This document shows positions 1-64,000 of a stretch of 64,000 bases of DNA, one piece after another. The translations under genes were made by a program, and so were the position numbers. The stretch covers positions 2,176,001-2,240,000 of the forward strand of contig CAWBKB010000001.1 of the NCBI GenBank assembly GCA_963789265.1, written 5' to 3'. Positions within the stretch are counted from its first letter, which is position 1; each line of letters begins with the position of its first letter. The notes beneath the pieces were generated by a model. The model saw only the letters and a program-made list of their open reading frames with translations, had not been told where the DNA came from and did not search any database. This DNA is from an uncultured delta proteobacterium (GTDB lineage Bacteria > Desulfobacterota > Desulfomonilia > Desulfomonilales > Desulfomonilaceae).

Positions 1-108
1 CCGTCTTTGAAGGAGAACCGGTCCACAAGCGAAATCAAATCGTAGATAGTCCGCAAAAAGTGGTGAATCTCGCCGCACGCGGGATTCACCTCATCCGACG
101 AAAACTAA

Positions 109-281
109 TACCAGTGCGTCATCAAACAAGTTATAATCCCGGGATATGGTGGGGCATCCCGCGTCTCGCGGGACCGGTCCTACTGGATGCCCGTGTACGC
201 GGGCATGACGGCAGGCAATCACGCCCAGGCGTGACTGTCCCACTAAAAAGACGGTGTCACTTGTTTGAAAGCGAATCGGTA
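109..281 (-). mobile_element. MITE family C (imperfect ~22-bp TIR TACCGATTCGCTTTCAARCAAGT, 3-bp TNA target duplication)
   Basis: Ends taccagtgcgtcatcaaacaagt ... acttgtttgaaagcgaatcggta, flanked by TAA/TAA. The same ends recur at 33911, 50106 and 53425. No ORF. Confidence 0.7.
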
Positions 282-379
282 TAAATTGACCTCACTTCCC
301 AAATCGCTGCTTTCCCGGTCGCCTTGACCTACTCTCTCTCTTAACTTAGATTTGGTCTTGAGAATGATGGCAATGCCGG

Positions 380-574
380 CCCGGATTTGGTCGGGCATCC
401 CGCGCGGAACGCGGGATCACCCCTAACTTCGATCCGGGCTATGTAGGGGCGGACACATGGGTCTGCCCCTACAATTGATGCCAGCGTACGCGGGCACGAC
501 AACAGGCAAACCCGCCCGGGCGCGACTGTCCCACTAAAAACACGGTGTTACTTGCATGAAAGCGAATCGCTATA
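380..574 (-). repeat. Second, tandem family C-related copy with an internal GTAG-type REP hairpin (442-473)
   Basis: About 480-574 is nearly identical to about 188-283. Contains the palindrome tgtaggggcgg...ctgcccctaca. Left end is unclear. Confidence 0.6.
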
Positions 575-605
575 AGCGGCTCCGGCTAGCGCGACCCGAG
601 GCCAA

Positions 606-2207
606 TTGATTGTGGTGGAGAGATTACCCTTGTCTTACCGGTTAAAGTTCTCCCAACTAATCAAGATATTACTCTTGGGCATTTTACTGTGCTGCGCTGT
701 ACTCCTCGCTGTGAGAGCAGCGATGTTCATGGGCTGGTACATATCGCGAGATTATCCCCTGGAATACCGGGAATTCGCGGTTATTTTCAGTACGGACTTG
801 TTGCTCCAGGGCTACAACCCCTATTCCATCGCCCTTCAGCCCGTAGCAATGAACGCCTATGGGATCGTATACAACCTGCTCGTGCTGCCTTTTGCCCAGG
901 TTTGGGGCTCCACTCCATTTGTGCATCGAGTGGTCTCTTGTTTCTTCATCGTGATGACTTGCGGCTGCCTTCTCTGGGGCCTTCGCCTGAGCCGGGTCTC
1001 CTGGTCCATGGCCACGGTCGCAGTTGCCACACTGTTCGCTTTTTTAGCCACAGGGCTCAGCATAGTTTCCCGTCCCGACAGTCTGGGGCAGTTCCTGTTT
1101 CTTGCCGGTATAGTGGTCCCCTTTGCGTATAGATACAGCGTCCGCGCGCTTGCAATCAGTATAGCGTTGTGCCTGCTGGGTCTTTTGACCAAGCCCTATT
1201 TTGTGCTCGGAGCCCCTTTTATGGCAGCGTACCTCTTTGCATTCGAGAGCAAGAGCAAAGGGCTGTGGTACGCTTTGGGTTTTGGGGTAGCCCTGACCGC
1301 AACTGTCTTCGTGACGAACGCACTTTGCGATAGTTGGCTTACAAACACAATCTTCAACCACCTGAACAATGACCTGAGCGGACAATATACCAGCGTGTCG
1401 CATCTCCGGGTCCAGATGTGGGTGCATGCTGAATCCATTTTGGGTTTTATTGCGGCATTTGTGTGGGCATACGGGTTCTCTGTGGGTTCGGGTGAGAGAA
1501 CTTTCGCGGGATCCATCGGATCGCTCTTCAATTTCAAAGACTTCGATAAACCGCTCTTTGAGGTGAAGGGTGATCTACCACTCATGATGCTCGTGTTCGG
1601 CACGATCATAATGGTCTGGAAACTTGGTCTTCACACCGGTAATTGGCAACTTTACTATCATCAATTTATGACCCCTTTTGCGTTGTGGTTTGCGGTGGCA
1701 TTTATAGACAGGCTGGAAGTCAATCGTCACTGGGCGGTGCTGTTGCCGTTGATCGCGAACCTTACGGTGCTCAACCTCTTCTACGTATCGGGTGACCTGG
1801 AGGATCACACGGAGGAATGGAAGGCGTTGGAACAGGTTGTGGCGAGCCACCACGACATGTACCACAGCGCAGGACTGGCGTATCTTATGAGCAAATACGG
1901 GAAACCGATATACAATACCGGACACGATGAATACTACGCGGCCGGTGTGCCGCACAATTTCACGGCAACGGCCGAGCAGTTCGCCTGGCAGTCAGAGATG
2001 TTCTGGCGGCAAATTGAGGAAAAGGCCCAACACAAGCAGTTGGACCTGATTATTCAAGACACCGGAGCAGGCTGGCCAATCGACAGGAATGTCTTAAAGA
2101 AAAACTATCGTCTCCTGGGATACATGCAAATGCCATTGCTTTTTGACGGCAATTGGCTGCTGGAATTGTGGATACTGAGACCGGACCAAAAAGAAAAGAC
2201 ACCCTGA
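606..2207 (+). CDS. Polytopic membrane protein, probable GT-C (ArnT/PMT-like) glycosyltransferase
   Basis: 533 aa with many hydrophobic segments. Acidic first loop (EYRE), RPD and TK motifs typical of GT-C. Upstream of a GT2/sugar-nucleotide operon. Confidence 0.6.
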   Translation: MIVVERLPLSYRLKFSQLIKILLLGILLCCAVLLAVRAAMFMGWYISRDYPLEYREFAVIFSTDLLLQGYNPYSIALQPVAMNAYGIVYNLLVLPFAQVWGSTPFVHRVVSCFFIVMTCGCLLWGLRLSRVSWSMATVAVATLFAFLATGLSIVSRPDSLGQFLFLAGIVVPFAYRYSVRALAISIALCLLGLLTKPYFVLGAPFMAAYLFAFESKSKGLWYALGFGVALTATVFVTNALCDSWLTNTIFNHLNNDLSGQYTSVSHLRVQMWVHAESILGFIAAFVWAYGFSVGSGERTFAGSIGSLFNFKDFDKPLFEVKGDLPLMMLVFGTIIMVWKLGLHTGNWQLYYHQFMTPFALWFAVAFIDRLEVNRHWAVLLPLIANLTVLNLFYVSGDLEDHTEEWKALEQVVASHHDMYHSAGLAYLMSKYGKPIYNTGHDEYYAAGVPHNFTATAEQFAWQSEMFWRQIEEKAQHKQLDLIIQDTGAGWPIDRNVLKKNYRLLGYMQMPLLFDGNWLLELWILRPDQKEKTP

Positions 2208-2269
2208 GTTGCGAAGAGTTGCCAATCGGGCTTTCGTGGCCATGCCCATGGCACGCGCCGGACGGAGCA

Positions 2270-2492
2270 ATCCCCTGTTCAGTGGGACGGGCATCTTGCC
2301 CGTCGACAGGCGGGACGCCTGTCCCACCACCCCGCCGGTGGCCAATGAACGACCCCGCGTCCCGCGGGGAGGCCGGCCCTACCGGTGCCCGTGTACACGG
2401 GCATGACAACATGTAGGGGCGGGTTTGAAACCCGCCCCTACCAAACTGTCCCACTGGAAACACGAAATCACTCGCTGGAAAGCGAATTCCTA
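2270..2492 (-). repeat. Composite REP/MITE family C-related repeat
   Basis: Hairpins gggacgggcatcttgcccgtc, gcccgtgtacacgggc and gtaggggcgggtttgaaacccgcccctac (2413-2441), ending in a family C end (gaaagcgaattccta). Confidence 0.6.
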
Positions 2493-2802
2493 TGAAAACG
2501 CCCCGTTGCCGACCGGCAATCCCGCGCTCCACGCGGGACGGCCTACTAACGTCCTCATGTTTCTCTGTGGCTTTCTAGCTATGGTGGTTGGTACAAATAA
2601 ATGATCGCGCCCAATCAAAATTACTTCTTGACGGCTTTGATGAGGCAGGTTACGCTGAAATAGGATAACTTGGAGTTGAGTTCCGAGACGCAAGATCCGG
2701 ACGCGCAGAATTGTCGCCTCGGTTTCGAATTGAGTTACTCTCTGACAAAGACGAATTAATAACGTAGATTTTCTTAGTGCAACTGTTATCTATGTCTTTT
2801 GT

Positions 2803-3807
2803 ATGACCGCACATTGGTATCAGAAATTGAATGGTGTTCTAAGCAATTGTCAAGGGAAATTGATTAGCGTAGTGATCCCGGTCTACAACGGTGCGAGCAC
2901 AATCGGACCCTTGGTCGATACTCTTGTCGCAGGTCTGACCCCAAATAATTTGCAGATCGTGCTCGTAAATGACGGAAGCAAGGACAACAGCCATCTGGTT
3001 TGCGAAGAGGTCTTCTGCAAGTACCCTGAGGTCGTGACGTACGTGAGGCTCGCTCGCAATTTCGGAGAGCATAACGCGGTTATGGCGGGCCTAGGTCACG
3101 CCGCCGGCGACTACGTGGTGATCATGGATGACGACTTCCAAAATCCTCCCGAAGAAGTGGTTCTCCTGGTGCAGGAGGCCCAACGGGGCGATTTCGATGT
3201 GGTTTACTCTTATTACGATGAGAAGAAGCACCACTGGCTTAGAAATTTTGGCAGCAAGTTTAATGGATGGGTCGCTCGCTTCATGCTGCATAAACCGAGG
3301 GACCTGTACCTTTCGAGTTTCAAATGTCTGAACCGCTTTCTTGCAAAGGAGATCGTCAAATACGAAGCTCCTTTTCCATATATAGACGGACTGATTTTGA
3401 GTTTGACGGATAATATCGGGAAGGTGCGTGTGCGCCACGACGCACGTAATCAAGGGAAGTCCGGGTACACATTCCGAAAACTGGTACGTCTCTGGCTTAG
3501 CATGTTCGTCAACTTCTCCGTTATGCCTTTGAGGCTTAGTCTGCTGATGGGATTTTTGGCCAGCATTCTTGCTCTGGGCATGGCCGTGGAAGTTGTTTTG
3601 GAGAAGATTCTGAATCCAGGAATTGCAGTGGGCTGGGCCTCCTTGGCCTTCCTGATCCTATTCTTTGCCGGCGTCCAACTGTGCATCCTCGGCCTTATGG
3701 GAGAATATGTGGGTCGTACACTGCTCAACAGTAACCGTCTTCCTCAGTTCGTGATCAGATCGATTTCCGGATCGGACCACCCTCATGACAGCACCGGACT
3801 ACAATGA
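2803..3807 (+). CDS. Glycosyltransferase family 2, ArnC/GtrB-like polyprenol-phosphate sugar transferase
   Basis: SVVIPVYN, VNDGSKD, RNFGEHNA and MDDDFQNPP motifs; two C-terminal TM helices. Confidence 0.9.
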   Translation: MTAHWYQKLNGVLSNCQGKLISVVIPVYNGASTIGPLVDTLVAGLTPNNLQIVLVNDGSKDNSHLVCEEVFCKYPEVVTYVRLARNFGEHNAVMAGLGHAAGDYVVIMDDDFQNPPEEVVLLVQEAQRGDFDVVYSYYDEKKHHWLRNFGSKFNGWVARFMLHKPRDLYLSSFKCLNRFLAKEIVKYEAPFPYIDGLILSLTDNIGKVRVRHDARNQGKSGYTFRKLVRLWLSMFVNFSVMPLRLSLLMGFLASILALGMAVEVVLEKILNPGIAVGWASLAFLILFFAGVQLCILGLMGEYVGRTLLNSNRLPQFVIRSISGSDHPHDSTGLQ

Positions 3808-4786
3808 AGCTTTCAAGGACAAGGCCGTCCTGATAACCGGCGGATTAGGATTTATAGGGAGTAATCTGGCCATAAAATTGGCAGATCTGGGGGCCAAGGT
3901 CGAGCTTCTCGACGCCATGATCGACGGGCTTGGCGGAAATTTATTCAATATCGAGCCCATCCGCGACAAGGTACATGTCAACTTCTCGGATGTCCGCGAT
4001 CTTAATTCGCTGCGATACCTTGTTGTGGACAAGGATTACATTTTTCATTTAGCCGGCCAAAACGACCACGTGCTGAGTCTTAAGGACCCCTTCCCCGACA
4101 TTGACATTAACATCAAGGGGTCCGCGACTCTCCTGGAAGCATGCCGGCGATACAATTGCGAAGCGCGGCTGGTTTACACGGGCACACGCGGAGAGTACGG
4201 TCCCGCGGTAAAGTTGCCGGTCAATGAAGAGGCGCCCCTTAACCCAAAGGGAATTTATGAACTGTCCAGCTTGACTGCCCAAAGACTTTTCAAGATCTTT
4301 TGCAATAATCACGGCGTAAAATCCACAACTTTAAGGTTGACCAACATTTACGGTCCTCGTGCACAAATGAAGCACAATCGTTTTGGAGTGGCGAATTGGT
4401 TCATTCGTCAAGCCATCGACGGCGGAATTATTCAGGTCTTCGGTGACGGCAAAATCATGCGAGATTTCCTGTACGTGGACGATGCTGTTGACGCTATCCT
4501 GATGTCCGCTTGCAATGACCTGGCGTGCGGAGAGATCTTCAACGTCGGCGTTGACAGGCCCAGCAACTTCCTCGAACTGGCCCAAGCGATAGTGTCAATT
4601 GCAGGTGCGGGCCGTTGGGAGTTTGCGCCGTTCACACCCGAGCGTGCGGCCCAGGAGCCCGGCCATTACTATTCAGACATAACCAAGATTCGTTCGATCG
4701 TCGGTTGGGTTCCCAGCGTAACATTGGAGGATGGCCTGCGCCGAACAATCGAGTACTACCGATTCCATAAATCGCACTACTGGTAA
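3785..4786 (+). CDS. NAD-dependent nucleotide-sugar epimerase/dehydratase (extended SDR)
   Basis: TGGLGFIGS, RLTNIYGP and RDFLYVDD motifs. The YxxxK motif appears as YELSS. Confidence 0.9.
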   Translation: MTAPDYNEAFKDKAVLITGGLGFIGSNLAIKLADLGAKVELLDAMIDGLGGNLFNIEPIRDKVHVNFSDVRDLNSLRYLVVDKDYIFHLAGQNDHVLSLKDPFPDIDINIKGSATLLEACRRYNCEARLVYTGTRGEYGPAVKLPVNEEAPLNPKGIYELSSLTAQRLFKIFCNNHGVKSTTLRLTNIYGPRAQMKHNRFGVANWFIRQAIDGGIIQVFGDGKIMRDFLYVDDAVDAILMSACNDLACGEIFNVGVDRPSNFLELAQAIVSIAGAGRWEFAPFTPERAAQEPGHYYSDITKIRSIVGWVPSVTLEDGLRRTIEYYRFHKSHYW

Positions 4787-4790
4787 ACCG

Positions 4791-5927
4791 ATGCGGGTCC
4801 CGTTCCTGGAACTGAAAAGAGAATACGAAGCCATCAAATCGGAGATCCAATCTGCCATTTCAACTGTATTGGAAAGCGGCTCATATATACTCGGCCGGTG
4901 TGTGGAGGATTTCGAGCACCAATTTGCTGAATGGCTGGGAGTGCCGCATGCTGTAGGCGTGGGGTCCGGGACCGAGGCCCTTCACCTGGCCCTTATCGCA
5001 AGTGGGATCAAACCCGGTGACCGAGTGCTCACGGTGCCGAACACAGCGGTCCCCACGGTATCGGCCATCAGTTTTGCGGGTGGGCGGCCGGTATTTGTAG
5101 ATGTCGATCCGGAAACATACACCCTGTCGCCCGACGAACTGAACCGCGTGCTGGAGCAATCTTCTTCGGCCAATTACAAGGCTATTGTAGCCGTGCACTT
5201 GTATGGTCATCCAGCGGATATGGATCCAATTTTGGAAGTGGCTCGCGCTCTCGGCCTCACCGTGATCGAAGATGCAGCACAGGCCACGGGAGCAATGTAC
5301 AAAGGGCAAAAGGTCGGGACAATGGGAGACTTCGGGTGTTTCAGTTTTTACCCTACCAAGAATCTCGGAGCGTTCGGTGACGCGGGTATGGTCGTGACAA
5401 GATCCGCTGAAGCAGCCCACACGATCCGTATGCTCCGCAACTATGGAGAAAAGACCAAAAATGTAAATGTAATCCAAGGGTACAACAGCCGACTGGATGC
5501 AATCCAAGCGGCTGTTTTGGCATGCAAGCTCCCGTACCTTGATTGGTGGAATGGCATTCGACGAAGGCAGGCCAGGCTTTATAGTGAATTGTTGAAAGAA
5601 TGCAAAGTTCGGCTTCCGATTGAGAGGAACTTCGCACAGCACGCGTATCATTTGTACGTTGTTCGGACGCAGAACAGGGACGTTCTCCGCAAACGTCTGG
5701 CTGAGAATGGTATTGAGACGGCGATTCATTACCCTCGGCCGGTCCACCTTCAGCAGGCGTACGCGCATCTCGGGTATCAGCAGGGCAGCTTCCCCGTCTC
5801 CGAACGAAACGCACGCGAGGTTTTGTCACTGCCGCTGTCGCCTTTCACGCGTCAAGACGAAATGGTGGCTGTAGCAGGAGCCATTCGATCGGCAGAGCAA
5901 CGCAGCCATGGAAATTCACGAATATAG
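4791..5927 (+). CDS. DegT/DnrJ/EryC1/StrS family sugar aminotransferase
   Basis: VHLYG, EDAAQA, SFYPTKNLGAFGDAG and NSRLD motifs. Start reassigned to ATG 4791. Confidence 0.93.
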   Translation: MRVPFLELKREYEAIKSEIQSAISTVLESGSYILGRCVEDFEHQFAEWLGVPHAVGVGSGTEALHLALIASGIKPGDRVLTVPNTAVPTVSAISFAGGRPVFVDVDPETYTLSPDELNRVLEQSSSANYKAIVAVHLYGHPADMDPILEVARALGLTVIEDAAQATGAMYKGQKVGTMGDFGCFSFYPTKNLGAFGDAGMVVTRSAEAAHTIRMLRNYGEKTKNVNVIQGYNSRLDAIQAAVLACKLPYLDWWNGIRRRQARLYSELLKECKVRLPIERNFAQHAYHLYVVRTQNRDVLRKRLAENGIETAIHYPRPVHLQQAYAHLGYQQGSFPVSERNAREVLSLPLSPFTRQDEMVAVAGAIRSAEQRSHGNSRI

Positions 5928-6660
5928 GACTATGTTTGACATTGAGACGGACTACTGGTGGTATGTGGGTCTCCACCAGCTCGTCCTGTATTTTCTGGGT
6001 CAGGTGAATACGGGGAAAGACCGGCTGGAAATCCTGGACGCAGGTTGCGGAACCGGCCAATTGATGAAACTGTGCCAAGCCGTCGGACTCGAACCGATGG
6101 GCCTGGACATTTCTCGGGAGGCGCTTCGATTCTCGCGGGTCCGCGGTCTCCGCACTCTAGTTCAGGGATCGATTTCCGAGATCCCGTTCCTAAGTGCTCA
6201 ATTCGACGTTGTCGTATCTCTAGACGTGGCCGATTGCCTGGAAGCCGGCGAAATTCGCGGAACTTTGTGTGAAATGCACCGGGTTCTCAGACGGGGCGGC
6301 TACCTGATTCTGAACTTGCCTGCTTATAATTCACTCCGCAGCCGGCACGACCTTGCACAGCACATACTGCACCGCTTCAGGGCCGATGAACTTGGTTCGC
6401 TTTTAAGTGAAGTGGGCTTCCAACCGCACTTGTGCACATACCGCAACACTTTTCTGTTTCCGGTAGCCGCCATAGTACGCCTTCTGAAACGCCGCTCTGC
6501 ACCAGGGCACGACACTTTACGCTCAGACCTGAAACCACTCCCCCACCCGATCAACGCGGCTCTGACCCGAGTGCTTGCACTGGAAAATTCGCTTATCAAG
6601 ACGGGGCTGCATTTGCCGTTCGGCTTGTCGGTCTTTGGAGTCGCAAGAAAGCCGGCTTAG
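5908..6660 (+). CDS. Class I SAM-dependent methyltransferase
   Basis: ILDAGCGTG motif I; YWWY N-terminus; LPFGLS C-terminus typical of MTases in glycosylation clusters. Confidence 0.88.
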   Translation: MEIHEYRTMFDIETDYWWYVGLHQLVLYFLGQVNTGKDRLEILDAGCGTGQLMKLCQAVGLEPMGLDISREALRFSRVRGLRTLVQGSISEIPFLSAQFDVVVSLDVADCLEAGEIRGTLCEMHRVLRRGGYLILNLPAYNSLRSRHDLAQHILHRFRADELGSLLSEVGFQPHLCTYRNTFLFPVAAIVRLLKRRSAPGHDTLRSDLKPLPHPINAALTRVLALENSLIKTGLHLPFGLSVFGVARKPA

Positions 6661-7018
6661 CCTCGACTTGCCTCCGACTTGCAGTCATCACAGCTCTTCA
6701 CTAATTTGCCGCCGTTAGTGTAACATTCACCGGCATCCCACCAGGATTCGAACTTACCGCAGGAATTCTCGGCGCAGCAGCGATATCTGGTGTACGTAGG
6801 ACCTGTACTCTTTTCCATGTCAATCCTCCACAAGATTTTTCTCTCATAAGTGGGCTTGTAGGCGCGTGGAATCTGTCACGTCATTTTGACAGCGCACCGG
6901 TACCACACTCCTTGCACGCTCACCCATGTAGATGCGGTCGGCCGTGCGGGGATTCAAAGAGCCTGCCCCGACTCTTCGGGAAACCCCGATCAAATTCGAC
7001 GAGCCTAGGGGATTCAGC

Positions 7019-7165
7019 GTAATCATTCACTTACGAGCGATAAAGCATAGTCATTGCGAGCGAAGCGAAGCAATCTCTTCTTTTAAACGCCACTTAGATT
7101 GCTTCGGCGTTTTACTCCTCGCAATGACAAGGTGCAGAAGATCCCCCGCATAAGTGATTGATTTC
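7019..7165. mobile_element. MITE family A (IS66-like ends GTAA-CATTCA, 8-bp TSD)
   Basis: gtaatcattcac...gtgattgatttc flanked by perfect direct repeat GATTCAGC (7011-7018, 7166-7173). Internal tcattgcgag...ctcgcaatga hairpin. Confidence 0.85.
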
Positions 7166-7184
7166 GATTCAGCCCCTTTAGCAC

Positions 7185-7232
7185 TTGACACCGGAGTGCC
7201 AGGGCTGCTATTGATTATTCATGATATGAATA
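7185..7232 (+). promoter_or_regulatory. Putative sigma70 promoter of modABC with palindromic operator
   Basis: TTGACA at 7185, TATTGA at 7209, perfect IR TATTCAT-GAT-ATGAATA at 7216-7232. Confidence 0.5.
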
Positions 7233-7424
7233 TTCGATATTGTGGCATAATGCAATACAGGATACCCAGCAATCCCGCAGACTAGCCACCCTTCCGCCTC
7301 CCGGCTGGAAAGTCGACTCACGGCTGATACCGACGACGCGATCTCAGAGAACTGTCGGGAGAGATGCGGAGGCTTCGTACGAGCCACATTTCGTAAGCTG
7401 AAGTTCGAATAGGAGGATGGGACC

Positions 7425-8214
7425 ATGACGAAAAACTCGCGGTCAGCCTGTACTCTGCATAATAGCAATGCTGCTGACTTTTTGTTTGCCATCGGCCGTA
7501 CTCGCCGCCGATTCCAACTCGGTCACTGTTTTCGCTGCCGCGTCCACGACGAACGCATTGAACGATATTGGCAAAATGTTCGCGGAGAAAGGCTTTGGCA
7601 AAATTGTCCCTGTTTACGCATCATCTTCAACCCTCGCTAAACAAATCGAATACGGGGCACCGGCCAATGTTTTCATTTCCGCAGACGAGCCGTGGATGAA
7701 TCACTTGGAAAAACGAAACTTGATCGTTCCCGGCAGCCGATTCGATCTGCTGAGCAACAAGCTAGTTCTCATAGCCCCGGCGGATAGTGCAATCAAAAAA
7801 GTGGAAATCGGCCCGAAATTAGATCTTGCTGAATTGTTGGGGAATGGCAAGCTCGCTACTGGAGACCCCGATCACGTGCCCGCGGGCATGTACGCGAAGG
7901 CGGCCCTTCAAAAACTTGGACTGTGGAATAGCGTTGAGAGTAAACTCGCTCGCGCGGCAGATGTCAGGGGGGCTCTTGCGCTGGTGGAGAGAGGAGAAGC
8001 CCCTCTGGGGATCGTCTATTCCACTGACGCGGCAATCACGCCCAAGGTCAAGATCGTTGGTGTTTTCCCTGAGGATACTCATCCCAAAATCGTATATCCT
8101 GCTGCATTAATAGCGGGGAAAGCTTCGTCGACAGCAAAGAAGTTTCTTGAGTTTCTCAAGTCACCGGAAGCAAAGGCGATTTTTGAAAAGTACGGGTTCA
8201 TCACGTTGAAGTAA
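7425..8214 (+). CDS. modA: Molybdate ABC transporter substrate-binding protein (apparent frameshift in A5 run 7431-7435)
   Basis: VFAAAS, ASSSTLAKQI, NKLVLI, HVPAG and GIVYSTDA motifs. RBS AGGAGG precedes ATG 7425; removing one A gives a full signal peptide in frame with ORF 7468-8214. Confidence 0.92.
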
Positions 8215-8912
8215 TGGAACTATTTCATCTTACCCCTCTCGAAGTGGAGGCTCTGCGGCTGAGCCTCTGGGTGTCTCTCTGGGCCGTAGCCTGTAGCCTG
8301 CCCCTCGGGATCGTGGCCGCTTGGCTGCTGGCCAGAGGGGACTTTCCAGGCAAGGCTTTGCTGGATGGCATCATTCATTTGCCTCTCGTGCTGCCGCCAG
8401 TGGTCGTAGGCTATCTGCTGCTTGTCACGATGGGAAGAAAGGGAATGCTGGGGGCCGCACTTTACGATACTTTCGGAGTATCATTTGCCTTCAACTGGAA
8501 AGGAGCGGCTCTCGCGTCTGCCGTGATCGCCTTTCCACTTCTGGTGCGCGCGATTCGCCTATCCATAGATGCGGTCGATCAGGGACTGGAGGACGCTGCC
8601 CGTACTTTGGGCGCGGGTCCTGTCAGAGTGTTTTTTACCATCACCATTCCTCTGGCGGTTCCGGGCATCCTTACCGGCATGATCCTCGGTTTTGCACGAA
8701 GCCTCAGTGAATTCGGCGCCACCATTACATTCGTGTCCAACATTCCCGGGGAAACAAGGACCCTTCCTCTCGCCCTGTACGCACTGACTCAAGTACCAGG
8801 CGGCGACGCACCGGCTCTCAGATTGTGCGCGATATCCGTAGTGGTGGCTATGTCAGCCCTTATGGCCTCGGAGGTTCTGGCTCGGCGGGTAGCTTCAAGG
8901 ATGAAAGGTTGA
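8214..8912 (+). CDS. modB: Molybdate ABC transporter permease
   Basis: LPLVLPPVVVGY, EAA loop (LEDAARTLGA), FARSLSEFGAT. Confidence 0.95.
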   Translation: MELFHLTPLEVEALRLSLWVSLWAVACSLPLGIVAAWLLARGDFPGKALLDGIIHLPLVLPPVVVGYLLLVTMGRKGMLGAALYDTFGVSFAFNWKGAALASAVIAFPLLVRAIRLSIDAVDQGLEDAARTLGAGPVRVFFTITIPLAVPGILTGMILGFARSLSEFGATITFVSNIPGETRTLPLALYALTQVPGGDAPALRLCAISVVVAMSALMASEVLARRVASRMKG

Positions 8913-8915
8913 CCC

Positions 8916-10013
8916 TTGCTGGAGATCAAGGTTAGGAAGAAACTCGGCAATTTCACTGTGGATGTGGCCTTTTCCACGGGGAAGGCCGGGGTTACGGCTT
9001 TGTTTGGACGCTCCGGCGCAGGCAAGAGCTCTGTAATAAACATGGTTGCAGGGCTTTTTCCTCCCGACGAAGGACTGATTGCGGTTAGTGGTCGGAAGTT
9101 GTTCGATTCGGCGCATTCCGTGAACCTTCCTCCGGAAATGCGTAGATGTGGATACGTCTTCCAGGACGGTCGCTTGTTTCCTCATCTGACCGTCAAGGCC
9201 AACCTCGTTTATGGTATGAAGCTTGTGCCGCGTGCAGAGCGCTATGTGAGATACGATCAAGTGGTTGACCTGCTCGGCATCGGCCATCTCCTGTCTCGCA
9301 GGCCCGCAAAACTTTCCGGTGGCGAAAAGCAAAGGGTTGCAATTGGACGAGCCTTGCTGACGAGCCCAAGCATTCTCCTCATGGACGAGCCTTTGGCGTC
9401 CTTGGACAGCGCTCGCAAGGCCGAGGTATTGCCTTTCGTCGCTCGACTTCCTCGTGAGCTTTCCGTCCCTATTCTTTATGTGACTCACGCAATGGATGAA
9501 ATCCTCAATCTTGCTGAAACGGTAGTGTTTCTTGAGTCGGGAACCGTCGTGGCCGAAGGCAGCCTGGAAGACTTGATGAGCCGTTTGGATCTGCAACACT
9601 TCGCCGGCACTTTCGATGCCGGAGTGGTCATCAGGACCGTGGTGGAGGGGCATGACAGACCGGCCGGTCTAACCAGTTTGCGCTTTGCCGGAGGAACTCT
9701 GAAGATTCCGTTGTTCAAGTCAGCCTATGGCGTCCAGGTGCGGCTTCGCATCAGATCACGAGACGTAGCCATCGCACTGACTCGCCCTTACGGCACAAGC
9801 ATTCAGAACATTCTCCCTGCAACCGTGGAAGCGGTAGGAGAAACTGGCGAATCATTCGTGGATGTGCGGATGAATATCGGGTGCCCTCTGTTTGCGAGGA
9901 TTACTCGGGCGGCAAGGGCCGATCTCAAACTTACTCCCGGGCAGCAAGTGTTCGCGCTGGTAAAGAGCGTGGCGATCTCCGGCGGGGGGGCAAACGGGCC
10001 GAATGACAAATAG
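8916..10013 (+). CDS. modC: Molybdate ABC transporter ATP-binding protein
   Basis: Walker A GRSGAGKS, VFQDGRLFPH, LSGGEKQR, C-terminal TOBE/Mop domain. Confidence 0.95.
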   Translation: MLEIKVRKKLGNFTVDVAFSTGKAGVTALFGRSGAGKSSVINMVAGLFPPDEGLIAVSGRKLFDSAHSVNLPPEMRRCGYVFQDGRLFPHLTVKANLVYGMKLVPRAERYVRYDQVVDLLGIGHLLSRRPAKLSGGEKQRVAIGRALLTSPSILLMDEPLASLDSARKAEVLPFVARLPRELSVPILYVTHAMDEILNLAETVVFLESGTVVAEGSLEDLMSRLDLQHFAGTFDAGVVIRTVVEGHDRPAGLTSLRFAGGTLKIPLFKSAYGVQVRLRIRSRDVAIALTRPYGTSIQNILPATVEAVGETGESFVDVRMNIGCPLFARITRAARADLKLTPGQQVFALVKSVAISGGGANGPNDK

Positions 10014-10317
10014 TAAACGCGGCCCTAACGCGGCAAGGTGAGAAGATTGACTGTTCCGAAACTCCTTTTTACCTGGTCGAGGAATTGCGCAAACGATGCT
10101 CCACGACATCCAACTATTAGAAAAGTATAATTTTATAGTCCAACTGTGCCCCATCTTGACAGAAACCACACCTGGCCATAAGGTTTTCTGTAGATGGAAA
10201 GAATTCAATTACGGGGGGACGAAAGTACTTGGTCAAATATATCAAAGAGTTGTAATTATGCTCCCGCGTATAAATGAATGGTAACGGCAAACATCAAACT
10301 AGACAAGGAGAAGAACT

Positions 10318-10527
10318 ATGAAACTTAGTATAAGAAACGCAATTAAGGGTAAAATTGCGGCAGTTACAGAAGGCATGGCAGTGGCTACGGTAAAGGTGGA
10401 TATTGGTGACGGGAAGTCAATTACTTCCGTGGTGACCATGGACGCGGTCAAGGACCTGGGAATAAAAGTCGGAGATGATGTCACTGTTCTGGTGAAGGCA
10501 ACCAATGTAATGCTGGCCAAAGATTAG
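10318..10527 (+). CDS. mop: Molybdate-binding Mop/TOBE protein (molbindin)
   Basis: MKLSIRN...VKATNV signature, 69 aa, RBS AAGGAG. Confidence 0.9.
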   Translation: MKLSIRNAIKGKIAAVTEGMAVATVKVDIGDGKSITSVVTMDAVKDLGIKVGDDVTVLVKATNVMLAKD

Positions 10528-10670
10528 CGGTGACTGCGAAGGGGGCTTGAATTGCGCTGGGATCTGCAAGGGTGACTAATTGCGCGCGGGAGCATGATTA
10601 GACCCTTTCGATATACTTCGTTGGTCATCCCCCGTGAGTTGCATAAAGTTTAGGAGTGGGGCTAGGCCTT

Positions 10671-11063
10671 TCAACGGCACTTCCGCGGATGACGCGGGAT
10701 TTCCTGTATCCACTTGGTGCAGAATCGTTCGGGTGAAACCGGCAATTGAAAGATGCACCTGGGCGATACAACTTTCTCACACAGCCTTCGTGGAGCAACG
10801 GGAGGGCGACACACTCTCTCAGGAACTACAACACCTCCGCAGATTCGCCGAGGAGCCACAGGCGAAGTGCATATCCTTCGCGGTGCTACGACTTGGGTAC
10901 AGATCCTCTCGGGAGTTACCGGCAAACTACAGATATTGGCGGGAGCCACTACGACGGCACATTCAGTGGCGGGCTTGCACGTTCCAGTGAAACAATTCCA
11001 ACACTGGGCTTCACCTGAAAAGACCAGAAGCAATCCGGCCAATGCTATAACCAGTTGCCGCAT
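10671..11063 (-). CDS. Secreted small protein with ~9 tandem Cys-containing decapeptide repeats
   Basis: RBS GGGGAG, signal peptide MRQLVIALAGLLLVFSGEA, repeats of (I/V/L)CxxxVxPxR. Confidence 0.7.
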   Translation of the reverse strand: MRQLVIALAGLLLVFSGEAQCWNCFTGTCKPATECAVVVAPANICSLPVTPERICTQVVAPRRICTSPVAPRRICGGVVVPERVCRPPVAPRRLCEKVVSPRCIFQLPVSPERFCTKWIQEIPRHPRKCR

Positions 11064-11166
11064 ACATCAACTCCCCAATCAGAAATCGAGCACTCAGCCC
11101 TTGTGGAAATTGTGGCGCATATTAGCACGATTTCGGCTCGTCCGCAATGCTTTAGAAGTTCATGCT

Positions 11167-11503
11167 GTAACCATTCAGTCTTGTGGGGCAGGCTTTCCGA
11201 AAGTGTCTCAAAACTAACTTGATGCCCAACATCGTGCCCCGATTAGGTCTCATTCGTACAGTCGTTGCCCTCACCCCAACCCTCTCCCAGAGGGAGAGGG
11301 AGCCGTACCAAAGAGGCTATTGGAGTCCCCTCGCCCTTTGGGAGAGGGTCAGGGTGAGGGGATTTCGTGTTACGATTTCGTCCTGTTCAGGGGGTTTTGA
11401 GACAGTTTCTTCCAACCTGCCGAGGAAACCTCTGTTCAGTGGCCGGCTGGAAAGCCCACCCCACGAAGCCATCCGCAACTTCCGGCTGTAACTGAATGCT
11501 TAC
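11167..11503. mobile_element. MITE family A (IS66-like) hosting a nested family B MITE
   Basis: gtaaccattcag...ctgaatgcttac with perfect 8-bp TSD TTCATGCT (11159-11166, 11504-11511). Confidence 0.88.
11199..11409 (+). mobile_element. MITE family B (15-bp TIR GAAACTGTCTCAAAA, 4-bp TSD)
   Basis: TSD TTCC on both sides; inserted in the ggcaggctttcc-aacctgcc hairpin; carries ccctcacccc..ccctctccc..gggagaggg REP cargo. Confidence 0.88.
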
Positions 11504-11509
11504 TTCATG

Positions 11510-12145
11510 CTACCGACGGTGCACCGTAAAGAGGCTTATCTCCTGCTCCGGAAATCCGGCCACGGCAACCGTGGACCGCTTTTCAGCACATCGGAAGCCC
11601 GCATCAATCATGCGCCCGACGAAGCGACTAACCGCAAGCCTCTTTCTATCGGCAAGAATTATGCGGCCGCCGGATTTGAGTAACCGCGGGAAGAGTTTGA
11701 TAAGCGATCCGTGACAAAAGTAGTCGTAGAGGATTTCAGAACCGCATACTATGTCGAAAGGTTCCGTATTGCGAGGATCCTCCCAGTCGAGGAGAGCGAA
11801 TCCGGCCGCCTGTTCGATTAGTCCGTTGGCTTTTGCATTCATGGATGCGAATTGCAATGCCTCGGGGACATAATCCGTGAACAGAACCTCAGCGCCACGC
11901 AAGCCCGCGGTTATGCCGGCAAGTCCCAATCCGCAGCCCAGCTCTACCACACGCTGCCCCTGGAGCGACCGGCCGGCCTCCAGATATCGAGCAAGGGCGA
12001 TTGCAGCGGAGGTGATTCCCCACCAGAATGAAATGCGCGAACCTGGTTCCTCCCGGTGCTGCGGGGCAAACATTCGCACGCGGAGGCACCCCACACGAAT
12101 GGAAAGTTCATCCACAGTGGAATTTGAGAACACATCAGTTTGCAT
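11510..12145 (-). CDS. Class I SAM methyltransferase, METTL21/Methyltransf_16-like (putative protein methyltransferase)
   Basis: FWWGITSAAIALARYL, VVELGCGLGLAG, FTDY, LDW and GSEILY motifs. Start uncertain. Confidence 0.8.
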   Translation of the reverse strand: MQTDVFSNSTVDELSIRVGCLRVRMFAPQHREEPGSRISFWWGITSAAIALARYLEAGRSLQGQRVVELGCGLGLAGITAGLRGAEVLFTDYVPEALQFASMNAKANGLIEQAAGFALLDWEDPRNTEPFDIVCGSEILYDYFCHGSLIKLFPRLLKSGGRIILADRKRLAVSRFVGRMIDAGFRCAEKRSTVAVAGFPEQEISLFTVHRR

Positions 12146-12249
12146 TTCTCTATGATATGATAATAGCCCGCGTTGATTCAACGCATGAGAAGAATGAAGT
12201 CTTCGCCCGCATAAGCTACGCTACGTTACGAATCTGGAGAGACAGACTA

Positions 12250-13107
12250 ATGCGGAGTCTCCGTGTAACCACTCCGGCAAAGATAAATCTTTTCTTAAGA
12301 GTCCTGGCTCGCCGGCCCGATGGATTCCACGACATCGAGACCCTGTTCCAGGCCATCGATCTGTACGACGAGCTTGTCATTGAAGAGACCACAGGCACCG
12401 GCAGTTTGCGGGTTCCGGGTCGGCCCGAGCTTGAGTCCGAAGAGAACCTGATAATGCGTGCCTTACGGTGGCTCGAGCAGAAGACCGGTCAAGCGCTTCC
12501 CGTAAGGATTAAACTCGATAAGCGAATTCCGGTGGCTGCCGGACTCGGTGGAGGCAGTTCCGATGCCGCGGCAACCCTGGTGGGCGTTCGGTCCCTCTTC
12601 GGGTTGGACGTTGAGGATGAGGATCTTCGTCAAGGCGCCGTGGGGTTGGGCGCGGACGTGCCGTTCTTTCTTATGGGAGGTTCCGCTGTGGGGGAAGGCG
12701 TGGGTGAACGTCTGACTCCGGTGAACTTGCCCATGAATTACGGTGTCGTATTGGTATGTCCGGATTTTCAGGTATCGACAGGAGTCATCTTTCAGGAATT
12801 CTCCAAGATCTTGACAGAGGAAGGGAGGGAAGGTACATTGTGGCCCAGCCTGCAACAGGCCGCCAGAGTTGAAGATTTGCTTCATAATGATTTGCAATCC
12901 GTGACTGAGGGGAGGCATCCGGAACTTGCAGAAATACGGCGGTCAATGGAAAATGCCGGGTTCAAGGCGATCCTGATGAGCGGAAGCGGTCCCACGTTAT
13001 TCGGGCTGGCCGAACGAGCCGAGGTGGACTACATCAAACGACGCCTGCCGCCGGAACTTAAGACACTTGCGGCCCGACCTGTGCGTCGCGGCATAGTGTT
13101 ACATTGA
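12250..13107 (+). CDS. ispE: 4-diphosphocytidyl-2-C-methyl-D-erythritol kinase
   Basis: PAKINLFL, KRIPVAAGLGGGSSDAA, GADVPFF, MSGSGPT; followed by tRNA-Gln. Confidence 0.96.
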   Translation: MRSLRVTTPAKINLFLRVLARRPDGFHDIETLFQAIDLYDELVIEETTGTGSLRVPGRPELESEENLIMRALRWLEQKTGQALPVRIKLDKRIPVAAGLGGGSSDAAATLVGVRSLFGLDVEDEDLRQGAVGLGADVPFFLMGGSAVGEGVGERLTPVNLPMNYGVVLVCPDFQVSTGVIFQEFSKILTEEGREGTLWPSLQQAARVEDLLHNDLQSVTEGRHPELAEIRRSMENAGFKAILMSGSGPTLFGLAERAEVDYIKRRLPPELKTLAARPVRRGIVLH

Positions 13108-13155
13108 GCGGCCCGTCGACATCATCAAGAGTCGAACTCCATCCAAGGGGACTAC

Positions 13156-13230
13156 TGGGGCGTCGTCAAGTGGCAAGACACGGGTCTTTGGAACCCGCAT
13201 TCGGAGGTTCGAATCCTCCCGCCCCAGCCA
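13156..13230 (+). tRNA. tRNA-Gln(TTG)
   Basis: Cloverleaf: acceptor tggggcg/cgcccca, anticodon arm cgggt-ctTTGga-acccg, T-loop GGTTCGAATCC, 3' CCA. Confidence 0.97.
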
Positions 13231-13717
13231 ACAACATATTGTCATCATTGAAAGTGAACCCCTGAAAAGTTGTATGCATTTTGTACGCAAATTTTTTCGG
13301 GGGTTCTTCGTTCCAGGAATTATCCTGCCCAAAATATCCTTGTCCATGTCTTATTCCCGCCAGCATGATGAAGTCTTACAGATTTGGGGAAAGTATAAGT
13401 AATGCTTATGCTTCGGCGAAGACGGAGACCGATCCACACGGAATAATAGAAAAATCAGGCGGGTTCCCTCTCGTCTAACTGATAAAGCTAATGGGGGAAA
13501 ATGCTCCTTACTTGACTTTGTTTCGTGTTCCCCGCCGCTCGGGAAAAAATACCCCCAACGAGTTAGGAGATAGTTGGGGGCTACAAGTATGGCTACGAAA
13601 CAAGTCTTCGTGTCGCTATATCGTCTCAGGCGCTTCCTAAAACGGAAACGCCGTTGGCGATCTGTGAAGTCAAAAAAGTCTTTAATTCTAGTACGTGACC
13701 TCCTCCTTCTGGACCAC

Positions 13718-14689
13718 TCAAAATGCGTAGAGAAAAGAGAGACCACCGGCAAGAACATATGACGTAAAGGTCCCAGAGGCCTCCCCGGAGTTGTTAAACG
13801 AAACAAAAGGATTGCTTTGCGCCCCCTGAAAATTTTCACTCCCACTGCCACGAATTGAACACCAGCTCCCCTTGAACCACAAATTGCACGCCACATTCGC
13901 GGACGCTTGGACCCGGTAATCGCAAGTGCCCTCAAAGGAGATACCCCCGCGCTTAAAGCTGTACTGCCAACCCGCGACTTCGGCGACCAGTGGCGTGAAT
14001 GTTGCAAATAAACTGAACGGAATCTGCACGTCGGCCCACGTGTACGGGCTGAAGATAAGGGTGCTGGTGAAATTCATGCCATCGACGCGCAACCCGAAGT
14101 ACGGCACCCAGAGCTTTGTAAGCACATCCGAGGAGTAACCGGAGGGAAGATTCATCACAAGAAACTGGTTCAGCGCGCCACTTTGATCCTCGGGCTCTGC
14201 GAGTCCCATAGACAACTGTTCCGCTTTGACGCCCCCGACAACGGCAAAATTGCTACTGATGTCAAATGCGCCTCCGCCCCCGACACTCCACCATTGAAAG
14301 CGAGTTCCTTTCCAGTTTACGGTGGTAGGAGCCGGGCTCGGCAAGGATGGTGTGGTGACGCTAACCGATTGACTCGCGTTTCCCTCCGCGGAGAGGAATA
14401 GAGAGACCCCTCCTAGACGTGCATCGACCCGTAGGCCGCCGACCCAGACATTGGCGTCCTGCAATTTGAAGTCGAGGGGGTATAAGCTCACTAAAGGTGC
14501 CAATGGAACCGGCAGGGTCATATTGACGGCCATATGTTGGTACCCGACCCTGAGTGACGGCACAACCTGAACACCCCCCACATTGGAAACGCTCATGCCC
14601 TGAAAGGGAAGCAGTCCCTGCGCCGTACAAATTGCCGGAACACAGAGAACCAACACAAGAGCCCACACCCGACCCATACTCCTCCCCAT
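13718..14689 (-). CDS. Putative outer-membrane beta-barrel protein
   Basis: RBS AGGAGG, signal peptide, alternating amphipathic strands, C-terminal LYAF beta-signal. Confidence 0.7.
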   Translation of the reverse strand: MGRSMGRVWALVLVLCVPAICTAQGLLPFQGMSVSNVGGVQVVPSLRVGYQHMAVNMTLPVPLAPLVSLYPLDFKLQDANVWVGGLRVDARLGGVSLFLSAEGNASQSVSVTTPSLPSPAPTTVNWKGTRFQWWSVGGGGAFDISSNFAVVGGVKAEQLSMGLAEPEDQSGALNQFLVMNLPSGYSSDVLTKLWVPYFGLRVDGMNFTSTLIFSPYTWADVQIPFSLFATFTPLVAEVAGWQYSFKRGGISFEGTCDYRVQASANVACNLWFKGSWCSIRGSGSENFQGAQSNPFVSFNNSGEASGTFTSYVLAGGLSFLYAF

Positions 14690-15169
14690 AACTTACCTCC
14701 TGGCAAGCCGAACGCTCGACGACCGACTTCGTCGTAGCTTAAAAATAGAACGAGATACTGTAACATGTCCTTTATACTGTGGAACCCCGGCTCTGTCAAG
14801 GAATTCTTGCAGGTGTCCGCTCTGCCCTCTGACGGTGTAGTGAAAAGCAAGCGGTCATAGCAGGTCCTTTGACCTTTCATATAGAAGGTCTCCTGTTCAT
14901 TTCAGCCGAAATTAATTGGGCAACCCATGACCAGGCAGGCTCCCGGAAGTTCGTCGCAATAGACCGCGCTCACACTTCAAGCCCATTCACAAAACACAAC
15001 GGATCTTGCAGAAATTAGAGTTTGTCCGGCAATGAGGCCAAGCGAGGGGGGAAGGTCCATCCCGGCAACTATGACACCCTTTCTGTGGGATGCCACGAGC
15101 CGGGACAGACAGTTTCGCCGCTCTGCCCCTAGACTACCGAAGGCAAAGAGCGGCGGCTTTGGGTGGCGA

Positions 15170-15490
15170 TTATGGGAGAGCCTCGGAAAAGACCGTCTCA
15201 AGCGGTCTTTTTGGATTTGCCACAGGCACAGGGTGGAAGAAGGGGCTGAGCTGGGCGATGTCCGGAGTATTCTTGCCGGTCCCAGCGGCCCTTTCTGCTT
15301 GGTCCACGGCGCTAAAGCAATTATTAGCACCTATCTTGTACCACCCATATGACGGAATCCCGTTAGTGACTCCGACTTGTCCGGTCATATTTCGAACCAC
15401 GCAGTATCTAGCTGCGTAGACTGACGGCGCAACCACTGCTGTCACTGCAATTAACGCCACAAGGGCTAACCCGAGTTTGGTCATTGTCAA
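15170..15490 (-). CDS. Small secreted hypothetical protein
   Basis: RBS AAGGAG, signal peptide ending VYA-A, two Cys in the mature part. Confidence 0.65.
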   Translation of the reverse strand: MTMTKLGLALVALIAVTAVVAPSVYAARYCVVRNMTGQVGVTNGIPSYGWYKIGANNCFSAVDQAERAAGTGKNTPDIAQLSPFFHPVPVANPKRPLETVFSEALP

Positions 15491-15869
15491 ATTCTCCTTT
15501 TATGGCAATTATCACGGTGGCGTCACCGCTTCTACTCATAAATAGATGCGCCTCCTCACAAAAGGATCCACACTTTTTCATACGCAAGATACCTGGAAAT
15601 AGCAGTAGCTAGGAGATTGGTGAGACGATTCCTGAATACGATTTTCAATCGTGCATTCACGTCATTCCCGAGGAACGCCGACTCCAGCAAGAAATTCACC
15701 TCGAATCGCGAACGCCATATTGAGCGGTAATCCCCAAACGAGAAAAAGCCCACGGCGAAACCGACGGGCTGCACTCATTAATTGCTGGCTGTCATCAATG
15801 AGGCTATCAATAAACGGCTGTATAATACCATAAATACAGGTAAAAAGCAACGATAATCTGCGTGACTCT

Positions 15870-16083
15870 ATAACCATTCACTTGCGAGCGGCGAAAGATT
15901 GTCATTGCGAGTCCCGCGGGAAAGCAATCCATTCCTTTAAACGCCACTTAGATTGCCGGTGGGACGTCCCGCGCGGAACGCGGGATTGCCCGTCATCCCT
16001 AATAGACAGGCTGGAAGCCTGTCCCACCATGCACTCCTCGCAATGACAAGGGGCAGAAGACCCGCGCGTGAGTGCATGGTTAC
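15870..16083. mobile_element. MITE family A (IS66-like)
   Basis: ataaccattcac...gtgcatggttac with perfect 8-bp TSD GTGACTCT (15862-15869, 16084-16091). Homologous to 7019-7165 but with extra internal hairpins. Confidence 0.85.
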
Positions 16084-16089
16084 GTGACT

Positions 16090-16701
16090 CTACTTATGCA
16101 TGCAGTGCCGCCTCAGGGCTGATTCGGGCACCGCCCCTTCACGAAGCACCCTAAAATCGCCATCCAGAGGTTCTACGATCGTGGATGGTTTCCCCCCCGG
16201 CGTGGGGCCCAAATCCAGGACCAGATCGACAGCCTCACGGACCTCTTCGGCAATCTTCGAAACTTCATCCGGGTCAATTTCATGCGAGAGGTTCGCACTG
16301 GTGGCGGTCACCCATCCACCTGCCATAGCTGCGACGATTCGGGCTGAGCATTCGGGAGGGACCCTGACCCCGATCTTACCGGTAGAGCCTGTCAATAGCT
16401 CGGAAATCTGTCGGCAGGGCTCCAGAAGTACCGTGAGACTGCCGGGCCAGAACCGATCTGTGAGCTTACGGGTCAGAGATGACATCGGGCAAATCACATC
16501 GTTTACCGCGGCCTCGTCGCTTGCAATAAGTGGCAGCGGCTTTACTAGGGCTCTGCGTTTGACGTCAAAGATTCTTCGTACCGCCTGGTCGTCAAAGGGG
16601 TTTGCTGCCAGGGCGTAAAACGTTTCCGTGGGCAGAATGACCAGCCCACCGGAGAGAATAATCTCGGCGGCTCGGCGATGGAGAGATTCTGACTCAGACA
16701 T
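16090..16701 (-). CDS. tsaC: L-threonylcarbamoyladenylate synthase (YrdC/Sua5 family)
   Basis: PTETFYAL, KxR..KPL, FWPGSLT, TSANLS and PSTIV motifs. Confidence 0.92.
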   Translation of the reverse strand: MSESESLHRRAAEIILSGGLVILPTETFYALAANPFDDQAVRRIFDVKRRALVKPLPLIASDEAAVNDVICPMSSLTRKLTDRFWPGSLTVLLEPCRQISELLTGSTGKIGVRVPPECSARIVAAMAGGWVTATSANLSHEIDPDEVSKIAEEVREAVDLVLDLGPTPGGKPSTIVEPLDGDFRVLREGAVPESALRRHCMHK

Positions 16702-16852
16702 TTTGTCCTTGAACCTGACGCGCCGGGTGGATGCCACGGTTACACTATGGATGCTCGACAAATTACCCTGTTTGATAAATTCGGCCCCGTATTCTTTGAT
16801 TCAAGACAATGAGAGAGAGTTCGAGATCGCCGTAATGGTGGGACAGGCATCT

Positions 16853-17060
16853 GAAACTGTCTCAAAACCCTTGAACACGACGACATCGTAACACGAATGC
16901 CCCTTTTCCCCGGCAATGAATTACCGGGCTACTGTCCCCGGTCCCTACGGGACGCCGGCATTTGAGCCCCATTGGGGCGATTGAGAGTAGACCGGTACTT
17001 TAGTGCCGGGCAGCCATCGTGGCACGATGCTCGGCATCAACATAGTTTTGAGACAGTTTC
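16853..17060 (-). mobile_element. MITE family B, opposite orientation, different internal cargo
   Basis: Perfect TIR GAAACTGTCTCAAAAC, TSD ATCT (16849-16852, 17061-17064), inserted in a gacaggcatct-tgcctgtc hairpin. Confidence 0.88.
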
Positions 17061-17133
17061 ATCTTGCCTGTCTATAGGGAATGACAGGCAAGATGCCTGT
17101 CCCACGACACCTCAATGCTGAGAAATAATCCCT

Positions 17134-19335
17134 TTACCGCTTTTTTACAGGCAGCTCGATGACAAACTTCGCGCCGCCTTCAGCATTGTCCTTAACCCTT
17201 ATAAAGCCGTGGTGGTCTGAGACAATGGTGCTCACTATGGTCAACCCCAGTCCTGTCCCCCCGAGTTTTCTCGAGAAATAGGGCTCAAAGACACGGTCTC
17301 GGTCCCTGGGATCGATGCCGCCGCCGTTGTCATCCACCTCGATGGAGGCTATTGAAAGATCCGCATCGTAGGCCGTGCCGACCGATACACTTCCATTGTC
17401 CCTCGCTGCCGCGGCTGCATTGTCGAGCAGATTCATCATGGCTCTCTTGATCTGCTCCCCGTCCAGGTCGAAAACCGGCATCAATGGATCGGGACTGAAA
17501 CAGAACTTTATACTATCGTTTGCAGGTCTATATAGATTAACCACTTCCTGGATCAGAGAGTTCAAGTCATTGGGGACCGGATTCGCCGACGGCATCCGTG
17601 CGAATTTCGAGAATTCGTTTACCATGTTCTTCAGTTGCTCGACTTGATCGATAATGGTCCGAGTACACTGGTCCAAGATAGTTGTGTCGTTTCCAAGTAA
17701 GCCCATGTACTTTCGTCTGATCCGCTGAGCGTTTAGCTGAATCGGTGTCAACGGGTTCTTGATCTCGTGTGCGATCCTTCTGGCGACCTCTCTCCACGCT
17801 GCCATGCGCTGGGCTTTGACCAGATAGGTCATGTCCTCGAAAACTAGAACTACGCCCAGGCCCCGACCATCTTCATCCTTCAGGCTATTTGCGAAACACA
17901 TCAACGATAACGCCTTTTCAGGGAAAGAAATAGTGATTTCGCGGTCGATGGTGCCAGCTTCTGAGGCAGTAACATGTTCCAGAATTTCTACCACGGGAAT
18001 CGCAGAAACCGCGGGAAGCACCTCCAGGAGCGGTCGGCCGAGTTGTTTCATTTCTATGATGCCGAGGAGTCTTACTGCGGAATTATTTATGGTGGTCACT
18101 TTTCCTTCTGCATCGACAGATAACACTCCCGCGGCTACATTTTTCAGGACAGTCTCCATGTACTTTCGGCGACTCTCGAGATCTGTGTTGACTCTGATGA
18201 GTTCGCTGCGGCCTTTTCGCAAGTCGGCCGTCATCTTGTTGAAAGACCGGACCAGAACGCCAAGTTCGTCATCTGCCGTGGGCTCGATATAGACATCGAG
18301 GTCGCCGGCCGCAATCTTCTCGGTTCCTTGTGCCAAACCAAGGATCGGATCGGTGATGTCCCTTGCTATCGTCATGCCGAACCAGAAACCGATAAAGATC
18401 ACGAGCAACGCCACCATGAGCAGAATGAGCACATAGATGGTCTTTACCGGACCTTTCATCCTTTTGGCCTCTTCGTAATCGCCAAACGCGTTTGATATCG
18501 AGAACAGCCGGCTCGCCAGCGAGGTGGGTAGGTAATAATCCACAACCAGCGCCGCTTCAACTGACCCGGTCTTATCATTTCTTATAGGAGCGATTCCGCG
18601 GATTAGATCGCTGCCCCCGTCCAGGGGGATTATCTTTGAAGTCTTGTCGCCGTGGAAACCGATCTTCAGAAAACTGTGCTCAGGGGACGGGATTGATATA
18701 TGCTTCAGAGCCGGATCTTTTCTGACGATTGGTGCGGACCCATCACGATAGTGAATCTGGACCGAGCCAAGGCCCTCAGCGACACGCCAGGTCTCGATGG
18801 TCGATCCAAGTGCTGCACGTTGCGATTCGGCAAGCTCCGAGCTGGATGTCACGCGGGCGGCCAGTTTGTCAGCCGCAGAGAGCACTTTTTCCGAAGCGCT
18901 CTGATAATAGGCCTGTGCCACAACCAGTGCGGATTGAAGGGATTCTTCGACCTGGGCTGTGAACCAGCTTTCGATGGTTGTATGGAGGACACCGGCACTC
19001 GTTATGAAGAGCACCACAGTCGGCACCAGCGTCAAAGCCACAAAGGCCAGCGTCAGTCGAGTCTTGAGCCGCGAACCGAGCACTCGTCTGCGCCGTTCAA
19101 AGACCAACTTGAAGAAATTGCGAATAAGGAAAAAAATTACCAGGATCAACAGGAGAGTTACTATCGACAACAGAGCAAAAATAAGAAGGTGTCCGGCAAA
19201 GGGTATGTCTTCAGAGGACCGGGCGATTTCCGACTCCACAAAGAAGATCGCGGCTATCAGAATCGAAGCCGCCAAAGCGACAACAAGTTCGCGCCGCCTC
19301 TTTTTCTTTTTCAGCTCTGGACCGGGAGATTTCAC
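17134..19335 (-). CDS. NtrY-like membrane sensor histidine kinase (HAMP-PAS-HisKA-HATPase)
   Basis: AWREVARRIAHEIKNPLTPIQL H-box; DNGGG and GTGLGL G-boxes; N-terminal TMs. Confidence 0.92.
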   Translation of the reverse strand: MKSPGPELKKKKRRRELVVALAASILIAAIFFVESEIARSSEDIPFAGHLLIFALLSIVTLLLILVIFFLIRNFFKLVFERRRRVLGSRLKTRLTLAFVALTLVPTVVLFITSAGVLHTTIESWFTAQVEESLQSALVVAQAYYQSASEKVLSAADKLAARVTSSSELAESQRAALGSTIETWRVAEGLGSVQIHYRDGSAPIVRKDPALKHISIPSPEHSFLKIGFHGDKTSKIIPLDGGSDLIRGIAPIRNDKTGSVEAALVVDYYLPTSLASRLFSISNAFGDYEEAKRMKGPVKTIYVLILLMVALLVIFIGFWFGMTIARDITDPILGLAQGTEKIAAGDLDVYIEPTADDELGVLVRSFNKMTADLRKGRSELIRVNTDLESRRKYMETVLKNVAAGVLSVDAEGKVTTINNSAVRLLGIIEMKQLGRPLLEVLPAVSAIPVVEILEHVTASEAGTIDREITISFPEKALSLMCFANSLKDEDGRGLGVVLVFEDMTYLVKAQRMAAWREVARRIAHEIKNPLTPIQLNAQRIRRKYMGLLGNDTTILDQCTRTIIDQVEQLKNMVNEFSKFARMPSANPVPNDLNSLIQEVVNLYRPANDSIKFCFSPDPLMPVFDLDGEQIKRAMMNLLDNAAAAARDNGSVSVGTAYDADLSIASIEVDDNGGGIDPRDRDRVFEPYFSRKLGGTGLGLTIVSTIVSDHHGFIRVKDNAEGGAKFVIELPVKKR

Positions 19336-19706
19336 TCGCCTTGTCCTGTCATCTCAGCCAGTTTGTTATCGTCAAACCCGAAATGGTGACCCACCTCATG
19401 TATTAACACGTCGCGAAGCGTGTCAACCACGTTTTCAAGTCGCCCGGCCGCACGAATGATAGGTCGACGGAAAAGGTATATCCGTTCCGGAAGACCGTCC
19501 ACTGCAAAGAAACTTCTCTGCGTAATCGGAGCTCCAACGTACAAGCCAAGCAAATGCCAAGGGGACTTCACCCCTACTGACTCAAGTGTTTCACTGTCGG
19601 CGAAATCTTCCACTATTATCTCGACATTTTCCATCTTGGCGCGAAATTCGTCAGGCAACTCTTCCAGTGCCTGGGCCACATGCTTGCGAAAAAGCTCTGG
19701 ATTCAC
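19332..19706 (-). CDS. Zincin-like metallopeptidase family protein
   Basis: LLGLYVG, PERIYLFRRPI and HEVGHHFG motifs. Start uncertain (GTG 19706 or ATG 19736). Confidence 0.85.
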   Translation of the reverse strand: MNPELFRKHVAQALEELPDEFRAKMENVEIIVEDFADSETLESVGVKSPWHLLGLYVGAPITQRSFFAVDGLPERIYLFRRPIIRAAGRLENVVDTLRDVLIHEVGHHFGFDDNKLAEMTGQGE

Positions 19707-20041
19707 GGTTATTCGGTCCTGGTCGTCAAGTAACATTCGGGAAATCGGTTCTTGATTCGGTACACGGACGTACTGATGCGCAATCAAAATGCGATCCTGC
19801 CACAGTTGGGCTTGATGGCCGTTTCGAGTGGCTCTCCGGAGCGCGGTCAGGCTGTGGCAGTCACGGCCTGGAGAATCTGCGGAAAGCGACCCAAACCCCG
19901 GCGACGAGATATTGCTCGCTTGCAAACACATTGCCATCATCCGGGTTGACCGTTTCGGTTCAGCCCCGGGCTGATGGGTCCCTTGACACCGGCAGCGGCC
20001 TACAGGCATAAGATGTACCAAAAAATGGGAGCGATGGGAAG

Positions 20042-20662
20042 GTGCGAGGTACCTCCACGGGAAAGCAGGTTGTCATTGTCGGCTTAGGAAACCCGGGGAG
20101 GAATTATGCCCTCCACCGCCATAACGTGGGTTTCATGGTGATTGACGAACTCGCCCACGAAGCCGTAAGCGCCTGGAGGGACAATCGGAAGAAAGCCCTT
20201 GTCTGCGAGGTCAAAATTGAGGCGGCAACGGTGTATCTCGCGAAGCCGCAAACGTTTATGAATCTCAGCGGTCATGCTGTGGGACCTATTTTGAAAAGCC
20301 TCAATGCCGACCCGGGTCGAATGATCGTTATCCACGACGACTTGGATTTGCCGATGGGCAGGGTGCGTATCAAAGTCGGTGGCGGAGATGGAGGCCACAA
20401 GGGCGTACGTTCGATTGCGGATTCATTGCGATTTCGAGATTTCATTCGAGTCAGAATGGGGATTGGTAGGCCGCCTGAAGGTACTCCGGCGGAAGAATTT
20501 GTCCTCAGCTCGTTTTCCCGTGACGAGGAAGGCCTCCTGGGAGACATGATTCAGGTAGGAAGCCGGGCCGTACGCCTTGTCGTGATGCACGGGGTTGAAC
20601 GAGCCCAAAATATGTTGTATTCTGCAAGAATAGCAGAGCCACCAAGGGTGTTGCAGTCCTGA
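20042..20662 (+). CDS. pth: Peptidyl-tRNA hydrolase
   Basis: VGLGNPG, RHNVGF, KPQTFMNLSG, HDDLD and GGHKG motifs. Confidence 0.96.
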   Translation: MRGTSTGKQVVIVGLGNPGRNYALHRHNVGFMVIDELAHEAVSAWRDNRKKALVCEVKIEAATVYLAKPQTFMNLSGHAVGPILKSLNADPGRMIVIHDDLDLPMGRVRIKVGGGDGGHKGVRSIADSLRFRDFIRVRMGIGRPPEGTPAEEFVLSSFSRDEEGLLGDMIQVGSRAVRLVVMHGVERAQNMLYSARIAEPPRVLQS

Positions 20663-20749
20663 AATTGGTTTTTCTCTTGCGCATGGCTCAGGGTTATAAT
20701 AAAGTAGCACGTCTTTTTCTTGAGCGAACCTTTGTCAGGGGGTATTTAA

Positions 20750-21439
20750 ATGAACGGAACGCTGGTGAGCGAGGATCATGCTCCATTCCGACGAATCCTT
20801 CGCCCGGTGATAAGAGCCCTGAGGACAGCTTATATCCAGGGAACCACCGTAGTGAAGCTGATGCCGTCGGAGAGAGCCATCCAACTCTACTATAAGTATC
20901 GTCGTAAGAGTTATGACCTTCAATGGTCCATGGATCCAGGCTACAGGAAGGGCCTCAAACGCCTCATGGAATTGACCATCGAGGAGAACGATCGGGTTCT
21001 GGATGTCGGCTGCGGTACGGGTTCCGCCACCGTGTTGGCGGCGGCCGTGGCCCAGGAGGTCGTCGGCATCGATCTTTCTCCGGATATGATCGAGTTGGCG
21101 GAAGAGAAAGTCCAAAAGAAATGTCTGGAAAACACCTCCTTGACCGCAACTTCGGTCGAAGACTACTCGCCTGATATGCCTTTCGACAAGGTCATAAGCT
21201 CCTTTATGATCCCCCATGTCAAACCCGGCTTTCGCCCGGCAATCTATTCATGCATGTATAGCTTTCTTAACCCCGGGGGCTTGGTGGGATTATTCGGATC
21301 CCGAGGAGAGGTGTGCGACGTTTACGAAACCCGCGAGGAAATTGAAGAGAATTTGACTCGAGCCGGATTTGAAGACATTGTACTATACGACGTCTATGAC
21401 ATTTACCGGATTGCTCTTGCCCGCCGGCCTCTGACCTAA
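20750..21439 (+). CDS. Class I SAM-dependent methyltransferase
   Basis: VLDVGCGTG and GIDLSPDMI motifs. Confidence 0.85.
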   Translation: MNGTLVSEDHAPFRRILRPVIRALRTAYIQGTTVVKLMPSERAIQLYYKYRRKSYDLQWSMDPGYRKGLKRLMELTIEENDRVLDVGCGTGSATVLAAAVAQEVVGIDLSPDMIELAEEKVQKKCLENTSLTATSVEDYSPDMPFDKVISSFMIPHVKPGFRPAIYSCMYSFLNPGGLVGLFGSRGEVCDVYETREEIEENLTRAGFEDIVLYDVYDIYRIALARRPLT

Positions 21440-21602
21440 GTACAGCGTTTCATAAATACGGTGCCAATTGCACGGTTGCGCCGGCGTCCCTGCCGGCGTT
21501 TCTCGAACACAACCGGCACTGAGGCCGGTCCTGGATTCCCGCGTACGCGGGAATGACGGCTATGGCACCACAATACGAGACCGTATTTGTGAAAAGGATT
21601 AC
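21440..21602 (+). mobile_element. MITE family D (imperfect TIR GTACAGCGTTTCATAAATACGGT, TAA target duplication)
   Basis: Flanked by TAA/TAA, the left one being the upstream stop codon. Near-identical copy at 47857-48020. Internal gccggc and attcccgcgtacgcgggaat hairpins. Confidence 0.75.
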
Positions 21603-21643
21603 TAAGTTCCGCACGAAAGGTCGGCCCCGTTTCAGTAAGAATG

Positions 21644-21686
21644 AAACGCCCCCCAGCCCAGATCGGGCCAGGGGGGCGTTGGTTTT
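21644..21686. terminator. GC-rich hairpin between convergent genes, probable terminator
   Basis: aacgccccc-cagccc...gggcca-ggggggcgtt stem with A/T-rich flanks. Confidence 0.55.
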
Positions 21687-21719
21687 ACGGCTTTATTGTC
21701 GGAAGCGGGATGAGTACGT

Positions 21720-22838
21720 TCAAAAATCAGGAGTGAGGACAATTCGCTTCATCAAGCCCCCACTGTGAGCCTGTTCGAAGGCTTCTCGAATGGTTGACAT
21801 CGGCCGTTTTTCCAAGAGCGGGTCTATCTGGATCTTGCCATCTTGAACCATCTGGAGGACCTTCGGGTAGTACTTGGGAAGGCAGCCCCACGTGCCGATG
21901 ATTTCGGCGTCAAAGGCCATTAGGCGTGAGAGCATGTAAGTATTCTTCGCAGTGCCAAAGCCGACTACTATAAGTTTTCCAACGAATCCCAACAGCCCGA
22001 GCGCGAGGTCTTGAGCGGGCCCGGCTCCGGTGCACTCGAAAATCTTCCAGCCCACGTTGTGCTTTACGCCGGCCTGTTTGGCCACTCCCTTGAATTCTTC
22101 TTGAACTGCCTTGAAATCTTTGTCTTTGATATTGATCGCGTAATCCGCGCCCATGGAAAGAGCCCTCTTGAGCTTCTCCTCATGTCGGGCGAACCCCACA
22201 ACCGGCTTCGCACCGAAGGCTCTCGCCACCTGGGCCATGTAGACCCCGACTCCGCCGGTAATACCCGTTATGATGACAGGGTCCCCGGGCTTGAGCTCAG
22301 CCCGGACGGCAGCCTGATATGGCGTAGTTACAGCGTCGGCTATGACGGCATAATTCTCGAGAGGTCGGCCTTTGAGATCCTCGATCACACAAAGGTCCTC
22401 CGCGGGAACAGGGATGTGGCTGGAAAAGCCACCATAAATCCCCAATGAATTCCCGGGCATTTTCTGTGCTAAGCAGCGGTTGTTCCGCTCTTTAGTGCAT
22501 ATATCGCAGTTGTTGCAGGGCATTACCGCGGGCACAATCGCTTTCTTCCCCATCCACGATTCGGCCCCGGCACCTGCCGCGACCACCGTGCCCGCAATTT
22601 CGTGGCCAAGAGTAAGCGGCGGCTTGGTCACCGTGGGAACACCGTCGTAAAAGTAGGACATATCAGTGTGACATACCCCGCAACCCGCTATTTGGACTAG
22701 AACTTCGCCTCGGCCGAGTTCCGGGACGGGAATTTCAACCTGTTGCAGCTCTCCCGGAGCCGTGACTTTTCGGGCTTCCTTGTCGTATGTCGGCCCCTTT
22801 ACCATTTGCCAAGTTTGGATCTTGTCGGGAACACTCAC
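21720..22838 (-). CDS. had: 6-hydroxycyclohex-1-ene-1-carbonyl-CoA dehydrogenase (benzoyl-CoA pathway, Zn-dependent MDR)
   Basis: GCGVCHTD, GHE and CxxCxxC motifs, plus MPGN..GIYGGFSSH, SRLMAFDA and GTWGC segments typical of Had/BamQ. RBS GGAGG before GTG. Confidence 0.85.
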   Translation of the reverse strand: MSVPDKIQTWQMVKGPTYDKEARKVTAPGELQQVEIPVPELGRGEVLVQIAGCGVCHTDMSYFYDGVPTVTKPPLTLGHEIAGTVVAAGAGAESWMGKKAIVPAVMPCNNCDICTKERNNRCLAQKMPGNSLGIYGGFSSHIPVPAEDLCVIEDLKGRPLENYAVIADAVTTPYQAAVRAELKPGDPVIITGITGGVGVYMAQVARAFGAKPVVGFARHEEKLKRALSMGADYAINIKDKDFKAVQEEFKGVAKQAGVKHNVGWKIFECTGAGPAQDLALGLLGFVGKLIVVGFGTAKNTYMLSRLMAFDAEIIGTWGCLPKYYPKVLQMVQDGKIQIDPLLEKRPMSTIREAFEQAHSGGLMKRIVLTPDF

Positions 22839-23135
22839 CGTTGCACCTCCTGTTGATGGCTGGGAACGCATTGGTCCGTTTTTGATGATGCGACGAATGG
22901 ACGATGGGTCAAGAATAAGTTGAGTTCAGCAATCGGAACGCATCAACCCCAAAATATTGTGTCGAGGCCATTTCTGTCAAGGGAAAACTTGGACCTGCCG
23001 ACCGGCATCCATGCTGAAGCTAGTAATTTAGTTTCAAAGGTGAATCATGCGCCGGGGCATTTAATGCCCATAAAACTTCTGTTCACTATGCCGAACTTAT
23101 ACTCGTCTCTCTCGAATAACCCGGGTCCAACGGGA

Positions 23136-24059
23136 TCAGTACGCATCCAAATACCGCCCGAACAGATCCATCAGAATGCGTGTTCGCGGGCCCGGTCTGC
23201 CGTTTCCAATCACCATATCGTCTATTCGAACCACCGGCAGCAGATTTCGCGTGGTGGAAGCAAGGAATGCCTCCCGAAACGAAGCCAGTCGGTCCAAATA
23301 CACAGGGGCTTCCCGAATGCTCATTTCCTTGGTTTGCGCCACAACTTCCAAAACCACTCGGCGCGTGACGCTATCCAGGATCCTCCCATCCAAAGGCGGG
23401 GTAAGAATGTCTCCCTGAGAATCAACAAAGAAAATCGTAAAGGTCGAACCTTCCAGGACGGTCCGAACGTCGGGCGGGAAAACAAATAGGACTTCGTATG
23501 CGTCATGAGACGGAACAACCGTCTGGTGAGCCAGAATAGCACCCACATAGTTCAGAAGCTTTACGTCCGGAAACATTCTTTGATATGGGAATGTGGCCAA
23601 ACTAACGCCCTTCTCATAGCATTCCGCTGGGGGCGAAATAAGTTCCTGAACCGCTATGTAGAGGTGGGCGCCCGAACCGGATTGGTTCATCGTGCTCCCG
23701 GCGAGTCCGCCACTAAAGATGACATCGATAAGCAGGTCGCTGTTGATACCGGCATCACGGTTCTTTTTAACCACTGCGGTCAGAAGGTCTCGGAGTTGCT
23801 CTTTAGGGACAGGCGCTTTCATGTATATGCCGGCGGCGGAGTAATAGAGACGGTCCAAATGATCTTCCAGTCTGAAGATCTTCCCCCTCACTGTTCGGCA
23901 TGCAGTGAATATCCGATAGCCGCGGATCGTCCCGCTGATGTCGTCCAAGAACGGGAAAACCAATTTCGAGGTTTCTACAAATCGATCTCTTTGGTACGAG
24001 ATAATAGGTACTATCCTCCGGCGGCACGAAAAGAGAGCCGCTGCCTTATACACTACCAT
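23136..24059 (-). CDS. Aminotransferase class IV (IlvE/DAAT/PabC family)
   Basis: GYRIFT, HLDRL, catalytic K in DVKLLNY, EGSTFT, ILDSVTR. Start uncertain. Confidence 0.85.
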   Translation of the reverse strand: MVVYKAAALFSCRRRIVPIISYQRDRFVETSKLVFPFLDDISGTIRGYRIFTACRTVRGKIFRLEDHLDRLYYSAAGIYMKAPVPKEQLRDLLTAVVKKNRDAGINSDLLIDVIFSGGLAGSTMNQSGSGAHLYIAVQELISPPAECYEKGVSLATFPYQRMFPDVKLLNYVGAILAHQTVVPSHDAYEVLFVFPPDVRTVLEGSTFTIFFVDSQGDILTPPLDGRILDSVTRRVVLEVVAQTKEMSIREAPVYLDRLASFREAFLASTTRNLLPVVRIDDMVIGNGRPGPRTRILMDLFGRYLDAY

Positions 24060-24064
24060 TGTCA

Positions 24065-26708
24065 TCAGGCGGCTTTTCCACAGCACTTCTTATATTTCTT
24101 CCCCGAGCCGCACGGACACGGATCGTTGCGGCCGATTTTTTCCGTTTGGCGTCGAACTGTCTTCGGCCGCGAATCACCGCCCCCCGAGTCCCCATGCGAA
24201 AGGAGCATATCCTGTTCACGGGACGGAGCCAATTCCTCGATGTCGTCGGCGGACGCTACACGGACCAGGAACAGATTTCTGACAGTCTCTTCCTTGATAC
24301 GATTGCTCATATCAAGGAACATCTCGTAACCCTCCTTCTTGTATTCTTGAAGAGGATCCCTCTGACCGTAGCCGCGCAGTCCGATGCCTTCCTTCAGGTG
24401 ATCCATACTTAGCAGATGGTCTTTCCACTGGGTGTCCACGGCCTGGAGCATGACGAATTTTTCCAACTCCCCCATTACGTCCGGAGTCAACTCCTGCTCC
24501 TTCCGTTCATAGGCTGAGTGCGCCTCTTTGAGAATGTACTCTGTGATCGCCTCGCGAGTCTGTTCCTCAGGAGGGAGTGAATCGAACTGGAACCGGACGC
24601 CGAACTGGCCCCACAGCGCCTCCACGAGTCCGGGGACGTCCCAGTCGTCGTAATGAGGCTGTTGGTTGGTAAAGCGCTCCACCATTTCCTCCACCATGTC
24701 TTCAATCATGTCCTGGATCGTCCCTTTCAAATCCTCTCCGCCCAGGATAAAACGACGCTGGGAGTAAATGACCTCGCGCTGCTTGTTCATGACATCGTCG
24801 AATTCGATTAGATGTTTACGAATGTCGAAGTTGTGGCCTTCGACTTTCTTTTGAGCGTTTTCTATGGCTCGGGTCGTGTACTTGTGCTCTATCGGCTCTC
24901 CATCTTCCATACCGACCCGTTCCATTATCATTTTTACTCTCTCTCCCCCGAAAATCCGCATCAGGTCGTCTTCCAGGCTGAGATAAAATCGGCTGGAGCC
25001 GGGGTCTCCCTGCCGCCCCGACCGGCCGCGCAACTGGTTGTCAATCCGACGTGACTCGTGGCGTTCCGTCCCGAGTATGTGGAGACCGTTGGCCCGGATG
25101 ACCTTTTCCTTTTCCTCTTCGCACTTCCGCTTGAGCTCCTCCAGAAGCTGGGTGAACTCTTCCGACCCTTCACCCTTCTTCGATTTGGAGCGAGCCAGGA
25201 AGACGGGGTTGCCGCCTAGTATGATGTCGGTTCCTCGTCCGGCCATGTTCGTGGAAATTGTGACGCCCTTGTAACGGCCGGCTTGGGCCACGATTTCAGC
25301 CTCAAGCGCATGGTTTTTTGCATTGAGGATGTTGTGGGGGATACCGAGTTTCTTTAGCCTTCGGGCGAGATATTCGGATTTTTCGATGGAGATTGTGCCC
25401 ACCAGTACGGGCTGGCCCCTTTGGTAAAGGTCTTTTATTTCTTCAACAACTGCATCGAACTTTTCTTTTTCAGTCTTGTAAATCAAATCGGAATTGTCAT
25501 TGCGAACCATAGGTAAGTTAGTCGGGATGACCACCACTTCAAGTTCGTAAATCTTCTTGAACTCGGCTGCTTCAGTGTCCGCGGTGCCGGTCATCCCTGC
25601 AAGTTTGTCGTACATACGGAAGTAATTCTGAAACGTAATGGTAGCCAGGGTTCTGGTTTTCGTTCTCGATCCGCACGCCTTCTTTGGCTTCAAGGGCCTG
25701 GTGCAATCCGTCGGAGTAGCGTCGCCCCGGCATAAGCCTGCCGGTAAATTCATCCACAATAATTACTTGGCCGTCCTTGACTATGTAGTCTACATCTTTC
25801 TTGAACAGAGTGTGGGCTTTGAGGGCTTGGGTGACATGATGAAGAGTCTCCATCTGCGAAGGATCATAGACATTGGATACGTTCAATGCCTTTTCGACCC
25901 GGGAGACCCCTTCTTCGGTAAGAACCACGCTGCGGGCTTTCTCGTCTATGGTGTAGTGCTTTTCCTTTTGCAGGCCGGGTATGACTCTGTTAATCTTGTA
26001 GTACCGGTCGGTATTCTCATGTGTGGGCCCGGAAATGATCAACGGGGTTCTGGCCTCGTCAATAAGTATGCTGTCCACCTCGTCCACGATAGCGTAATGA
26101 AGCTCCCTTTGGACGTAATCCTCCAAGGAAAACTTCATGTTGTCCCTGAGATAATCGAACCCGAACTCGTTGTTGGTCCCGTATGTCACATCGCAATTGT
26201 AAGCCTCCCGCCGCTCGTCGTCGTCAAGGTCGTGAACTATCACCCCCACGGAAAGGCCGAGAAATTTATAGATCGCTCCCATCCATTCGGAGTCACGATG
26301 CGCAAGGTAGTCGTTAACGGTGACCACGTGCACGCCCTTGCCGGTCAGCGCATTGAGGTACACGGGCAAAGCGGCAGCGAGGGTTTTTCCCTCACCTGTT
26401 TTCATTTCTGCAATTTTGCCCTGGTGTAGCACAATCCCGCCGATTAGCTGAACGTCAAAGGGCCTCATCCCGAGTGTCCGTATCGAGGCTTCTCGGACAA
26501 GAGCGAAGGCTTCGGGCAAGAGTTCGTCCAACGTTTCTCCTTTGGAGAATCGGTCCTTGAACTCCTCTGTTTTCGCTCTCACGGCTTCGTCGGAAAGGGT
26601 CTTGATATCGGGTTCAAGTTCGTTAACGGCTTGAACAAGCGGATCAAGCTTCCTCAAATCTCGCTCGTTCTTGCTGCCAAACAGTTTTTTCGCTATTGCT
26701 CCCAGCAT
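24065..26708 (-). CDS. secA: Preprotein translocase SecA (split by a single-base frameshift at ~25651)
   Basis: MKTGEGKT and DEVD in ORF 25572-26708; [26 protein letters not shown] and [17 protein letters not shown] in ORF 24065-25759. Removing one base restores ENENQTLATIT. Confidence 0.96.
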
Positions 26709-27106
26709 GTCGGACCTCTCAGGTTTAGCGGAGCAGCATCATCGACTTGCAAAGATTTTCATTTCACTGTAAGAAAACGCCGATACGATAAGTTTAAGGA
26801 ATGCTCTCCATCTTTTTAAGAGACAAAACTCATTCGATAAGGTTCACCGCATTGTAGAAACTTGTTCGGATATCACCTCTTCTCGGATGGACCTGACGGT
26901 CATCATCTCTGAAGATGAGAAGAAATCCGCCCGCTCGTTCAGCGGACGGAGAGATCTCTAGCATAGGGAGCCGGGAGTGTCAACGGAAGGGCAAGGGGCC
27001 AAACCCTGCAACTTCCTCACCTTCAACATCCATTCCATGCTTTATCCTTGCGTTTCATTTGAGATTTGATATCATACGATTCACAAACCGGACCGGAGGT
27101 TTCCCT

Positions 27107-27955
27107 ATGAGCCGCCAATTTTGCTGGGTTTTGTTGATCGCGATGGCTGTTACCATGCTGTTGGCCGGCTGTTCTGACGAAACCGCGGAACTGAAGCAGA
27201 AAATTGCCGATCTCGAGAAGAAGATTCAACAGCAGCAAAAAGACCTCCAAGAATTCACAGGAAAGTTCTCTCCGCCAAAAGATTTCAGCGCGGATATCCA
27301 ACGTATCGAGGATCAGCAGGATCGAATTACTCAAGTCCTGAAAGTGAAAGTCGATCCGGTCAACGCTAAACTGGAGGAATTTCGTGATTGGGCTCAGGAA
27401 TCTCAAAAGGATCGAGATGTGGTTACCAAGAAGCTCAAGGCCCTCGAACAGTCAGCAGCGGAATTGCAAAAGAGAACCGACGTGACCGGCAAGGAAATCG
27501 CACGCATGAGCAGAGATGTGGCGGCCGGAAAGAGATCCGTGGCGATCTTTTCCAAGAATCTGAATGAACTTGCGAAGAATCTAAGCGATGTCCGCAGGGA
27601 GGTCCTTGACAACAACACGAAGCTGCTCAACGCAGTTAAGAAGACTCTCCCGAGGGTGAAAGAGGCCGCGGTCGCGGAGCTAAAAGGCCAAATGGCTCCG
27701 TTTGAACAGGCTCTAACTAATTTAAAGACCGGTATGGAAGGCGATCGCAAGGCGATAGCTGCCATCAAATCGCAACCCCCCCCGGACACGGGCAAACAAG
27801 TTCAGAGTCTCGTAGCTCGAATAAAAGAACTTGAAGATGTGGTGACTTCCCAGAAGTCTTATTTGCTCGAAATGGGGGCCAAAGTCCATGAGTTGGAATT
27901 GCAATTAAGAAGGATGGGATCTGCGGCAACGCCACCCGCTCTGTCGAGACAGTAA
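27107..27955 (+). CDS. Coiled-coil lipoprotein, hypothetical
   Basis: RBS GGAGG, lipobox LLAG-C, heptad-rich K/E/Q/L sequence. Confidence 0.75.
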   Translation: MSRQFCWVLLIAMAVTMLLAGCSDETAELKQKIADLEKKIQQQQKDLQEFTGKFSPPKDFSADIQRIEDQQDRITQVLKVKVDPVNAKLEEFRDWAQESQKDRDVVTKKLKALEQSAAELQKRTDVTGKEIARMSRDVAAGKRSVAIFSKNLNELAKNLSDVRREVLDNNTKLLNAVKKTLPRVKEAAVAELKGQMAPFEQALTNLKTGMEGDRKAIAAIKSQPPPDTGKQVQSLVARIKELEDVVTSQKSYLLEMGAKVHELELQLRRMGSAATPPALSRQ

Positions 27956-27995
27956 GAGCCGTTTTTCCCCGATCAAAAAAGGGTTACCCAAAATT

Positions 27996-28180
27996 TACCG
28001 CAGAGTGCGCCGAGAACGCAGAGGCAAAACGGCTCCTACATCACTGGATAAGCAACTTGGGCGGGCATCCGCAGGCTGGCTTTGTTGTCACTGTCATAAC
28101 CCCCAATTGATTATGACAAAGCTTAGGAAATGGCCTGAAAAAACAGAATCCTCTGCGAACTCTGCGGTCTCCGCGGTGAA
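27996..28180. repeat. REP-like inverted pair (accgcagag..cgcagag / ctctgcg..ctccgcggt)
   Basis: Inverted arms between convergent genes; related motifs at 45112-45140 and 57120-57148. Confidence 0.6.
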
Positions 28181-28186
28181 TGATGA

Positions 28187-29365
28187 CTACAACTCTTTGA
28201 TTGCCTCCTCGAATCCTTTGAGCGAACCCTCAATCGTCTCGTCTGACACGCAATATGCGATTCGGAAATAGCCCGGCCCGCCGAATCCGGTTCCTGGAAC
28301 CGTTAACACCAGCTTCTTTTGAAGTCGGGCCACAAATTCGACGTCATCGGCCAGGGGGGATTTGGGGAAGAGATAGAATGCTCCCTCGGGTTTCACGCAT
28401 TCATAGCCGAAACCGGTCAACGCGTCGTAAAGTCGGTCCCGCCGACGCTTGTAAACAGACACGTCCGTGATATCTCTGAGCACATCCCTTACTGCTCGCT
28501 GCATCAAGGCAGGAGCATTGACAAAACCCAGGATGCGGTTGGAAAGCACAAGGCCGTCCATGGTTGCGGCAGCGTCAGACAATTTCGGGTTTAGGGCTAC
28601 ATATCCCAGACGCTCTCCCGGTATTGAAAGGTCCTTTGAAAAGGATGTCGCCACGATGCTGTTGGCATAAGACCCCAAAATGCTGGGAACCGTCACTCCA
28701 TCGTAGGTTATGCCTCGGTAGGGTTCATCAGAGATGAGGAGAATGTCGCGGCCCATCTCAACGCTCTTCTTCTTGAGCAAAGCGCCTAGCGCCCGGATTT
28801 GGTCCTCCGAATAAACCTTCCCTGTGGGGTTGTTAGGTGAATTGATCAACACTGCTGCCGTCTTTATTGTGATTGCTTGTTCAATGGCGGAGAGATCCAG
28901 CGAAAAATCTTCCCTCGTAGGGACCAGGACCGCTTTCCCGCCATGGTTGTCCGCATAAAAGGTGTATTCCACAAAGAAAGGTTTGGGAACTATTACCTCG
29001 TCCCCAGGATTCAAGATCGTCTTGAAGATTACATTCAAGGCTCCCCCGGCACCCACGGTCATCACAATGTGGTTTTCGCCAACATCAGTACCTTCGTCTT
29101 CTCGAATTTTCCGGGCAACGGCGGCTCTGGTGGCGGGCAATCCTGCATTGGGCATGTATGCGTGCAAGCCGTGGGTGTCGTCTTTCGCTGCTTCAATGAT
29201 TGCGTCCTTCACCTTTTGGGAGGGCTCGAGGTTAGGATTCCCAAGGCTAAAATCAAAGACGTTCTGCGGGCCGTACTCCTTCTTCAGCCGAGCCCCTTCT
29301 TCGAACATCTTCCTGATCCACGACGACTTCTTCCCGAATTCCGACATTTTTTCGGATACCGGCAT
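28187..29365 (-). CDS. Class I/II PLP-dependent (aspartate) aminotransferase
   Basis: INSPNNPTG, SDEPY and SFSKDLSIPGERLGY motifs. Confidence 0.93.
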   Translation of the reverse strand: MPVSEKMSEFGKKSSWIRKMFEEGARLKKEYGPQNVFDFSLGNPNLEPSQKVKDAIIEAAKDDTHGLHAYMPNAGLPATRAAVARKIREDEGTDVGENHIVMTVGAGGALNVIFKTILNPGDEVIVPKPFFVEYTFYADNHGGKAVLVPTREDFSLDLSAIEQAITIKTAAVLINSPNNPTGKVYSEDQIRALGALLKKKSVEMGRDILLISDEPYRGITYDGVTVPSILGSYANSIVATSFSKDLSIPGERLGYVALNPKLSDAAATMDGLVLSNRILGFVNAPALMQRAVRDVLRDITDVSVYKRRRDRLYDALTGFGYECVKPEGAFYLFPKSPLADDVEFVARLQKKLVLTVPGTGFGGPGYFRIAYCVSDETIEGSLKGFEEAIKEL

Positions 29366-29684
29366 GTCTGGCCTCCTCCCGACATCAAAGGGTACAAACG
29401 AAAGCCCGGCTTTCAAATCTGCATCCAGGTGAATTGCCGGGCTCTCGACCTTGCATCAGCCCTGTTGTTTCAGGGTTCTTAATCCTAACACAATGATAAT
29501 CGAAATGTCAACGTAATATCTGCTTTTTCCAAATGTTTTGCCCTATTCTTGATCGAACCGGAGTTGCTGTGTTAGAATAAATTATTAACTCCAAAAGTTC
29601 ACAACATAACCAAGGCCCCATTTTGCAGGAAGCCGCCTATAGTGAATCTTGCGGACCGGCAACTTCGGCCGGTAAGTGATTCTG

Positions 29685-30227
29685 ATGTTTCGCACTACGA
29701 CCAGCATCGCCGCAATTGTTATGATTACGGGCTTGGGCCTACTATATCTGCCCGAATGCAGCCATGCGTCCGCGGAACTTCAGCGAGGTCTGGCCGCGGC
29801 CCGGGCAGGACGACTGGATCGTGCGGTGCGTTTATGGTCAAGAGCGATCAGGAAGAACCCCAAATGTTACGCGGCCTATGTCGATCGTGGAAGTGCATAC
29901 TTGCGCAGCGGATACGTGCTGCGAGGCGTTCTGGACTGGCACAAGGCCCAAGGACTTTCTCCCGCATTTGCGTATGCCGCCTATTGTCCTGATTTTATAA
30001 CGGAAGCCTCTGGCGACCCGGCGGTGTTGAACTACGCCATGCCCTTGGAACTTGATCCTGACCACGTGACTTCTGTGCTTATGACGGCAGTCACTTACTT
30101 GGATGTGGGGCGAGCCGATAAGGCGTTGGAACTGTATCGAAACTCTGTTGACCTTACCAGGAACCCGCTTCTGAAGAGTTACTTCGACTACTGGATCAAC
30201 TCCATACATTCGCCGGCGCAACACTGA
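29685..30227 (+). CDS. Tetratricopeptide-repeat protein, probably exported
   Basis: N-terminal hydrophobic segment; TPR-like AIRKNP..AAYVDRGSAY. Confidence 0.65.
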   Translation: MFRTTTSIAAIVMITGLGLLYLPECSHASAELQRGLAAARAGRLDRAVRLWSRAIRKNPKCYAAYVDRGSAYLRSGYVLRGVLDWHKAQGLSPAFAYAAYCPDFITEASGDPAVLNYAMPLELDPDHVTSVLMTAVTYLDVGRADKALELYRNSVDLTRNPLLKSYFDYWINSIHSPAQH

Positions 30228-30317
30228 ACCGACCGCGGACGTTCGGCTTTTCTATTGACATGAATATTATTGGGCGTTAACCTAGCTTTTTGCCTAGCAC
30301 AACCACGGAGAACAGCA

Positions 30318-30590
30318 GTGAAAGGCCGTATTGAAATCGATGAGGAGCGGTGCAAAGGTTGCGGACTGTGTGTGACTGTTTGCCCGAAAAAGAAGATCGG
30401 AATCTCCGACAGATTGAACACCAAGGGATACTATCCGGCCTGCTTCCAAGAAGCCAAAGTCCGCGATAAGAGCCGAACCGAATGTACCGGCTGCGCTCTG
30501 TGCGCTGTCACCTGTCCGGATGTCGCCATAGAAGTCTATCGTGAGACCAAGGACCTGACAAAAGAAGAAGACAACGAAAAGGAAGAATGA
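30318..30590 (+). CDS. 2x[4Fe-4S] ferredoxin, delta subunit of 2-oxoacid:ferredoxin oxidoreductase
   Basis: Two CxxCxxCxxxCP motifs; first gene of the OFOR operon. Confidence 0.92.
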   Translation: MKGRIEIDEERCKGCGLCVTVCPKKKIGISDRLNTKGYYPACFQEAKVRDKSRTECTGCALCAVTCPDVAIEVYRETKDLTKEEDNEKEE

Positions 30591-30591
30591 G

Positions 30592-31716
30592 ATGGGCCGC
30601 AAAGTCCTGAAGCGGGGGACCCATGTTCTAGGGGAAGCCGCTATCCGTGCAGGCTGTCGAGCATACTTCGGTTATCCTATCACTCCTCAAAACGAGCTTC
30701 CGGAATATATGTCAGCGGCTTTCGCCAAGATGGATGACGCGGTGTTCGTCCAGGCCGAAAGCGAGTTGGCTTCCATCAATATGGTCATGGGTGCCAGCAT
30801 TGCCGGCGCACGAGTCATGACCTCCTCGTCCAGTCCCGGCATAAGCTTGAAGCAGGAGGGGATCTCATACATAGCCGCTATGGAGCTTCCCGCGGTGATA
30901 GTGAACATGATGCGGGGCGGCCCCGGTCTAGGCAACATCGCGCCGTCGCAGGGCGATTATTTCCAGGCTACCAAAGGGGGAGGACATGGTGACTACCGGA
31001 TAATAGTGCTCGCCCCCGCCTACGGTCAGGAAATTGCGGACATGACTCGGCAGGCCTTCGATCTGGCGGACCATTACCGTACACCTGTCATGATCCTGGG
31101 CGACGGCATGATGGGGCAAATGATGGAGCCGGTGGAATTTCCCGAACCGCTCGCCATCGATTCGCTACCCAGCAAAGATTGGATCCTTGATGGAGCCAAG
31201 GAACGGCCCAGTCGAATCATTCGTTCTTTGTGGTTGGACACCGCACTGGAAGAGGAGTTGAATTGGCGGCTTGTTAGAAAATATGAAATGATCACCAGGG
31301 ATCTTGCAGATCAGGAAATGTACCTGATCGACGATGCGGAGTTGATCGTCGTTGCCTACGGCACGGCTGCACGTATCGCCAAAGGAGGGGTCCAGAGAGT
31401 TCGTGAAAAAGGGCTCAAAGTGGGGCTCTATAGACCCAAGACTCTGTGGCCATTTCCTTCGGATCCTCTCGCCGAACTCAGCCGACAAGTCGGTCAGATG
31501 GTCGTGTTCGAGATGAGCACCGGCCAGATGGTGGAAGACGTACGGTTAGCTGTAGAAGGACGGTGTGAAGTGTCATTTTACGGCAGGCCTGGCGGGATTG
31601 TATCGACCCCGGAGGAAATAGCCAGAGTATTATCAGGTGCATATCGTGGAAGGGCGTCGAGCGAAGAGAGTGGCCTCCGGTCACGGCAAGGTCGCGGCTT
31701 CAGGATTCTGGGGTAG
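30592..31716 (+). CDS. vorB: 2-oxoacid:ferredoxin oxidoreductase alpha subunit (VorB type)
   Basis: GYPITPQ, QAESE, TSSSSPG, RGGPGLG and GGGHGD motifs. Confidence 0.9.
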   Translation: MGRKVLKRGTHVLGEAAIRAGCRAYFGYPITPQNELPEYMSAAFAKMDDAVFVQAESELASINMVMGASIAGARVMTSSSSPGISLKQEGISYIAAMELPAVIVNMMRGGPGLGNIAPSQGDYFQATKGGGHGDYRIIVLAPAYGQEIADMTRQAFDLADHYRTPVMILGDGMMGQMMEPVEFPEPLAIDSLPSKDWILDGAKERPSRIIRSLWLDTALEEELNWRLVRKYEMITRDLADQEMYLIDDAELIVVAYGTAARIAKGGVQRVREKGLKVGLYRPKTLWPFPSDPLAELSRQVGQMVVFEMSTGQMVEDVRLAVEGRCEVSFYGRPGGIVSTPEEIARVLSGAYRGRASSEESGLRSRQGRGFRILG

Positions 31717-31957
31717 GTTCGATATGAGAGCCGACCCGAGGCATTCATAACCAGTCGGCAGGGAGCGTTGCTCTTGGCTCATTGTCTTCCTGCTCGGCAA
31801 CACTTTCCAGCATACAACATTTTACGTCGGATAGGTATTAGGGACTCGCCCGGGCAGGGGTTGCCGGTGCAGATGAGCCCCGACTGTTGAAAGTTGGCAG
31901 AGCCGGGCACTGGGGTTTTTACCCTCGCAGGTCGTCCGGAGCGAAGTCGGAGAGGGA

Positions 31958-32704
31958 GTGATTCAAGTGAAAAAGGTGTTCTCCAGGCCGGTTTCTTTAA
32001 AGGAAACTCCGTTTCATTACTGTCCCGGATGCGGCCACAGCATCATACATCGTCTGGTGGCCGAGGTAATAGATGAAATGGGAATCAGGGAGCAAACAAT
32101 AGGCGTGCCCCCCGCAGGTTGTGCGGTTCTGGCTTACAACTACTTTGATGTGGACATGGCTGAAGCGCCTCACGGCAGGGCCGCAGCAGTGGCAACCGGA
32201 ATCAAGAGGGTTCTTCCGGATCGCATAGTGTTCACATATCAGGGCGATGGCGATATAGCCGCCATAGGGACGGCTGAGACGATTCATGCAGCGAACCGCG
32301 GTGAACGAGTCACCTCCATTTTCGTCAATAATGCTGTTTACGGGATGACCGGCGGCCAAATGGCACCCACCACCGTGCCGGGACAAGTGACAACTACCAC
32401 TCCTGGCGGGAGAATCCCTTTGAGGGACGGCAACCCTCTGGATCTCAGCGAGATGCTGGCGGTGGCTGTCGGAAGTGTCTATATCGAGAGAACTTCCGTT
32501 ACCAGCCCGAAAAACATCCTGAAAACCAGGAAAGCGATAAAGAAGGCTTTCACAGTTCAGATCGAAGACAAAGGTTTTTCCCTGGTGGAAATCCTTTCGC
32601 CGTGTCCTACAAACTGGAAGATGACGCCTGTGGAGGCGGCCCGCTGGGTGGATGAAACCATGACGAAAACATTCCCGCTGAAGGTGATAAAGGATGTTGC
32701 TTAA
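31958..32704 (+). CDS. 2-oxoacid:ferredoxin oxidoreductase beta subunit (ThDP-binding)
   Basis: YCPGCGH, QGDGD, NNAVYGMTGGQ and SPCPT motifs. Confidence 0.92.
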   Translation: MIQVKKVFSRPVSLKETPFHYCPGCGHSIIHRLVAEVIDEMGIREQTIGVPPAGCAVLAYNYFDVDMAEAPHGRAAAVATGIKRVLPDRIVFTYQGDGDIAAIGTAETIHAANRGERVTSIFVNNAVYGMTGGQMAPTTVPGQVTTTTPGGRIPLRDGNPLDLSEMLAVAVGSVYIERTSVTSPKNILKTRKAIKKAFTVQIEDKGFSLVEILSPCPTNWKMTPVEAARWVDETMTKTFPLKVIKDVA

Positions 32705-33239
32705 GATAATATTTTCAGGCTTCGGCGGCCAGGGCGTTCTCATGATGGGATACGTACTGGCTGTAGCGGGAATGAACGAGGACAAACACGTCACATTCCT
32801 GCCCGCTTATGGTGCGGAAGTGCGAGGTGGAACCGCCAACTGTACAGTGGTGGTCTCCGATGAGGAAATCGCTTCCCCCATTGCATCCTCGCCGGAGTTT
32901 GTCGTTGCCATGAATTATCCTTCCATGATCAAGTATCAGAACATGGTTAAGACCGGCGGGACACTGTTTCTTAACAGTGACTTGATAACGGACCCGTCAG
33001 CCAGGGAGGACATCAAAGTGGTACAAGTCCCGGCGAATACTCTGGCCCACGAAATGGGCAATGACCGCGTCCTGAATATGATCATGCTTGGGGTGGTTAC
33101 GTCGACGGTCGGGATTGTCTCCGAAGAATCCCTTGCTCAAGCTGTGGGGACAGTGCTGGAAGGTAAGAAGCAATCAATGGTGAAGATCAATCAGCAGGCA
33201 CTGGCAAGGGGCTCGCAATATATTTCGTCCTCACGCTGA
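32694..33239 (+). CDS. 2-oxoacid:ferredoxin oxidoreductase gamma subunit
   Basis: GFGGQG, YGAEVRGG and NMIMLG motifs. Confidence 0.92.
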   Translation: MLLKIIFSGFGGQGVLMMGYVLAVAGMNEDKHVTFLPAYGAEVRGGTANCTVVVSDEEIASPIASSPEFVVAMNYPSMIKYQNMVKTGGTLFLNSDLITDPSAREDIKVVQVPANTLAHEMGNDRVLNMIMLGVVTSTVGIVSEESLAQAVGTVLEGKKQSMVKINQQALARGSQYISSSR

Positions 33240-33307
33240 ATGCCGCACAGTTAATTCAGCGGAGGCGTCGGAGCGGCTTTGTTTTTAGTAGAATCCGGAG
33301 GTTCTTT

Positions 33308-33745
33308 ATGAAGACTGTGAAGGAAATCGAAATTAGACTTCAAAATAGATCTGGCGTGCTATCGGATATTAGTGAACTGCTCGGAGCGAACGGCATCAAT
33401 ATCTTGGCCTTGACCTTGAGGGCCGAAGGAGAAATGGGCAAGCTCAATTTCGTGGCCACGGATCCCGCTCGAGTGATGAACATACTGGCGAGCGCGGGCT
33501 ACGATCCGAAACTCAAGGAGATTATAGCGGCCGAGGCTCCTCACCATCCGGGAGGTCTCAATGCCGTGTTGAAGCCTCTCAAGCTTGCAGGCGTCAATAT
33601 TGAATATCTCTATTCCTGCATTGGCTGTCAGAGACCGGGGGACAGGACGATAATCCTGCTTGGTGTTGATAATCTCGAAGCCGCGCATGAGGCCCTGACC
33701 CGAGATTGGATTCAACTCTACGGGGAGGAGTTGCACAATTTTTAA
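33308..33745 (+). CDS. Tandem ACT-domain protein
   Basis: NRSGVL..GINI and PGGL..VNIEYLY repeats. Confidence 0.85.
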   Translation: MKTVKEIEIRLQNRSGVLSDISELLGANGINILALTLRAEGEMGKLNFVATDPARVMNILASAGYDPKLKEIIAAEAPHHPGGLNAVLKPLKLAGVNIEYLYSCIGCQRPGDRTIILLGVDNLEAAHEALTRDWIQLYGEELHNF

Positions 33746-33910
33746 AACCTGTTGGCAACCCGATCTGCGGATCGAGAAATACAGCGCTTCTCTGCAAAGA
33801 GCAGCACAGTGAGATAAGATTCTGACCCTACCAAGCCGAGTCCCTTCCGCATAAATGCCTTGAGCTCAATCCCGGGCCGTGAACGGTTGCCGAAGCTGCC
33901 ATCGGCATCA

Positions 33911-34100
33911 TACCGATTTGCTTTCAAACAAGTGAGAATGGGGCGATAACAAAGGGCACTGACCTGGCGCCATGATGGGGCTCAGGTCAGTGGCACCCAA
34001 CATCCAGTCAAGAGATCGGGTCCTGGGTGCCACGGATCTGGGCTTTGTCAGATCCGTGCCGTATTTCCTTGATTGTTCACCGTTTGATCGCGCACTGGCA
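33911..34100 (+). mobile_element. MITE family C
   Basis: taccgatttgctttcaaacaagtg...ccgtttgatcgcgcactggca flanked by TCA/TCA. Internal ggcactgacctg..caggtcagtg and cacggatctg..cagatccgtg hairpins. Confidence 0.8.
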
Positions 34101-34144
34101 TCAGATCATGATCTTTGTGGGAAAAACCCCTTGGTTAATAGTGT

Positions 34145-34259
34145 GTGGGCATTCGCTTACGCGCGCGAAAAGATCGTGATTGCGAGCCCCGCGGCACGCG
34201 GGATTTCACTCCTCGCAATTGTAGAGGGCAGAAGATTCCCCGCGTAAGCGAACGGGCAC
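34145..34259. mobile_element. Degenerate MITE family A copy
   Basis: Homologous to 7019-7165 (cattcgcttacg, ttgcgag, ctcctcgcaat, cgcgtaagcgaa). TSD is decayed. Confidence 0.6.
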
Positions 34260-34278
34260 AATCGCATGATTATAAAAC

Positions 34279-34326
34279 TTGACAACGGTTCGGGTAAAGT
34301 GGTAGTGACTGAATGAATCATTCATT
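34279..34326 (+). promoter_or_regulatory. Putative sigma70 promoter with TetR-type operator
   Basis: TTGACA at 34279, TAGTGA at 34303, palindrome TGAATGAATCATTCATT at 34310-34326; second copy at 36754. Confidence 0.65.
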
Positions 34327-34953
34327 ACAAACCCAGGTTTTCTTACAACCGCCGAATCCTCGGAGGGTCATAAGCGAGAGGAATTAGGAATTACGGGAAT
34401 GTCAAACCAGAAGCTCTGTACGAGACGGTGAACTTGAAATTCACCAGAGTAGAAGCCGTAATTGGCACTTTTCCGATCCCCCGGCGCCGAGAGGGTCGAG
34501 CATGGTTGAGGCTGCCAAAAGGCAGTACAGCGCTTACCTGCCTTAGGGCATCTTTTTCGATTCTTTTTGGATCGGGCGGAAGAGATGAAGAGATTTCCTT
34601 CTCTCCTGTTGGGTGTGCTGGTCATCGCAGTATCACCGCGCCCGCGTTTGCATGGGAATTCGCCATGACGGGCGAGACCGTATTCCCGTATCGCTACTTT
34701 GCACGGCCGATGAGTTTTGGCGGGTCGCTCGGTGGAGTCCACGCGCATGGCTCTTCCGCCGAAGGCGCGGATGCTTCAATTCAAGACGAACACGTCCGGC
34801 TCCATCCTGAAAAGCGAAAACTGTGGTGTCGTGGTCGAAGGAGCAGATCTCGGCGTACAATTACCTCGGGCTAATCGAGTTCGTTGAGTGGCGCCTATTG
34901 CCGGAACAGGAACCGGCAAAGTATGAGAAACTTTGAGTAAAGGAGGAAGATCG

Positions 34954-35940
34954 ATGAGTGCAGCCAAAATCAATACCGTGCTGGGGCAGATCTCTCCTGC
35001 GGAGTTGGGTGTGACCTTAGTTCACGAACATATGATGACGGGGTTCCCAGGCTGGGAGGGTGACCGAACCATAGCTCCCTTTAATCATCAGGCAGCGGTT
35101 GAGAACGGTGTGACGCTTCTCCAACATCTCAAGGGCCTTGGCCTGAGGACTTACGTTGATGCGACCCCCGTCGACTGCGGCAGGAACGTTGAAGTACTGA
35201 AAGAAATCTCGGAAAAATCCGAAATGAACATCATTTGTTCCACTGGGTATCACTTCGAAGGACTTGGATCTCCGACTTATTGGAAATTCCGCGCCAGCAT
35301 GGGAGACGTAAGAGAGGAGCTTTACGAACTCTTTGTGACGGAGGTGACGGTAGGCATACGGCGCTCGGGGATCAGGGCCGGCGTTATCAAGGTGGGGACA
35401 AGCAAGAGCTACATCACTGACTACGAGAAGCTAATGCTGGGCACGGCGGCTCGGGTCCAGAAAGAAACAAACGTACCCATCATCACTCATACAGAAGAAG
35501 GCAGCCTGGGGCCCGAGCAGGCAGAGTTTCTCATCGCGGCCGGCGCGAATCCCAAAGGTATTCAAATTGGTCACATGAGCGACAACCTTGATATCGCATA
35601 TCAAGTCAGGACGCTTAATCACGGAGTATACGTCGCATGGGACCGCATGGGTCTTGAGGTACTAGCGAGCTGCCCCAGAGATGCCGATCGGTATGCCGCA
35701 ATGCTCGACCTGATTGCCAAGGGTTATCACGATCGACTCCTGATTTCTCATGACTCGACATGTACGTGGTTGGGCCGGCCGCCTAATGTGCCGGCGCGGG
35801 TGTTGGAATTTGTCGCCAACTGGCACCCCACCCATTTGTTCAATAACATCATCCCTGCCCTGAAAAAAGGAGGGGCAAGCGATGATCACATTAAGACCAT
35901 CATTGAAGACAACCCCCGTCGTCTCTTTGAAGGCAAATAA
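34954..35940 (+). CDS. Phosphotriesterase-related protein (amidohydrolase, probable lactonase)
   Basis: TLVHEH, carboxylatable K in GVIKVG, THT, GH, SHD and NPRR motifs. Confidence 0.9.
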   Translation: MSAAKINTVLGQISPAELGVTLVHEHMMTGFPGWEGDRTIAPFNHQAAVENGVTLLQHLKGLGLRTYVDATPVDCGRNVEVLKEISEKSEMNIICSTGYHFEGLGSPTYWKFRASMGDVREELYELFVTEVTVGIRRSGIRAGVIKVGTSKSYITDYEKLMLGTAARVQKETNVPIITHTEEGSLGPEQAEFLIAAGANPKGIQIGHMSDNLDIAYQVRTLNHGVYVAWDRMGLEVLASCPRDADRYAAMLDLIAKGYHDRLLISHDSTCTWLGRPPNVPARVLEFVANWHPTHLFNNIIPALKKGGASDDHIKTIIEDNPRRLFEGK

Positions 35941-35956
35941 GTGAGAGGATTAAGAT

Positions 35957-36712
35957 TTGTCGCCTGTTGCTCAATATGAAGCGCCGCATAATCTCGCGGA
36001 AGACACCAGGAAAAGGAAGCAGCTTGAAAAAATTATTGAAAGCGGCATTAGGGTGTTTTCCGCCCGAGGGTACAAAGAGGCACAGATGTCCCATATCGCG
36101 CTGGAAGCCGGCATAGCGCCCGGCACCTTGTACCTTTATTTTGCAAGTAAAGAGTCGTTATTTAATTTTCTGCTAAAACATATTTTTTCCGGCAGACAAG
36201 ACTTTGATGCGGTTTCATTTCCCATAAAGTCCTATTCATGGGATGCGGAGATCGCCTCTGAGAAAAATGCCTTTGTGTCGTCGAAATTGTCCGCTCTTCT
36301 TCACGAGGCTGTCCATAGAGAAAATATTGAGGATGTGAGCAAGGAGTTCGAAAACATTGTTCGCAATCTCTTTTCGACCATGGCCACATATCGGGATGGA
36401 ATAACAATTCTTTTGCAGTCGTCACTCAATTGGCCACAGCTTGCGGATTTTTATGTCAGTATAGTCAAGGATCTTCTCGAACTGCTGGCCGCTTATCTCG
36501 ACAAGAGGATAGGTCAGGGGCTTATAAGGGAAGTTCCGAGTGTAACCTTGTCAGCCAGACTTATTCTGGAAAGTATTGGCTGGTTTGCCGTGCACAGACA
36601 CCGGGCGATGCATCAGGTCGCATTCAGTGAAAAAATGGCGGAAGAAACAGTCGTGGATGCGTTGATGCACGCGTTCCTTCCGGAGCATTTGTATGAACAA
36701 CGCGGGGCCTGA
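35957..36712 (+). CDS. TetR/AcrR family transcriptional regulator
   Basis: IALEAGIAPGTLYLYFASKESL HTH. Confidence 0.9.
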   Translation: MSPVAQYEAPHNLAEDTRKRKQLEKIIESGIRVFSARGYKEAQMSHIALEAGIAPGTLYLYFASKESLFNFLLKHIFSGRQDFDAVSFPIKSYSWDAEIASEKNAFVSSKLSALLHEAVHRENIEDVSKEFENIVRNLFSTMATYRDGITILLQSSLNWPQLADFYVSIVKDLLELLAAYLDKRIGQGLIREVPSVTLSARLILESIGWFAVHRHRAMHQVAFSEKMAEETVVDALMHAFLPEHLYEQRGA

Positions 36713-36753
36713 AGATGAACTTTGAAAAGCCGATTTTTTTTTGCACCGGTTAT

Positions 36754-36770
36754 TGAATGAACCGTTCATT
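36754..36770. promoter_or_regulatory. Second copy of TetR-type operator
   Basis: TGAATGAACCGTTCATT directly upstream of the dehydratase RBS. Confidence 0.65.
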
Positions 36771-36786
36771 TATAAAAGAGGACGAG

Positions 36787-38463
36787 ATGAAAATGAAAAG
36801 ACAGAGCAGCGTGTTTTCCGACGACGACCCTTTCTCCATGATACGGCGTTCCATTCTTTATGCGTGCGGGTGGACATACCAAGAAATCAAGCGACCGTTT
36901 GTGGCCGTAGTGAACACCTATAACGAGATGCATCCCGGACATGCTCATCTCAAGACGTTGGCTGAGCGGGTTAAGGCGGGTGTGCGTCTAGCTGGAGGTT
37001 TTCCTTCAGAATTTTACACCCTCTCCCTCTGCGACGGGTTAGCTAATGGCCACGAAGGAATGAAATACGTCCTTCCCAGCCGGGAGATTATTGCCGATTC
37101 CATTGAGTTGGGCCTACGGGCGCATCGTTACGATGCTGCGGTGCTCATAGGCTCATGTGACAAGATTATTCCTGCCTTGTTGATTGCATCTGCACACGTC
37201 AACATTCCGGCCATCATTGTAACCGGAGGGCCGATGCCTGCTGGTTGTTGGCCTCGAGAAGGGGTCAAAGCGTCCGTTTCCAATATGGACCTGATGGCCG
37301 GAAAGCTGTTCATGGGTGAGCTAAGCCCGGAACTGCGAGAAGAAGCCCTGTCTTCGTTTTATCCTTGTGCCGGCGCCTGCTGGGGCATGGGTACCGCCAA
37401 TACTATGGCCTGCCTGTGCGAGGCTCTGGGGATGAGCCTTCCAGGGGATGGGACAGCTCCCGGCGTAATGGCCAAAAAATCCCGGTTTGCCGAGGAGGCC
37501 GGGGAAAAAATCGTGCAACTTCTGGCAGAAGGGATCACCCCTGACAAAATCCTCACAAGAAACAGCCTGGAAAACGCCTTGAAGGTGAACGCAGCAATCG
37601 GGGGGTCCCTGAATACTGTTTTGCATTTGCCGGCATTGGCTATGGAACTGGGGATTGATCTCGGTTATTCGGATTTTGACCGGCTTTCACGCCTGATTCC
37701 TCATTTGACAAACGTAGAACCAGCAGGCCCCTATTCAGTCATCGACCTGGATGAGGCAGGAGGCATTCCCGGGGTGATGAAGGTCCTGGGGAATCATCTC
37801 GCTGGAAACGCTCTAACCGTGACCGGCAAAACTCTCGGCGAAAATTTAGAGAAGGCAAACATTTTTTCTGATGACGTCATCAGACCTCTTACGAATCCGG
37901 TCCATCCGTATGGTGGAATAGCCGTGCTCAAGGGAAACCTTGCCGAACGTGGTGCAGTTATCAAACAGGTGGCGGTGAAGAGGAACCTTTGGCAATTCAC
38001 CGGGGAGGCCAGGGTCTTTGACTCTGAGGAAGAAGCTGTGACCGGCCTGAGCAACGGGCAGATAAAAAGGGGAGACATCATTGTGGTCCGGTATGAAGGT
38101 CCAAAAGGCGGCCCGGGAATGCGAGAGATGTCTTATTTGCGCGTCGTTGTAAAACTGTTCGGCATGGGCGAGACCAACTATATTGTGACCGATGGCCGTT
38201 TCTCCGGTTACAGTGATGGCCCTTGCGTTGGTTATCTCTCTCCGGAAGCGGCCGATGGGGGAACCATCGCCCTGGTTCAAGATGGAGACATGATTAAAAT
38301 TGATATAGAAAATCGAAGGATTGACCTGATAGTGCCCGATGAAGAGTTGGAGCGAAGGAGGAAGGACTTGGTCCATCTTCGCAAGGAATATCCCCGAGGT
38401 TACTTGGATATTTATGCCAGGTCAGTATCTCCGGCGGATAAAGGAGCAGTTATAAAGGCTTGA
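36787..38463 (+). CDS. IlvD/Edd family Fe-S dehydratase
   Basis: CDG, SCDK, GACWGMGTANTM, EGPKGGPGM and TDGRFSG motifs. Context suggests a sugar-acid rather than a BCAA role. Confidence 0.9.
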   Translation: MKMKRQSSVFSDDDPFSMIRRSILYACGWTYQEIKRPFVAVVNTYNEMHPGHAHLKTLAERVKAGVRLAGGFPSEFYTLSLCDGLANGHEGMKYVLPSREIIADSIELGLRAHRYDAAVLIGSCDKIIPALLIASAHVNIPAIIVTGGPMPAGCWPREGVKASVSNMDLMAGKLFMGELSPELREEALSSFYPCAGACWGMGTANTMACLCEALGMSLPGDGTAPGVMAKKSRFAEEAGEKIVQLLAEGITPDKILTRNSLENALKVNAAIGGSLNTVLHLPALAMELGIDLGYSDFDRLSRLIPHLTNVEPAGPYSVIDLDEAGGIPGVMKVLGNHLAGNALTVTGKTLGENLEKANIFSDDVIRPLTNPVHPYGGIAVLKGNLAERGAVIKQVAVKRNLWQFTGEARVFDSEEEAVTGLSNGQIKRGDIIVVRYEGPKGGPGMREMSYLRVVVKLFGMGETNYIVTDGRFSGYSDGPCVGYLSPEAADGGTIALVQDGDMIKIDIENRRIDLIVPDEELERRRKDLVHLRKEYPRGYLDIYARSVSPADKGAVIKA

Positions 38464-38563
38464 CTTAAGATTGCCCCATGCTGTTGATCTCGCAAAACTC
38501 CATCGCGAGCGCAGGTTGAAAGCATGAAAATCGAATCAACTCAAATCTCAGCAAGGAGGCACT

Positions 38564-38836
38564 GTGATAGACAATATCATCGTGATTCATTCCAGCGATA
38601 ACGTTGGTGTCGCCTTGACCTCGTTGTCCGAAGGTCAAAGAGCCGCGGCGAAAGGACTGGAACCATTTGTTGTTCTTGAGAAAATTCCCGCGAGCCACAA
38701 GGTCGCTTTAAGAGACATCGCAGCGGGAGAAGAGATCGTAAAGTATGGCGAAATCATAGCAGTCAGTAGCAAGGTAATCAAAAAGGGGCAGTGGGTACAC
38801 ACACATAACCTGGAAAGCGAGCGGTGCAAGAAATGA
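38564..38836 (+). CDS. UxaA family dehydratase small subunit (SAF domain; SuyA-like)
   Basis: DNVGVA, HKVAL, KYG and VHTHNL motifs. Confidence 0.88.
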   Translation: MIDNIIVIHSSDNVGVALTSLSEGQRAAAKGLEPFVVLEKIPASHKVALRDIAAGEEIVKYGEIIAVSSKVIKKGQWVHTHNLESERCKK

Positions 38837-39993
38837 GCGAACTAAAAGGATATCTCAGAAAAAACGGAGAATTCGGTCTCCGCAATCATGTTCTGATTCT
38901 ACCGACTGTCTCCTGTGTCAACGGAGTGGTTCAGCGCATTGTCCGCGATGTGCCCGATGCGGTTGGGATCACCCATGCTCATGGCTGCGGCCGGGGAGGT
39001 CCAAAAGACGTGCAAATTCTTTTTCAGGTCCTCTCCAGAATGGTGCTCCATCCCAATGTCGGGGGCATAGTTCTCATCGGTTTGGGCTGTGAGGTCTCCA
39101 ACACAAAGAATCTTGCTCCATTTATCAAGGATGCGGGTAAGCCCATTGAGATTTTTAATGTCCAGGAAGACGGCGGCTCTTTGAAAACCGCGCAAAAAGC
39201 GGCCGACGCGGCCCGACAAATCCTGGAGGAAATCGGGAATCAGCAGCGTGTTCCGATGCCCTGGGAGAAACTCCTGGTTGCCATGGAATGCGGCGGTTCC
39301 GATGCCATGTCGGGAGTTACTGCCAACGCGGCCTTGGGAGCTGTTTCGGATCTGTTGGTGGAAAACGACGCCTCAGTCATTTTCGGTGAGAACACTGAGA
39401 TGATTGGTACAGCCCACGTGCTGAAAAGGCGAGCAAAGAATGAGCAAATTGCCGGACAAATCCAGCAGATGGTCGCTCGAGCCGAAGGCTTGGCGCATGA
39501 AATAATGGGACCCATGGCCGGTTTGGTGATCTCTCCGGGAAATATGGACGGGGGTATGAGCACGATCGCCGAGAAATCTATGGGTTGTATTTTCAAGGGC
39601 GGTTCCACCACAATCAATCAAGTCGTGGATTATGGTGAGGTCCCCACGGAAAGGGGTCTTATTTTGCAGGATGGACCCGGGTACGATGGAGACTCTATGG
39701 CTGGATTGGCTGCCAGCGGTTCCCAGATTATGTTCTTTTCCACGGGGCGAGGCACGCCGGCCGGATTTCCCATCATGCCGGTTATCAAGGTGTCCAGCAA
39801 TTCCCGCACTTATGAGGCCATGCCGGATGATATGGACGTTAACGCCGGCCGGTTGCTGGAAGGTGAGTCACTCAACGTTTTGAGCACAGAGATGATTGAT
39901 CTAATGATTCGCGTGATCAACGGCGAAATGACCAAAGCGGAATCAAATGGCATGGATGTTTTTACCTTCATGACCGTCCATCCACCGTTTTGA
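38833..39993 (+). CDS. UxaA family dehydratase large subunit (SuyB/GarD-like)
   Basis: GLRNH, HGCG, LGCE, ECGGSD, GNMDGG..EKSMG and FSTGRG motifs. Confidence 0.9.
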   Translation: MSELKGYLRKNGEFGLRNHVLILPTVSCVNGVVQRIVRDVPDAVGITHAHGCGRGGPKDVQILFQVLSRMVLHPNVGGIVLIGLGCEVSNTKNLAPFIKDAGKPIEIFNVQEDGGSLKTAQKAADAARQILEEIGNQQRVPMPWEKLLVAMECGGSDAMSGVTANAALGAVSDLLVENDASVIFGENTEMIGTAHVLKRRAKNEQIAGQIQQMVARAEGLAHEIMGPMAGLVISPGNMDGGMSTIAEKSMGCIFKGGSTTINQVVDYGEVPTERGLILQDGPGYDGDSMAGLAASGSQIMFFSTGRGTPAGFPIMPVIKVSSNSRTYEAMPDDMDVNAGRLLEGESLNVLSTEMIDLMIRVINGEMTKAESNGMDVFTFMTVHPPF

Positions 39994-40043
39994 TCCCAAT
40001 GACACAGCATCTCCTGGAACCAACAACGCTGAGGAGGCGAGGA

Positions 40044-41018
40044 ATGATCTACAGGCAATATTTTGGAGGAGTGTATGCAGTGGTTCCTACCCCTCTACGA
40101 GAGGATGAAAACATCGATTACAGGGGACTTGAGCATCTCGTCAGTTTTTACGTTGAATCCGGGTGTCACGGAGCGGTAATTCTGGGCAGCGGAGGAGAGT
40201 TGCCCTATTTCTCTTTCGACGAGCGAATTCAGATCATAAAGGCCGCGGTTGAGGCCGCGCAGGGCAAAATTCGTATTCTTGCAGGCACCGGGTTTTTCAG
40301 TTTGGGTGAAACCGAGCGTTTTCTTAAAGAGGCAGGCATCCTGGATATTGATGGACTTCTAGTAATTTTACCCACGTACTATCCTATACCCTTCACTGAC
40401 GTTCAGGCATTCTATAAACACATAAGTGCAATTTCAGAGAAACCAATCTTCTATTATCATTATCCTCAAATGACGGAGCTCTTTCATTCTCCCGGGCAGA
40501 TGGCACCCATACTCGACGTCGATGGATTGGTTGGGATCAAAGAGAGTTCGCTGAGTCTTCCTGAGGTCCGAAGACATTTGGCCGCTATTACAAAAGAAGA
40601 TTTTGTAATATTCTCCGGAAATAGTTTTTCACTTTTGAGAGTGCTCGATATGGGCGGAGCCGGCACCATCTGCCAGATACCAGCGTTCGCGCCTCGTTTG
40701 GTCGTGGATTGCTACGAAGCATGGAAGACCGGGGATAGGCAAAAAGCGAAGGTGTTACAGGCCGGCATACTGGATCTGTTGCCGTTTCTAAATAGTTTCA
40801 CTATTCCAGCCGGAATCCAGAAACTAGGTTTCAAGATCTTGAGCCGCTTGCCCATCTCGTTTAAGAATAAGACCCGTTCGCGTCACGCGGTTATTAAGGA
40901 AACACTGCGCCAGCTAGGTCACCCTATAACCGCGAAGGTGCGGAGTCCTTTACCGCAGATAACGGAGTACGATCAAAATACCATTAGGCGTTTATTGCCT
41001 CAACTGAAACTATCTTAG
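40044..41018 (+). CDS. DHDPS/NAL family class I aldolase (KDG-aldolase-like)
   Basis: GSGGE, YHYP and Schiff-base GIKES motifs. Confidence 0.85.
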   Translation: MIYRQYFGGVYAVVPTPLREDENIDYRGLEHLVSFYVESGCHGAVILGSGGELPYFSFDERIQIIKAAVEAAQGKIRILAGTGFFSLGETERFLKEAGILDIDGLLVILPTYYPIPFTDVQAFYKHISAISEKPIFYYHYPQMTELFHSPGQMAPILDVDGLVGIKESSLSLPEVRRHLAAITKEDFVIFSGNSFSLLRVLDMGGAGTICQIPAFAPRLVVDCYEAWKTGDRQKAKVLQAGILDLLPFLNSFTIPAGIQKLGFKILSRLPISFKNKTRSRHAVIKETLRQLGHPITAKVRSPLPQITEYDQNTIRRLLPQLKLS

Positions 41019-41070
41019 GGGCGGGTGGTTGGAACGCGGACGGAAGTCCGAGAGGAGGAGTGAAAGACAC

Positions 41071-42621
41071 ATGAACGGGGCCGAACTAGTTATGAAGACC
41101 GCTGCCGCAGCGGGGGTGGAAATATGCTTTGCGAATCCCGGAACCACAGAAATGCCCCTGGTGCAGGCGCTGGACACCGTACCCGGCATTCGAGCCGTAC
41201 TAGGGCTGTTCGAAGGAGTGTGTACCGGCGCTGCTGACGGGTATGGCCGCATGCTCGACAAACCGGCCATGACTCTGTTGCATCTAGGCCCAGGTTTGGC
41301 CAACGGAGTCGCTAACCTGCACAATGCCCGCCGTGCTCACACTCCGGTCTTGAATGTGATAGGCCAGCACGCTTCCTGGCATCAGCCAGCGGACCCGCCT
41401 CTTAACATGGACATCGAAGCTCTTGCCGGAACAGTCTCCGGTTGGGTACGGTCCTGTGAGTCAGTTGCGGACTTGTCTCGAGATACGGCAGAAGCGGTTG
41501 CCGCTGCCATGCAGAGACAGATTGCGACAGTCATTGTGCCTCATGACTATCAGTGGAGCGAATGCACGGATGAAACGATAATTACTCCCCTCTTCTCGCC
41601 TCATCCCATTGACAACGATGCGATAGAAGAGGCGGCTAGGCTCCTTCGTGCGAGTCCTAACTCGTTGATAATGCTCGGCGGCCGAGCGTTACGGAAACGT
41701 GGACTGCAAGCAGCCGACCGTATACGAGCAGCTACAGGATGCGATCTCTTTTCGGAAATTCTGCCTGCACGTATGGAACGAGGCGCGGGCATCCCCGCAG
41801 TGGACCGCCTTCCCTATTTTCCTGAGCACGCGACAGCGGCGTTATCAATATATCAGGCGGTAATACTGGCTGGAGCCAAGGAGCCCGTGGCATTTTTCGG
41901 GTACAAGGGTATGAGAAGTCGATTGCTGAACGACAATCAGCAAAGCCGCTTGATCGCCGGGCCTCGCGATAACGTGGAGGATGCTCTCGAACACCTGGCC
42001 GATGCACTGGGCGCGTCCGGGGCTTCGGTCCATACTGCCGCAAACGCAAAACACTCGATCCACGGACTTCCTCAGGGCATACTTACCAGGGACAAGGCCG
42101 CGGCCACCTTGGCTGCCCTTCAGCCCGAGAACGCCATAATAGTGGATGAAGCAGTAACCACGGCAGGGGCCTATTATCCTCTCACGGCAACCGCACCGCC
42201 GCACAGTTTGCTCTGTTTGCCGGGCGGTTCCATTGGCATGGGAATGCCGTGCGCGATCGGAGCGGCCCTCGCGTGCCGGGACCGTCCTGTAATCAGTTTC
42301 CAGGCTGATGGGAGCGCTATGTACACGGTGCAGGCGCTGTGGACTCAGGCACGAGAAGGTCTGGACATAACCACGCTCATCTGCTCGAACCGGAGTTACG
42401 ACATTCTCAAGCTGGAGCTCATGCGTGCCGGCACTGTTTCGCCCGGAAAGAACACGCTCGCTCTCACTGACCTGGGAAATCCCTCCCTCGACTGGGTGCA
42501 GATCGGTCAAGGCATGGGGGTGCCTGCTGTGTCCGTTGACACCGCGGAGCAATTAGCTAAAGAATTGACCGCCGCGCTTCACGAACCCGGGCCTCATCTC
42601 ATCGAAATGGTACCTGTCTGA
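41071..42621 (+). CDS. ThDP-dependent enzyme (acetolactate synthase large subunit-like/decarboxylase)
   Basis: FANPGTTE, GAADGY, LHLGPG and ADGS..N ThDP motif. Confidence 0.88.
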   Translation: MNGAELVMKTAAAAGVEICFANPGTTEMPLVQALDTVPGIRAVLGLFEGVCTGAADGYGRMLDKPAMTLLHLGPGLANGVANLHNARRAHTPVLNVIGQHASWHQPADPPLNMDIEALAGTVSGWVRSCESVADLSRDTAEAVAAAMQRQIATVIVPHDYQWSECTDETIITPLFSPHPIDNDAIEEAARLLRASPNSLIMLGGRALRKRGLQAADRIRAATGCDLFSEILPARMERGAGIPAVDRLPYFPEHATAALSIYQAVILAGAKEPVAFFGYKGMRSRLLNDNQQSRLIAGPRDNVEDALEHLADALGASGASVHTAANAKHSIHGLPQGILTRDKAAATLAALQPENAIIVDEAVTTAGAYYPLTATAPPHSLLCLPGGSIGMGMPCAIGAALACRDRPVISFQADGSAMYTVQALWTQAREGLDITTLICSNRSYDILKLELMRAGTVSPGKNTLALTDLGNPSLDWVQIGQGMGVPAVSVDTAEQLAKELTAALHEPGPHLIEMVPV

Positions 42622-42626
42622 GACTT

Positions 42627-43532
42627 TCAGCGCACCGGTCTTTCGACCTGGTCAAAAGCTGCGCGCACAATCTGCGCCAAGTCTACGGCCTGCCCGCTTC
42701 CCCAATAGCGGATAAAGAACATTCGAGGTTCTTCGTCGAGCATGTGATTATTCACAGCTACGATAGCAATGCCGCCCTTCCTCAAAGTGCGGACGACTCG
42801 GTTGACTTCCGAAGCGGTTACCGCGATGTCGCCGGCCACGCGGGCTCGTTCGTTGGTCCCCACAAATCCTGCCCAGGAATTCATTCCCATGGCGGCAGTC
42901 ATCTCCAGCCCGTGACTTCGCACGCCGGATCGGCCGACTGTGACCTTGAACGCGCCACCGGTGCTTTTCCCGGTATGGCCGACGATATTTTCTATGCGCC
43001 TGGTGTCCAACGGCGATCCGGAGAGTTCTGACGAGCCCTCTCCGGTTGGCTGGGGGGTAGCCGTTTTGCTCAAAGCATTCTTGACTCCGCGTGCGAGATC
43101 CTGTGCCTTGCCGATCCCGTTAAAATACATGGACAGAGTGCCCGGTCTTTCACCCGAGAAATCATTGTGCAGAGCGGTTATGTCGATTCTTGCCCCCTCC
43201 AGTGTGGAAATGACGGAATGCACTTCCTTATCGAGTAACACCAGATTCCCGATCACCAACACATTGTCCCCGATGTTCGCCCACGCAACCCAGGAATCAA
43301 GTCCCAGACCGATTGGCACATGTTCGCCATCGACGATGACCTGTATGTCACTGCGCGGGTATCGTACGATGAGAGTGCCTCGCCTTATTTCTCCTTTCGT
43401 GCTCAAAATTTTCTCAATTTGGGTGAAATGATCCGCGTCCGCTGCTGTTGCAACGGTACTGGAAAATATTGACAGCCAGATGATAGCAATCGCAACTATA
43501 GCACTCGGATGATCAATTGAACGACTAAACAT
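42627..43532 (-). CDS. DUF1259 (LppY/LpqO-like) tandem-domain exported protein
   Basis: Signal peptide; duplicated domain with ALHND/AVNNH..EPR motifs. Confidence 0.75.
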   Translation of the reverse strand: MFSRSIDHPSAIVAIAIIWLSIFSSTVATAADADHFTQIEKILSTKGEIRRGTLIVRYPRSDIQVIVDGEHVPIGLGLDSWVAWANIGDNVLVIGNLVLLDKEVHSVISTLEGARIDITALHNDFSGERPGTLSMYFNGIGKAQDLARGVKNALSKTATPQPTGEGSSELSGSPLDTRRIENIVGHTGKSTGGAFKVTVGRSGVRSHGLEMTAAMGMNSWAGFVGTNERARVAGDIAVTASEVNRVVRTLRKGGIAIVAVNNHMLDEEPRMFFIRYWGSGQAVDLAQIVRAAFDQVERPVR

Positions 43533-43958
43533 TGTGTATTGTCTCCTGCTACTGCCCATAAGACGTTCAGCCCGGTCGCGGATTCTTCCACTCCGCGATG
43601 GTCATAGCTCTTTACTTCGCTTGTAGAGCGAGATACCTCTGAGGGCTCCAGCGATTCCAAGCCGCTGACCTCACGGATCGAATTATAGCCGTACATGTGG
43701 GCAAATTCAGTCTAAAAAGTAACCATGACAGACACATAATTTTCACATGGCTAACGATCGATCATCCCTCTATTGCTTCCTTGCATTGTGCTATCGAAAT
43801 TATGACTCAGGGAGACAGGCCGCCCGGGACTGCGGCAGATCGGCAAACATCCTTCTCGGATTTCTCCCTGATGTGGATTTGAGCCGCAGGATGAGACCGG
43901 GCAGTCCCGGCGGGCTGAAGAATCCTGTATCCGGAAGATATAGAAATGAGGCTATGAC

Positions 43959-45071
43959 ATGATGACACTTCTACTACAAATATCTGTTGCAATAGTGTCT
44001 GTGCCGGCATTCCTCTCGGCGATCGCACATGCCCGCACAGAGACCCAAAAGGCGACCTTTGCCGGGGGGTGCTTCTGGTGCATGCAACCCGAATTTGAAA
44101 AACTCGATGGGGTTGTGAAGGTGGTGGCTGGTTACATAGGCGGCACCGGTAATAACCCAACCTACGAGGACTATGCCCAAAAGGGTCACGTTGAAGCGGT
44201 ACAGATTACCTTCGATCCATCAAAGATATCCTATTCACAGCTTCTGGACGTAGTCTGGAGGCAGATAGACCCTACGGACGCCGGTGGCCAGTTCGTCGAC
44301 AGGGGGCCGCAGTACCGGTCTGCAATCTTTTACCATGATGAAGAACAGAAGACGCTGGCCGAAAAATCGAAAGAGGCACTCGCAAAGTCCGGAAGATTTG
44401 ATGAACCTCTGGTAACCGAGATCATCAAAGCCTCGGCATTCTATGAGGCCGAGGATTATCATCAGGACTATTCTAAAGAGAACCCCATCCGATATAAGTT
44501 CTACAGGTACAATTCCGGCCGTGATCGATACTTGACCAAAATATGGGGTGCGGACAGAAATCGAGAAAAGACAAGTAGTAATACTTCGGAGAACATAGAT
44601 ATGGGCAGGAAAGAACTTAAGAAAAAGCTAACGCCGTTACAGTACGAGGTGACGCAAGAACCCGGGACCGAACCGGCATTCAACAATGAACATTGGGACA
44701 ACAAAAAGCCTGGGATCTATGTTGACATCGTTTCCGGGGAACCTCTGTTCAGCTCACTGGATAAATTCGATTCCGGCACTGGATGGCCCAGCTTTACCAA
44801 GCCTCTGGAACTCGGAAACATAGTGGAAAAACAAGACAAAAGTTTCTTCACCACGCGCACGGAAGTCCGAAGCAAGCACGCTGATTCCCATCTCGGGCAT
44901 GTATTCAATGACGGGCCCAAGCCGACCGGTCTGCGCTATTGCATGAATTCCGCGGCGCTCCGCTTTATTCCGAAGGAAGATTTGGAAAAGGAAGGGTACG
45001 GCCGTTACGAACAGCTTTTCGAAAGAGACGGTGAAGGGTACGCGTCTAGGGAGAGCTACTTCAGGGGCTAA
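43959..45071 (+). CDS. msrAB: Peptide methionine sulfoxide reductase MsrA/MsrB fusion, probably exported
   Basis: GGCFWC and AEDYHQDY (MsrA); GTGWPSF, HLGHVF and RYCMNS (MsrB); N-terminal signal. Confidence 0.95.
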
Positions 45072-45452
45072 ACTGTAGCACCGGGGCAACCGCGGATCTG
45101 GCAATCCGCATTCACCGCGGAGAGGGCCGAGAACGCGGAGAAAAAGGATAGCTTATACCAGCTCCCATAGCTGCCCAGAGAAAACAGAATTCTCCGCGCT
45201 GAGCGGTGAACTGTTATCTTGAGGGAATGCAGTGGAGAGCCTATAGGTGAATCTGTAACATGTAGCGGGTTACAAATCCTCAAATGTGGGGAAGCCGCTC
45301 CACATATCGGTTCCCATATTTCATGTTCGCTGAATCAATGCACTGTCCCATAATTATGGCGGTTCACCGTCGGTCTCAGGGGCTCGGAATCCGTCTGGGG
45401 CGTCTTCAGGTTGCAATATGCCGCGGCCACGCCTCCGCGGGATCACTCTAAA

Positions 45453-45848
45453 TCAGTTGGAATCCAAGATATCTCGAATCGCTCCCAGTATCTCCTTCAT
45501 ATTGTACGGTTTGCCTACAAAGCCCCGGGCCGTCGATTCAATGGACTCTTTCGCTGCATCATTCAGAGGGTAACCACTAGTTACCAGAATACTGAGATTG
45601 GGGTCGATCTTATGAAATTCTTCGAGGCACTGCTCACCCCCCATTTCCGGCATGATGAGATCAAGAACCACCAGGGAAATTCTATCTCTCTCTTTCCGGT
45701 ATATATTCAGAGCCTCTTTCCCGTTTGTCGCGGTAATTACTGTGTAACCGCATCGCTCCAAAATTCTTTTCGTCAGATCGCTGACCATGTCTTCATCTTC
45801 TACAAGCAGAATCGTCTCGGTCCCCCCATGTGTCGGGCAATTCTTCAT
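45453..45848 (-). CDS. Stand-alone response-regulator receiver domain (possible remnant of a hybrid kinase)
   Basis: GGTETILLVEDE, LDLIMP, SGY and KPY motifs. Confidence 0.8.
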   Translation of the reverse strand: MKNCPTHGGTETILLVEDEDMVSDLTKRILERCGYTVITATNGKEALNIYRKERDRISLVVLDLIMPEMGGEQCLEEFHKIDPNLSILVTSGYPLNDAAKESIESTARGFVGKPYNMKEILGAIRDILDSN

Positions 45849-46080
45849 GGCTTAGGCCCAATCCTGGGGCTCTGCGGCAAGGGCAGAGGCTGAGATTTCG
45901 TTAGCGAATCTGGCTTTTCACCTGTCCTACGGTGTAGGATAAACCAAAACCATGTTTAGGTTAACTGAAAAAGTGCAAAAAGGCCGTCCAAGATGCGCTG
46001 AATTATCCGACACCGTATGACGCTATAGGATGAAACTGAGGATTTGTGACCGGAAATAAGGTCTGGACGAGGAGAGTGAA

Positions 46081-46347
46081 TTAATCTTGCGGGTTGCGGC
46101 GGCTTGGCCTAGGGAAAGCCCCATTGCGTTCCATCAGGAATAAATATAACTTGAGCGCCTTTTCCACGTGGTGAGATCTGGCATTTCCTAAGCTGTCCAA
46201 ACGCCTTACTACGTCAGCAGGCAGGCTACAGCTAATCCTTGCCGTTTGTCTCACTTGTTGTCGCCCTCGTGCCGTATAAGAACGGGGGTCAAGTTGAACT
46301 TCTTGCAGCAACATCCAAGCTGCCTTTATCTGCTCTTGCCTTGACAT
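46081..46347 (-). CDS. Small protein with probable ribbon-helix-helix domain
   Basis: RBS GGAGGT; RISCSLPADVVRRLD..RSHHVEKALKLYL fits a beta-alpha-alpha RHH pattern. Confidence 0.55.
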   Translation of the reverse strand: MSRQEQIKAAWMLLQEVQLDPRSYTARGRQQVRQTARISCSLPADVVRRLDSLGNARSHHVEKALKLYLFLMERNGAFPRPSRRNPQD

Positions 46348-46629
46348 CCTACCTCCCTCACGATTCTCACACCCATTCCAACATTCAATATATGTGCCAA
46401 TTACCGTTTTCGGATGAAGACCAAGGGACGCCATTGGGGTTCCTCGCTTTGCGAACATCTCCCCCGGCAAATGACAGGGTTGGGAATGGTAATCTGTGTA
46501 CTTTATCACTCTTTTATAACATTTTGAAACCATTAAAGAGCGCGTACGACGAGGGTATGCAGGATGTCGCGATGTAAGCGTTCAGATTTTAGCGGGACAG
46601 TGTCATTAAACCTGTGGGGCAGGCTTTCC

Positions 46630-46837
46630 GAAACAGTTTCAAAACTAATTTGATGTCCAGAATCGTGCCACGATTAAGCCTGGTCAGCATTTTCGGTGCC
46701 CTCACCCCAGCCCTCTCCCAGAGGGAGAGGGAGCTGATCCAAGGTCTATATTGGCGTCCCCTCGCCCTTTGGGAGAGGGTCAGGGTGAGAGATTCGTGGT
46801 ACGATCGCGTCCAGTTCAAGAATTTTGAGACAGTTTC
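46630..46837 (+). mobile_element. MITE family B
   Basis: TIRs as at 11199, TSD TTCC (46626-46629, 46838-46841), same type of target hairpin and cargo as 11199-11409. Confidence 0.88.
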
Positions 46838-47015
46838 TTCCAGCCTGCCTATTTCTTGACCTGGCCGACGGCAGGCTGGAAAGCCTGCCCCACCACGTAA
46901 GAGAAAGTTTGTCGCCGCGGACACATTTCACTTGACAACGGATCTAGAGAACTAGATAACTATAACAATCTCGTGACTCCCTCCATCCAGGCTATGGCTT
47001 AACAAGGTGACACTC

Positions 47016-47828
47016 ATGATCATCATTGGTGAAAAGATCAATGGTACGAGAAAGCGGGTGGGCAATGCGATTCAGGATCGCGATGCTGATTTCATACGCG
47101 ACCTCGCGGTGCGGCAGTTTCAAAGCGGCGCGGCCTTCATAGATATAAACGCGGGTAGTTTGCCCGAGCGCGAACCGGATGACATGGCATGGTTGGTGGA
47201 AACCGTCCAGGAAGTAGTGCCTGATGCAACACTCTGTTTGGACAGCCCCAATCATAAGGCCCTTCGTATCGGCATCGAAAAGGCCGTAAAGCCCCCTATG
47301 CTCAATTCTCTGAGCGGCGAGAAATTCCGTGTGGATGAGGTGTTGCCGCTTGCCTGCGAGTTCGGGACAGATCTGATAGTCTTGGCTTTGGATGATAATG
47401 GAATCCCTGCAACCAGCGACGGACGGCTCGCTATCGTCCGAGGGCTCGTGGAAATGACTCGGAACGGCGGGATGCCCGACGAAAAGCTTTATGTAGACCC
47501 TCTTGTGATGGCAATTGCTACGGGCACAGAGAACGGGAACATCACACTTGAGACGTGCCGGAAGATCAAAGACGAATTCCCCAAAGTTCATTTAACCTGC
47601 GGGTTGTCCAACATTTCCTTCGGGATGCCGCTGCGGTCAATACTCAACCAGGCTTTCCTGGTGTTAGCGATGCAAGCCGGCATGGACAGCGCGATAGTCA
47701 ACCCGGAAGAGCGAGAACTGAGGGGGATGATGATGGCAGCAGAGACGCTTTTGGGAAAAGATCGGCACTGTCTCAACTTCAATCGAGCCTTCAGGTCCGG
47801 AAGAATCGGGCCAAAGAATGATTCGTGA
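47016..47828 (+). CDS. Methyltetrahydrofolate:corrinoid methyltransferase (AcsE-like, pterin-binding)
   Basis: IIGEKING, DINAG, LDS, DPLV and GLSNISFG motifs. Confidence 0.92.
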   Translation: MIIIGEKINGTRKRVGNAIQDRDADFIRDLAVRQFQSGAAFIDINAGSLPEREPDDMAWLVETVQEVVPDATLCLDSPNHKALRIGIEKAVKPPMLNSLSGEKFRVDEVLPLACEFGTDLIVLALDDNGIPATSDGRLAIVRGLVEMTRNGGMPDEKLYVDPLVMAIATGTENGNITLETCRKIKDEFPKVHLTCGLSNISFGMPLRSILNQAFLVLAMQAGMDSAIVNPEERELRGMMMAAETLLGKDRHCLNFNRAFRSGRIGPKNDS

Positions 47829-47856
47829 TTAGGCGTTGTTATATGTCACTGACTAA

Positions 47857-48020
47857 GTACAGCGTTTCATAAATACGGTGCCAATTGCACGGTAGCGCCG
47901 GCGTCTCTGCCGGCGTTTCGCGAACAACCGGCACTGAGGCCGGTCCTACTGGGTTCCCGTGTACGCGGGAATGACGGCTATTGAACCAGAATACGAGATC
48001 GTTTTTGCGAAGAAGAGCGC
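47857..48020 (+). mobile_element. MITE family D
   Basis: Copy of 21440-21602, flanked by TAA/TAA. Confidence 0.75.
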
Positions 48021-48051
48021 TAATGACGCACTTCATAAAGGAGGGAGCACT

Positions 48052-48684
48052 ATGCAAGATCTTGTGAATGCAGTGGCGGAGATGATGGAAGACCAGGCCA
48101 TGACTCTTACAAAGAAGTACGTGGCAGAGGGCGTGCCGGCCATTCAAATCGTCGACGCGTACAAGGAAGCACTGGGCATCATCGGGAAGCGTTTCGAGGA
48201 GTGTACCTACTTCGTCCCGGAACTGATTCTGGCCGGTGAGATGACGAAGGCGGCCTACGAGATCGTCAAGCCTCTGATGACGGGCGGGGAATCGAACGCG
48301 GAAACACAAAGACTCGGTAAGTTCCTTCTGGGAACGGTTGAAGGTGATATCCACGACATCGGCAAGGACATGGTCCGCATGCTCATGGATATTAACGGAT
48401 TTGAAGTGAGGGATCTCGGCGTTGACGTCCCGGTTCAGCGGTTCTGGGACGAATACGAAGAATTTCATCCCGCTATCATTGGACTGAGCGGATTGCTTAC
48501 CTTGTCTTTCGAGTCCATGAAAAAGGTGGTCGATGTACTGAAAGAGAAGGGAGTGCGTGACAAAGTAAAGGTGATCATCGGCGGCGGGCAAATGGACGAA
48601 AAAGCTTGCAATTACATAGGCGCGGATGCCTTTGTTACCGATGCCGTAGCTGGAATCAACATTTGCAAAGGATGGGTGAACTAA
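48052..48684 (+). CDS. Corrinoid (B12-binding) protein
   Basis: GDIHDIGK, DLGVDV, SGLLT and IIGGG motifs; N-terminal cap domain. Confidence 0.95.
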   Translation: MQDLVNAVAEMMEDQAMTLTKKYVAEGVPAIQIVDAYKEALGIIGKRFEECTYFVPELILAGEMTKAAYEIVKPLMTGGESNAETQRLGKFLLGTVEGDIHDIGKDMVRMLMDINGFEVRDLGVDVPVQRFWDEYEEFHPAIIGLSGLLTLSFESMKKVVDVLKEKGVRDKVKVIIGGGQMDEKACNYIGADAFVTDAVAGINICKGWVN

Positions 48685-48727
48685 GATAGCGTGTTGCGAA
48701 CCAGGTCATCCAGAAGGAGGGGAAGCC

Positions 48728-50062
48728 ATGACAGAAGGTTGGGAGAATATGTCCTCAAGCCAAAAGCAGGAGGCGTTTTTGGCGAAATGGGCCTCCGGAG
48801 AAGGCATCACGTTCGCCAACGATGAAGCAAAGGCTGCTTACCAGTACCGTGCCGGACTTATTGCGGATGCGGTCAAGCTCAAGAAAGCCCCTGACAGAGT
48901 GCCAATTGTCCCGCTGGCGACTTTCGCGCCCGTCATGCTTTACGGTTACACTGGGAAACAGGCCATGTACGACCCTCACATACTCGGTAAGGTCTGTCTG
49001 GATTACACGAGAGACTACGATGTAGATGCGACGGTTGTTGCGCCCATGGTCATGTACGGTCCGGCTCTGGAGGTGCTGGACTACGAACTGTACAAATGGC
49101 CGGGGCACGGCCTTAAGGAAGAGCAAGGTTATCAGTTCCTTGAAAAAGCATACATGGCAGCCGAGGACTATGATCACTTCATAGCAGACCCCAGTGACTA
49201 TTGGTTCCGGGTCTGGTTTCCTCGGACTCACGGCGCCCTGAAGCCTTTGGCCCAAATGCCGCCGTTGTACGGCACCATGGAACTGCCTATGGCCGGGCCG
49301 TGGCTTTGTGCGTTGGGCGCTCCGCCGATCCAAGAAGCATATAAAGCCCTTCTGGAAGCCGCCAGGATCAGCTTTGAGTGGATCGGGGCATTGGGGCAGT
49401 ATATTGGACAGATATTAAGCTCAGGTTATCCGATGTACGCGGGCAGCGCCTGCAAGGCCCCTTTTGACGTTCTGGGTGACTCCTTCCGGGGCACCGCGGA
49501 ATTGATGATGGATCTTTATCGAAGACCGGATAAGGTATTGGAGGCCGTGGACAGGCTTGTACCTCTCATGATCACCATGGGTGTAGGCGGAGCTTTGGCT
49601 AATAACAACCCGATCGTTTTCATTCCCTTGCACAAAGGCGCCGACGGCTTCATGTCCAACGAGCAGTTCGAGAAGTTCTATTGGCCGAGTCTCAAAAAGG
49701 TGATCCTCGGTTTGGCTGAACAGGGGTGTATGCCCTGTTGCTTTGTGGAGGGCGGCTATAACCAAAGGCTGGAATACTTGGCCGAATTGCCCAAAGGAGA
49801 ATGCGCATTTATCTTTGATAGAACTGACATGGCCCGAGCCAGACAAATGTTGGGAGGCAAGTCGTGCATCGGCGGAGGATTTCCGGTTTCCCTGATTATT
49901 ACCGGCAATACAAAAGAGGTAGAAGAGGAGACCAAGAAACTGTTGGAAGTGGCCGCGGGTGATGGCGGATATATCCTTAGCATCGGGTGCGCCATGGACC
50001 AGGCAAGGGAGGACACGCTCAAAGCGTTTATTCAGGCCGGGAAGAAGTACGGCAAGTATTAG
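48728..50062 (+). CDS. Uroporphyrinogen-decarboxylase-fold methyltransferase (putative substrate-specific MT1)
   Basis: PDRVP, DLYRRPDKV, FEKFYWP and GGYIL motifs; located in a corrinoid operon. Confidence 0.85.
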   Translation: MTEGWENMSSSQKQEAFLAKWASGEGITFANDEAKAAYQYRAGLIADAVKLKKAPDRVPIVPLATFAPVMLYGYTGKQAMYDPHILGKVCLDYTRDYDVDATVVAPMVMYGPALEVLDYELYKWPGHGLKEEQGYQFLEKAYMAAEDYDHFIADPSDYWFRVWFPRTHGALKPLAQMPPLYGTMELPMAGPWLCALGAPPIQEAYKALLEAARISFEWIGALGQYIGQILSSGYPMYAGSACKAPFDVLGDSFRGTAELMMDLYRRPDKVLEAVDRLVPLMITMGVGGALANNNPIVFIPLHKGADGFMSNEQFEKFYWPSLKKVILGLAEQGCMPCCFVEGGYNQRLEYLAELPKGECAFIFDRTDMARARQMLGGKSCIGGGFPVSLIITGNTKEVEEETKKLLEVAAGDGGYILSIGCAMDQAREDTLKAFIQAGKKYGKY

Positions 50063-50105
50063 GAATGAATGAGGCACGCGCCTGTACGATAGCCGGAAGA
50101 AGTCA

Positions 50106-50302
50106 TACCGATTCGCGTTCAAGCAAGTCACATAAGTTCGCGATAAAACGATAAATTCAGCAGGGATGTGACAAAGCCACCCGCGAGACGCGGGATGGCA
50201 GCCGGAACCTCATGAACGGATGTTGGGTGGCACTGACCTGAGCACCGTTTTGGTGCCAGGTCAGTGCTGTTTGCCGATTCTCGCTTATTTGAGAACGAAT
50301 CG
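50106..50302. mobile_element. MITE family C-related element
   Basis: taccgattcgcgttcaagcaagt...cttatttgagaacgaatcg; interior homologous to 33911-34100 (reverse) and 53640-53782. Confidence 0.7.
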
Positions 50303-50675
50303 AAAATCCCTTTTGTTATGCGTCGACATACGCCTGCATGCCTCGGGCTGTGACAAGCATGAGGCATGCTCTAGACTGGACGCAAAATGAAGGCTCCACC
50401 GGATTAATCCGGCGGTCGGTGCCACCAGGTTCGAAGTCGGCATCAGCGTAGGATGCTGGTGAGCCCGCGTTTTGCGCGGGAGAACCGCATCAATCGAGAA
50501 AAAACCGCGCATCCCGCGTTGGCGGGACGGTTCGTTCAGCGTGCCGCGGGACTTACCAGCATCGTACCAGCATCTTTGCATCTTGTGCCGCGCCAGTACA
50601 CGGTTGCTACGTACTGAAGGCGAGGGCTTTCCTCCCATTCCCCGCGGGAGACAATAACACCAGGAGACTTTTAAG

Positions 50676-51917
50676 ATGACCGATGCTCAAGAGTTGCTGC
50701 GTCAAAGGGAACAGCGCATCCAGGATGCGATAGCTCTCAAAAAACCGGATCAAGTTCCAATCGCTTGCATGTGGGACTTCTTTCCGGCCAAGCGGAAAGG
50801 CGTCAGCATAAAAGAGGTCATGTACAATTTTCAACTCATGTTCGACCTTTGGGTGGAATGCATGGAGCATTTCGCACCCGATTTGGGAGACAATCCCTAT
50901 CCTCTTCGAGGATTCGGTCCGCTGATGGAAATATTGGATTTCCAACACCTTAAATGGGCCGGACACGGCGTAGGCGACAATATGTCCTACCAGTTTGTGG
51001 AACTGGAAGTCATGAAAGCGGACGAATATGACCATTTCCTATTCGATCCTTCCGATTTCATGGTTCGACGATTCTGGCCGCGGGTTAACAAGGCCTTTGC
51101 CCCTTTTGAAAAAATACCGCCTTTGAATCAGGCTATTTCTTACACGTGGGGCCTTTACAACGCCGTGTTCCTCTTGACTCCCGAGATGGAAGCGGCTCGC
51201 ACGGCAATGATCGAGGCCGGTAAGGCATCCGCGGAAGTACTAAAATGGTCGGCAGCTTTTGGCAAGAAAATGGTAGAGTTGGGGTTTCCTCCTTCTTCAG
51301 GAGGATTCGCGGAGGTCCCTTTTGATACGTTGGGTGATGTCTTCCGTGGCACCAAAGGGATCATGATGGATTTGTACAGGCGCCCTGACAAAGTCATGGC
51401 CGCCTGTGAAAAGCTGCTCCCCATCATGATTGATTCCGCGGTTGCCTCGGCCCGGCGGACCGGCGTTCCTAGAGTGTTCATTCCTCTTCACAAGGGGCTC
51501 GACGGTTTTTTGTCTCCGCAACATTTTGACAGGTTCTATTGGCCGCATCTGAAAGCCCTCTTGGAAGCGCTCATCCGAGAGGGCATCACTCCCTGGGTAC
51601 TTGCGGAAGGCGTGTGCAATTCCCGACTTCAGGCATTTCGAGACGTGCCTCCGGGGAAAGTGATTTACCATTTTGAGGGAACCGATATTTTTAAGGCCAA
51701 GGAAACGATGCGCGATCGCTGCTGTCTTCGCGGCAACGTCCCTGCCAGCATTCTCACTGTCGGGAGCCCTGCAGATATTAAGTCTTATTGCAAGAAGCTT
51801 ATAGACGTCTGTGCTGCGGACGGGGGCTTCATTATGGATGCGGCCACGCCGCTTGCCGACGCCAGGCCCGAAAACGTACAAGCCATGTACGATTTTACCA
51901 GAGAGTATGGAGCGTGA
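50676..51917 (+). CDS. Second UroD-fold methyltransferase paralog
   Basis: Collinear with 48728-50062 (KWAGHG, DPSDF, PFDTLGD.FRGT, FIPLHKG, FYWP). Confidence 0.85.
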   Translation: MTDAQELLRQREQRIQDAIALKKPDQVPIACMWDFFPAKRKGVSIKEVMYNFQLMFDLWVECMEHFAPDLGDNPYPLRGFGPLMEILDFQHLKWAGHGVGDNMSYQFVELEVMKADEYDHFLFDPSDFMVRRFWPRVNKAFAPFEKIPPLNQAISYTWGLYNAVFLLTPEMEAARTAMIEAGKASAEVLKWSAAFGKKMVELGFPPSSGGFAEVPFDTLGDVFRGTKGIMMDLYRRPDKVMAACEKLLPIMIDSAVASARRTGVPRVFIPLHKGLDGFLSPQHFDRFYWPHLKALLEALIREGITPWVLAEGVCNSRLQAFRDVPPGKVIYHFEGTDIFKAKETMRDRCCLRGNVPASILTVGSPADIKSYCKKLIDVCAADGGFIMDAATPLADARPENVQAMYDFTREYGA

Positions 51918-51973
51918 CCGACTCTGAAGGCTGTAGTAAACCTCGAAGCACCGGAATAGAGAACTAACTGACC

Positions 51974-52717
51974 ATGCACGAACGGATCAATAAAGATCGT
52001 TTCGAACCAGCCTACGCCCAGTTGGCTGCCATTCTTCGTCGCCAGATAGCTGGAGGAGTCTATCCGCCCGGCGAGAAAATCCCGTCAGAGTCCTCCATTA
52101 GCAGACAATATGGCCTTTCGGTGATGACAGTTCGTCAAGCCGTCGGAGTACTGATAGAACAAGGACTGATCGAGCGCATTCGAGGCTCCGGATCATTCGT
52201 CAAACCGGTCACATTGACCGGATCGAGATTTGACCTGGACAGCATCAAGGAGATTTTCGAGGATCCCGAACGCACACGTGTCAAGGTGCTACAAATAAGT
52301 CTCGCAAGGGCGGACGCGAAAACCGCTGAAATGCTGGATCTGCACGAAGGGGTAAGAATAATTCTCATCCGCCGTCTCTTACTGCGTGACAACCGGCCCG
52401 TAATGTTCCACGAAGGGCGTATCCGCTGTGATCCCACTCGCCCCGTCGTGGAGGCCGAATTGAGCGTTGGGCCTCTTTCCGATCTGTTCAACGGGCACGG
52501 GGGCGGCCAAGCGAAGAAGGGTGAACTGACCGTTATGCCCACCGTCCTAAATCACGAGGAAGCCGGTCTTTTGAATCAGTCCGAGGGCACCCCCGTCTTT
52601 CGTTTAGAGTACCTGGTTTATGACTTCAACGACGCTCCGTTCGGTTGGGGGTGGTTCACCGCTGCACCCGAAACCATGTCTTTGAAGACCAAACTGGGGT
52701 TGTGGGACGAATCTTAG
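51974..52717 (+). CDS. GntR (HutC/UTRA) transcriptional regulator
   Basis: IPSE..YGLSVMTVRQA..GSGSFV wHTH; UTRA-like C-terminus. Confidence 0.9.
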   Translation: MHERINKDRFEPAYAQLAAILRRQIAGGVYPPGEKIPSESSISRQYGLSVMTVRQAVGVLIEQGLIERIRGSGSFVKPVTLTGSRFDLDSIKEIFEDPERTRVKVLQISLARADAKTAEMLDLHEGVRIILIRRLLLRDNRPVMFHEGRIRCDPTRPVVEAELSVGPLSDLFNGHGGGQAKKGELTVMPTVLNHEEAGLLNQSEGTPVFRLEYLVYDFNDAPFGWGWFTAAPETMSLKTKLGLWDES

Positions 52718-52734
52718 AGCGCGGAGAGGTCGTC

Positions 52735-53424
52735 GTGCCGAAGAGAACTGTCAGAACTATAGCCCATGAGATGGGAGAACTGGCAACGCTGTTAGCCGAC
52801 CTAAGGGAAGAAGAAGCCCTGCTGGCCCTCAAACGGCACATCGCTGCCGGGGTGCCGCCCACTGAACTACTTCACGCCTGCCAGAGGGGGATGCGTCTGG
52901 TCGGTTCGATGCACGAGAAGGGGCATTATTACATCGCAGGGTTAATTATGGCCGGCGAGATAATGCGCGAGGCCGTTGAACTACTCAGGCCGGTCATGAT
53001 TAAAGAGTGGCGCGGTAAGGCCTACGGACGGGTGCTGCTGGGGACCATTGCCGGCGATATCCATGACATTGGAAAGAACCTTTTCAGAGACCTCCTGGAA
53101 TGTCACGGCTTTACCGTCTTGGACCTCGGAGTTGATGTGCCTCCTGCCGACTTTGTGGCAGCGGAATTCGAGTTCAAGCCTCATCTGATTGCCGCTTCGG
53201 CTCTCATCACGGACAGCTTTCCTCATCTTCGGGAGCTTGTTCAATTATTCGAGGATAGCGCTCGGCGCAGGTCGGCCCGGCGACCCTTTATACTCATTGG
53301 TGGAGGACAAGTCGACGAACGAGTCTTTCGGATGTGCGGAGCCGACAATTGGGGAGAGGACGCTTTTTCAGGGATTCAGATTTGTAGGAGACTCATGAAA
53401 GATGCCGGCAAGCCCGCAGTCTGA
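52735..53424 (+). CDS. Second corrinoid-binding protein
   Basis: GDIHDIGKN, DLGVDV and IGGG motifs; closely follows gntR. Confidence 0.88.
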   Translation: MPKRTVRTIAHEMGELATLLADLREEEALLALKRHIAAGVPPTELLHACQRGMRLVGSMHEKGHYYIAGLIMAGEIMREAVELLRPVMIKEWRGKAYGRVLLGTIAGDIHDIGKNLFRDLLECHGFTVLDLGVDVPPADFVAAEFEFKPHLIAASALITDSFPHLRELVQLFEDSARRRSARRPFILIGGGQVDERVFRMCGADNWGEDAFSGIQICRRLMKDAGKPAV

Positions 53425-53623
53425 TTCCATTCGCTTTCAAGCAAGTGACACCGTGTTCTTAGTGGAACAGGCATCTTGCCGGTCGTCATGCCCGCGTACG
53501 CGGGCATCCAGACTGGACCCCGGATCGAAGTCCGGGGGGTGATCCCGCGGGACGCGGGACAGGTAGAATGCCTGCCCACCGTATCCTGACCCGGATTGTC
53601 ACTTGTTTGATGGGGCATTGCTA
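53425..53623 (+). mobile_element. MITE family C, followed by a partial inverted copy (53640-53782)
   Basis: ttccattcgctttcaagcaagtg...acttgtttgatggggcattgcta flanked by TGA/TCA; reverse-complement homolog of 109-281. Confidence 0.72.
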
Positions 53624-53797
53624 TCAAACGATAAATACTGCACGGATCTGACAAAGCCTCCCGCGTCCCGCGGGATGGCACCCGGGACTACATGAATGGA
53701 TGTTGGGTGCCACTGACCTGAGCACCGTCATGGCGCCAGGTCAGTGCCGTTTGCCGATTTTCACTTATTTGAGAGCGAACTAGTCTGAAGCAGTTTG

Positions 53798-55579
53798 TTA
53801 CAATCCGGAACTGATCCCGGCTAAGCTGCGGCTTTGCGGCCCATGGGCAGACACAAAATTCAGGTGGTAAACGAACAGCTTACTAAATTCCGGATGGGAG
53901 CCAAGGTCCAGCACTTGGATTATAGACGCCAATCCCTCCATATCCTTCAAGATATCCCGATTGAGCAGGGCAAGGGAGGCTCCGGAAAGTGATGAATTTC
54001 CCGCAAACGTGATCTGCCCAGCGTACTCTGTCGGCAACAATCCTATGCGTTTCAGGTTTTCAGGATTCAAGTGGTAACCGAACGCGCCGCCCACGATTAT
54101 CTGCTCCAGGTCGCTTACAGAACGACCCGCTTCGCGCAATAACGTGAGAATCCCAGTTATGGCCGCGCTCTTGGCCAACTGCACCTGTCGGATGTCCCTC
54201 TGGCTTAGAAAGATGTTTTCCGTCAAGTAGTAACGGTCGCCCTGCAACCGATCAGTCAGTCTTTTGTCAGCCTCGGGATTGAACGCTCCACTGGGAGCAA
54301 TGATCCCTGAAGTGATCAGCGCTGCCACAAGATCGACCAGGCCGCTTCCGCAAATGCCCACGGGCGGCCCATCCCCTATGGTGGTGAAGCGAGGCACCAT
54401 GTCGCTCCCAAGGGTAACGGAATTTATGGCACCCGGCACGGCTCGACAGCCGCATGAAATATTCATGCCTTCCAGTGCCGGTCCCATCGCGCAAGATGTG
54501 CCCAGCAATCGATCGGGTCCTTCGATCAGCACTATTTCTCCGTTTGTACCGATGTCAACAAATAGGGTGCACGCGGGGCAGGACCGATAATCGATTGCTG
54601 TGAGACCGCCGACAATGTCCGCGCCAACATAGGCTGCTGCGCCCGGCAAAAGGATAAGTCGCCCTTGCCGGGCAATGGGAAGGCCGCAACGTTCTCCCTC
54701 CAGCGCAAGGGGTTTAAGAAAGGTAGGGCGGAAAGGAGCCAGAGCGAGCGAGAACGGGTTGACTCCTGCGAGGATATGGAGCATCGTCGTGTTGCCTGCC
54801 GCAGTCATCAGAACGACTTGATCCCGACTTCGCCTGGCCCCCAGAGCCTCATCGAGCATCAACCCCAGTTGTGCGATTAGCGCAGTTCGCAGAATTGATA
54901 GGCCGTCGGGATTCTGTCGGCAGAAGTTGATGCGGGTGATCACGTCGCCGCCATAGGCGGTCTGGGGATTCAACGCCGAACTCCTGCCGAGCAATTCTCC
55001 GCTGTCCAGGTCGAATAAATACAACGAAAGGCTTGTTGTGCCGACGTCAACCGCGGCGCCGAGAACAGGATTTTGGTCGAAACGAATATCCAGGAGCTCG
55101 TTTCCGAATACAATGCCGTACGGTTGGTCTACACTTCCATCCCAGGTCGCTACTTTGTCAAGAATGCCGGGATCGGAAACTCGGAAAGGAAGAGTTTCCA
55201 CGTACGGGATTGAACCTCGCCCCTTTTCCGGCAAAACCACGCGCTTCACTGGACTATTGAGAGCAACCTCGCGAAATTTCGGACCGAACACGGACTGGAG
55301 TTGAGTCCAGGCATCGCTTATGGTGACGGAAACATTCCCGAGCACTTTTGCTTTGCATGCCAGGCGAATGTCTGCAGATTGGCCTTCCAGATGCGCACGT
55401 TCTGCATCGTCAGGAGAGCTCAATTTTCCGTGCGCAACTACTCGGCATTTGCCACAGATTGCTCTACCGTCACAAGTCGATTCCACTCCCATTCCAGCAC
55501 GACGAATGCATGACAGCAGGGTTTCACCCTTCGCCGCTTCTATCGTCAATTTGTTTCCGCTGAATGATACCGTAGGCAA
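53798..55579 (-). CDS. Reductive activator of corrinoid proteins (RACo/RamA-like, 2Fe-2S + ASKHA ATPase)
   Basis: CDGRAICGKC..RLAC, DVGTT, DIGTNGE, GPALEG and GICGSG motifs. Confidence 0.93.
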   Translation of the reverse strand: MPTVSFSGNKLTIEAAKGETLLSCIRRAGMGVESTCDGRAICGKCRVVAHGKLSSPDDAERAHLEGQSADIRLACKAKVLGNVSVTISDAWTQLQSVFGPKFREVALNSPVKRVVLPEKGRGSIPYVETLPFRVSDPGILDKVATWDGSVDQPYGIVFGNELLDIRFDQNPVLGAAVDVGTTSLSLYLFDLDSGELLGRSSALNPQTAYGGDVITRINFCRQNPDGLSILRTALIAQLGLMLDEALGARRSRDQVVLMTAAGNTTMLHILAGVNPFSLALAPFRPTFLKPLALEGERCGLPIARQGRLILLPGAAAYVGADIVGGLTAIDYRSCPACTLFVDIGTNGEIVLIEGPDRLLGTSCAMGPALEGMNISCGCRAVPGAINSVTLGSDMVPRFTTIGDGPPVGICGSGLVDLVAALITSGIIAPSGAFNPEADKRLTDRLQGDRYYLTENIFLSQRDIRQVQLAKSAAITGILTLLREAGRSVSDLEQIIVGGAFGYHLNPENLKRIGLLPTEYAGQITFAGNSSLSGASLALLNRDILKDMEGLASIIQVLDLGSHPEFSKLFVYHLNFVSAHGPQSRSLAGISSGL

Positions 55580-55591
55580 GAGGCTTTCCCT

Positions 55592-56290
55592 TCAGATCGC
55601 CGCCTGGATCGAGGAAGAACGAAATGCCGAATCAAAGCCCAAATGGGTCAATTCAATAGTAGTGAACGGCGGGATGATCACGAAATCATCATCATTCCAA
55701 GGACCCAAGAGGAAATTCTTGAGATAACGGTCAGTTCCCTGGAGAATGAGGAGTTCCAAGTTCAGGGTCGCGGAGATATCGCGCGCGTACGGAATAAGGC
55801 CGGGCAGGTCGTAGGCGCCGGTATCTATAAGAGCCAGGAATTTGTAATGCGCCAGCATCCTTCGATAGATCCGTTCCGTTCGTTCCGGACCGAACCGCGC
55901 CATAACAGCTTGGTACTCCTTCCAGATATTTACCTCTCCCTCCAGCCAGCCTTTCGTCAGAAAATAGACGCCACCGTGCCGATTACAACCATCCCTGGTT
56001 TCTTTGGACCCCAGGAGCAAGGTTATGCAGTCATCCACTCTGGGAATGACCAACTGATAGTCTCCGGACTTCAGTCCGGCCACGGCATTGCCGCAGAAGC
56101 CAAATCCGAGGAGCACTCTCTTTACTCCATTTATCCGGTCCAATTCCTCTTGCAATCGCCTACGCAGGGAGTCCGTCACCAGGTGCAGCCCGGATTCGAC
56201 CCATACGAAACTATGCGCACAGTTTGTTTCTACGGCGGCTTTTTCGAGTTCGTTGCGAATGGTGTTGCAGGCTATAATCACTGTTTCCAC
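55592..56290 (-). CDS. DUF1638 domain protein
   Basis: IIAC, GLH, GFCGN, DDCI.LLLG and YFLTKGW motifs; commonly found next to corrinoid systems. Confidence 0.85.
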   Translation of the reverse strand: METVIIACNTIRNELEKAAVETNCAHSFVWVESGLHLVTDSLRRRLQEELDRINGVKRVLLGFGFCGNAVAGLKSGDYQLVIPRVDDCITLLLGSKETRDGCNRHGGVYFLTKGWLEGEVNIWKEYQAVMARFGPERTERIYRRMLAHYKFLALIDTGAYDLPGLIPYARDISATLNLELLILQGTDRYLKNFLLGPWNDDDFVIIPPFTTIELTHLGFDSAFRSSSIQAAI

Positions 56291-56690
56291 TTTCGGTATC
56301 CTTCTATTCGTGAATTGACCATTATTATAGCCCAGCGGACCGGAGTTCGGAAAGCGTCCATACATCAATTCGGGTGAAGATCCATGGAAAAATGTGCAGG
56401 CATCCATTTACACCGTGGAAAAGGTTGTCATTGAGAGCGCGGAGAACCAAGATTCCCTGGTCGGGCCGCTGTTCAAATGACATTCTCTCGCGTGAATGAA
56501 AGCTCGCTATGAGCGAATTTTCTCGTTGCCCTGTGGTGCGGCATCGTGGTATTCATATTCATAGATTGAATACTCATCAAAATAATAACCCTCAAAACCC
56601 ACGAGCCTTGGAATTCGAGCCAATTCCGAGCACCCGACGTGTTGGCTCCACGGGGCGTCCCGTTCTTCCTCGTCGGAACCAGGAGAAATA

Positions 56691-56890
56691 TTGATGGAGA
56701 TCAAATTGAAGACAACGCCGGCTGATGAAAACGAAAGAACTTTTTGGGATGAGCATGGGGCTTTATGGCAGGTACCGAACATCCAAGTCCGTTTGTGGCA
56801 TATTTCGAGCAACGACAAAGGGATTAGACGGCAAGGACATCCACGCATTTTACAAGAACGGCGCTCTATTTATCGTGAACTGGTCTGACG
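56691..56890 (+). pseudogene. Possible decayed Hsp20 fragment
   Basis: RBS AGGAG before a short ORF; an overlapping frame reads LDGKDIHAFYKNGALFI, resembling the Hsp20 C-terminal AxYxNGxL motif. Confidence 0.3.
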
Positions 56891-57180
56891 CAAGGGACTA
56901 TTTCAATTCCAGTAACTGTTCACCCGGTAATCAATCCCGCGACCGCGCGGGGATCACCGTTTCGCGAGACGAGCGATACGCAAAGAACGCGGACAAAAAT
57001 GGATAGCCTATTCAGCGCCACGCGAGTCACCCACGCGTACAGTCATGGCGGAATTGCCCTTACTGTCGCAGGCCGAGACTTATCATGTCTTTGGTGGATA
57101 AGTGCATAGCGCAACAGAATTCTCCGTGGTCTCTGCGTTCTCCGTGCTGAAATATTGCGGTCATCGTACAGGAGGTAATC

Positions 57181-57942
57181 ATGTTCTTGGAAGGAAAACT
57201 CGCATTGGTAACAGGCGCTTCCATGCCCAAAGGCATCGGGAGACACGCCGCGCTTACGCTTGCGAGACATGGGGCGAATGTAGTGGTAACAGGCTTTCAT
57301 CACATGGAAGGGCCGACGGCTCTGGCAGAAGATATTAGAGCTATGGGCCGAAAAGCCGTGGCCGTGCAGATGGACGCAAGTGTTGCTGCGGATGTGGCCA
57401 AAGGCTTTGCAACCATTAAAGCTGAGCTTGGATCGGTCGATATCGTTGTGAACAACGCCGCCCTCATGGGGCACAACATAAGCATTGCCAGGACCACCAC
57501 GGAAGAATGGGATTATGAAGTCAAGCTTTGTCTCAATTCCGCGTTCTATTGCATCAAGCAGGCATGGCCGGATATGTGCGCCAAGAAATGGGGCCGCATT
57601 GTGAACATGACGTCAGTGGCCGGTGTTTTGGGCGGCGCCGGCCAGACGAGCTACGGGGCTGCCAAGGCAGGTCTCATCGCGCTCGCAAAGTCGGCAGCCC
57701 TGGAGGGTGCGAGGTTCAACATCACGGCAAATAGCGTACTCATCGGCATCTGTGCCACTGATAGTTATGACCTGCTCCCCGAGCCGGTTCGTCAGGCCGT
57801 TGAGAAAAAGACTGCCTTCCGGAGACCTGCAAACCCCCAGGAAATCGCCGACGCCATCGCTTACCTGTGTTCGGACAGCGCAGCATATATGACGGGATCC
57901 ATCATGAATATGATGGGCGGTCTTGACCTGTTTGTGTTTTGA
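57181..57942 (+). CDS. Classical SDR oxidoreductase (FabG-like)
   Basis: TGA...GIG, VNNA and YGAAK motifs; RBS AGGAGG. Confidence 0.92.
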   Translation: MFLEGKLALVTGASMPKGIGRHAALTLARHGANVVVTGFHHMEGPTALAEDIRAMGRKAVAVQMDASVAADVAKGFATIKAELGSVDIVVNNAALMGHNISIARTTTEEWDYEVKLCLNSAFYCIKQAWPDMCAKKWGRIVNMTSVAGVLGGAGQTSYGAAKAGLIALAKSAALEGARFNITANSVLIGICATDSYDLLPEPVRQAVEKKTAFRRPANPQEIADAIAYLCSDSAAYMTGSIMNMMGGLDLFVF

Positions 57943-58149
57943 GCGGTGCCGCCCCCCCCGCATCACAGACATGAAGGCCATTAAAGCAGTTCTCGAAAAT
58001 TGTCACGGAATGTTTGCGGGTGCCACTGCTGAACAAGTCGGCAGTGGCACTCCATACAGAACTCTTATTCGCTGCCCTCTTGGAATTTTCCGTTAGGCAT
58101 GAGTGAGGACCCGCACCTCCGGTCCGACCTGGGGCACAGTAACAACCTT

Positions 58150-59964
58150 CTAGAAATCGGCCTCCATTACTCCCTGGAAACCGAATATGGGTTGAATTTC
58201 CCGGTTAGGATTGACCGCCCATCCAGAGGGGCCGTCAGCGGCCGTAGGACTGACAAATGTTCCGACTCCTGCCACTGTAGTAAAAGTGTTGGCATATCGC
58301 TTGTCAATGCAGGCATATTTGAACCATCCGCCCGGCTGCCAATATGCGCCACGCAAGTGGACAATCAGACCTTCCAACAGCTTCCAGTCGACGCCGGCAG
58401 TAGCTTCCCACCCCAAGGAATCGTCGGGAATCGACGGAGCGGGAGCTGCGAGAATGTTCTGCGGTGCAGTCAGAATCACTCCGTCTGTGCCGAGTTGCTG
58501 GCCCAGCAGCAAGACTTTGCCTCCTCCATTAGTTCCATCAGACGACGGAACCAGGCAGCCCCAGCCCCAGCCTTTTGACACCCTATTCGCAGTGAAGAGT
58601 GTGCCATAGATGTTCAAGTTGCAAGCAACTGCATAGTCAACTCTTGCTCCGAAAGACGAGGCATCGGTTATAAAGCCTTCACCGTTCCTGTTGACGGCAT
58701 TCAGGCCTCCGCCATATTGATAACCCATCAGAAGGCTGTAAGGCAGGAAGATGTTTGTACAAGCAAAATTTGCTCCATTGACCACATTCTCCCACGATTG
58801 TTTCTTAATCCAGATCCCATGTCTGCGGTCAGGGCCGGGAAGCCACGAATAAAACAGACTCAGTTTGGAGGGACCGCACATTGCTCCTAATTCCACCATA
58901 TACTTCCAGGCTTCCAGATAGTACGGCGCAAACAGGCTCCCGCCGCCGTCCGCGAAATCAGCGACATCTGTGGCGGCCTTTTGCACGGTTAGCTGTTCTC
59001 TAAAATAGGCCAGTTCATTGTTGAAAAACAACCTGCCGTTGTTGTACCTGAAGTAAAACGATCCGTCTTCAACCACAGCATCGTAGGTTCTGGATGTGAG
59101 GGCATTGCTGTTTGTAGTTGCCCCACCCGGCCCATTGTGAATAGGAATATATTCCCCAAGTAAGCCAAATTCGAATGGACCATTGTCATATAAAAAGACC
59201 CATTCGGGATGAAGGTTGCGCTTGCGATCGTTGTCCCATAAACGATACAAAATAGGCTCTGCGGGCGCGGCGTTGACCGCAGCGGCCTGAGGACCGGTAT
59301 TGTTAGTGGTGCTGACAACGTTCCGGCCTGCCATGGAATTGGTCCAAGTCTGGCCTCGCCAGGGATGGAAGACAAATCCAATTCTCATTGGACCATAATT
59401 TGACCAGACCCCGAACGTCTCCGTCGTGGCATTGTGCCGGTCGAACAATAGCCCCAGTCCGTGCGCCAGGGGGCGCTTCCCTGCTACTATTTGTCCCCAC
59501 GGAACTTGCGCCTCCAACCACCAGTAAGTCCAGGTCCCTGAGGCCATCGGGTTGTACACGCCGATGGCCGTGTTGTTGGGGTACAGGCCGTATTGGGAAG
59601 TCCCCGAGCCAATCTGGTAAAGGCCTCTGAGCATTATGGCCGGATTGATTATGATTTCAGGCAGAATCTCCATTCTCGACCATTGGAGGGACGCGTCCGA
59701 TCCCGTGACAAGGCCGTACGGCTCGCCGTTTATGGTGCGAAATCCGACAAACGAGTTCATGGAGTTGAATTTCGCGTTTGCAGGTGCGTCGGCGGCAGCA
59801 CTGGCGTGATCGTACTGTCCGAAAAAACCGGCTCGACCGTATTGGTCGAAGTAGTCGTAGCCCCATATCCACGATCCTGTGAGGTTCAATTCGAACGCGT
59901 ATCCTGGTGAGGCGACGAACCACAATCCTGCTAGAATGACTAGCATCACTCTGAATCTATACAT
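58150..59964 (-). CDS. Large outer-membrane porin-like beta-barrel protein
   Basis: RBS AGGAGG, signal peptide ending GYA-F, aromatic/Gly-rich strands, C-terminal F. Confidence 0.75.
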   Translation of the reverse strand: MYRFRVMLVILAGLWFVASPGYAFELNLTGSWIWGYDYFDQYGRAGFFGQYDHASAAADAPANAKFNSMNSFVGFRTINGEPYGLVTGSDASLQWSRMEILPEIIINPAIMLRGLYQIGSGTSQYGLYPNNTAIGVYNPMASGTWTYWWLEAQVPWGQIVAGKRPLAHGLGLLFDRHNATTETFGVWSNYGPMRIGFVFHPWRGQTWTNSMAGRNVVSTTNNTGPQAAAVNAAPAEPILYRLWDNDRKRNLHPEWVFLYDNGPFEFGLLGEYIPIHNGPGGATTNSNALTSRTYDAVVEDGSFYFRYNNGRLFFNNELAYFREQLTVQKAATDVADFADGGGSLFAPYYLEAWKYMVELGAMCGPSKLSLFYSWLPGPDRRHGIWIKKQSWENVVNGANFACTNIFLPYSLLMGYQYGGGLNAVNRNGEGFITDASSFGARVDYAVACNLNIYGTLFTANRVSKGWGWGCLVPSSDGTNGGGKVLLLGQQLGTDGVILTAPQNILAAPAPSIPDDSLGWEATAGVDWKLLEGLIVHLRGAYWQPGGWFKYACIDKRYANTFTTVAGVGTFVSPTAADGPSGWAVNPNREIQPIFGFQGVMEADF

Positions 59965-60368
59965 AAATCCTCCTTTCACACCCTACTATATTCACTGCAA
60001 CTAATTCACACCGCGAATAGTCACGTAATGACTACCAATATGCTACGAAACCCTATGTGGACGCCTCCCAGGGCCGATGTTCCTCCGCGATTACCACCGT
60101 ATCGACCCGCTAGTGTCCCTAGTGGGGTCGTGGGTGGAATTGTCAAGAGTCATCAAATGGGTAGTCGCGGTGTGACTATGCCGATACCATCAACCCTCGT
60201 ACGATCCCCTTCCACGGAATCTTACGCCACAGTCAGTCGCCTGACTCGCTTGACTCATGGGATACCCGAAAACAAGGCTTGGACTCTGGGGTCTCTCTTG
60301 CAAAAGCCTCACACAGAAATTCGGGTCAATTCCTACATGTCGGTAGTTGGTTATATTGGGTAGAAGTA

Positions 60369-60397
60369 ACCATACGGAGCATGAATGTTCTTGTCAA
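60369..60397 (-). promoter_or_regulatory. Putative sigma70 promoter of the porin gene
   Basis: Minus strand reads TTGACA-17 nt-TATGGT. Confidence 0.5.
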
Positions 60398-60794
60398 GAG
60401 TTTTCTCACCCTTCCAGCATTCCTTCACATGCGCGGAGAGAAATGGCGGCCTTGCATTGCGAGCAGTGAATGGTTGGATAGCCTTTCAGCCTGTCGCTGA
60501 CGGATGGGCGTCTCCGCGTTCCGCGCGGGGCATCCCCACTGCAAAGGGCCGGTCCAACGGATAAAATTGCACCCCTTACTATCCAGCCTGTGGCGCAGAC
60601 TTTCCAGTCTGCGGATTCTCGAACTGGATTTGGCGGACTGGAAAGTCCGCCCCACGGCAATCTGAGCCATTAGAGGAAAAGATTCCCTTCCCGCGGCAAG
60701 CGAGACTCGCCATTACAAGCTTCCGTCGCCTGTAAGTGAATGATTGGCGGCAGCACGTTCAAGACGTGACACAATGTGAGTAACCTGTAAGAAG

Positions 60795-61499
60795 TTATTG
60801 AAAGAAGCTCTCATCGCAGCTAATTCCGGCTTCTTCAAACTCTTTATACAGTTTGGTCAGCCTGTCGTTAGCAATACGTGCCTGCCGAGGTTTTTCTTCC
60901 GTTTCATGGTCCGTGGCATAACAGGCAAGACACCATTGGCACTGGTGCGTTGCCCCGAGACTCATCACGTCAAAGTTTCCGACCAAGAAGGTCCGGCGCT
61001 CTTTACGATTTCCGAAGTTTTCGACTGCGGCGAGAAACTCCAGGTTGACCTGCATAGAAACCTTATTGCCCTCTCTTGCGATATGAATGTAATCCTCCAA
61101 CGTGAGGATCGGACCTTGGGTGTCCTTGAAATCCTGAAATCTTACCACCATGTCGTTCAGGGAAAAGAGCTCGGTTTCTATAAGAATCCCTGCTTCATTC
61201 AGCGCTCGATAATCCTTCTGTAAATATCTGTTGGCAATCATTACAGCCTGGGATACGTGAGGACACAGATTGTGCGGGCAGCCTCGAGCATAGCATTTTC
61301 TGAAGCTGAATTCTTTGCTGTCTACAGTTCCGGAAAAACGACAGAAGAAGAGGATCGCTCGATATCCGTAGCTTGTATGAGTGAAATCGACTTCGTTGAT
61401 TTCAAAGGACGGGAGACAGACGATTGTTGCCCCTCTTTTTCCATGAGCAACAAGCTCGCCAATGCGAATGGGAGGTTCGAGACCAATCGTTTGATTCAT
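60795..61499 (-). CDS. Cys-rich hypothetical protein (possible metal/Fe-S binding)
   Basis: CYARGCPHNLCPH and CQWCLAC clusters; co-oriented with the dsrE genes. Confidence 0.7.
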   Translation of the reverse strand: MNQTIGLEPPIRIGELVAHGKRGATIVCLPSFEINEVDFTHTSYGYRAILFFCRFSGTVDSKEFSFRKCYARGCPHNLCPHVSQAVMIANRYLQKDYRALNEAGILIETELFSLNDMVVRFQDFKDTQGPILTLEDYIHIAREGNKVSMQVNLEFLAAVENFGNRKERRTFLVGNFDVMSLGATHQCQWCLACYATDHETEEKPRQARIANDRLTKLYKEFEEAGISCDESFFQ

Positions 61500-61638
61500 G
61501 GCTTGTGCCTCTGTGTCGAATGAAGGTGTCGTCCGTCCGCGGTTTCCCTCCGGATCGCTGGAGGCCCACACGCGATGTAGAGAAGCTGATTCCAGACCTC
61601 ACGGGGTCTCCTCCGACCAGCCTATGAAGAAATCACCG

Positions 61639-62007
61639 TTAATAGTTCAGAACCGCCTGCGAGTTAAGGCACTCACTCAAAATTGTGGCGCCGGCGACCA
61701 CTTCCGATTTATCAATCAGGTCGAATGGCTCAATGTTGCGCTCCTTGATACAGGGAGAGCAGACAAGGATTCTTCCTCCCAGCTCCAGAAAGGAATCCAT
61801 CAATTTCTTCAACGGATCGAAACCACCCGCATGCACGCTTTCAGCGTACCCCTTCTTTGCCAATAAGACTCCATACCCCTGGAGAACAATAATTCCCGGC
61901 TCGTCCATTGCCAGAGCCGCGTTGCCAAGGGCGAATGGGATGGTGGCCCTCTCAGGGTCATCTCCGGCATGTGTTGCAATGATTACGACGCCTTCTTTTT
62001 GTTCCAT
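61639..62007 (-). CDS. DsrE family sulfur-carrier protein
   Basis: DPERATIPF, LQGYGV, CSPCIKER and VAGA motifs. Confidence 0.85.
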   Translation of the reverse strand: MEQKEGVVIIATHAGDDPERATIPFALGNAALAMDEPGIIVLQGYGVLLAKKGYAESVHAGGFDPLKKLMDSFLELGGRILVCSPCIKERNIEPFDLIDKSEVVAGATILSECLNSQAVLNY

Positions 62008-62071
62008 GAATAAGGCCCTTTCTTGTGCTAAATTTTGTTCGGCGACAGCCTCGCAAGGCCTGCGCTTTAGT

Positions 62072-62365
62072 TCACTCTTCGCAACCATCCAAATAATCAA
62101 TCAACCCTTTGAGACGCGGGCGGGCCAAGCCATAACGAACGACCGTTCCCTCGCGCTCGCAAACCAAAATCCCATGCGTCCGCATAATCGAGAGTTGATG
62201 AGAGACATCCGGCTGCGAGGCCCCCAGACGGTTAGCCAAGCCGGTGACGTTCTCCCCGCCTTTACTGAGAATTGCCAAAATGCGGAGGCGCAGAGGATGA
62301 GCAACTGCCTTGACGATTTCGGCCACGTCCTCGGCTCGCTCCAGGTTGTCTATGAGACTGTTCAT
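62072..62365 (-). CDS. ArsR/SmtB family transcriptional regulator
   Basis: KAVAHPLRLRIL, SQPDVSHQL and REG..VRY motifs; C-terminal Cys. Confidence 0.9.
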   Translation of the reverse strand: MNSLIDNLERAEDVAEIVKAVAHPLRLRILAILSKGGENVTGLANRLGASQPDVSHQLSIMRTHGILVCEREGTVVRYGLARPRLKGLIDYLDGCEE

Positions 62366-62379
62366 CGGCGTAATTTTAC

Positions 62380-62921
62380 TCAGATGAATAGCTGATTGCT
62401 CGAATTGGCAGCGTGGGCCAAAAAGCTGGCGACACCAACGTATTCCACGCCGGGATACTCGATAAGCTCTTCTCGTCTGAAGCCCATGAGGTCCATGGAC
62501 ATCTCGCAGACGCAGATCTTCACGTCAAGCTCAGCCGCTTGGGCGAAGAGCTGCTCCAGGTCCGGGGCCCCTTTTTCTTCATCAGACCCTTCATCATTGC
62601 CGTTCCCATGCCGCCCATATTCATCTTGGACAGCTTCAACTTGTTGTAACCCGTGGGCAGCATCCAGCCGAACATCCTCGACATCAAGTTCTTTCCTCCA
62701 ACTTGGGCCTGTGGCTTGCGCAGTGCAGCGGTGCCCCAAAAGGTAAAGAAAAGCACTACCTTCATGTCCATGGCAGCCGCGCCCACAGCGATGATCATCG
62801 CGGCCAGCACCTTGTCGAGATCGCCGGAGAATATGACCATCGACATCTTGTCTTCCCTGGGCGGTCCCAATTCATCGACTTTTTGCTTCAGATCGTTGAA
62901 CTCGGATATGTCTAAACTCAT
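62380..62921 (-). CDS. DsrE2/DrsH-like sulfur-carrier protein (frameshift in homopolymers at ~62570)
   Basis: FSGDLDK, FFTFWG and LSKMNMGGMG in one frame; GAPDLEQL..CEMSMDLMG..GVASFL in the next. Confidence 0.88.
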
Positions 62922-62934
62922 TGTCACTCCTTAC

Positions 62935-63067
62935 GTAATCATTCAGTCTTGTGGGGCAGTCCCGCGAGGCGCGGGATGGCCTGCCGAGGAAACCCCTGTT
63001 CAATGGCGGGCTAGAAAGCCCACCCCACGAAGCCACCGGCAAATTCCGGCTGTAACTGAATGCATAC
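62935..63067. mobile_element. MITE family A (IS66-like)
   Basis: gtaatcattcag...ctgaatgcatac, TSD CTCCTTAC/CTCCTTAT; homolog of 11167-11503 without the nested family B element. Confidence 0.85.
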
Positions 63068-63162
63068 CTCCTTATAGCTCGAGCCATTTGCTTCGCGGTC
63101 CGCTAGTAGTTGGCACAATGCTCACAGGGAATATTCACTCCATACAAATGCTTTCCCTGCTG

Positions 63163-64000
63163 CTACACTTGACGTTGAGCCCTTAACTCATGCGTGAACA
63201 GGGCCACAGGCCGAAGAATTGCATGAGCGAATTTCGTAAATGGCAGTAGCAGCACGAGCATCATTGCTCCTACCAGGTGGACGAGGAACACAACATACTC
63301 CCCGACCGAACCCAAGGGCAGATAGACGGAAATTTCCACGACGAATCCAGTCAGAGTCACTCCCCATAACAATCCGAGAAACAGCCAGTCTGAGAGCATA
63401 GAGTGGGAGGCGTACTTGTCGGGCCGTGTTATCCTGTTGAACAGTGCTATACTCGTCCCGTAGAGAACTAGAAGACCGGCTACAGTGCCCAACAATCGCA
63501 TTGGATAGTATATGGGGACCTGTGAGAAGGGCTCCTTGAAAAGCAAATCAAGCCCGGTCGCTGCCAGCAGTCCGAGGAACCCCCACATAATCGACAAATG
63601 AACAAAGCGGCGGCGCAGATACCATGGCCCGGGCTCAGTGTCGCACCGATCGAAGCGAGTTTGGCCGACTGCTTCGAGAACCGCCGATTTGAGTGCTGTC
63701 CAGAGACTGGACCTGTCCCCTTCCCTATCTTGGACCGGAACAGCATCATTTGCCGATCCGCCAAGAGCCTTGTTGAGACGTGTGACCATGGTGACCACGC
63801 TTAGAAGGGCAACTAAACCCGCGATTGCAATCACCGTTTGTCCGGTATAATGGATGTAACGGACATTGATGAAGCTCCCCAGTTTCAGTGCCTCCGCGGG
63901 CATAGAGCCGTACCCCGTCAGCATGATCAGAGCGAGTATCGCGGCGATACAGATGAGAAAACACACGGCAAAAGTCTTGGAAGTGTAGAGACGCCGACCC
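63163..64000 (-). CDS. QmoC/HdrE-like heme-b membrane subunit (5' end beyond window)
   Basis: Multiple TMs; HLSIMWGF, HLV and LPFTKFAH motifs typical of NarI/HdrE/QmoC membrane domains. Confidence 0.75.
   Translation of the reverse strand, partial: GRRLYTSKTFAVCFLICIAAILALIMLTGYGSMPAEALKLGSFINVRYIHYTGQTVIAIAGLVALLSVVTMVTRLNKALGGSANDAVPVQDREGDRSSLWTALKSAVLEAVGQTRFDRCDTEPGPWYLRRRFVHLSIMWGFLGLLAATGLDLLFKEPFSQVPIYYPMRLLGTVAGLLVLYGTSIALFNRITRPDKYASHSMLSDWLFLGLLWGVTLTGFVVEISVYLPLGSVGEYVVFLVHLVGAMMLVLLLPFTKFAHAILRPVALFTHELRAQRQV

Follow-up and report, generated by a model that had tools for sequence, protein, structure and literature searches.

A hairpin of 17 or 19 nt in the tips of other palindromic repeats: a possible mobile DNA unit, among the smallest known

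The most abundant short hairpin in the 6.06-Mb genome of the soil bacterium studied here is T-CCCGCG-loop-CGCGGG-A, which has a loop of 3 or 5 nt, a total length of 17 or 19 nt, and about 600 copies with at most 2 mismatches. Similar to REPs but carrying neither a GTAG nor a CGTC tag, this discrete, non-coding unit has settled in other palindromic repeats, at their tips and centres. Its copies are almost exclusively intergenic and often stand in place of the bases of a hairpin tip, so the unit looks like mobile DNA. In the window, i.e., the whole stretch of 64,000 nucleotides that was analysed (Table 1), CCCGCG-N2-8-CGCGGG occurs 14 times, compared with a mean of 0.12 (maximum 2) across 100 dinucleotide shuffles, and this core has 349 matches genome-wide, confirming the enrichment expected by an earlier, sequence-only reading. 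When 7-bp stems are ranked genome-wide, TCCCGCG comes first (217 of 5014 hairpins). With a 3- or 5-nt loop, 197, 194, and 240 copies carry 0, 1, and 2 mismatches, respectively, whereas the reversed control yields 0, 2, and 41 and the direct-repeat control 1, 6, and 86 matches.

A hairpin or a decayed form of it is present at all 15 window positions where copies had been listed by the sequence-only reading; those at 67, 2352, and 60513 differ more. With TCCCGCG/CGCGGGA as the scored arms, 8 copies in the window are perfect and 7 have one mismatch. The hairpin at 67 has a 2-nt loop and probably belongs to a known family that was mixed in with the unit, the CGTC-tagged SRM repeats as defined in PMC3733652 and PMC11893778, and the 2-nt-loop hairpins at 21537, 47955, and 53491 were rejected as unit copies, being CGTC-tagged SRM repeats. 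Genome-wide, 33 compensated copies of the variant CCCCGCG/CGCGGGG, with C:G replacing the T:A end pair, and 38 stand-alone copies of the collapsed unit TCCCGCGGGA are found.

Table 1. Unit copies, empty alleles, and SRM-type hairpins in the window
Position	Strand	Feature	Remark
157..173		unit, perfect, loop TCT	in gtggggca..ccggtcc
398..416		unit, perfect, 5-nt loop CGGAA	
2290..2295	+	empty allele GGCATC	of REP hairpin GACGGGCA-TCT-TGCCCGTC
2353..2369		variant unit CCCCGCG-TCC-CGCGGGG	C:G end pair instead of T:A
2520..2538		unit, perfect, loop CTCCA	
10681..10699		unit, one mismatch (TTCCGCG), loop GATGA	
11192..11197	+	empty allele GCTTTC	after GTGGGGCAG
15912..15921		collapsed unit TCCCGCGGGA	first tip of MITE-like element
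15967..15985		unit, perfect, loop CGGAA	GGCATC replaced; first hairpin of REPIN-like REP doublet
21535..21554		CGTC-tagged SRM-type hairpin, not unit: ATTCCCGCG-TA-CGCGGGAAT	flanks GACG/CCAG-type
34033..34040	-	empty allele CAGATCCG	site 1 of 160-nt repeat; completes 10-bp host hairpin
34187..34203		unit, one mismatch, loop GCA	tip of MITE-like element (attgcgag..tttcactcc)
47953-47972		CGTC-tagged SRM-type hairpin, not unit	
50179..50195		unit, one mismatch, loop AGA	site 1 of 160-nt repeat (50140-50299) filled
50463..50481		unit, one mismatch, loop TTTTG	
50512..50527		decayed unit TCCCGCG-TT-GGCGGGA	
53489-53506		CGTC-tagged SRM-type hairpin, not unit	
53543..53559		unit, perfect, loop GGA	linker position ccggggtga..caggta
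53659..53675		unit, perfect, loop TCC	site 1 of 160-nt repeat (53620-53779) filled
56935..56952		unit, one mismatch, 4-nt loop	
60513..60535		decayed copy	listed by the sequence-only reading
62960..62976		unit, perfect, loop AGG	GCTTTC replaced in GTGGGGCAG..(c/t)(a/g)gcctgcc

Conservation ends abruptly at the outer T and A, reaching 91-99% at unit positions, a figure inflated by the preselection of copies with at most 1 mismatch, and at most about 60-78% in the flanks. The borders ATCCCGCG..CGCGGGAT assigned earlier need correction, as their outer A and T belong to the host; the conserved unit runs from T to A and is preceded by R at -1 and followed by Y at +1 in 84 of 122 context clusters. 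On one strand, loops are restricted to GGA, AGA, AGG, GAA, and CGGAA/AGGAA (consensus RRR or NRRRA).

The 451 unit copies sort into 153 flank contexts, many of the singleton ones keeping the flank consensus GGGCRR..YTGCCC, and independent founding events therefore number well below 153. For 26 site types (context clusters) paralogous empty alleles exist, and the unit stands where these carry 3-11 nt, mostly 5-8 rather than the "about 8-9" estimated before. As had been claimed, target duplications are absent from filled sites, and a unit with fixed ends takes the place of a few bases in repeats of many unrelated kinds, among them two MITE-like elements, GTAG-type REPs, and CGTC/SRM hairpins. 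Directly behind the empty allele GCTTTC at 11192..11197 lies the insertion of a separate TIR element. In SRM hairpins of this genome (G000), GCATC of the 3' arms is replaced, and the replacement pattern recurs in a second genus (G015), where the unit takes the place of the linker between inverted SRM hairpins or of 6 nt thereof. Usually the replaced stretch is a small closed loop: in 20 of the 26 types it begins and ends with complementary bases, compared with 3-14 of 26 (mean 6.7) after shifts of 1-5 nt. In the empty alleles the host hairpins are complete (-10.1 and -9.7 kcal/mol), and filled alleles fold with the unit as a new tip over the few remaining host pairs. The three empty/filled pairs described by the sequence-only reading all read as claimed, and its central observation, a hairpin in other hairpins, is confirmed.

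Filled states may also spread with their carriers. In the 160-nt repeat family, 17 of 21 filled copies have kept the same GGA loop, and the loop at 53659..53675 is the inverse of that in most copies at site 1. Filled and empty copies are scattered over the tree of this family, with 8 state changes compared with 9.1 for shuffled labels, and well-supported branches force at least 2 of them; scattered states and the kept loop fit gene conversion among paralogues. Slippage has deleted part of the unit, leaving the collapsed form, and also host DNA between two units. As to the nearest relative (G001), whose genes are 87-91% identical, two orthologous host copies differ in state, namely at window position 15912, where G001 has CGTAGCG instead of the collapsed unit, and in a 160-nt element at C5:306927. 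Across 83 colinear intervals between G000 and G001, nearly all of the 29 unit copies differ through gain or loss of the whole carrier, with just one orthologous carrier changed in state, so the unit itself must move rarely or have moved long ago.

We give about an even chance to a mechanism in which a trans-acting enzyme exchanges the tips of hairpins, on folded single strands, for a mini-REP without a tag, followed by carrier amplification and gene conversion. New sites would arise by a rare "tip swap", in which the loop and closing pair of the target hairpin would be excised and the unit, with its T:A closing pair, joined in by a putative hairpin-processing nuclease/ligase. A founded site may then multiply along with its carrier repeat, gene conversion between carrier copies may spread the filled state further, and slippage turns some GGA-loop copies into TCCCGCGGGA. 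Among candidates for the enzyme, the HUH tyrosine transposases associated with REPs (RAYTs), which the same genomes encode, would rank first. RAYTs recognise a GTAG tag and cleave single-stranded REPs next to the hairpin, and in vitro the cut end accepts any 3'-OH, according to what PMC8266576 describes.

Several observations link the unit to REP systems. GRCNGGC-type REPs lie far above control in 6 of 7 genera with at least 16 units and in 1 of 12 with fewer, although related genomes are non-independent samples and exceptions exist (G023 with 312 REPs and 4 units; G010 with 37 units and 9 such REPs). At GTRG-tagged REPs the purine loop is on the tag strand in 30 clusters versus 12 (121 versus 24 copies), and in a MITE-like element a 56-nt REPIN and the unit occupy the same tip. 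Like REPs and REPINs moved by RAYT (TnpA-REP) HUH transposases (PMC3116915, PMC3333891, PMC8266576), the unit is a short, high-copy intergenic hairpin that forms mosaics with other repeats and co-occurs with REP-rich genomes; three classic RAYT-plus-REP systems are encoded in this genome, as are five Ssn-type GIY-YIG nucleases, all outside the window. In contrast to REPs, the unit lacks the GTAG/GTGG tag, is only 17-19 nt long, is hardly found in inverted doublets (just 2 adjacent pairs genome-wide), and sits inside other REPs, replacing their tips. Loop orientation shows no bias relative to the replication strand. The motif-flanked RAYT gene for which the sequence-only reading suggested a search was not encountered at 6 Y1_Tnp loci of this genome or at 20 RAYT-like loci of G010, G014, G015, G018, and G019, most of the latter being flanked by their own hairpin family. 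No examined RAYT or Ssn gene is flanked by the unit, so we only infer an enzyme. The earlier interpretation is partly supported: the discrete unit with fixed ends holds, and the cleaving enzyme that would write it in, for example an HUH/RAYT nuclease or a reverse transcriptase, is putative.

It is possible, though we consider it doubtful, that no dedicated enzyme is involved and that the very stable GC hairpin was copied into other hairpins through template switching during replication, or through microhomology-mediated repair, between stalled hairpins, with gene conversion and carrier amplification following. The lack of a cognate gene at the Y1_Tnp and RAYT-like loci examined, the hairpins and palindrome centres as targets, and the rarity of changes at orthologous sites would agree with this; the inverted loop of one site-1 copy is a known result of intra-hairpin template switching, and the R/Y bias at -1/+1 could be 1-nt microhomology. 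However, the ends of the unit are constant over many contexts, whereas template-switch end points are usually variable, junctions show no microhomology beyond one base, and the closed-loop rule is not predicted. Also, 44 pairs of neighbouring copies include 1 with the same and 4 with inverted loops, against 2.2 expected for each, and therefore no local copying is seen.

Improbable is an origin from the core of the Ssn-related hairpin CGTCAT-TCCCGCG-ya-CGCGGGA-ATCCAG, with placement during repair of single-strand cuts by Ssn GIY-YIG nucleases. Both Ssn genes and SRM hairpins exist in the genome; the unit is frequently located within an SRM hairpin or between two of them, as in G000 and G015, and shares with them the stem core TCCCGCG/CGCGGGA, the same 7-bp stem occurring in the SRM hairpins that flank the Ssn gene at C7:415115-415336. 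Ssn is described to bind such hairpins single-stranded and to cut nearby (PMC11893778). Compared with CGTC-tagged REPs (dRS3/NTS/SRM) as outlined in PMC3733652 and PMC11893778, however, the unit lacks the AT-start of the stem and the CCAG tail as well as two features that the latter source presents as decisive for cutting and binding, namely the CGTC head and a C just behind the palindrome, and its loops are of 3 or 5 nt instead of 2 (here) or 4-5. The Ssn cut site lies upstream of the hairpin and not in the tail-side linker, and the hairpin that flanks Ssn differs in both stem and loop in G005 and G018 (ATTCCCGC-GAAG). Nor is the phyletic fit good: homologues (E<=1e-5) were found in 7 of the 13 genomes that hold at least 16 units, against 4 of the 12 that hold fewer, and none was found in G001, G002, G004, and G006, which carry 56-133 units and are only 76-94% complete.

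Somewhat less probable still is a selected functional site, kept or recruited where it arose and not mobile, such as a protein-binding palindrome or an RNA hairpin for CsrA-like regulators. Such regulators bind RNA hairpins with loops of the GGA/AGGA type, and the restricted loops of the unit, its intergenic location, its persistence over many genera of one family, and its compensated double changes (46 among 240 two-mismatch copies, compared with 1 among 41 two-mismatch control matches) would suit such a role. Against it, gradual convergence could not produce a one-step exchange of 3-11 nt for 17-19 nt, both orientations occur along contigs without strand preference, presence is patchy among close genera, and a search of Rfam gave no family match. 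That every repeat family started out with the motif and empty alleles arose by deletion, the refuting case named by the earlier reading, is hardly credible, since empty alleles hold 3-11 bases that filled ones lack and that complete canonical host hairpins, a contradiction at the junctions themselves, and the 327 host REP-type hairpins of this genome far outnumber the filled REP copies, whose largest cluster has 53, although slippage does delete unit parts, as in the 38 stand-alone TCCCGCGGGA copies, and host DNA between two units.

With regard to precedents for a tagless mini-REP, the small dispersed repeats SDR1-8 of heterocyst-forming cyanobacteria, 21-27 nt in length, were reportedly described by Elhai et al. 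in 2008 as hairpin-forming, insertion-like, and nested in other small repeats and minitransposons, and we know of no enzyme for them. By this description they resemble the unit as very small nested hairpins, but they belong to another phylum and are longer. SDR5 reportedly enters the HIP1 octamer at a precise point between two of its bases (PMC4390886; PMC5861425), whereas the unit replaces 3-11 bases. In several species, according to Di Nocera et al. (2013), REP units or dimers occupy the centres of other palindromes, and for two of the cases presented no unlinked empty target palindrome is reported (PMC3733652); here, in contrast, dozens of copies show filled alleles alongside empty ones, and the bases that were replaced are readable. 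Similarly, yeast mitochondrial GC clusters are small GC-rich palindromes that spread, merge, and shuffle, without an enzyme of their own being named in the relevant part of PMC4478555, but they reside in an organelle genome, measure about 40 nt, and have putative target-site duplications. The earlier statement that no named element behaves in this way is thus too strong, REPs and REPINs, REPs in palindromes, and cyanobacterial SDRs being close precedents, and the unit, which looks mobile, would rank with the smallest mobile DNA elements known.

The hairpin T-CCCGCG-loop-CGCGGG-A (the unit, 17 or 19 nt with a 3- or 5-nt loop) shows the enrichment that a sequence-only reading of the window had supposed: CCCGCG-N2-8-CGCGGG occurs there 14 times against 0.12 expected, and on reading out the sequence, all 15 positions and all three pairs of host repeats with and without the unit (filled and empty copies) listed by that reading were found again. 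Throughout the source genome G000 (6.06 Mb, 52.5% GC, nine contigs; the window is C1:2176001-2240000), the most frequent 7-bp hairpin stem is TCCCGCG, accounting for 217 of 5014 hairpins. Copies with a 3- or 5-nt loop number 197, 194, and 240 at zero, one, and two mismatches, respectively, compared to 0, 2, and 41 for a reversed control. A crude ORF mask, which spans 79% of the genome, holds just 40 of the 217 perfect copies, mostly within short ORFs or close to the ends of ORFs. Copies chosen for at most one mismatch were aligned with their purine-rich loops on the same strand; in this alignment the positions between and including the outer T and A are 91-99% conserved, and conservation drops immediately outside. 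The loops are GGA, AGA, AGG, or GAA, or else CGGAA, AGGAA, or CAGAA, and in 84 of 122 context clusters a purine precedes the unit (position -1) and a pyrimidine follows it (position +1). The isolated unit folds, as DNA, at -8.1 kcal/mol. GGA-loop units also have a collapsed form, TCCCGCGGGA, with 38 stand-alone copies. No recurrent longer parent element with TCCCGCG ends was found, non-closing TCCCGCG copies being mostly collapsed or decayed units, and there were no cases of a unit inside a unit. Scanning public genome contigs for the 3-nt-loop pattern gave at least 120 loci in many phyla. The only sequence sets listed as matching are soil-metagenome contigs, which are short, of low depth, and from one study, with no RNA set among them; on window 44001-64000 they stack paralogous repeats over the window repeats and do not resolve alleles.

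The genes of the window are ordinary chromosomal ones, i.e., for sugar-nucleotide enzymes, a molybdate-type ABC transporter, SecA, PFOR, IlvD, and proteins of the corrinoid methyltransferase type. A tRNA gene is the single Rfam match in the window, and the unit matches no family in this search. The secA region apparently consists of two overlapping ORFs, which may be due to a frameshift or an assembly error.

The 35-nt flanks of 451 copies were matched back to the genome and the contexts clustered. In 26 context clusters, paralogous sites have these flanks 3-11 nt apart instead of enclosing the unit; judged by eye, the clusters perhaps comprise 15-18 unrelated site types. Four kinds of host were distinguished, namely REPs tagged GTAG/GTGG, CGTC-tagged Ssn-related (SRM) hairpins, a 160-nt repeat, and a MITE-like element of about 110 nt. 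The proposed absence of target duplication holds at the replaced sites, where host bases are lost instead (Table). First and last bases of the replaced stretch are Watson-Crick complementary in 20 of the 26 types, compared to 3-14 types (mean 6.7) for the same window displaced by 1-5 nt. The lost piece is thus a small closed loop, for whose closing pair the T:A pair of the unit substitutes. This regularity does not figure in the sequence-only reading. On folding, empty alleles form clean host hairpins and filled alleles carry the unit atop 3-5 remaining host pairs. That the empty alleles might be deletions, the case named as refuting the proposal, is contradicted by the junction sequences. When filled at both of its sites, the 160-nt repeat can lose the 55 nt in between, leaving a single unit.

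Table. Replaced sites, carrier elements, hairpins, and genes of the source genome (C, contig; L, locus).
Feature	Location	Left flank, arm, or stem	Replaced	Right flank or arm	Remark
Site		gtgggacag	GCTTC	cagcctgtc
Site		ggtgggacg	GGCATC	ttgcccgtc
Site		gtggggca	GGCATC	ctgcctgcc
Site		cgcgtacgcgg	GCATC	cagactgg	SRM 3' arm
Site		gacaaagcc	CAGATCCG	tggcaccc
Site		ggtgct	CAGGTCAG	tggcaccc
Site		gattgcttcg	CTTCG	ctcgcaatgaca
Site		gattgctt	CGTCG	tttcactcctcg
Site		ccggggtga	CGAATGG	caggcagg
Empty target, whole		GTGGGACAG	GCTTC	CAGCCTGTC
Empty target, whole		GACAAAGCC	CAGATCCG	TGGCACCC
MITE-like element, ~110 nt	window 15890-16076, 7068-7157, 34199-34251	TTGTCATTGCGAG		CTCGCAATGACAA	13-bp inverted ends; two internal tips
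~220-nt element	window 11198-11415; also 46613-46849, 17046-17072	GAAAGTGTCTCAAAA		TTTTGAGACAGTTTC	inverted ends
CGTC-tagged hairpins, 2-nt loop	window 21537, 47955, 53491
SRM array	C7:414900-415800 (L007 9900-10800), outside window	GTCGTCATTCCCGCG		CGCGGGAATCCAGA	about ten hairpins, loop ya
Ssn-type (GIY-YIG) gene, 96 aa	C7:415115-415336				surrounded by the array
RAYT-like Y1 gene with own REP family	L004 C7:407388-410672; gene C7:408888-409172	GACAGGC			112-nt tandem of REP doublets adjoining
RAYT-like Y1 gene with own REP family	L005 C3:98234-101473; gene C3:99734-99973	ACCGGCA
RAYT-like Y1 gene with own REP family	L006 C5:550783-554025; gene C5:552283-552525	CACTGCTGG
Y1_Tnp proteins, ~370 aa	L002 C4:126425-129763; L003 C1:90663-94001				long C-terminal extension
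tRNA gene	window 13156-13227
SecA, minus strand	window 24065-26708				ORFs 25572-26708 and 24065-25759

The repeat mosaics are layered, with units within REPs within MITE-like elements. The unit has a hot spot at each tip of the MITE-like element, and one of these tips is likewise favoured by a 56-nt REPIN-like doublet, found there in place of the CGACG or the unit of other copies. A filled copy of this element also occurs in G015, a genome of a different genus, and in a public record titled Desulfomonilaceae. The ~220-nt element, possibly flanked by a TTCC duplication, sits at the REP hairpin tip GTGGGGCAGGCTTTCC-..-TTCCAACCTGCC, which is also a target of the unit. In G015, the unit replaces the linker between inverted SRM hairpins or 6 nt of it.

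Every site type has a dominant loop, which suggests that each type was founded once and then multiplied. A tree of the 160-nt family shows filled copies (17) and empty ones (11) interspersed, with 8 state changes compared to 9.1 for shuffled labels and just two or more forced by well-supported branches; gene conversion between paralogous copies would account for this scatter, as would poor resolution of the tree. The comparison with the nearest relative, G001, whose genes are 87-91% identical, covered 400 kb of that genome and three window regions. Intergenic mosaics change wholesale between the two genomes, the 345 nt of window 2250-2594 standing against 9 nt in G001. The mosaics at window 2250-2594, 11154-11515, and 16834-17116 (280-360 nt) correspond to 9-44 nt in G001 (L020-L022), and in the reverse case the 13-nt spacer at window 10626-10638 corresponds to 162 nt there. 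Among the 29 unit copies within 83 colinear intervals, nearly all differ in that their entire carrier is present in one genome and absent from the other. The carrier ..GGAGGCTGTTGCGTAA-unit-CTTTCC.GAATTCGTGGCACGATGGCGAC is amplified on contig C16 of G001 (L023-L042), with at least seven copies in 400 kb, and is also found in a public record titled 'uncultured delta proteobacterium'. All these G001 copies are missing at the orthologous places of the source genome, which has one copy, at C1:377433. Two orthologous carriers differ in state, one at window 15912-15921, where CGTAGCG in G001 faces TCCCGCGGGA, the other a 160-nt element at C5:306927, so that movement of the unit itself is real on the time scale separating these genomes, but rare.

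Each of the other six genomes in the genus contains the unit (54-133 perfect copies). In the family its distribution is patchy, six further genera having 140, 118, 39, 37, 20, and 16 copies and twelve having 0-6; from 16 genomes of the sister family it is essentially missing.

REP and REPIN sequences with their RAYTs (REP-associated HUH tyrosine transposases, Y1_Tnp) are already known and, like the unit, GTAG-type REPs are high-copy intergenic hairpins. However, at 17-19 nt the unit lies below the 20-40 nt of the REP/REPIN criterion, and its conservation ends at T and A without a GTAG/GTGG tag, the GTRG tag, where present, belonging to the host REP (no tag lies within reach of 243 of the 389 copies). 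Nor does it form inverted doublets, since only two pairs lie at most 12 nt apart (44 neighbour pairs among the 389 copies lie within 600 nt), and among the RAYT loci examined it has no REPtron, i.e., no RAYT gene flanked by it. SRM hairpins are defined by a CGTC head, an 8-9-bp stem starting with AT, a 4-5-nt loop, and a CCA(G) tail. The unit has neither CGTC nor CCAG, is flanked by R and Y rather than T and A, and does not flank the ssn genes examined, to whose phyletic distribution its own fits poorly; the 2-nt-loop class of this genome does carry such a head and tail. Small dispersed repeats (SDR) of 21-27 nt, nested in other repeats, were reportedly described by Elhai in 2008 from heterocystous cyanobacteria (Nostocaceae) only; compared by description rather than by sequence, they have nesting in common with the unit but differ in size and taxon. 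In contrast to MITEs, which have a target-site duplication and the terminal inverted repeats of a parent IS, the unit shows no duplication, and no longer parent element with TCCCGCG ends was found. REPs located in palindromes (PMC3733652), nested cyanobacterial SDRs (PMC4390886; PMC5861425), and yeast mitochondrial GC clusters (PMC4478555) are already known. In our literature search we met with no report of a size of 17 nt, of host bases being replaced instead of a plain insertion, of the rule of complementary ends, or of dozens of coexisting empty and filled alleles. On REP-like insertions that are nested or replace host bases it gave PMC3733652 and nothing further, and on GIY-YIG nucleases with REPs it gave the Ssn paper. 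The unit is therefore classed as a novel form of REP/SDR-type repeat and as a member of neither REP super-family, because the defining tags of both are absent and the loci examined contain no cognate gene.

Ends that stay fixed across many contexts, together with the closed-loop rule, argue that the unit ends are set by an enzyme with folded single strands as its substrate. The main rival is template switching without a dedicated enzyme, as in quasi-palindrome mutations, which are copied from a nearby inverted template and have variable end points. The constancy of the unit ends speaks against it, and so do the loops, which neighbouring copies were not seen to share, leaving copying from neighbours unsupported. 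No replichore bias of loop orientation was seen.

As to the enzyme setting such ends, RAYTs are the leading candidate because the unit is associated with REPs. GRCNGGC-type REPs co-occur with it in 6 of 7 unit-rich compared to 1 of 12 unit-poor genera, the genomes being kin and not independent; exceptions are G023, with 312 REPs and 4 units, and G010, with 9 REPs and 37 units. These REPs fit the unit distribution much better than the presence of Ssn or Y1_Tnp does, the Y1_Tnp family being uninformative as it occurs in 33 of 41 genomes, unit-free ones included. In tagged REPs, the purine loop of the unit lies on the tag strand in 30 clusters versus 12. The source genome has three textbook RAYT-REP loci. 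The expectation that RAYT/TnpA(Y1) genes would be flanked by the unit failed at all six Y1_Tnp loci of this genome, and none of 20 RAYT-like loci in five unit-bearing relatives is so flanked; most of them come with their own REP family. Among the loci examined, the unit has no gene linked to it. The two ~370-aa proteins carry Y1_Tnp at the N-terminus, and no hairpin repeats flank their genes. In vitro, RAYTs both cleave and religate REPs, but to our knowledge REP insertion has never been observed. After cleavage by an HUH enzyme a 5'-phosphotyrosine remains, for whose resolution any 3'-OH is suitable (PMC8266576). We infer that a RAYT may move the unit: this or another hairpin-processing enzyme would cut the closed mini-loop out of a folded single-stranded target, and the unit would then be joined in its place ('tip-swap'). 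A tentative and on balance rather doubtful proposition is that no mobile DNA unit smaller than this 17-nt hairpin has yet been described and that such a new kind of 'tip-swap' moves it.

Repeats of the CGTC type were long without an enzyme until Ssn, which is now a candidate for a role in their spread. The 2-nt-loop copies form a separate family, (C)GTC-ATTCCCGCG-YA-CGCGGGAAT-CCAG, which is the CGTC-tagged REP/NTS/SRM type (PMC3733652; PMC11893778); the pairing of SRM hairpin and Ssn was published in 2025. Five small Ssn-type genes exist in the source genome, the four besides the C7 gene lying elsewhere and three of these four having an in-frame stop. None of the five is flanked by the unit; SRM hairpins flank them instead, and in other genomes Ssn homologues have genome-specific versions of this hairpin on both sides. 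Several hairpins of the C7 array are spaced by 65-68 nt and at first sight resemble a CRISPR array. An Ssn-linked origin of the unit is a weaker rival, against which stands poor co-occurrence (Ssn homologues in 7 of 13 genomes rich in the unit and in 4 of 12 poor in it), and as driver of the unit Ssn was rejected for this weak phyletic fit. That the unit is a selected binding site or an RNA hairpin is likewise a weaker rival.

If the enzymatic 'tip-swap' proves true, hundreds of empty and filled junctions would have preserved, in a natural setting, the way in which sequences of the REP type insert. This genome and its bacterial family offer dozens of site types with and without the 17-19-nt unit, and since the same hairpin repeat exists in both states, the exact bases lost and gained can be read. 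The rules, i.e., fixed T..A ends, a purine before and a pyrimidine after, replacement of a small closed loop, and no target duplication, supply concrete cleavage and strand-transfer substrates for the three RAYTs and five Ssn nucleases of this organism, and the layered mosaics matter for the annotation of intergenic DNA and for the use of such repeats as markers.
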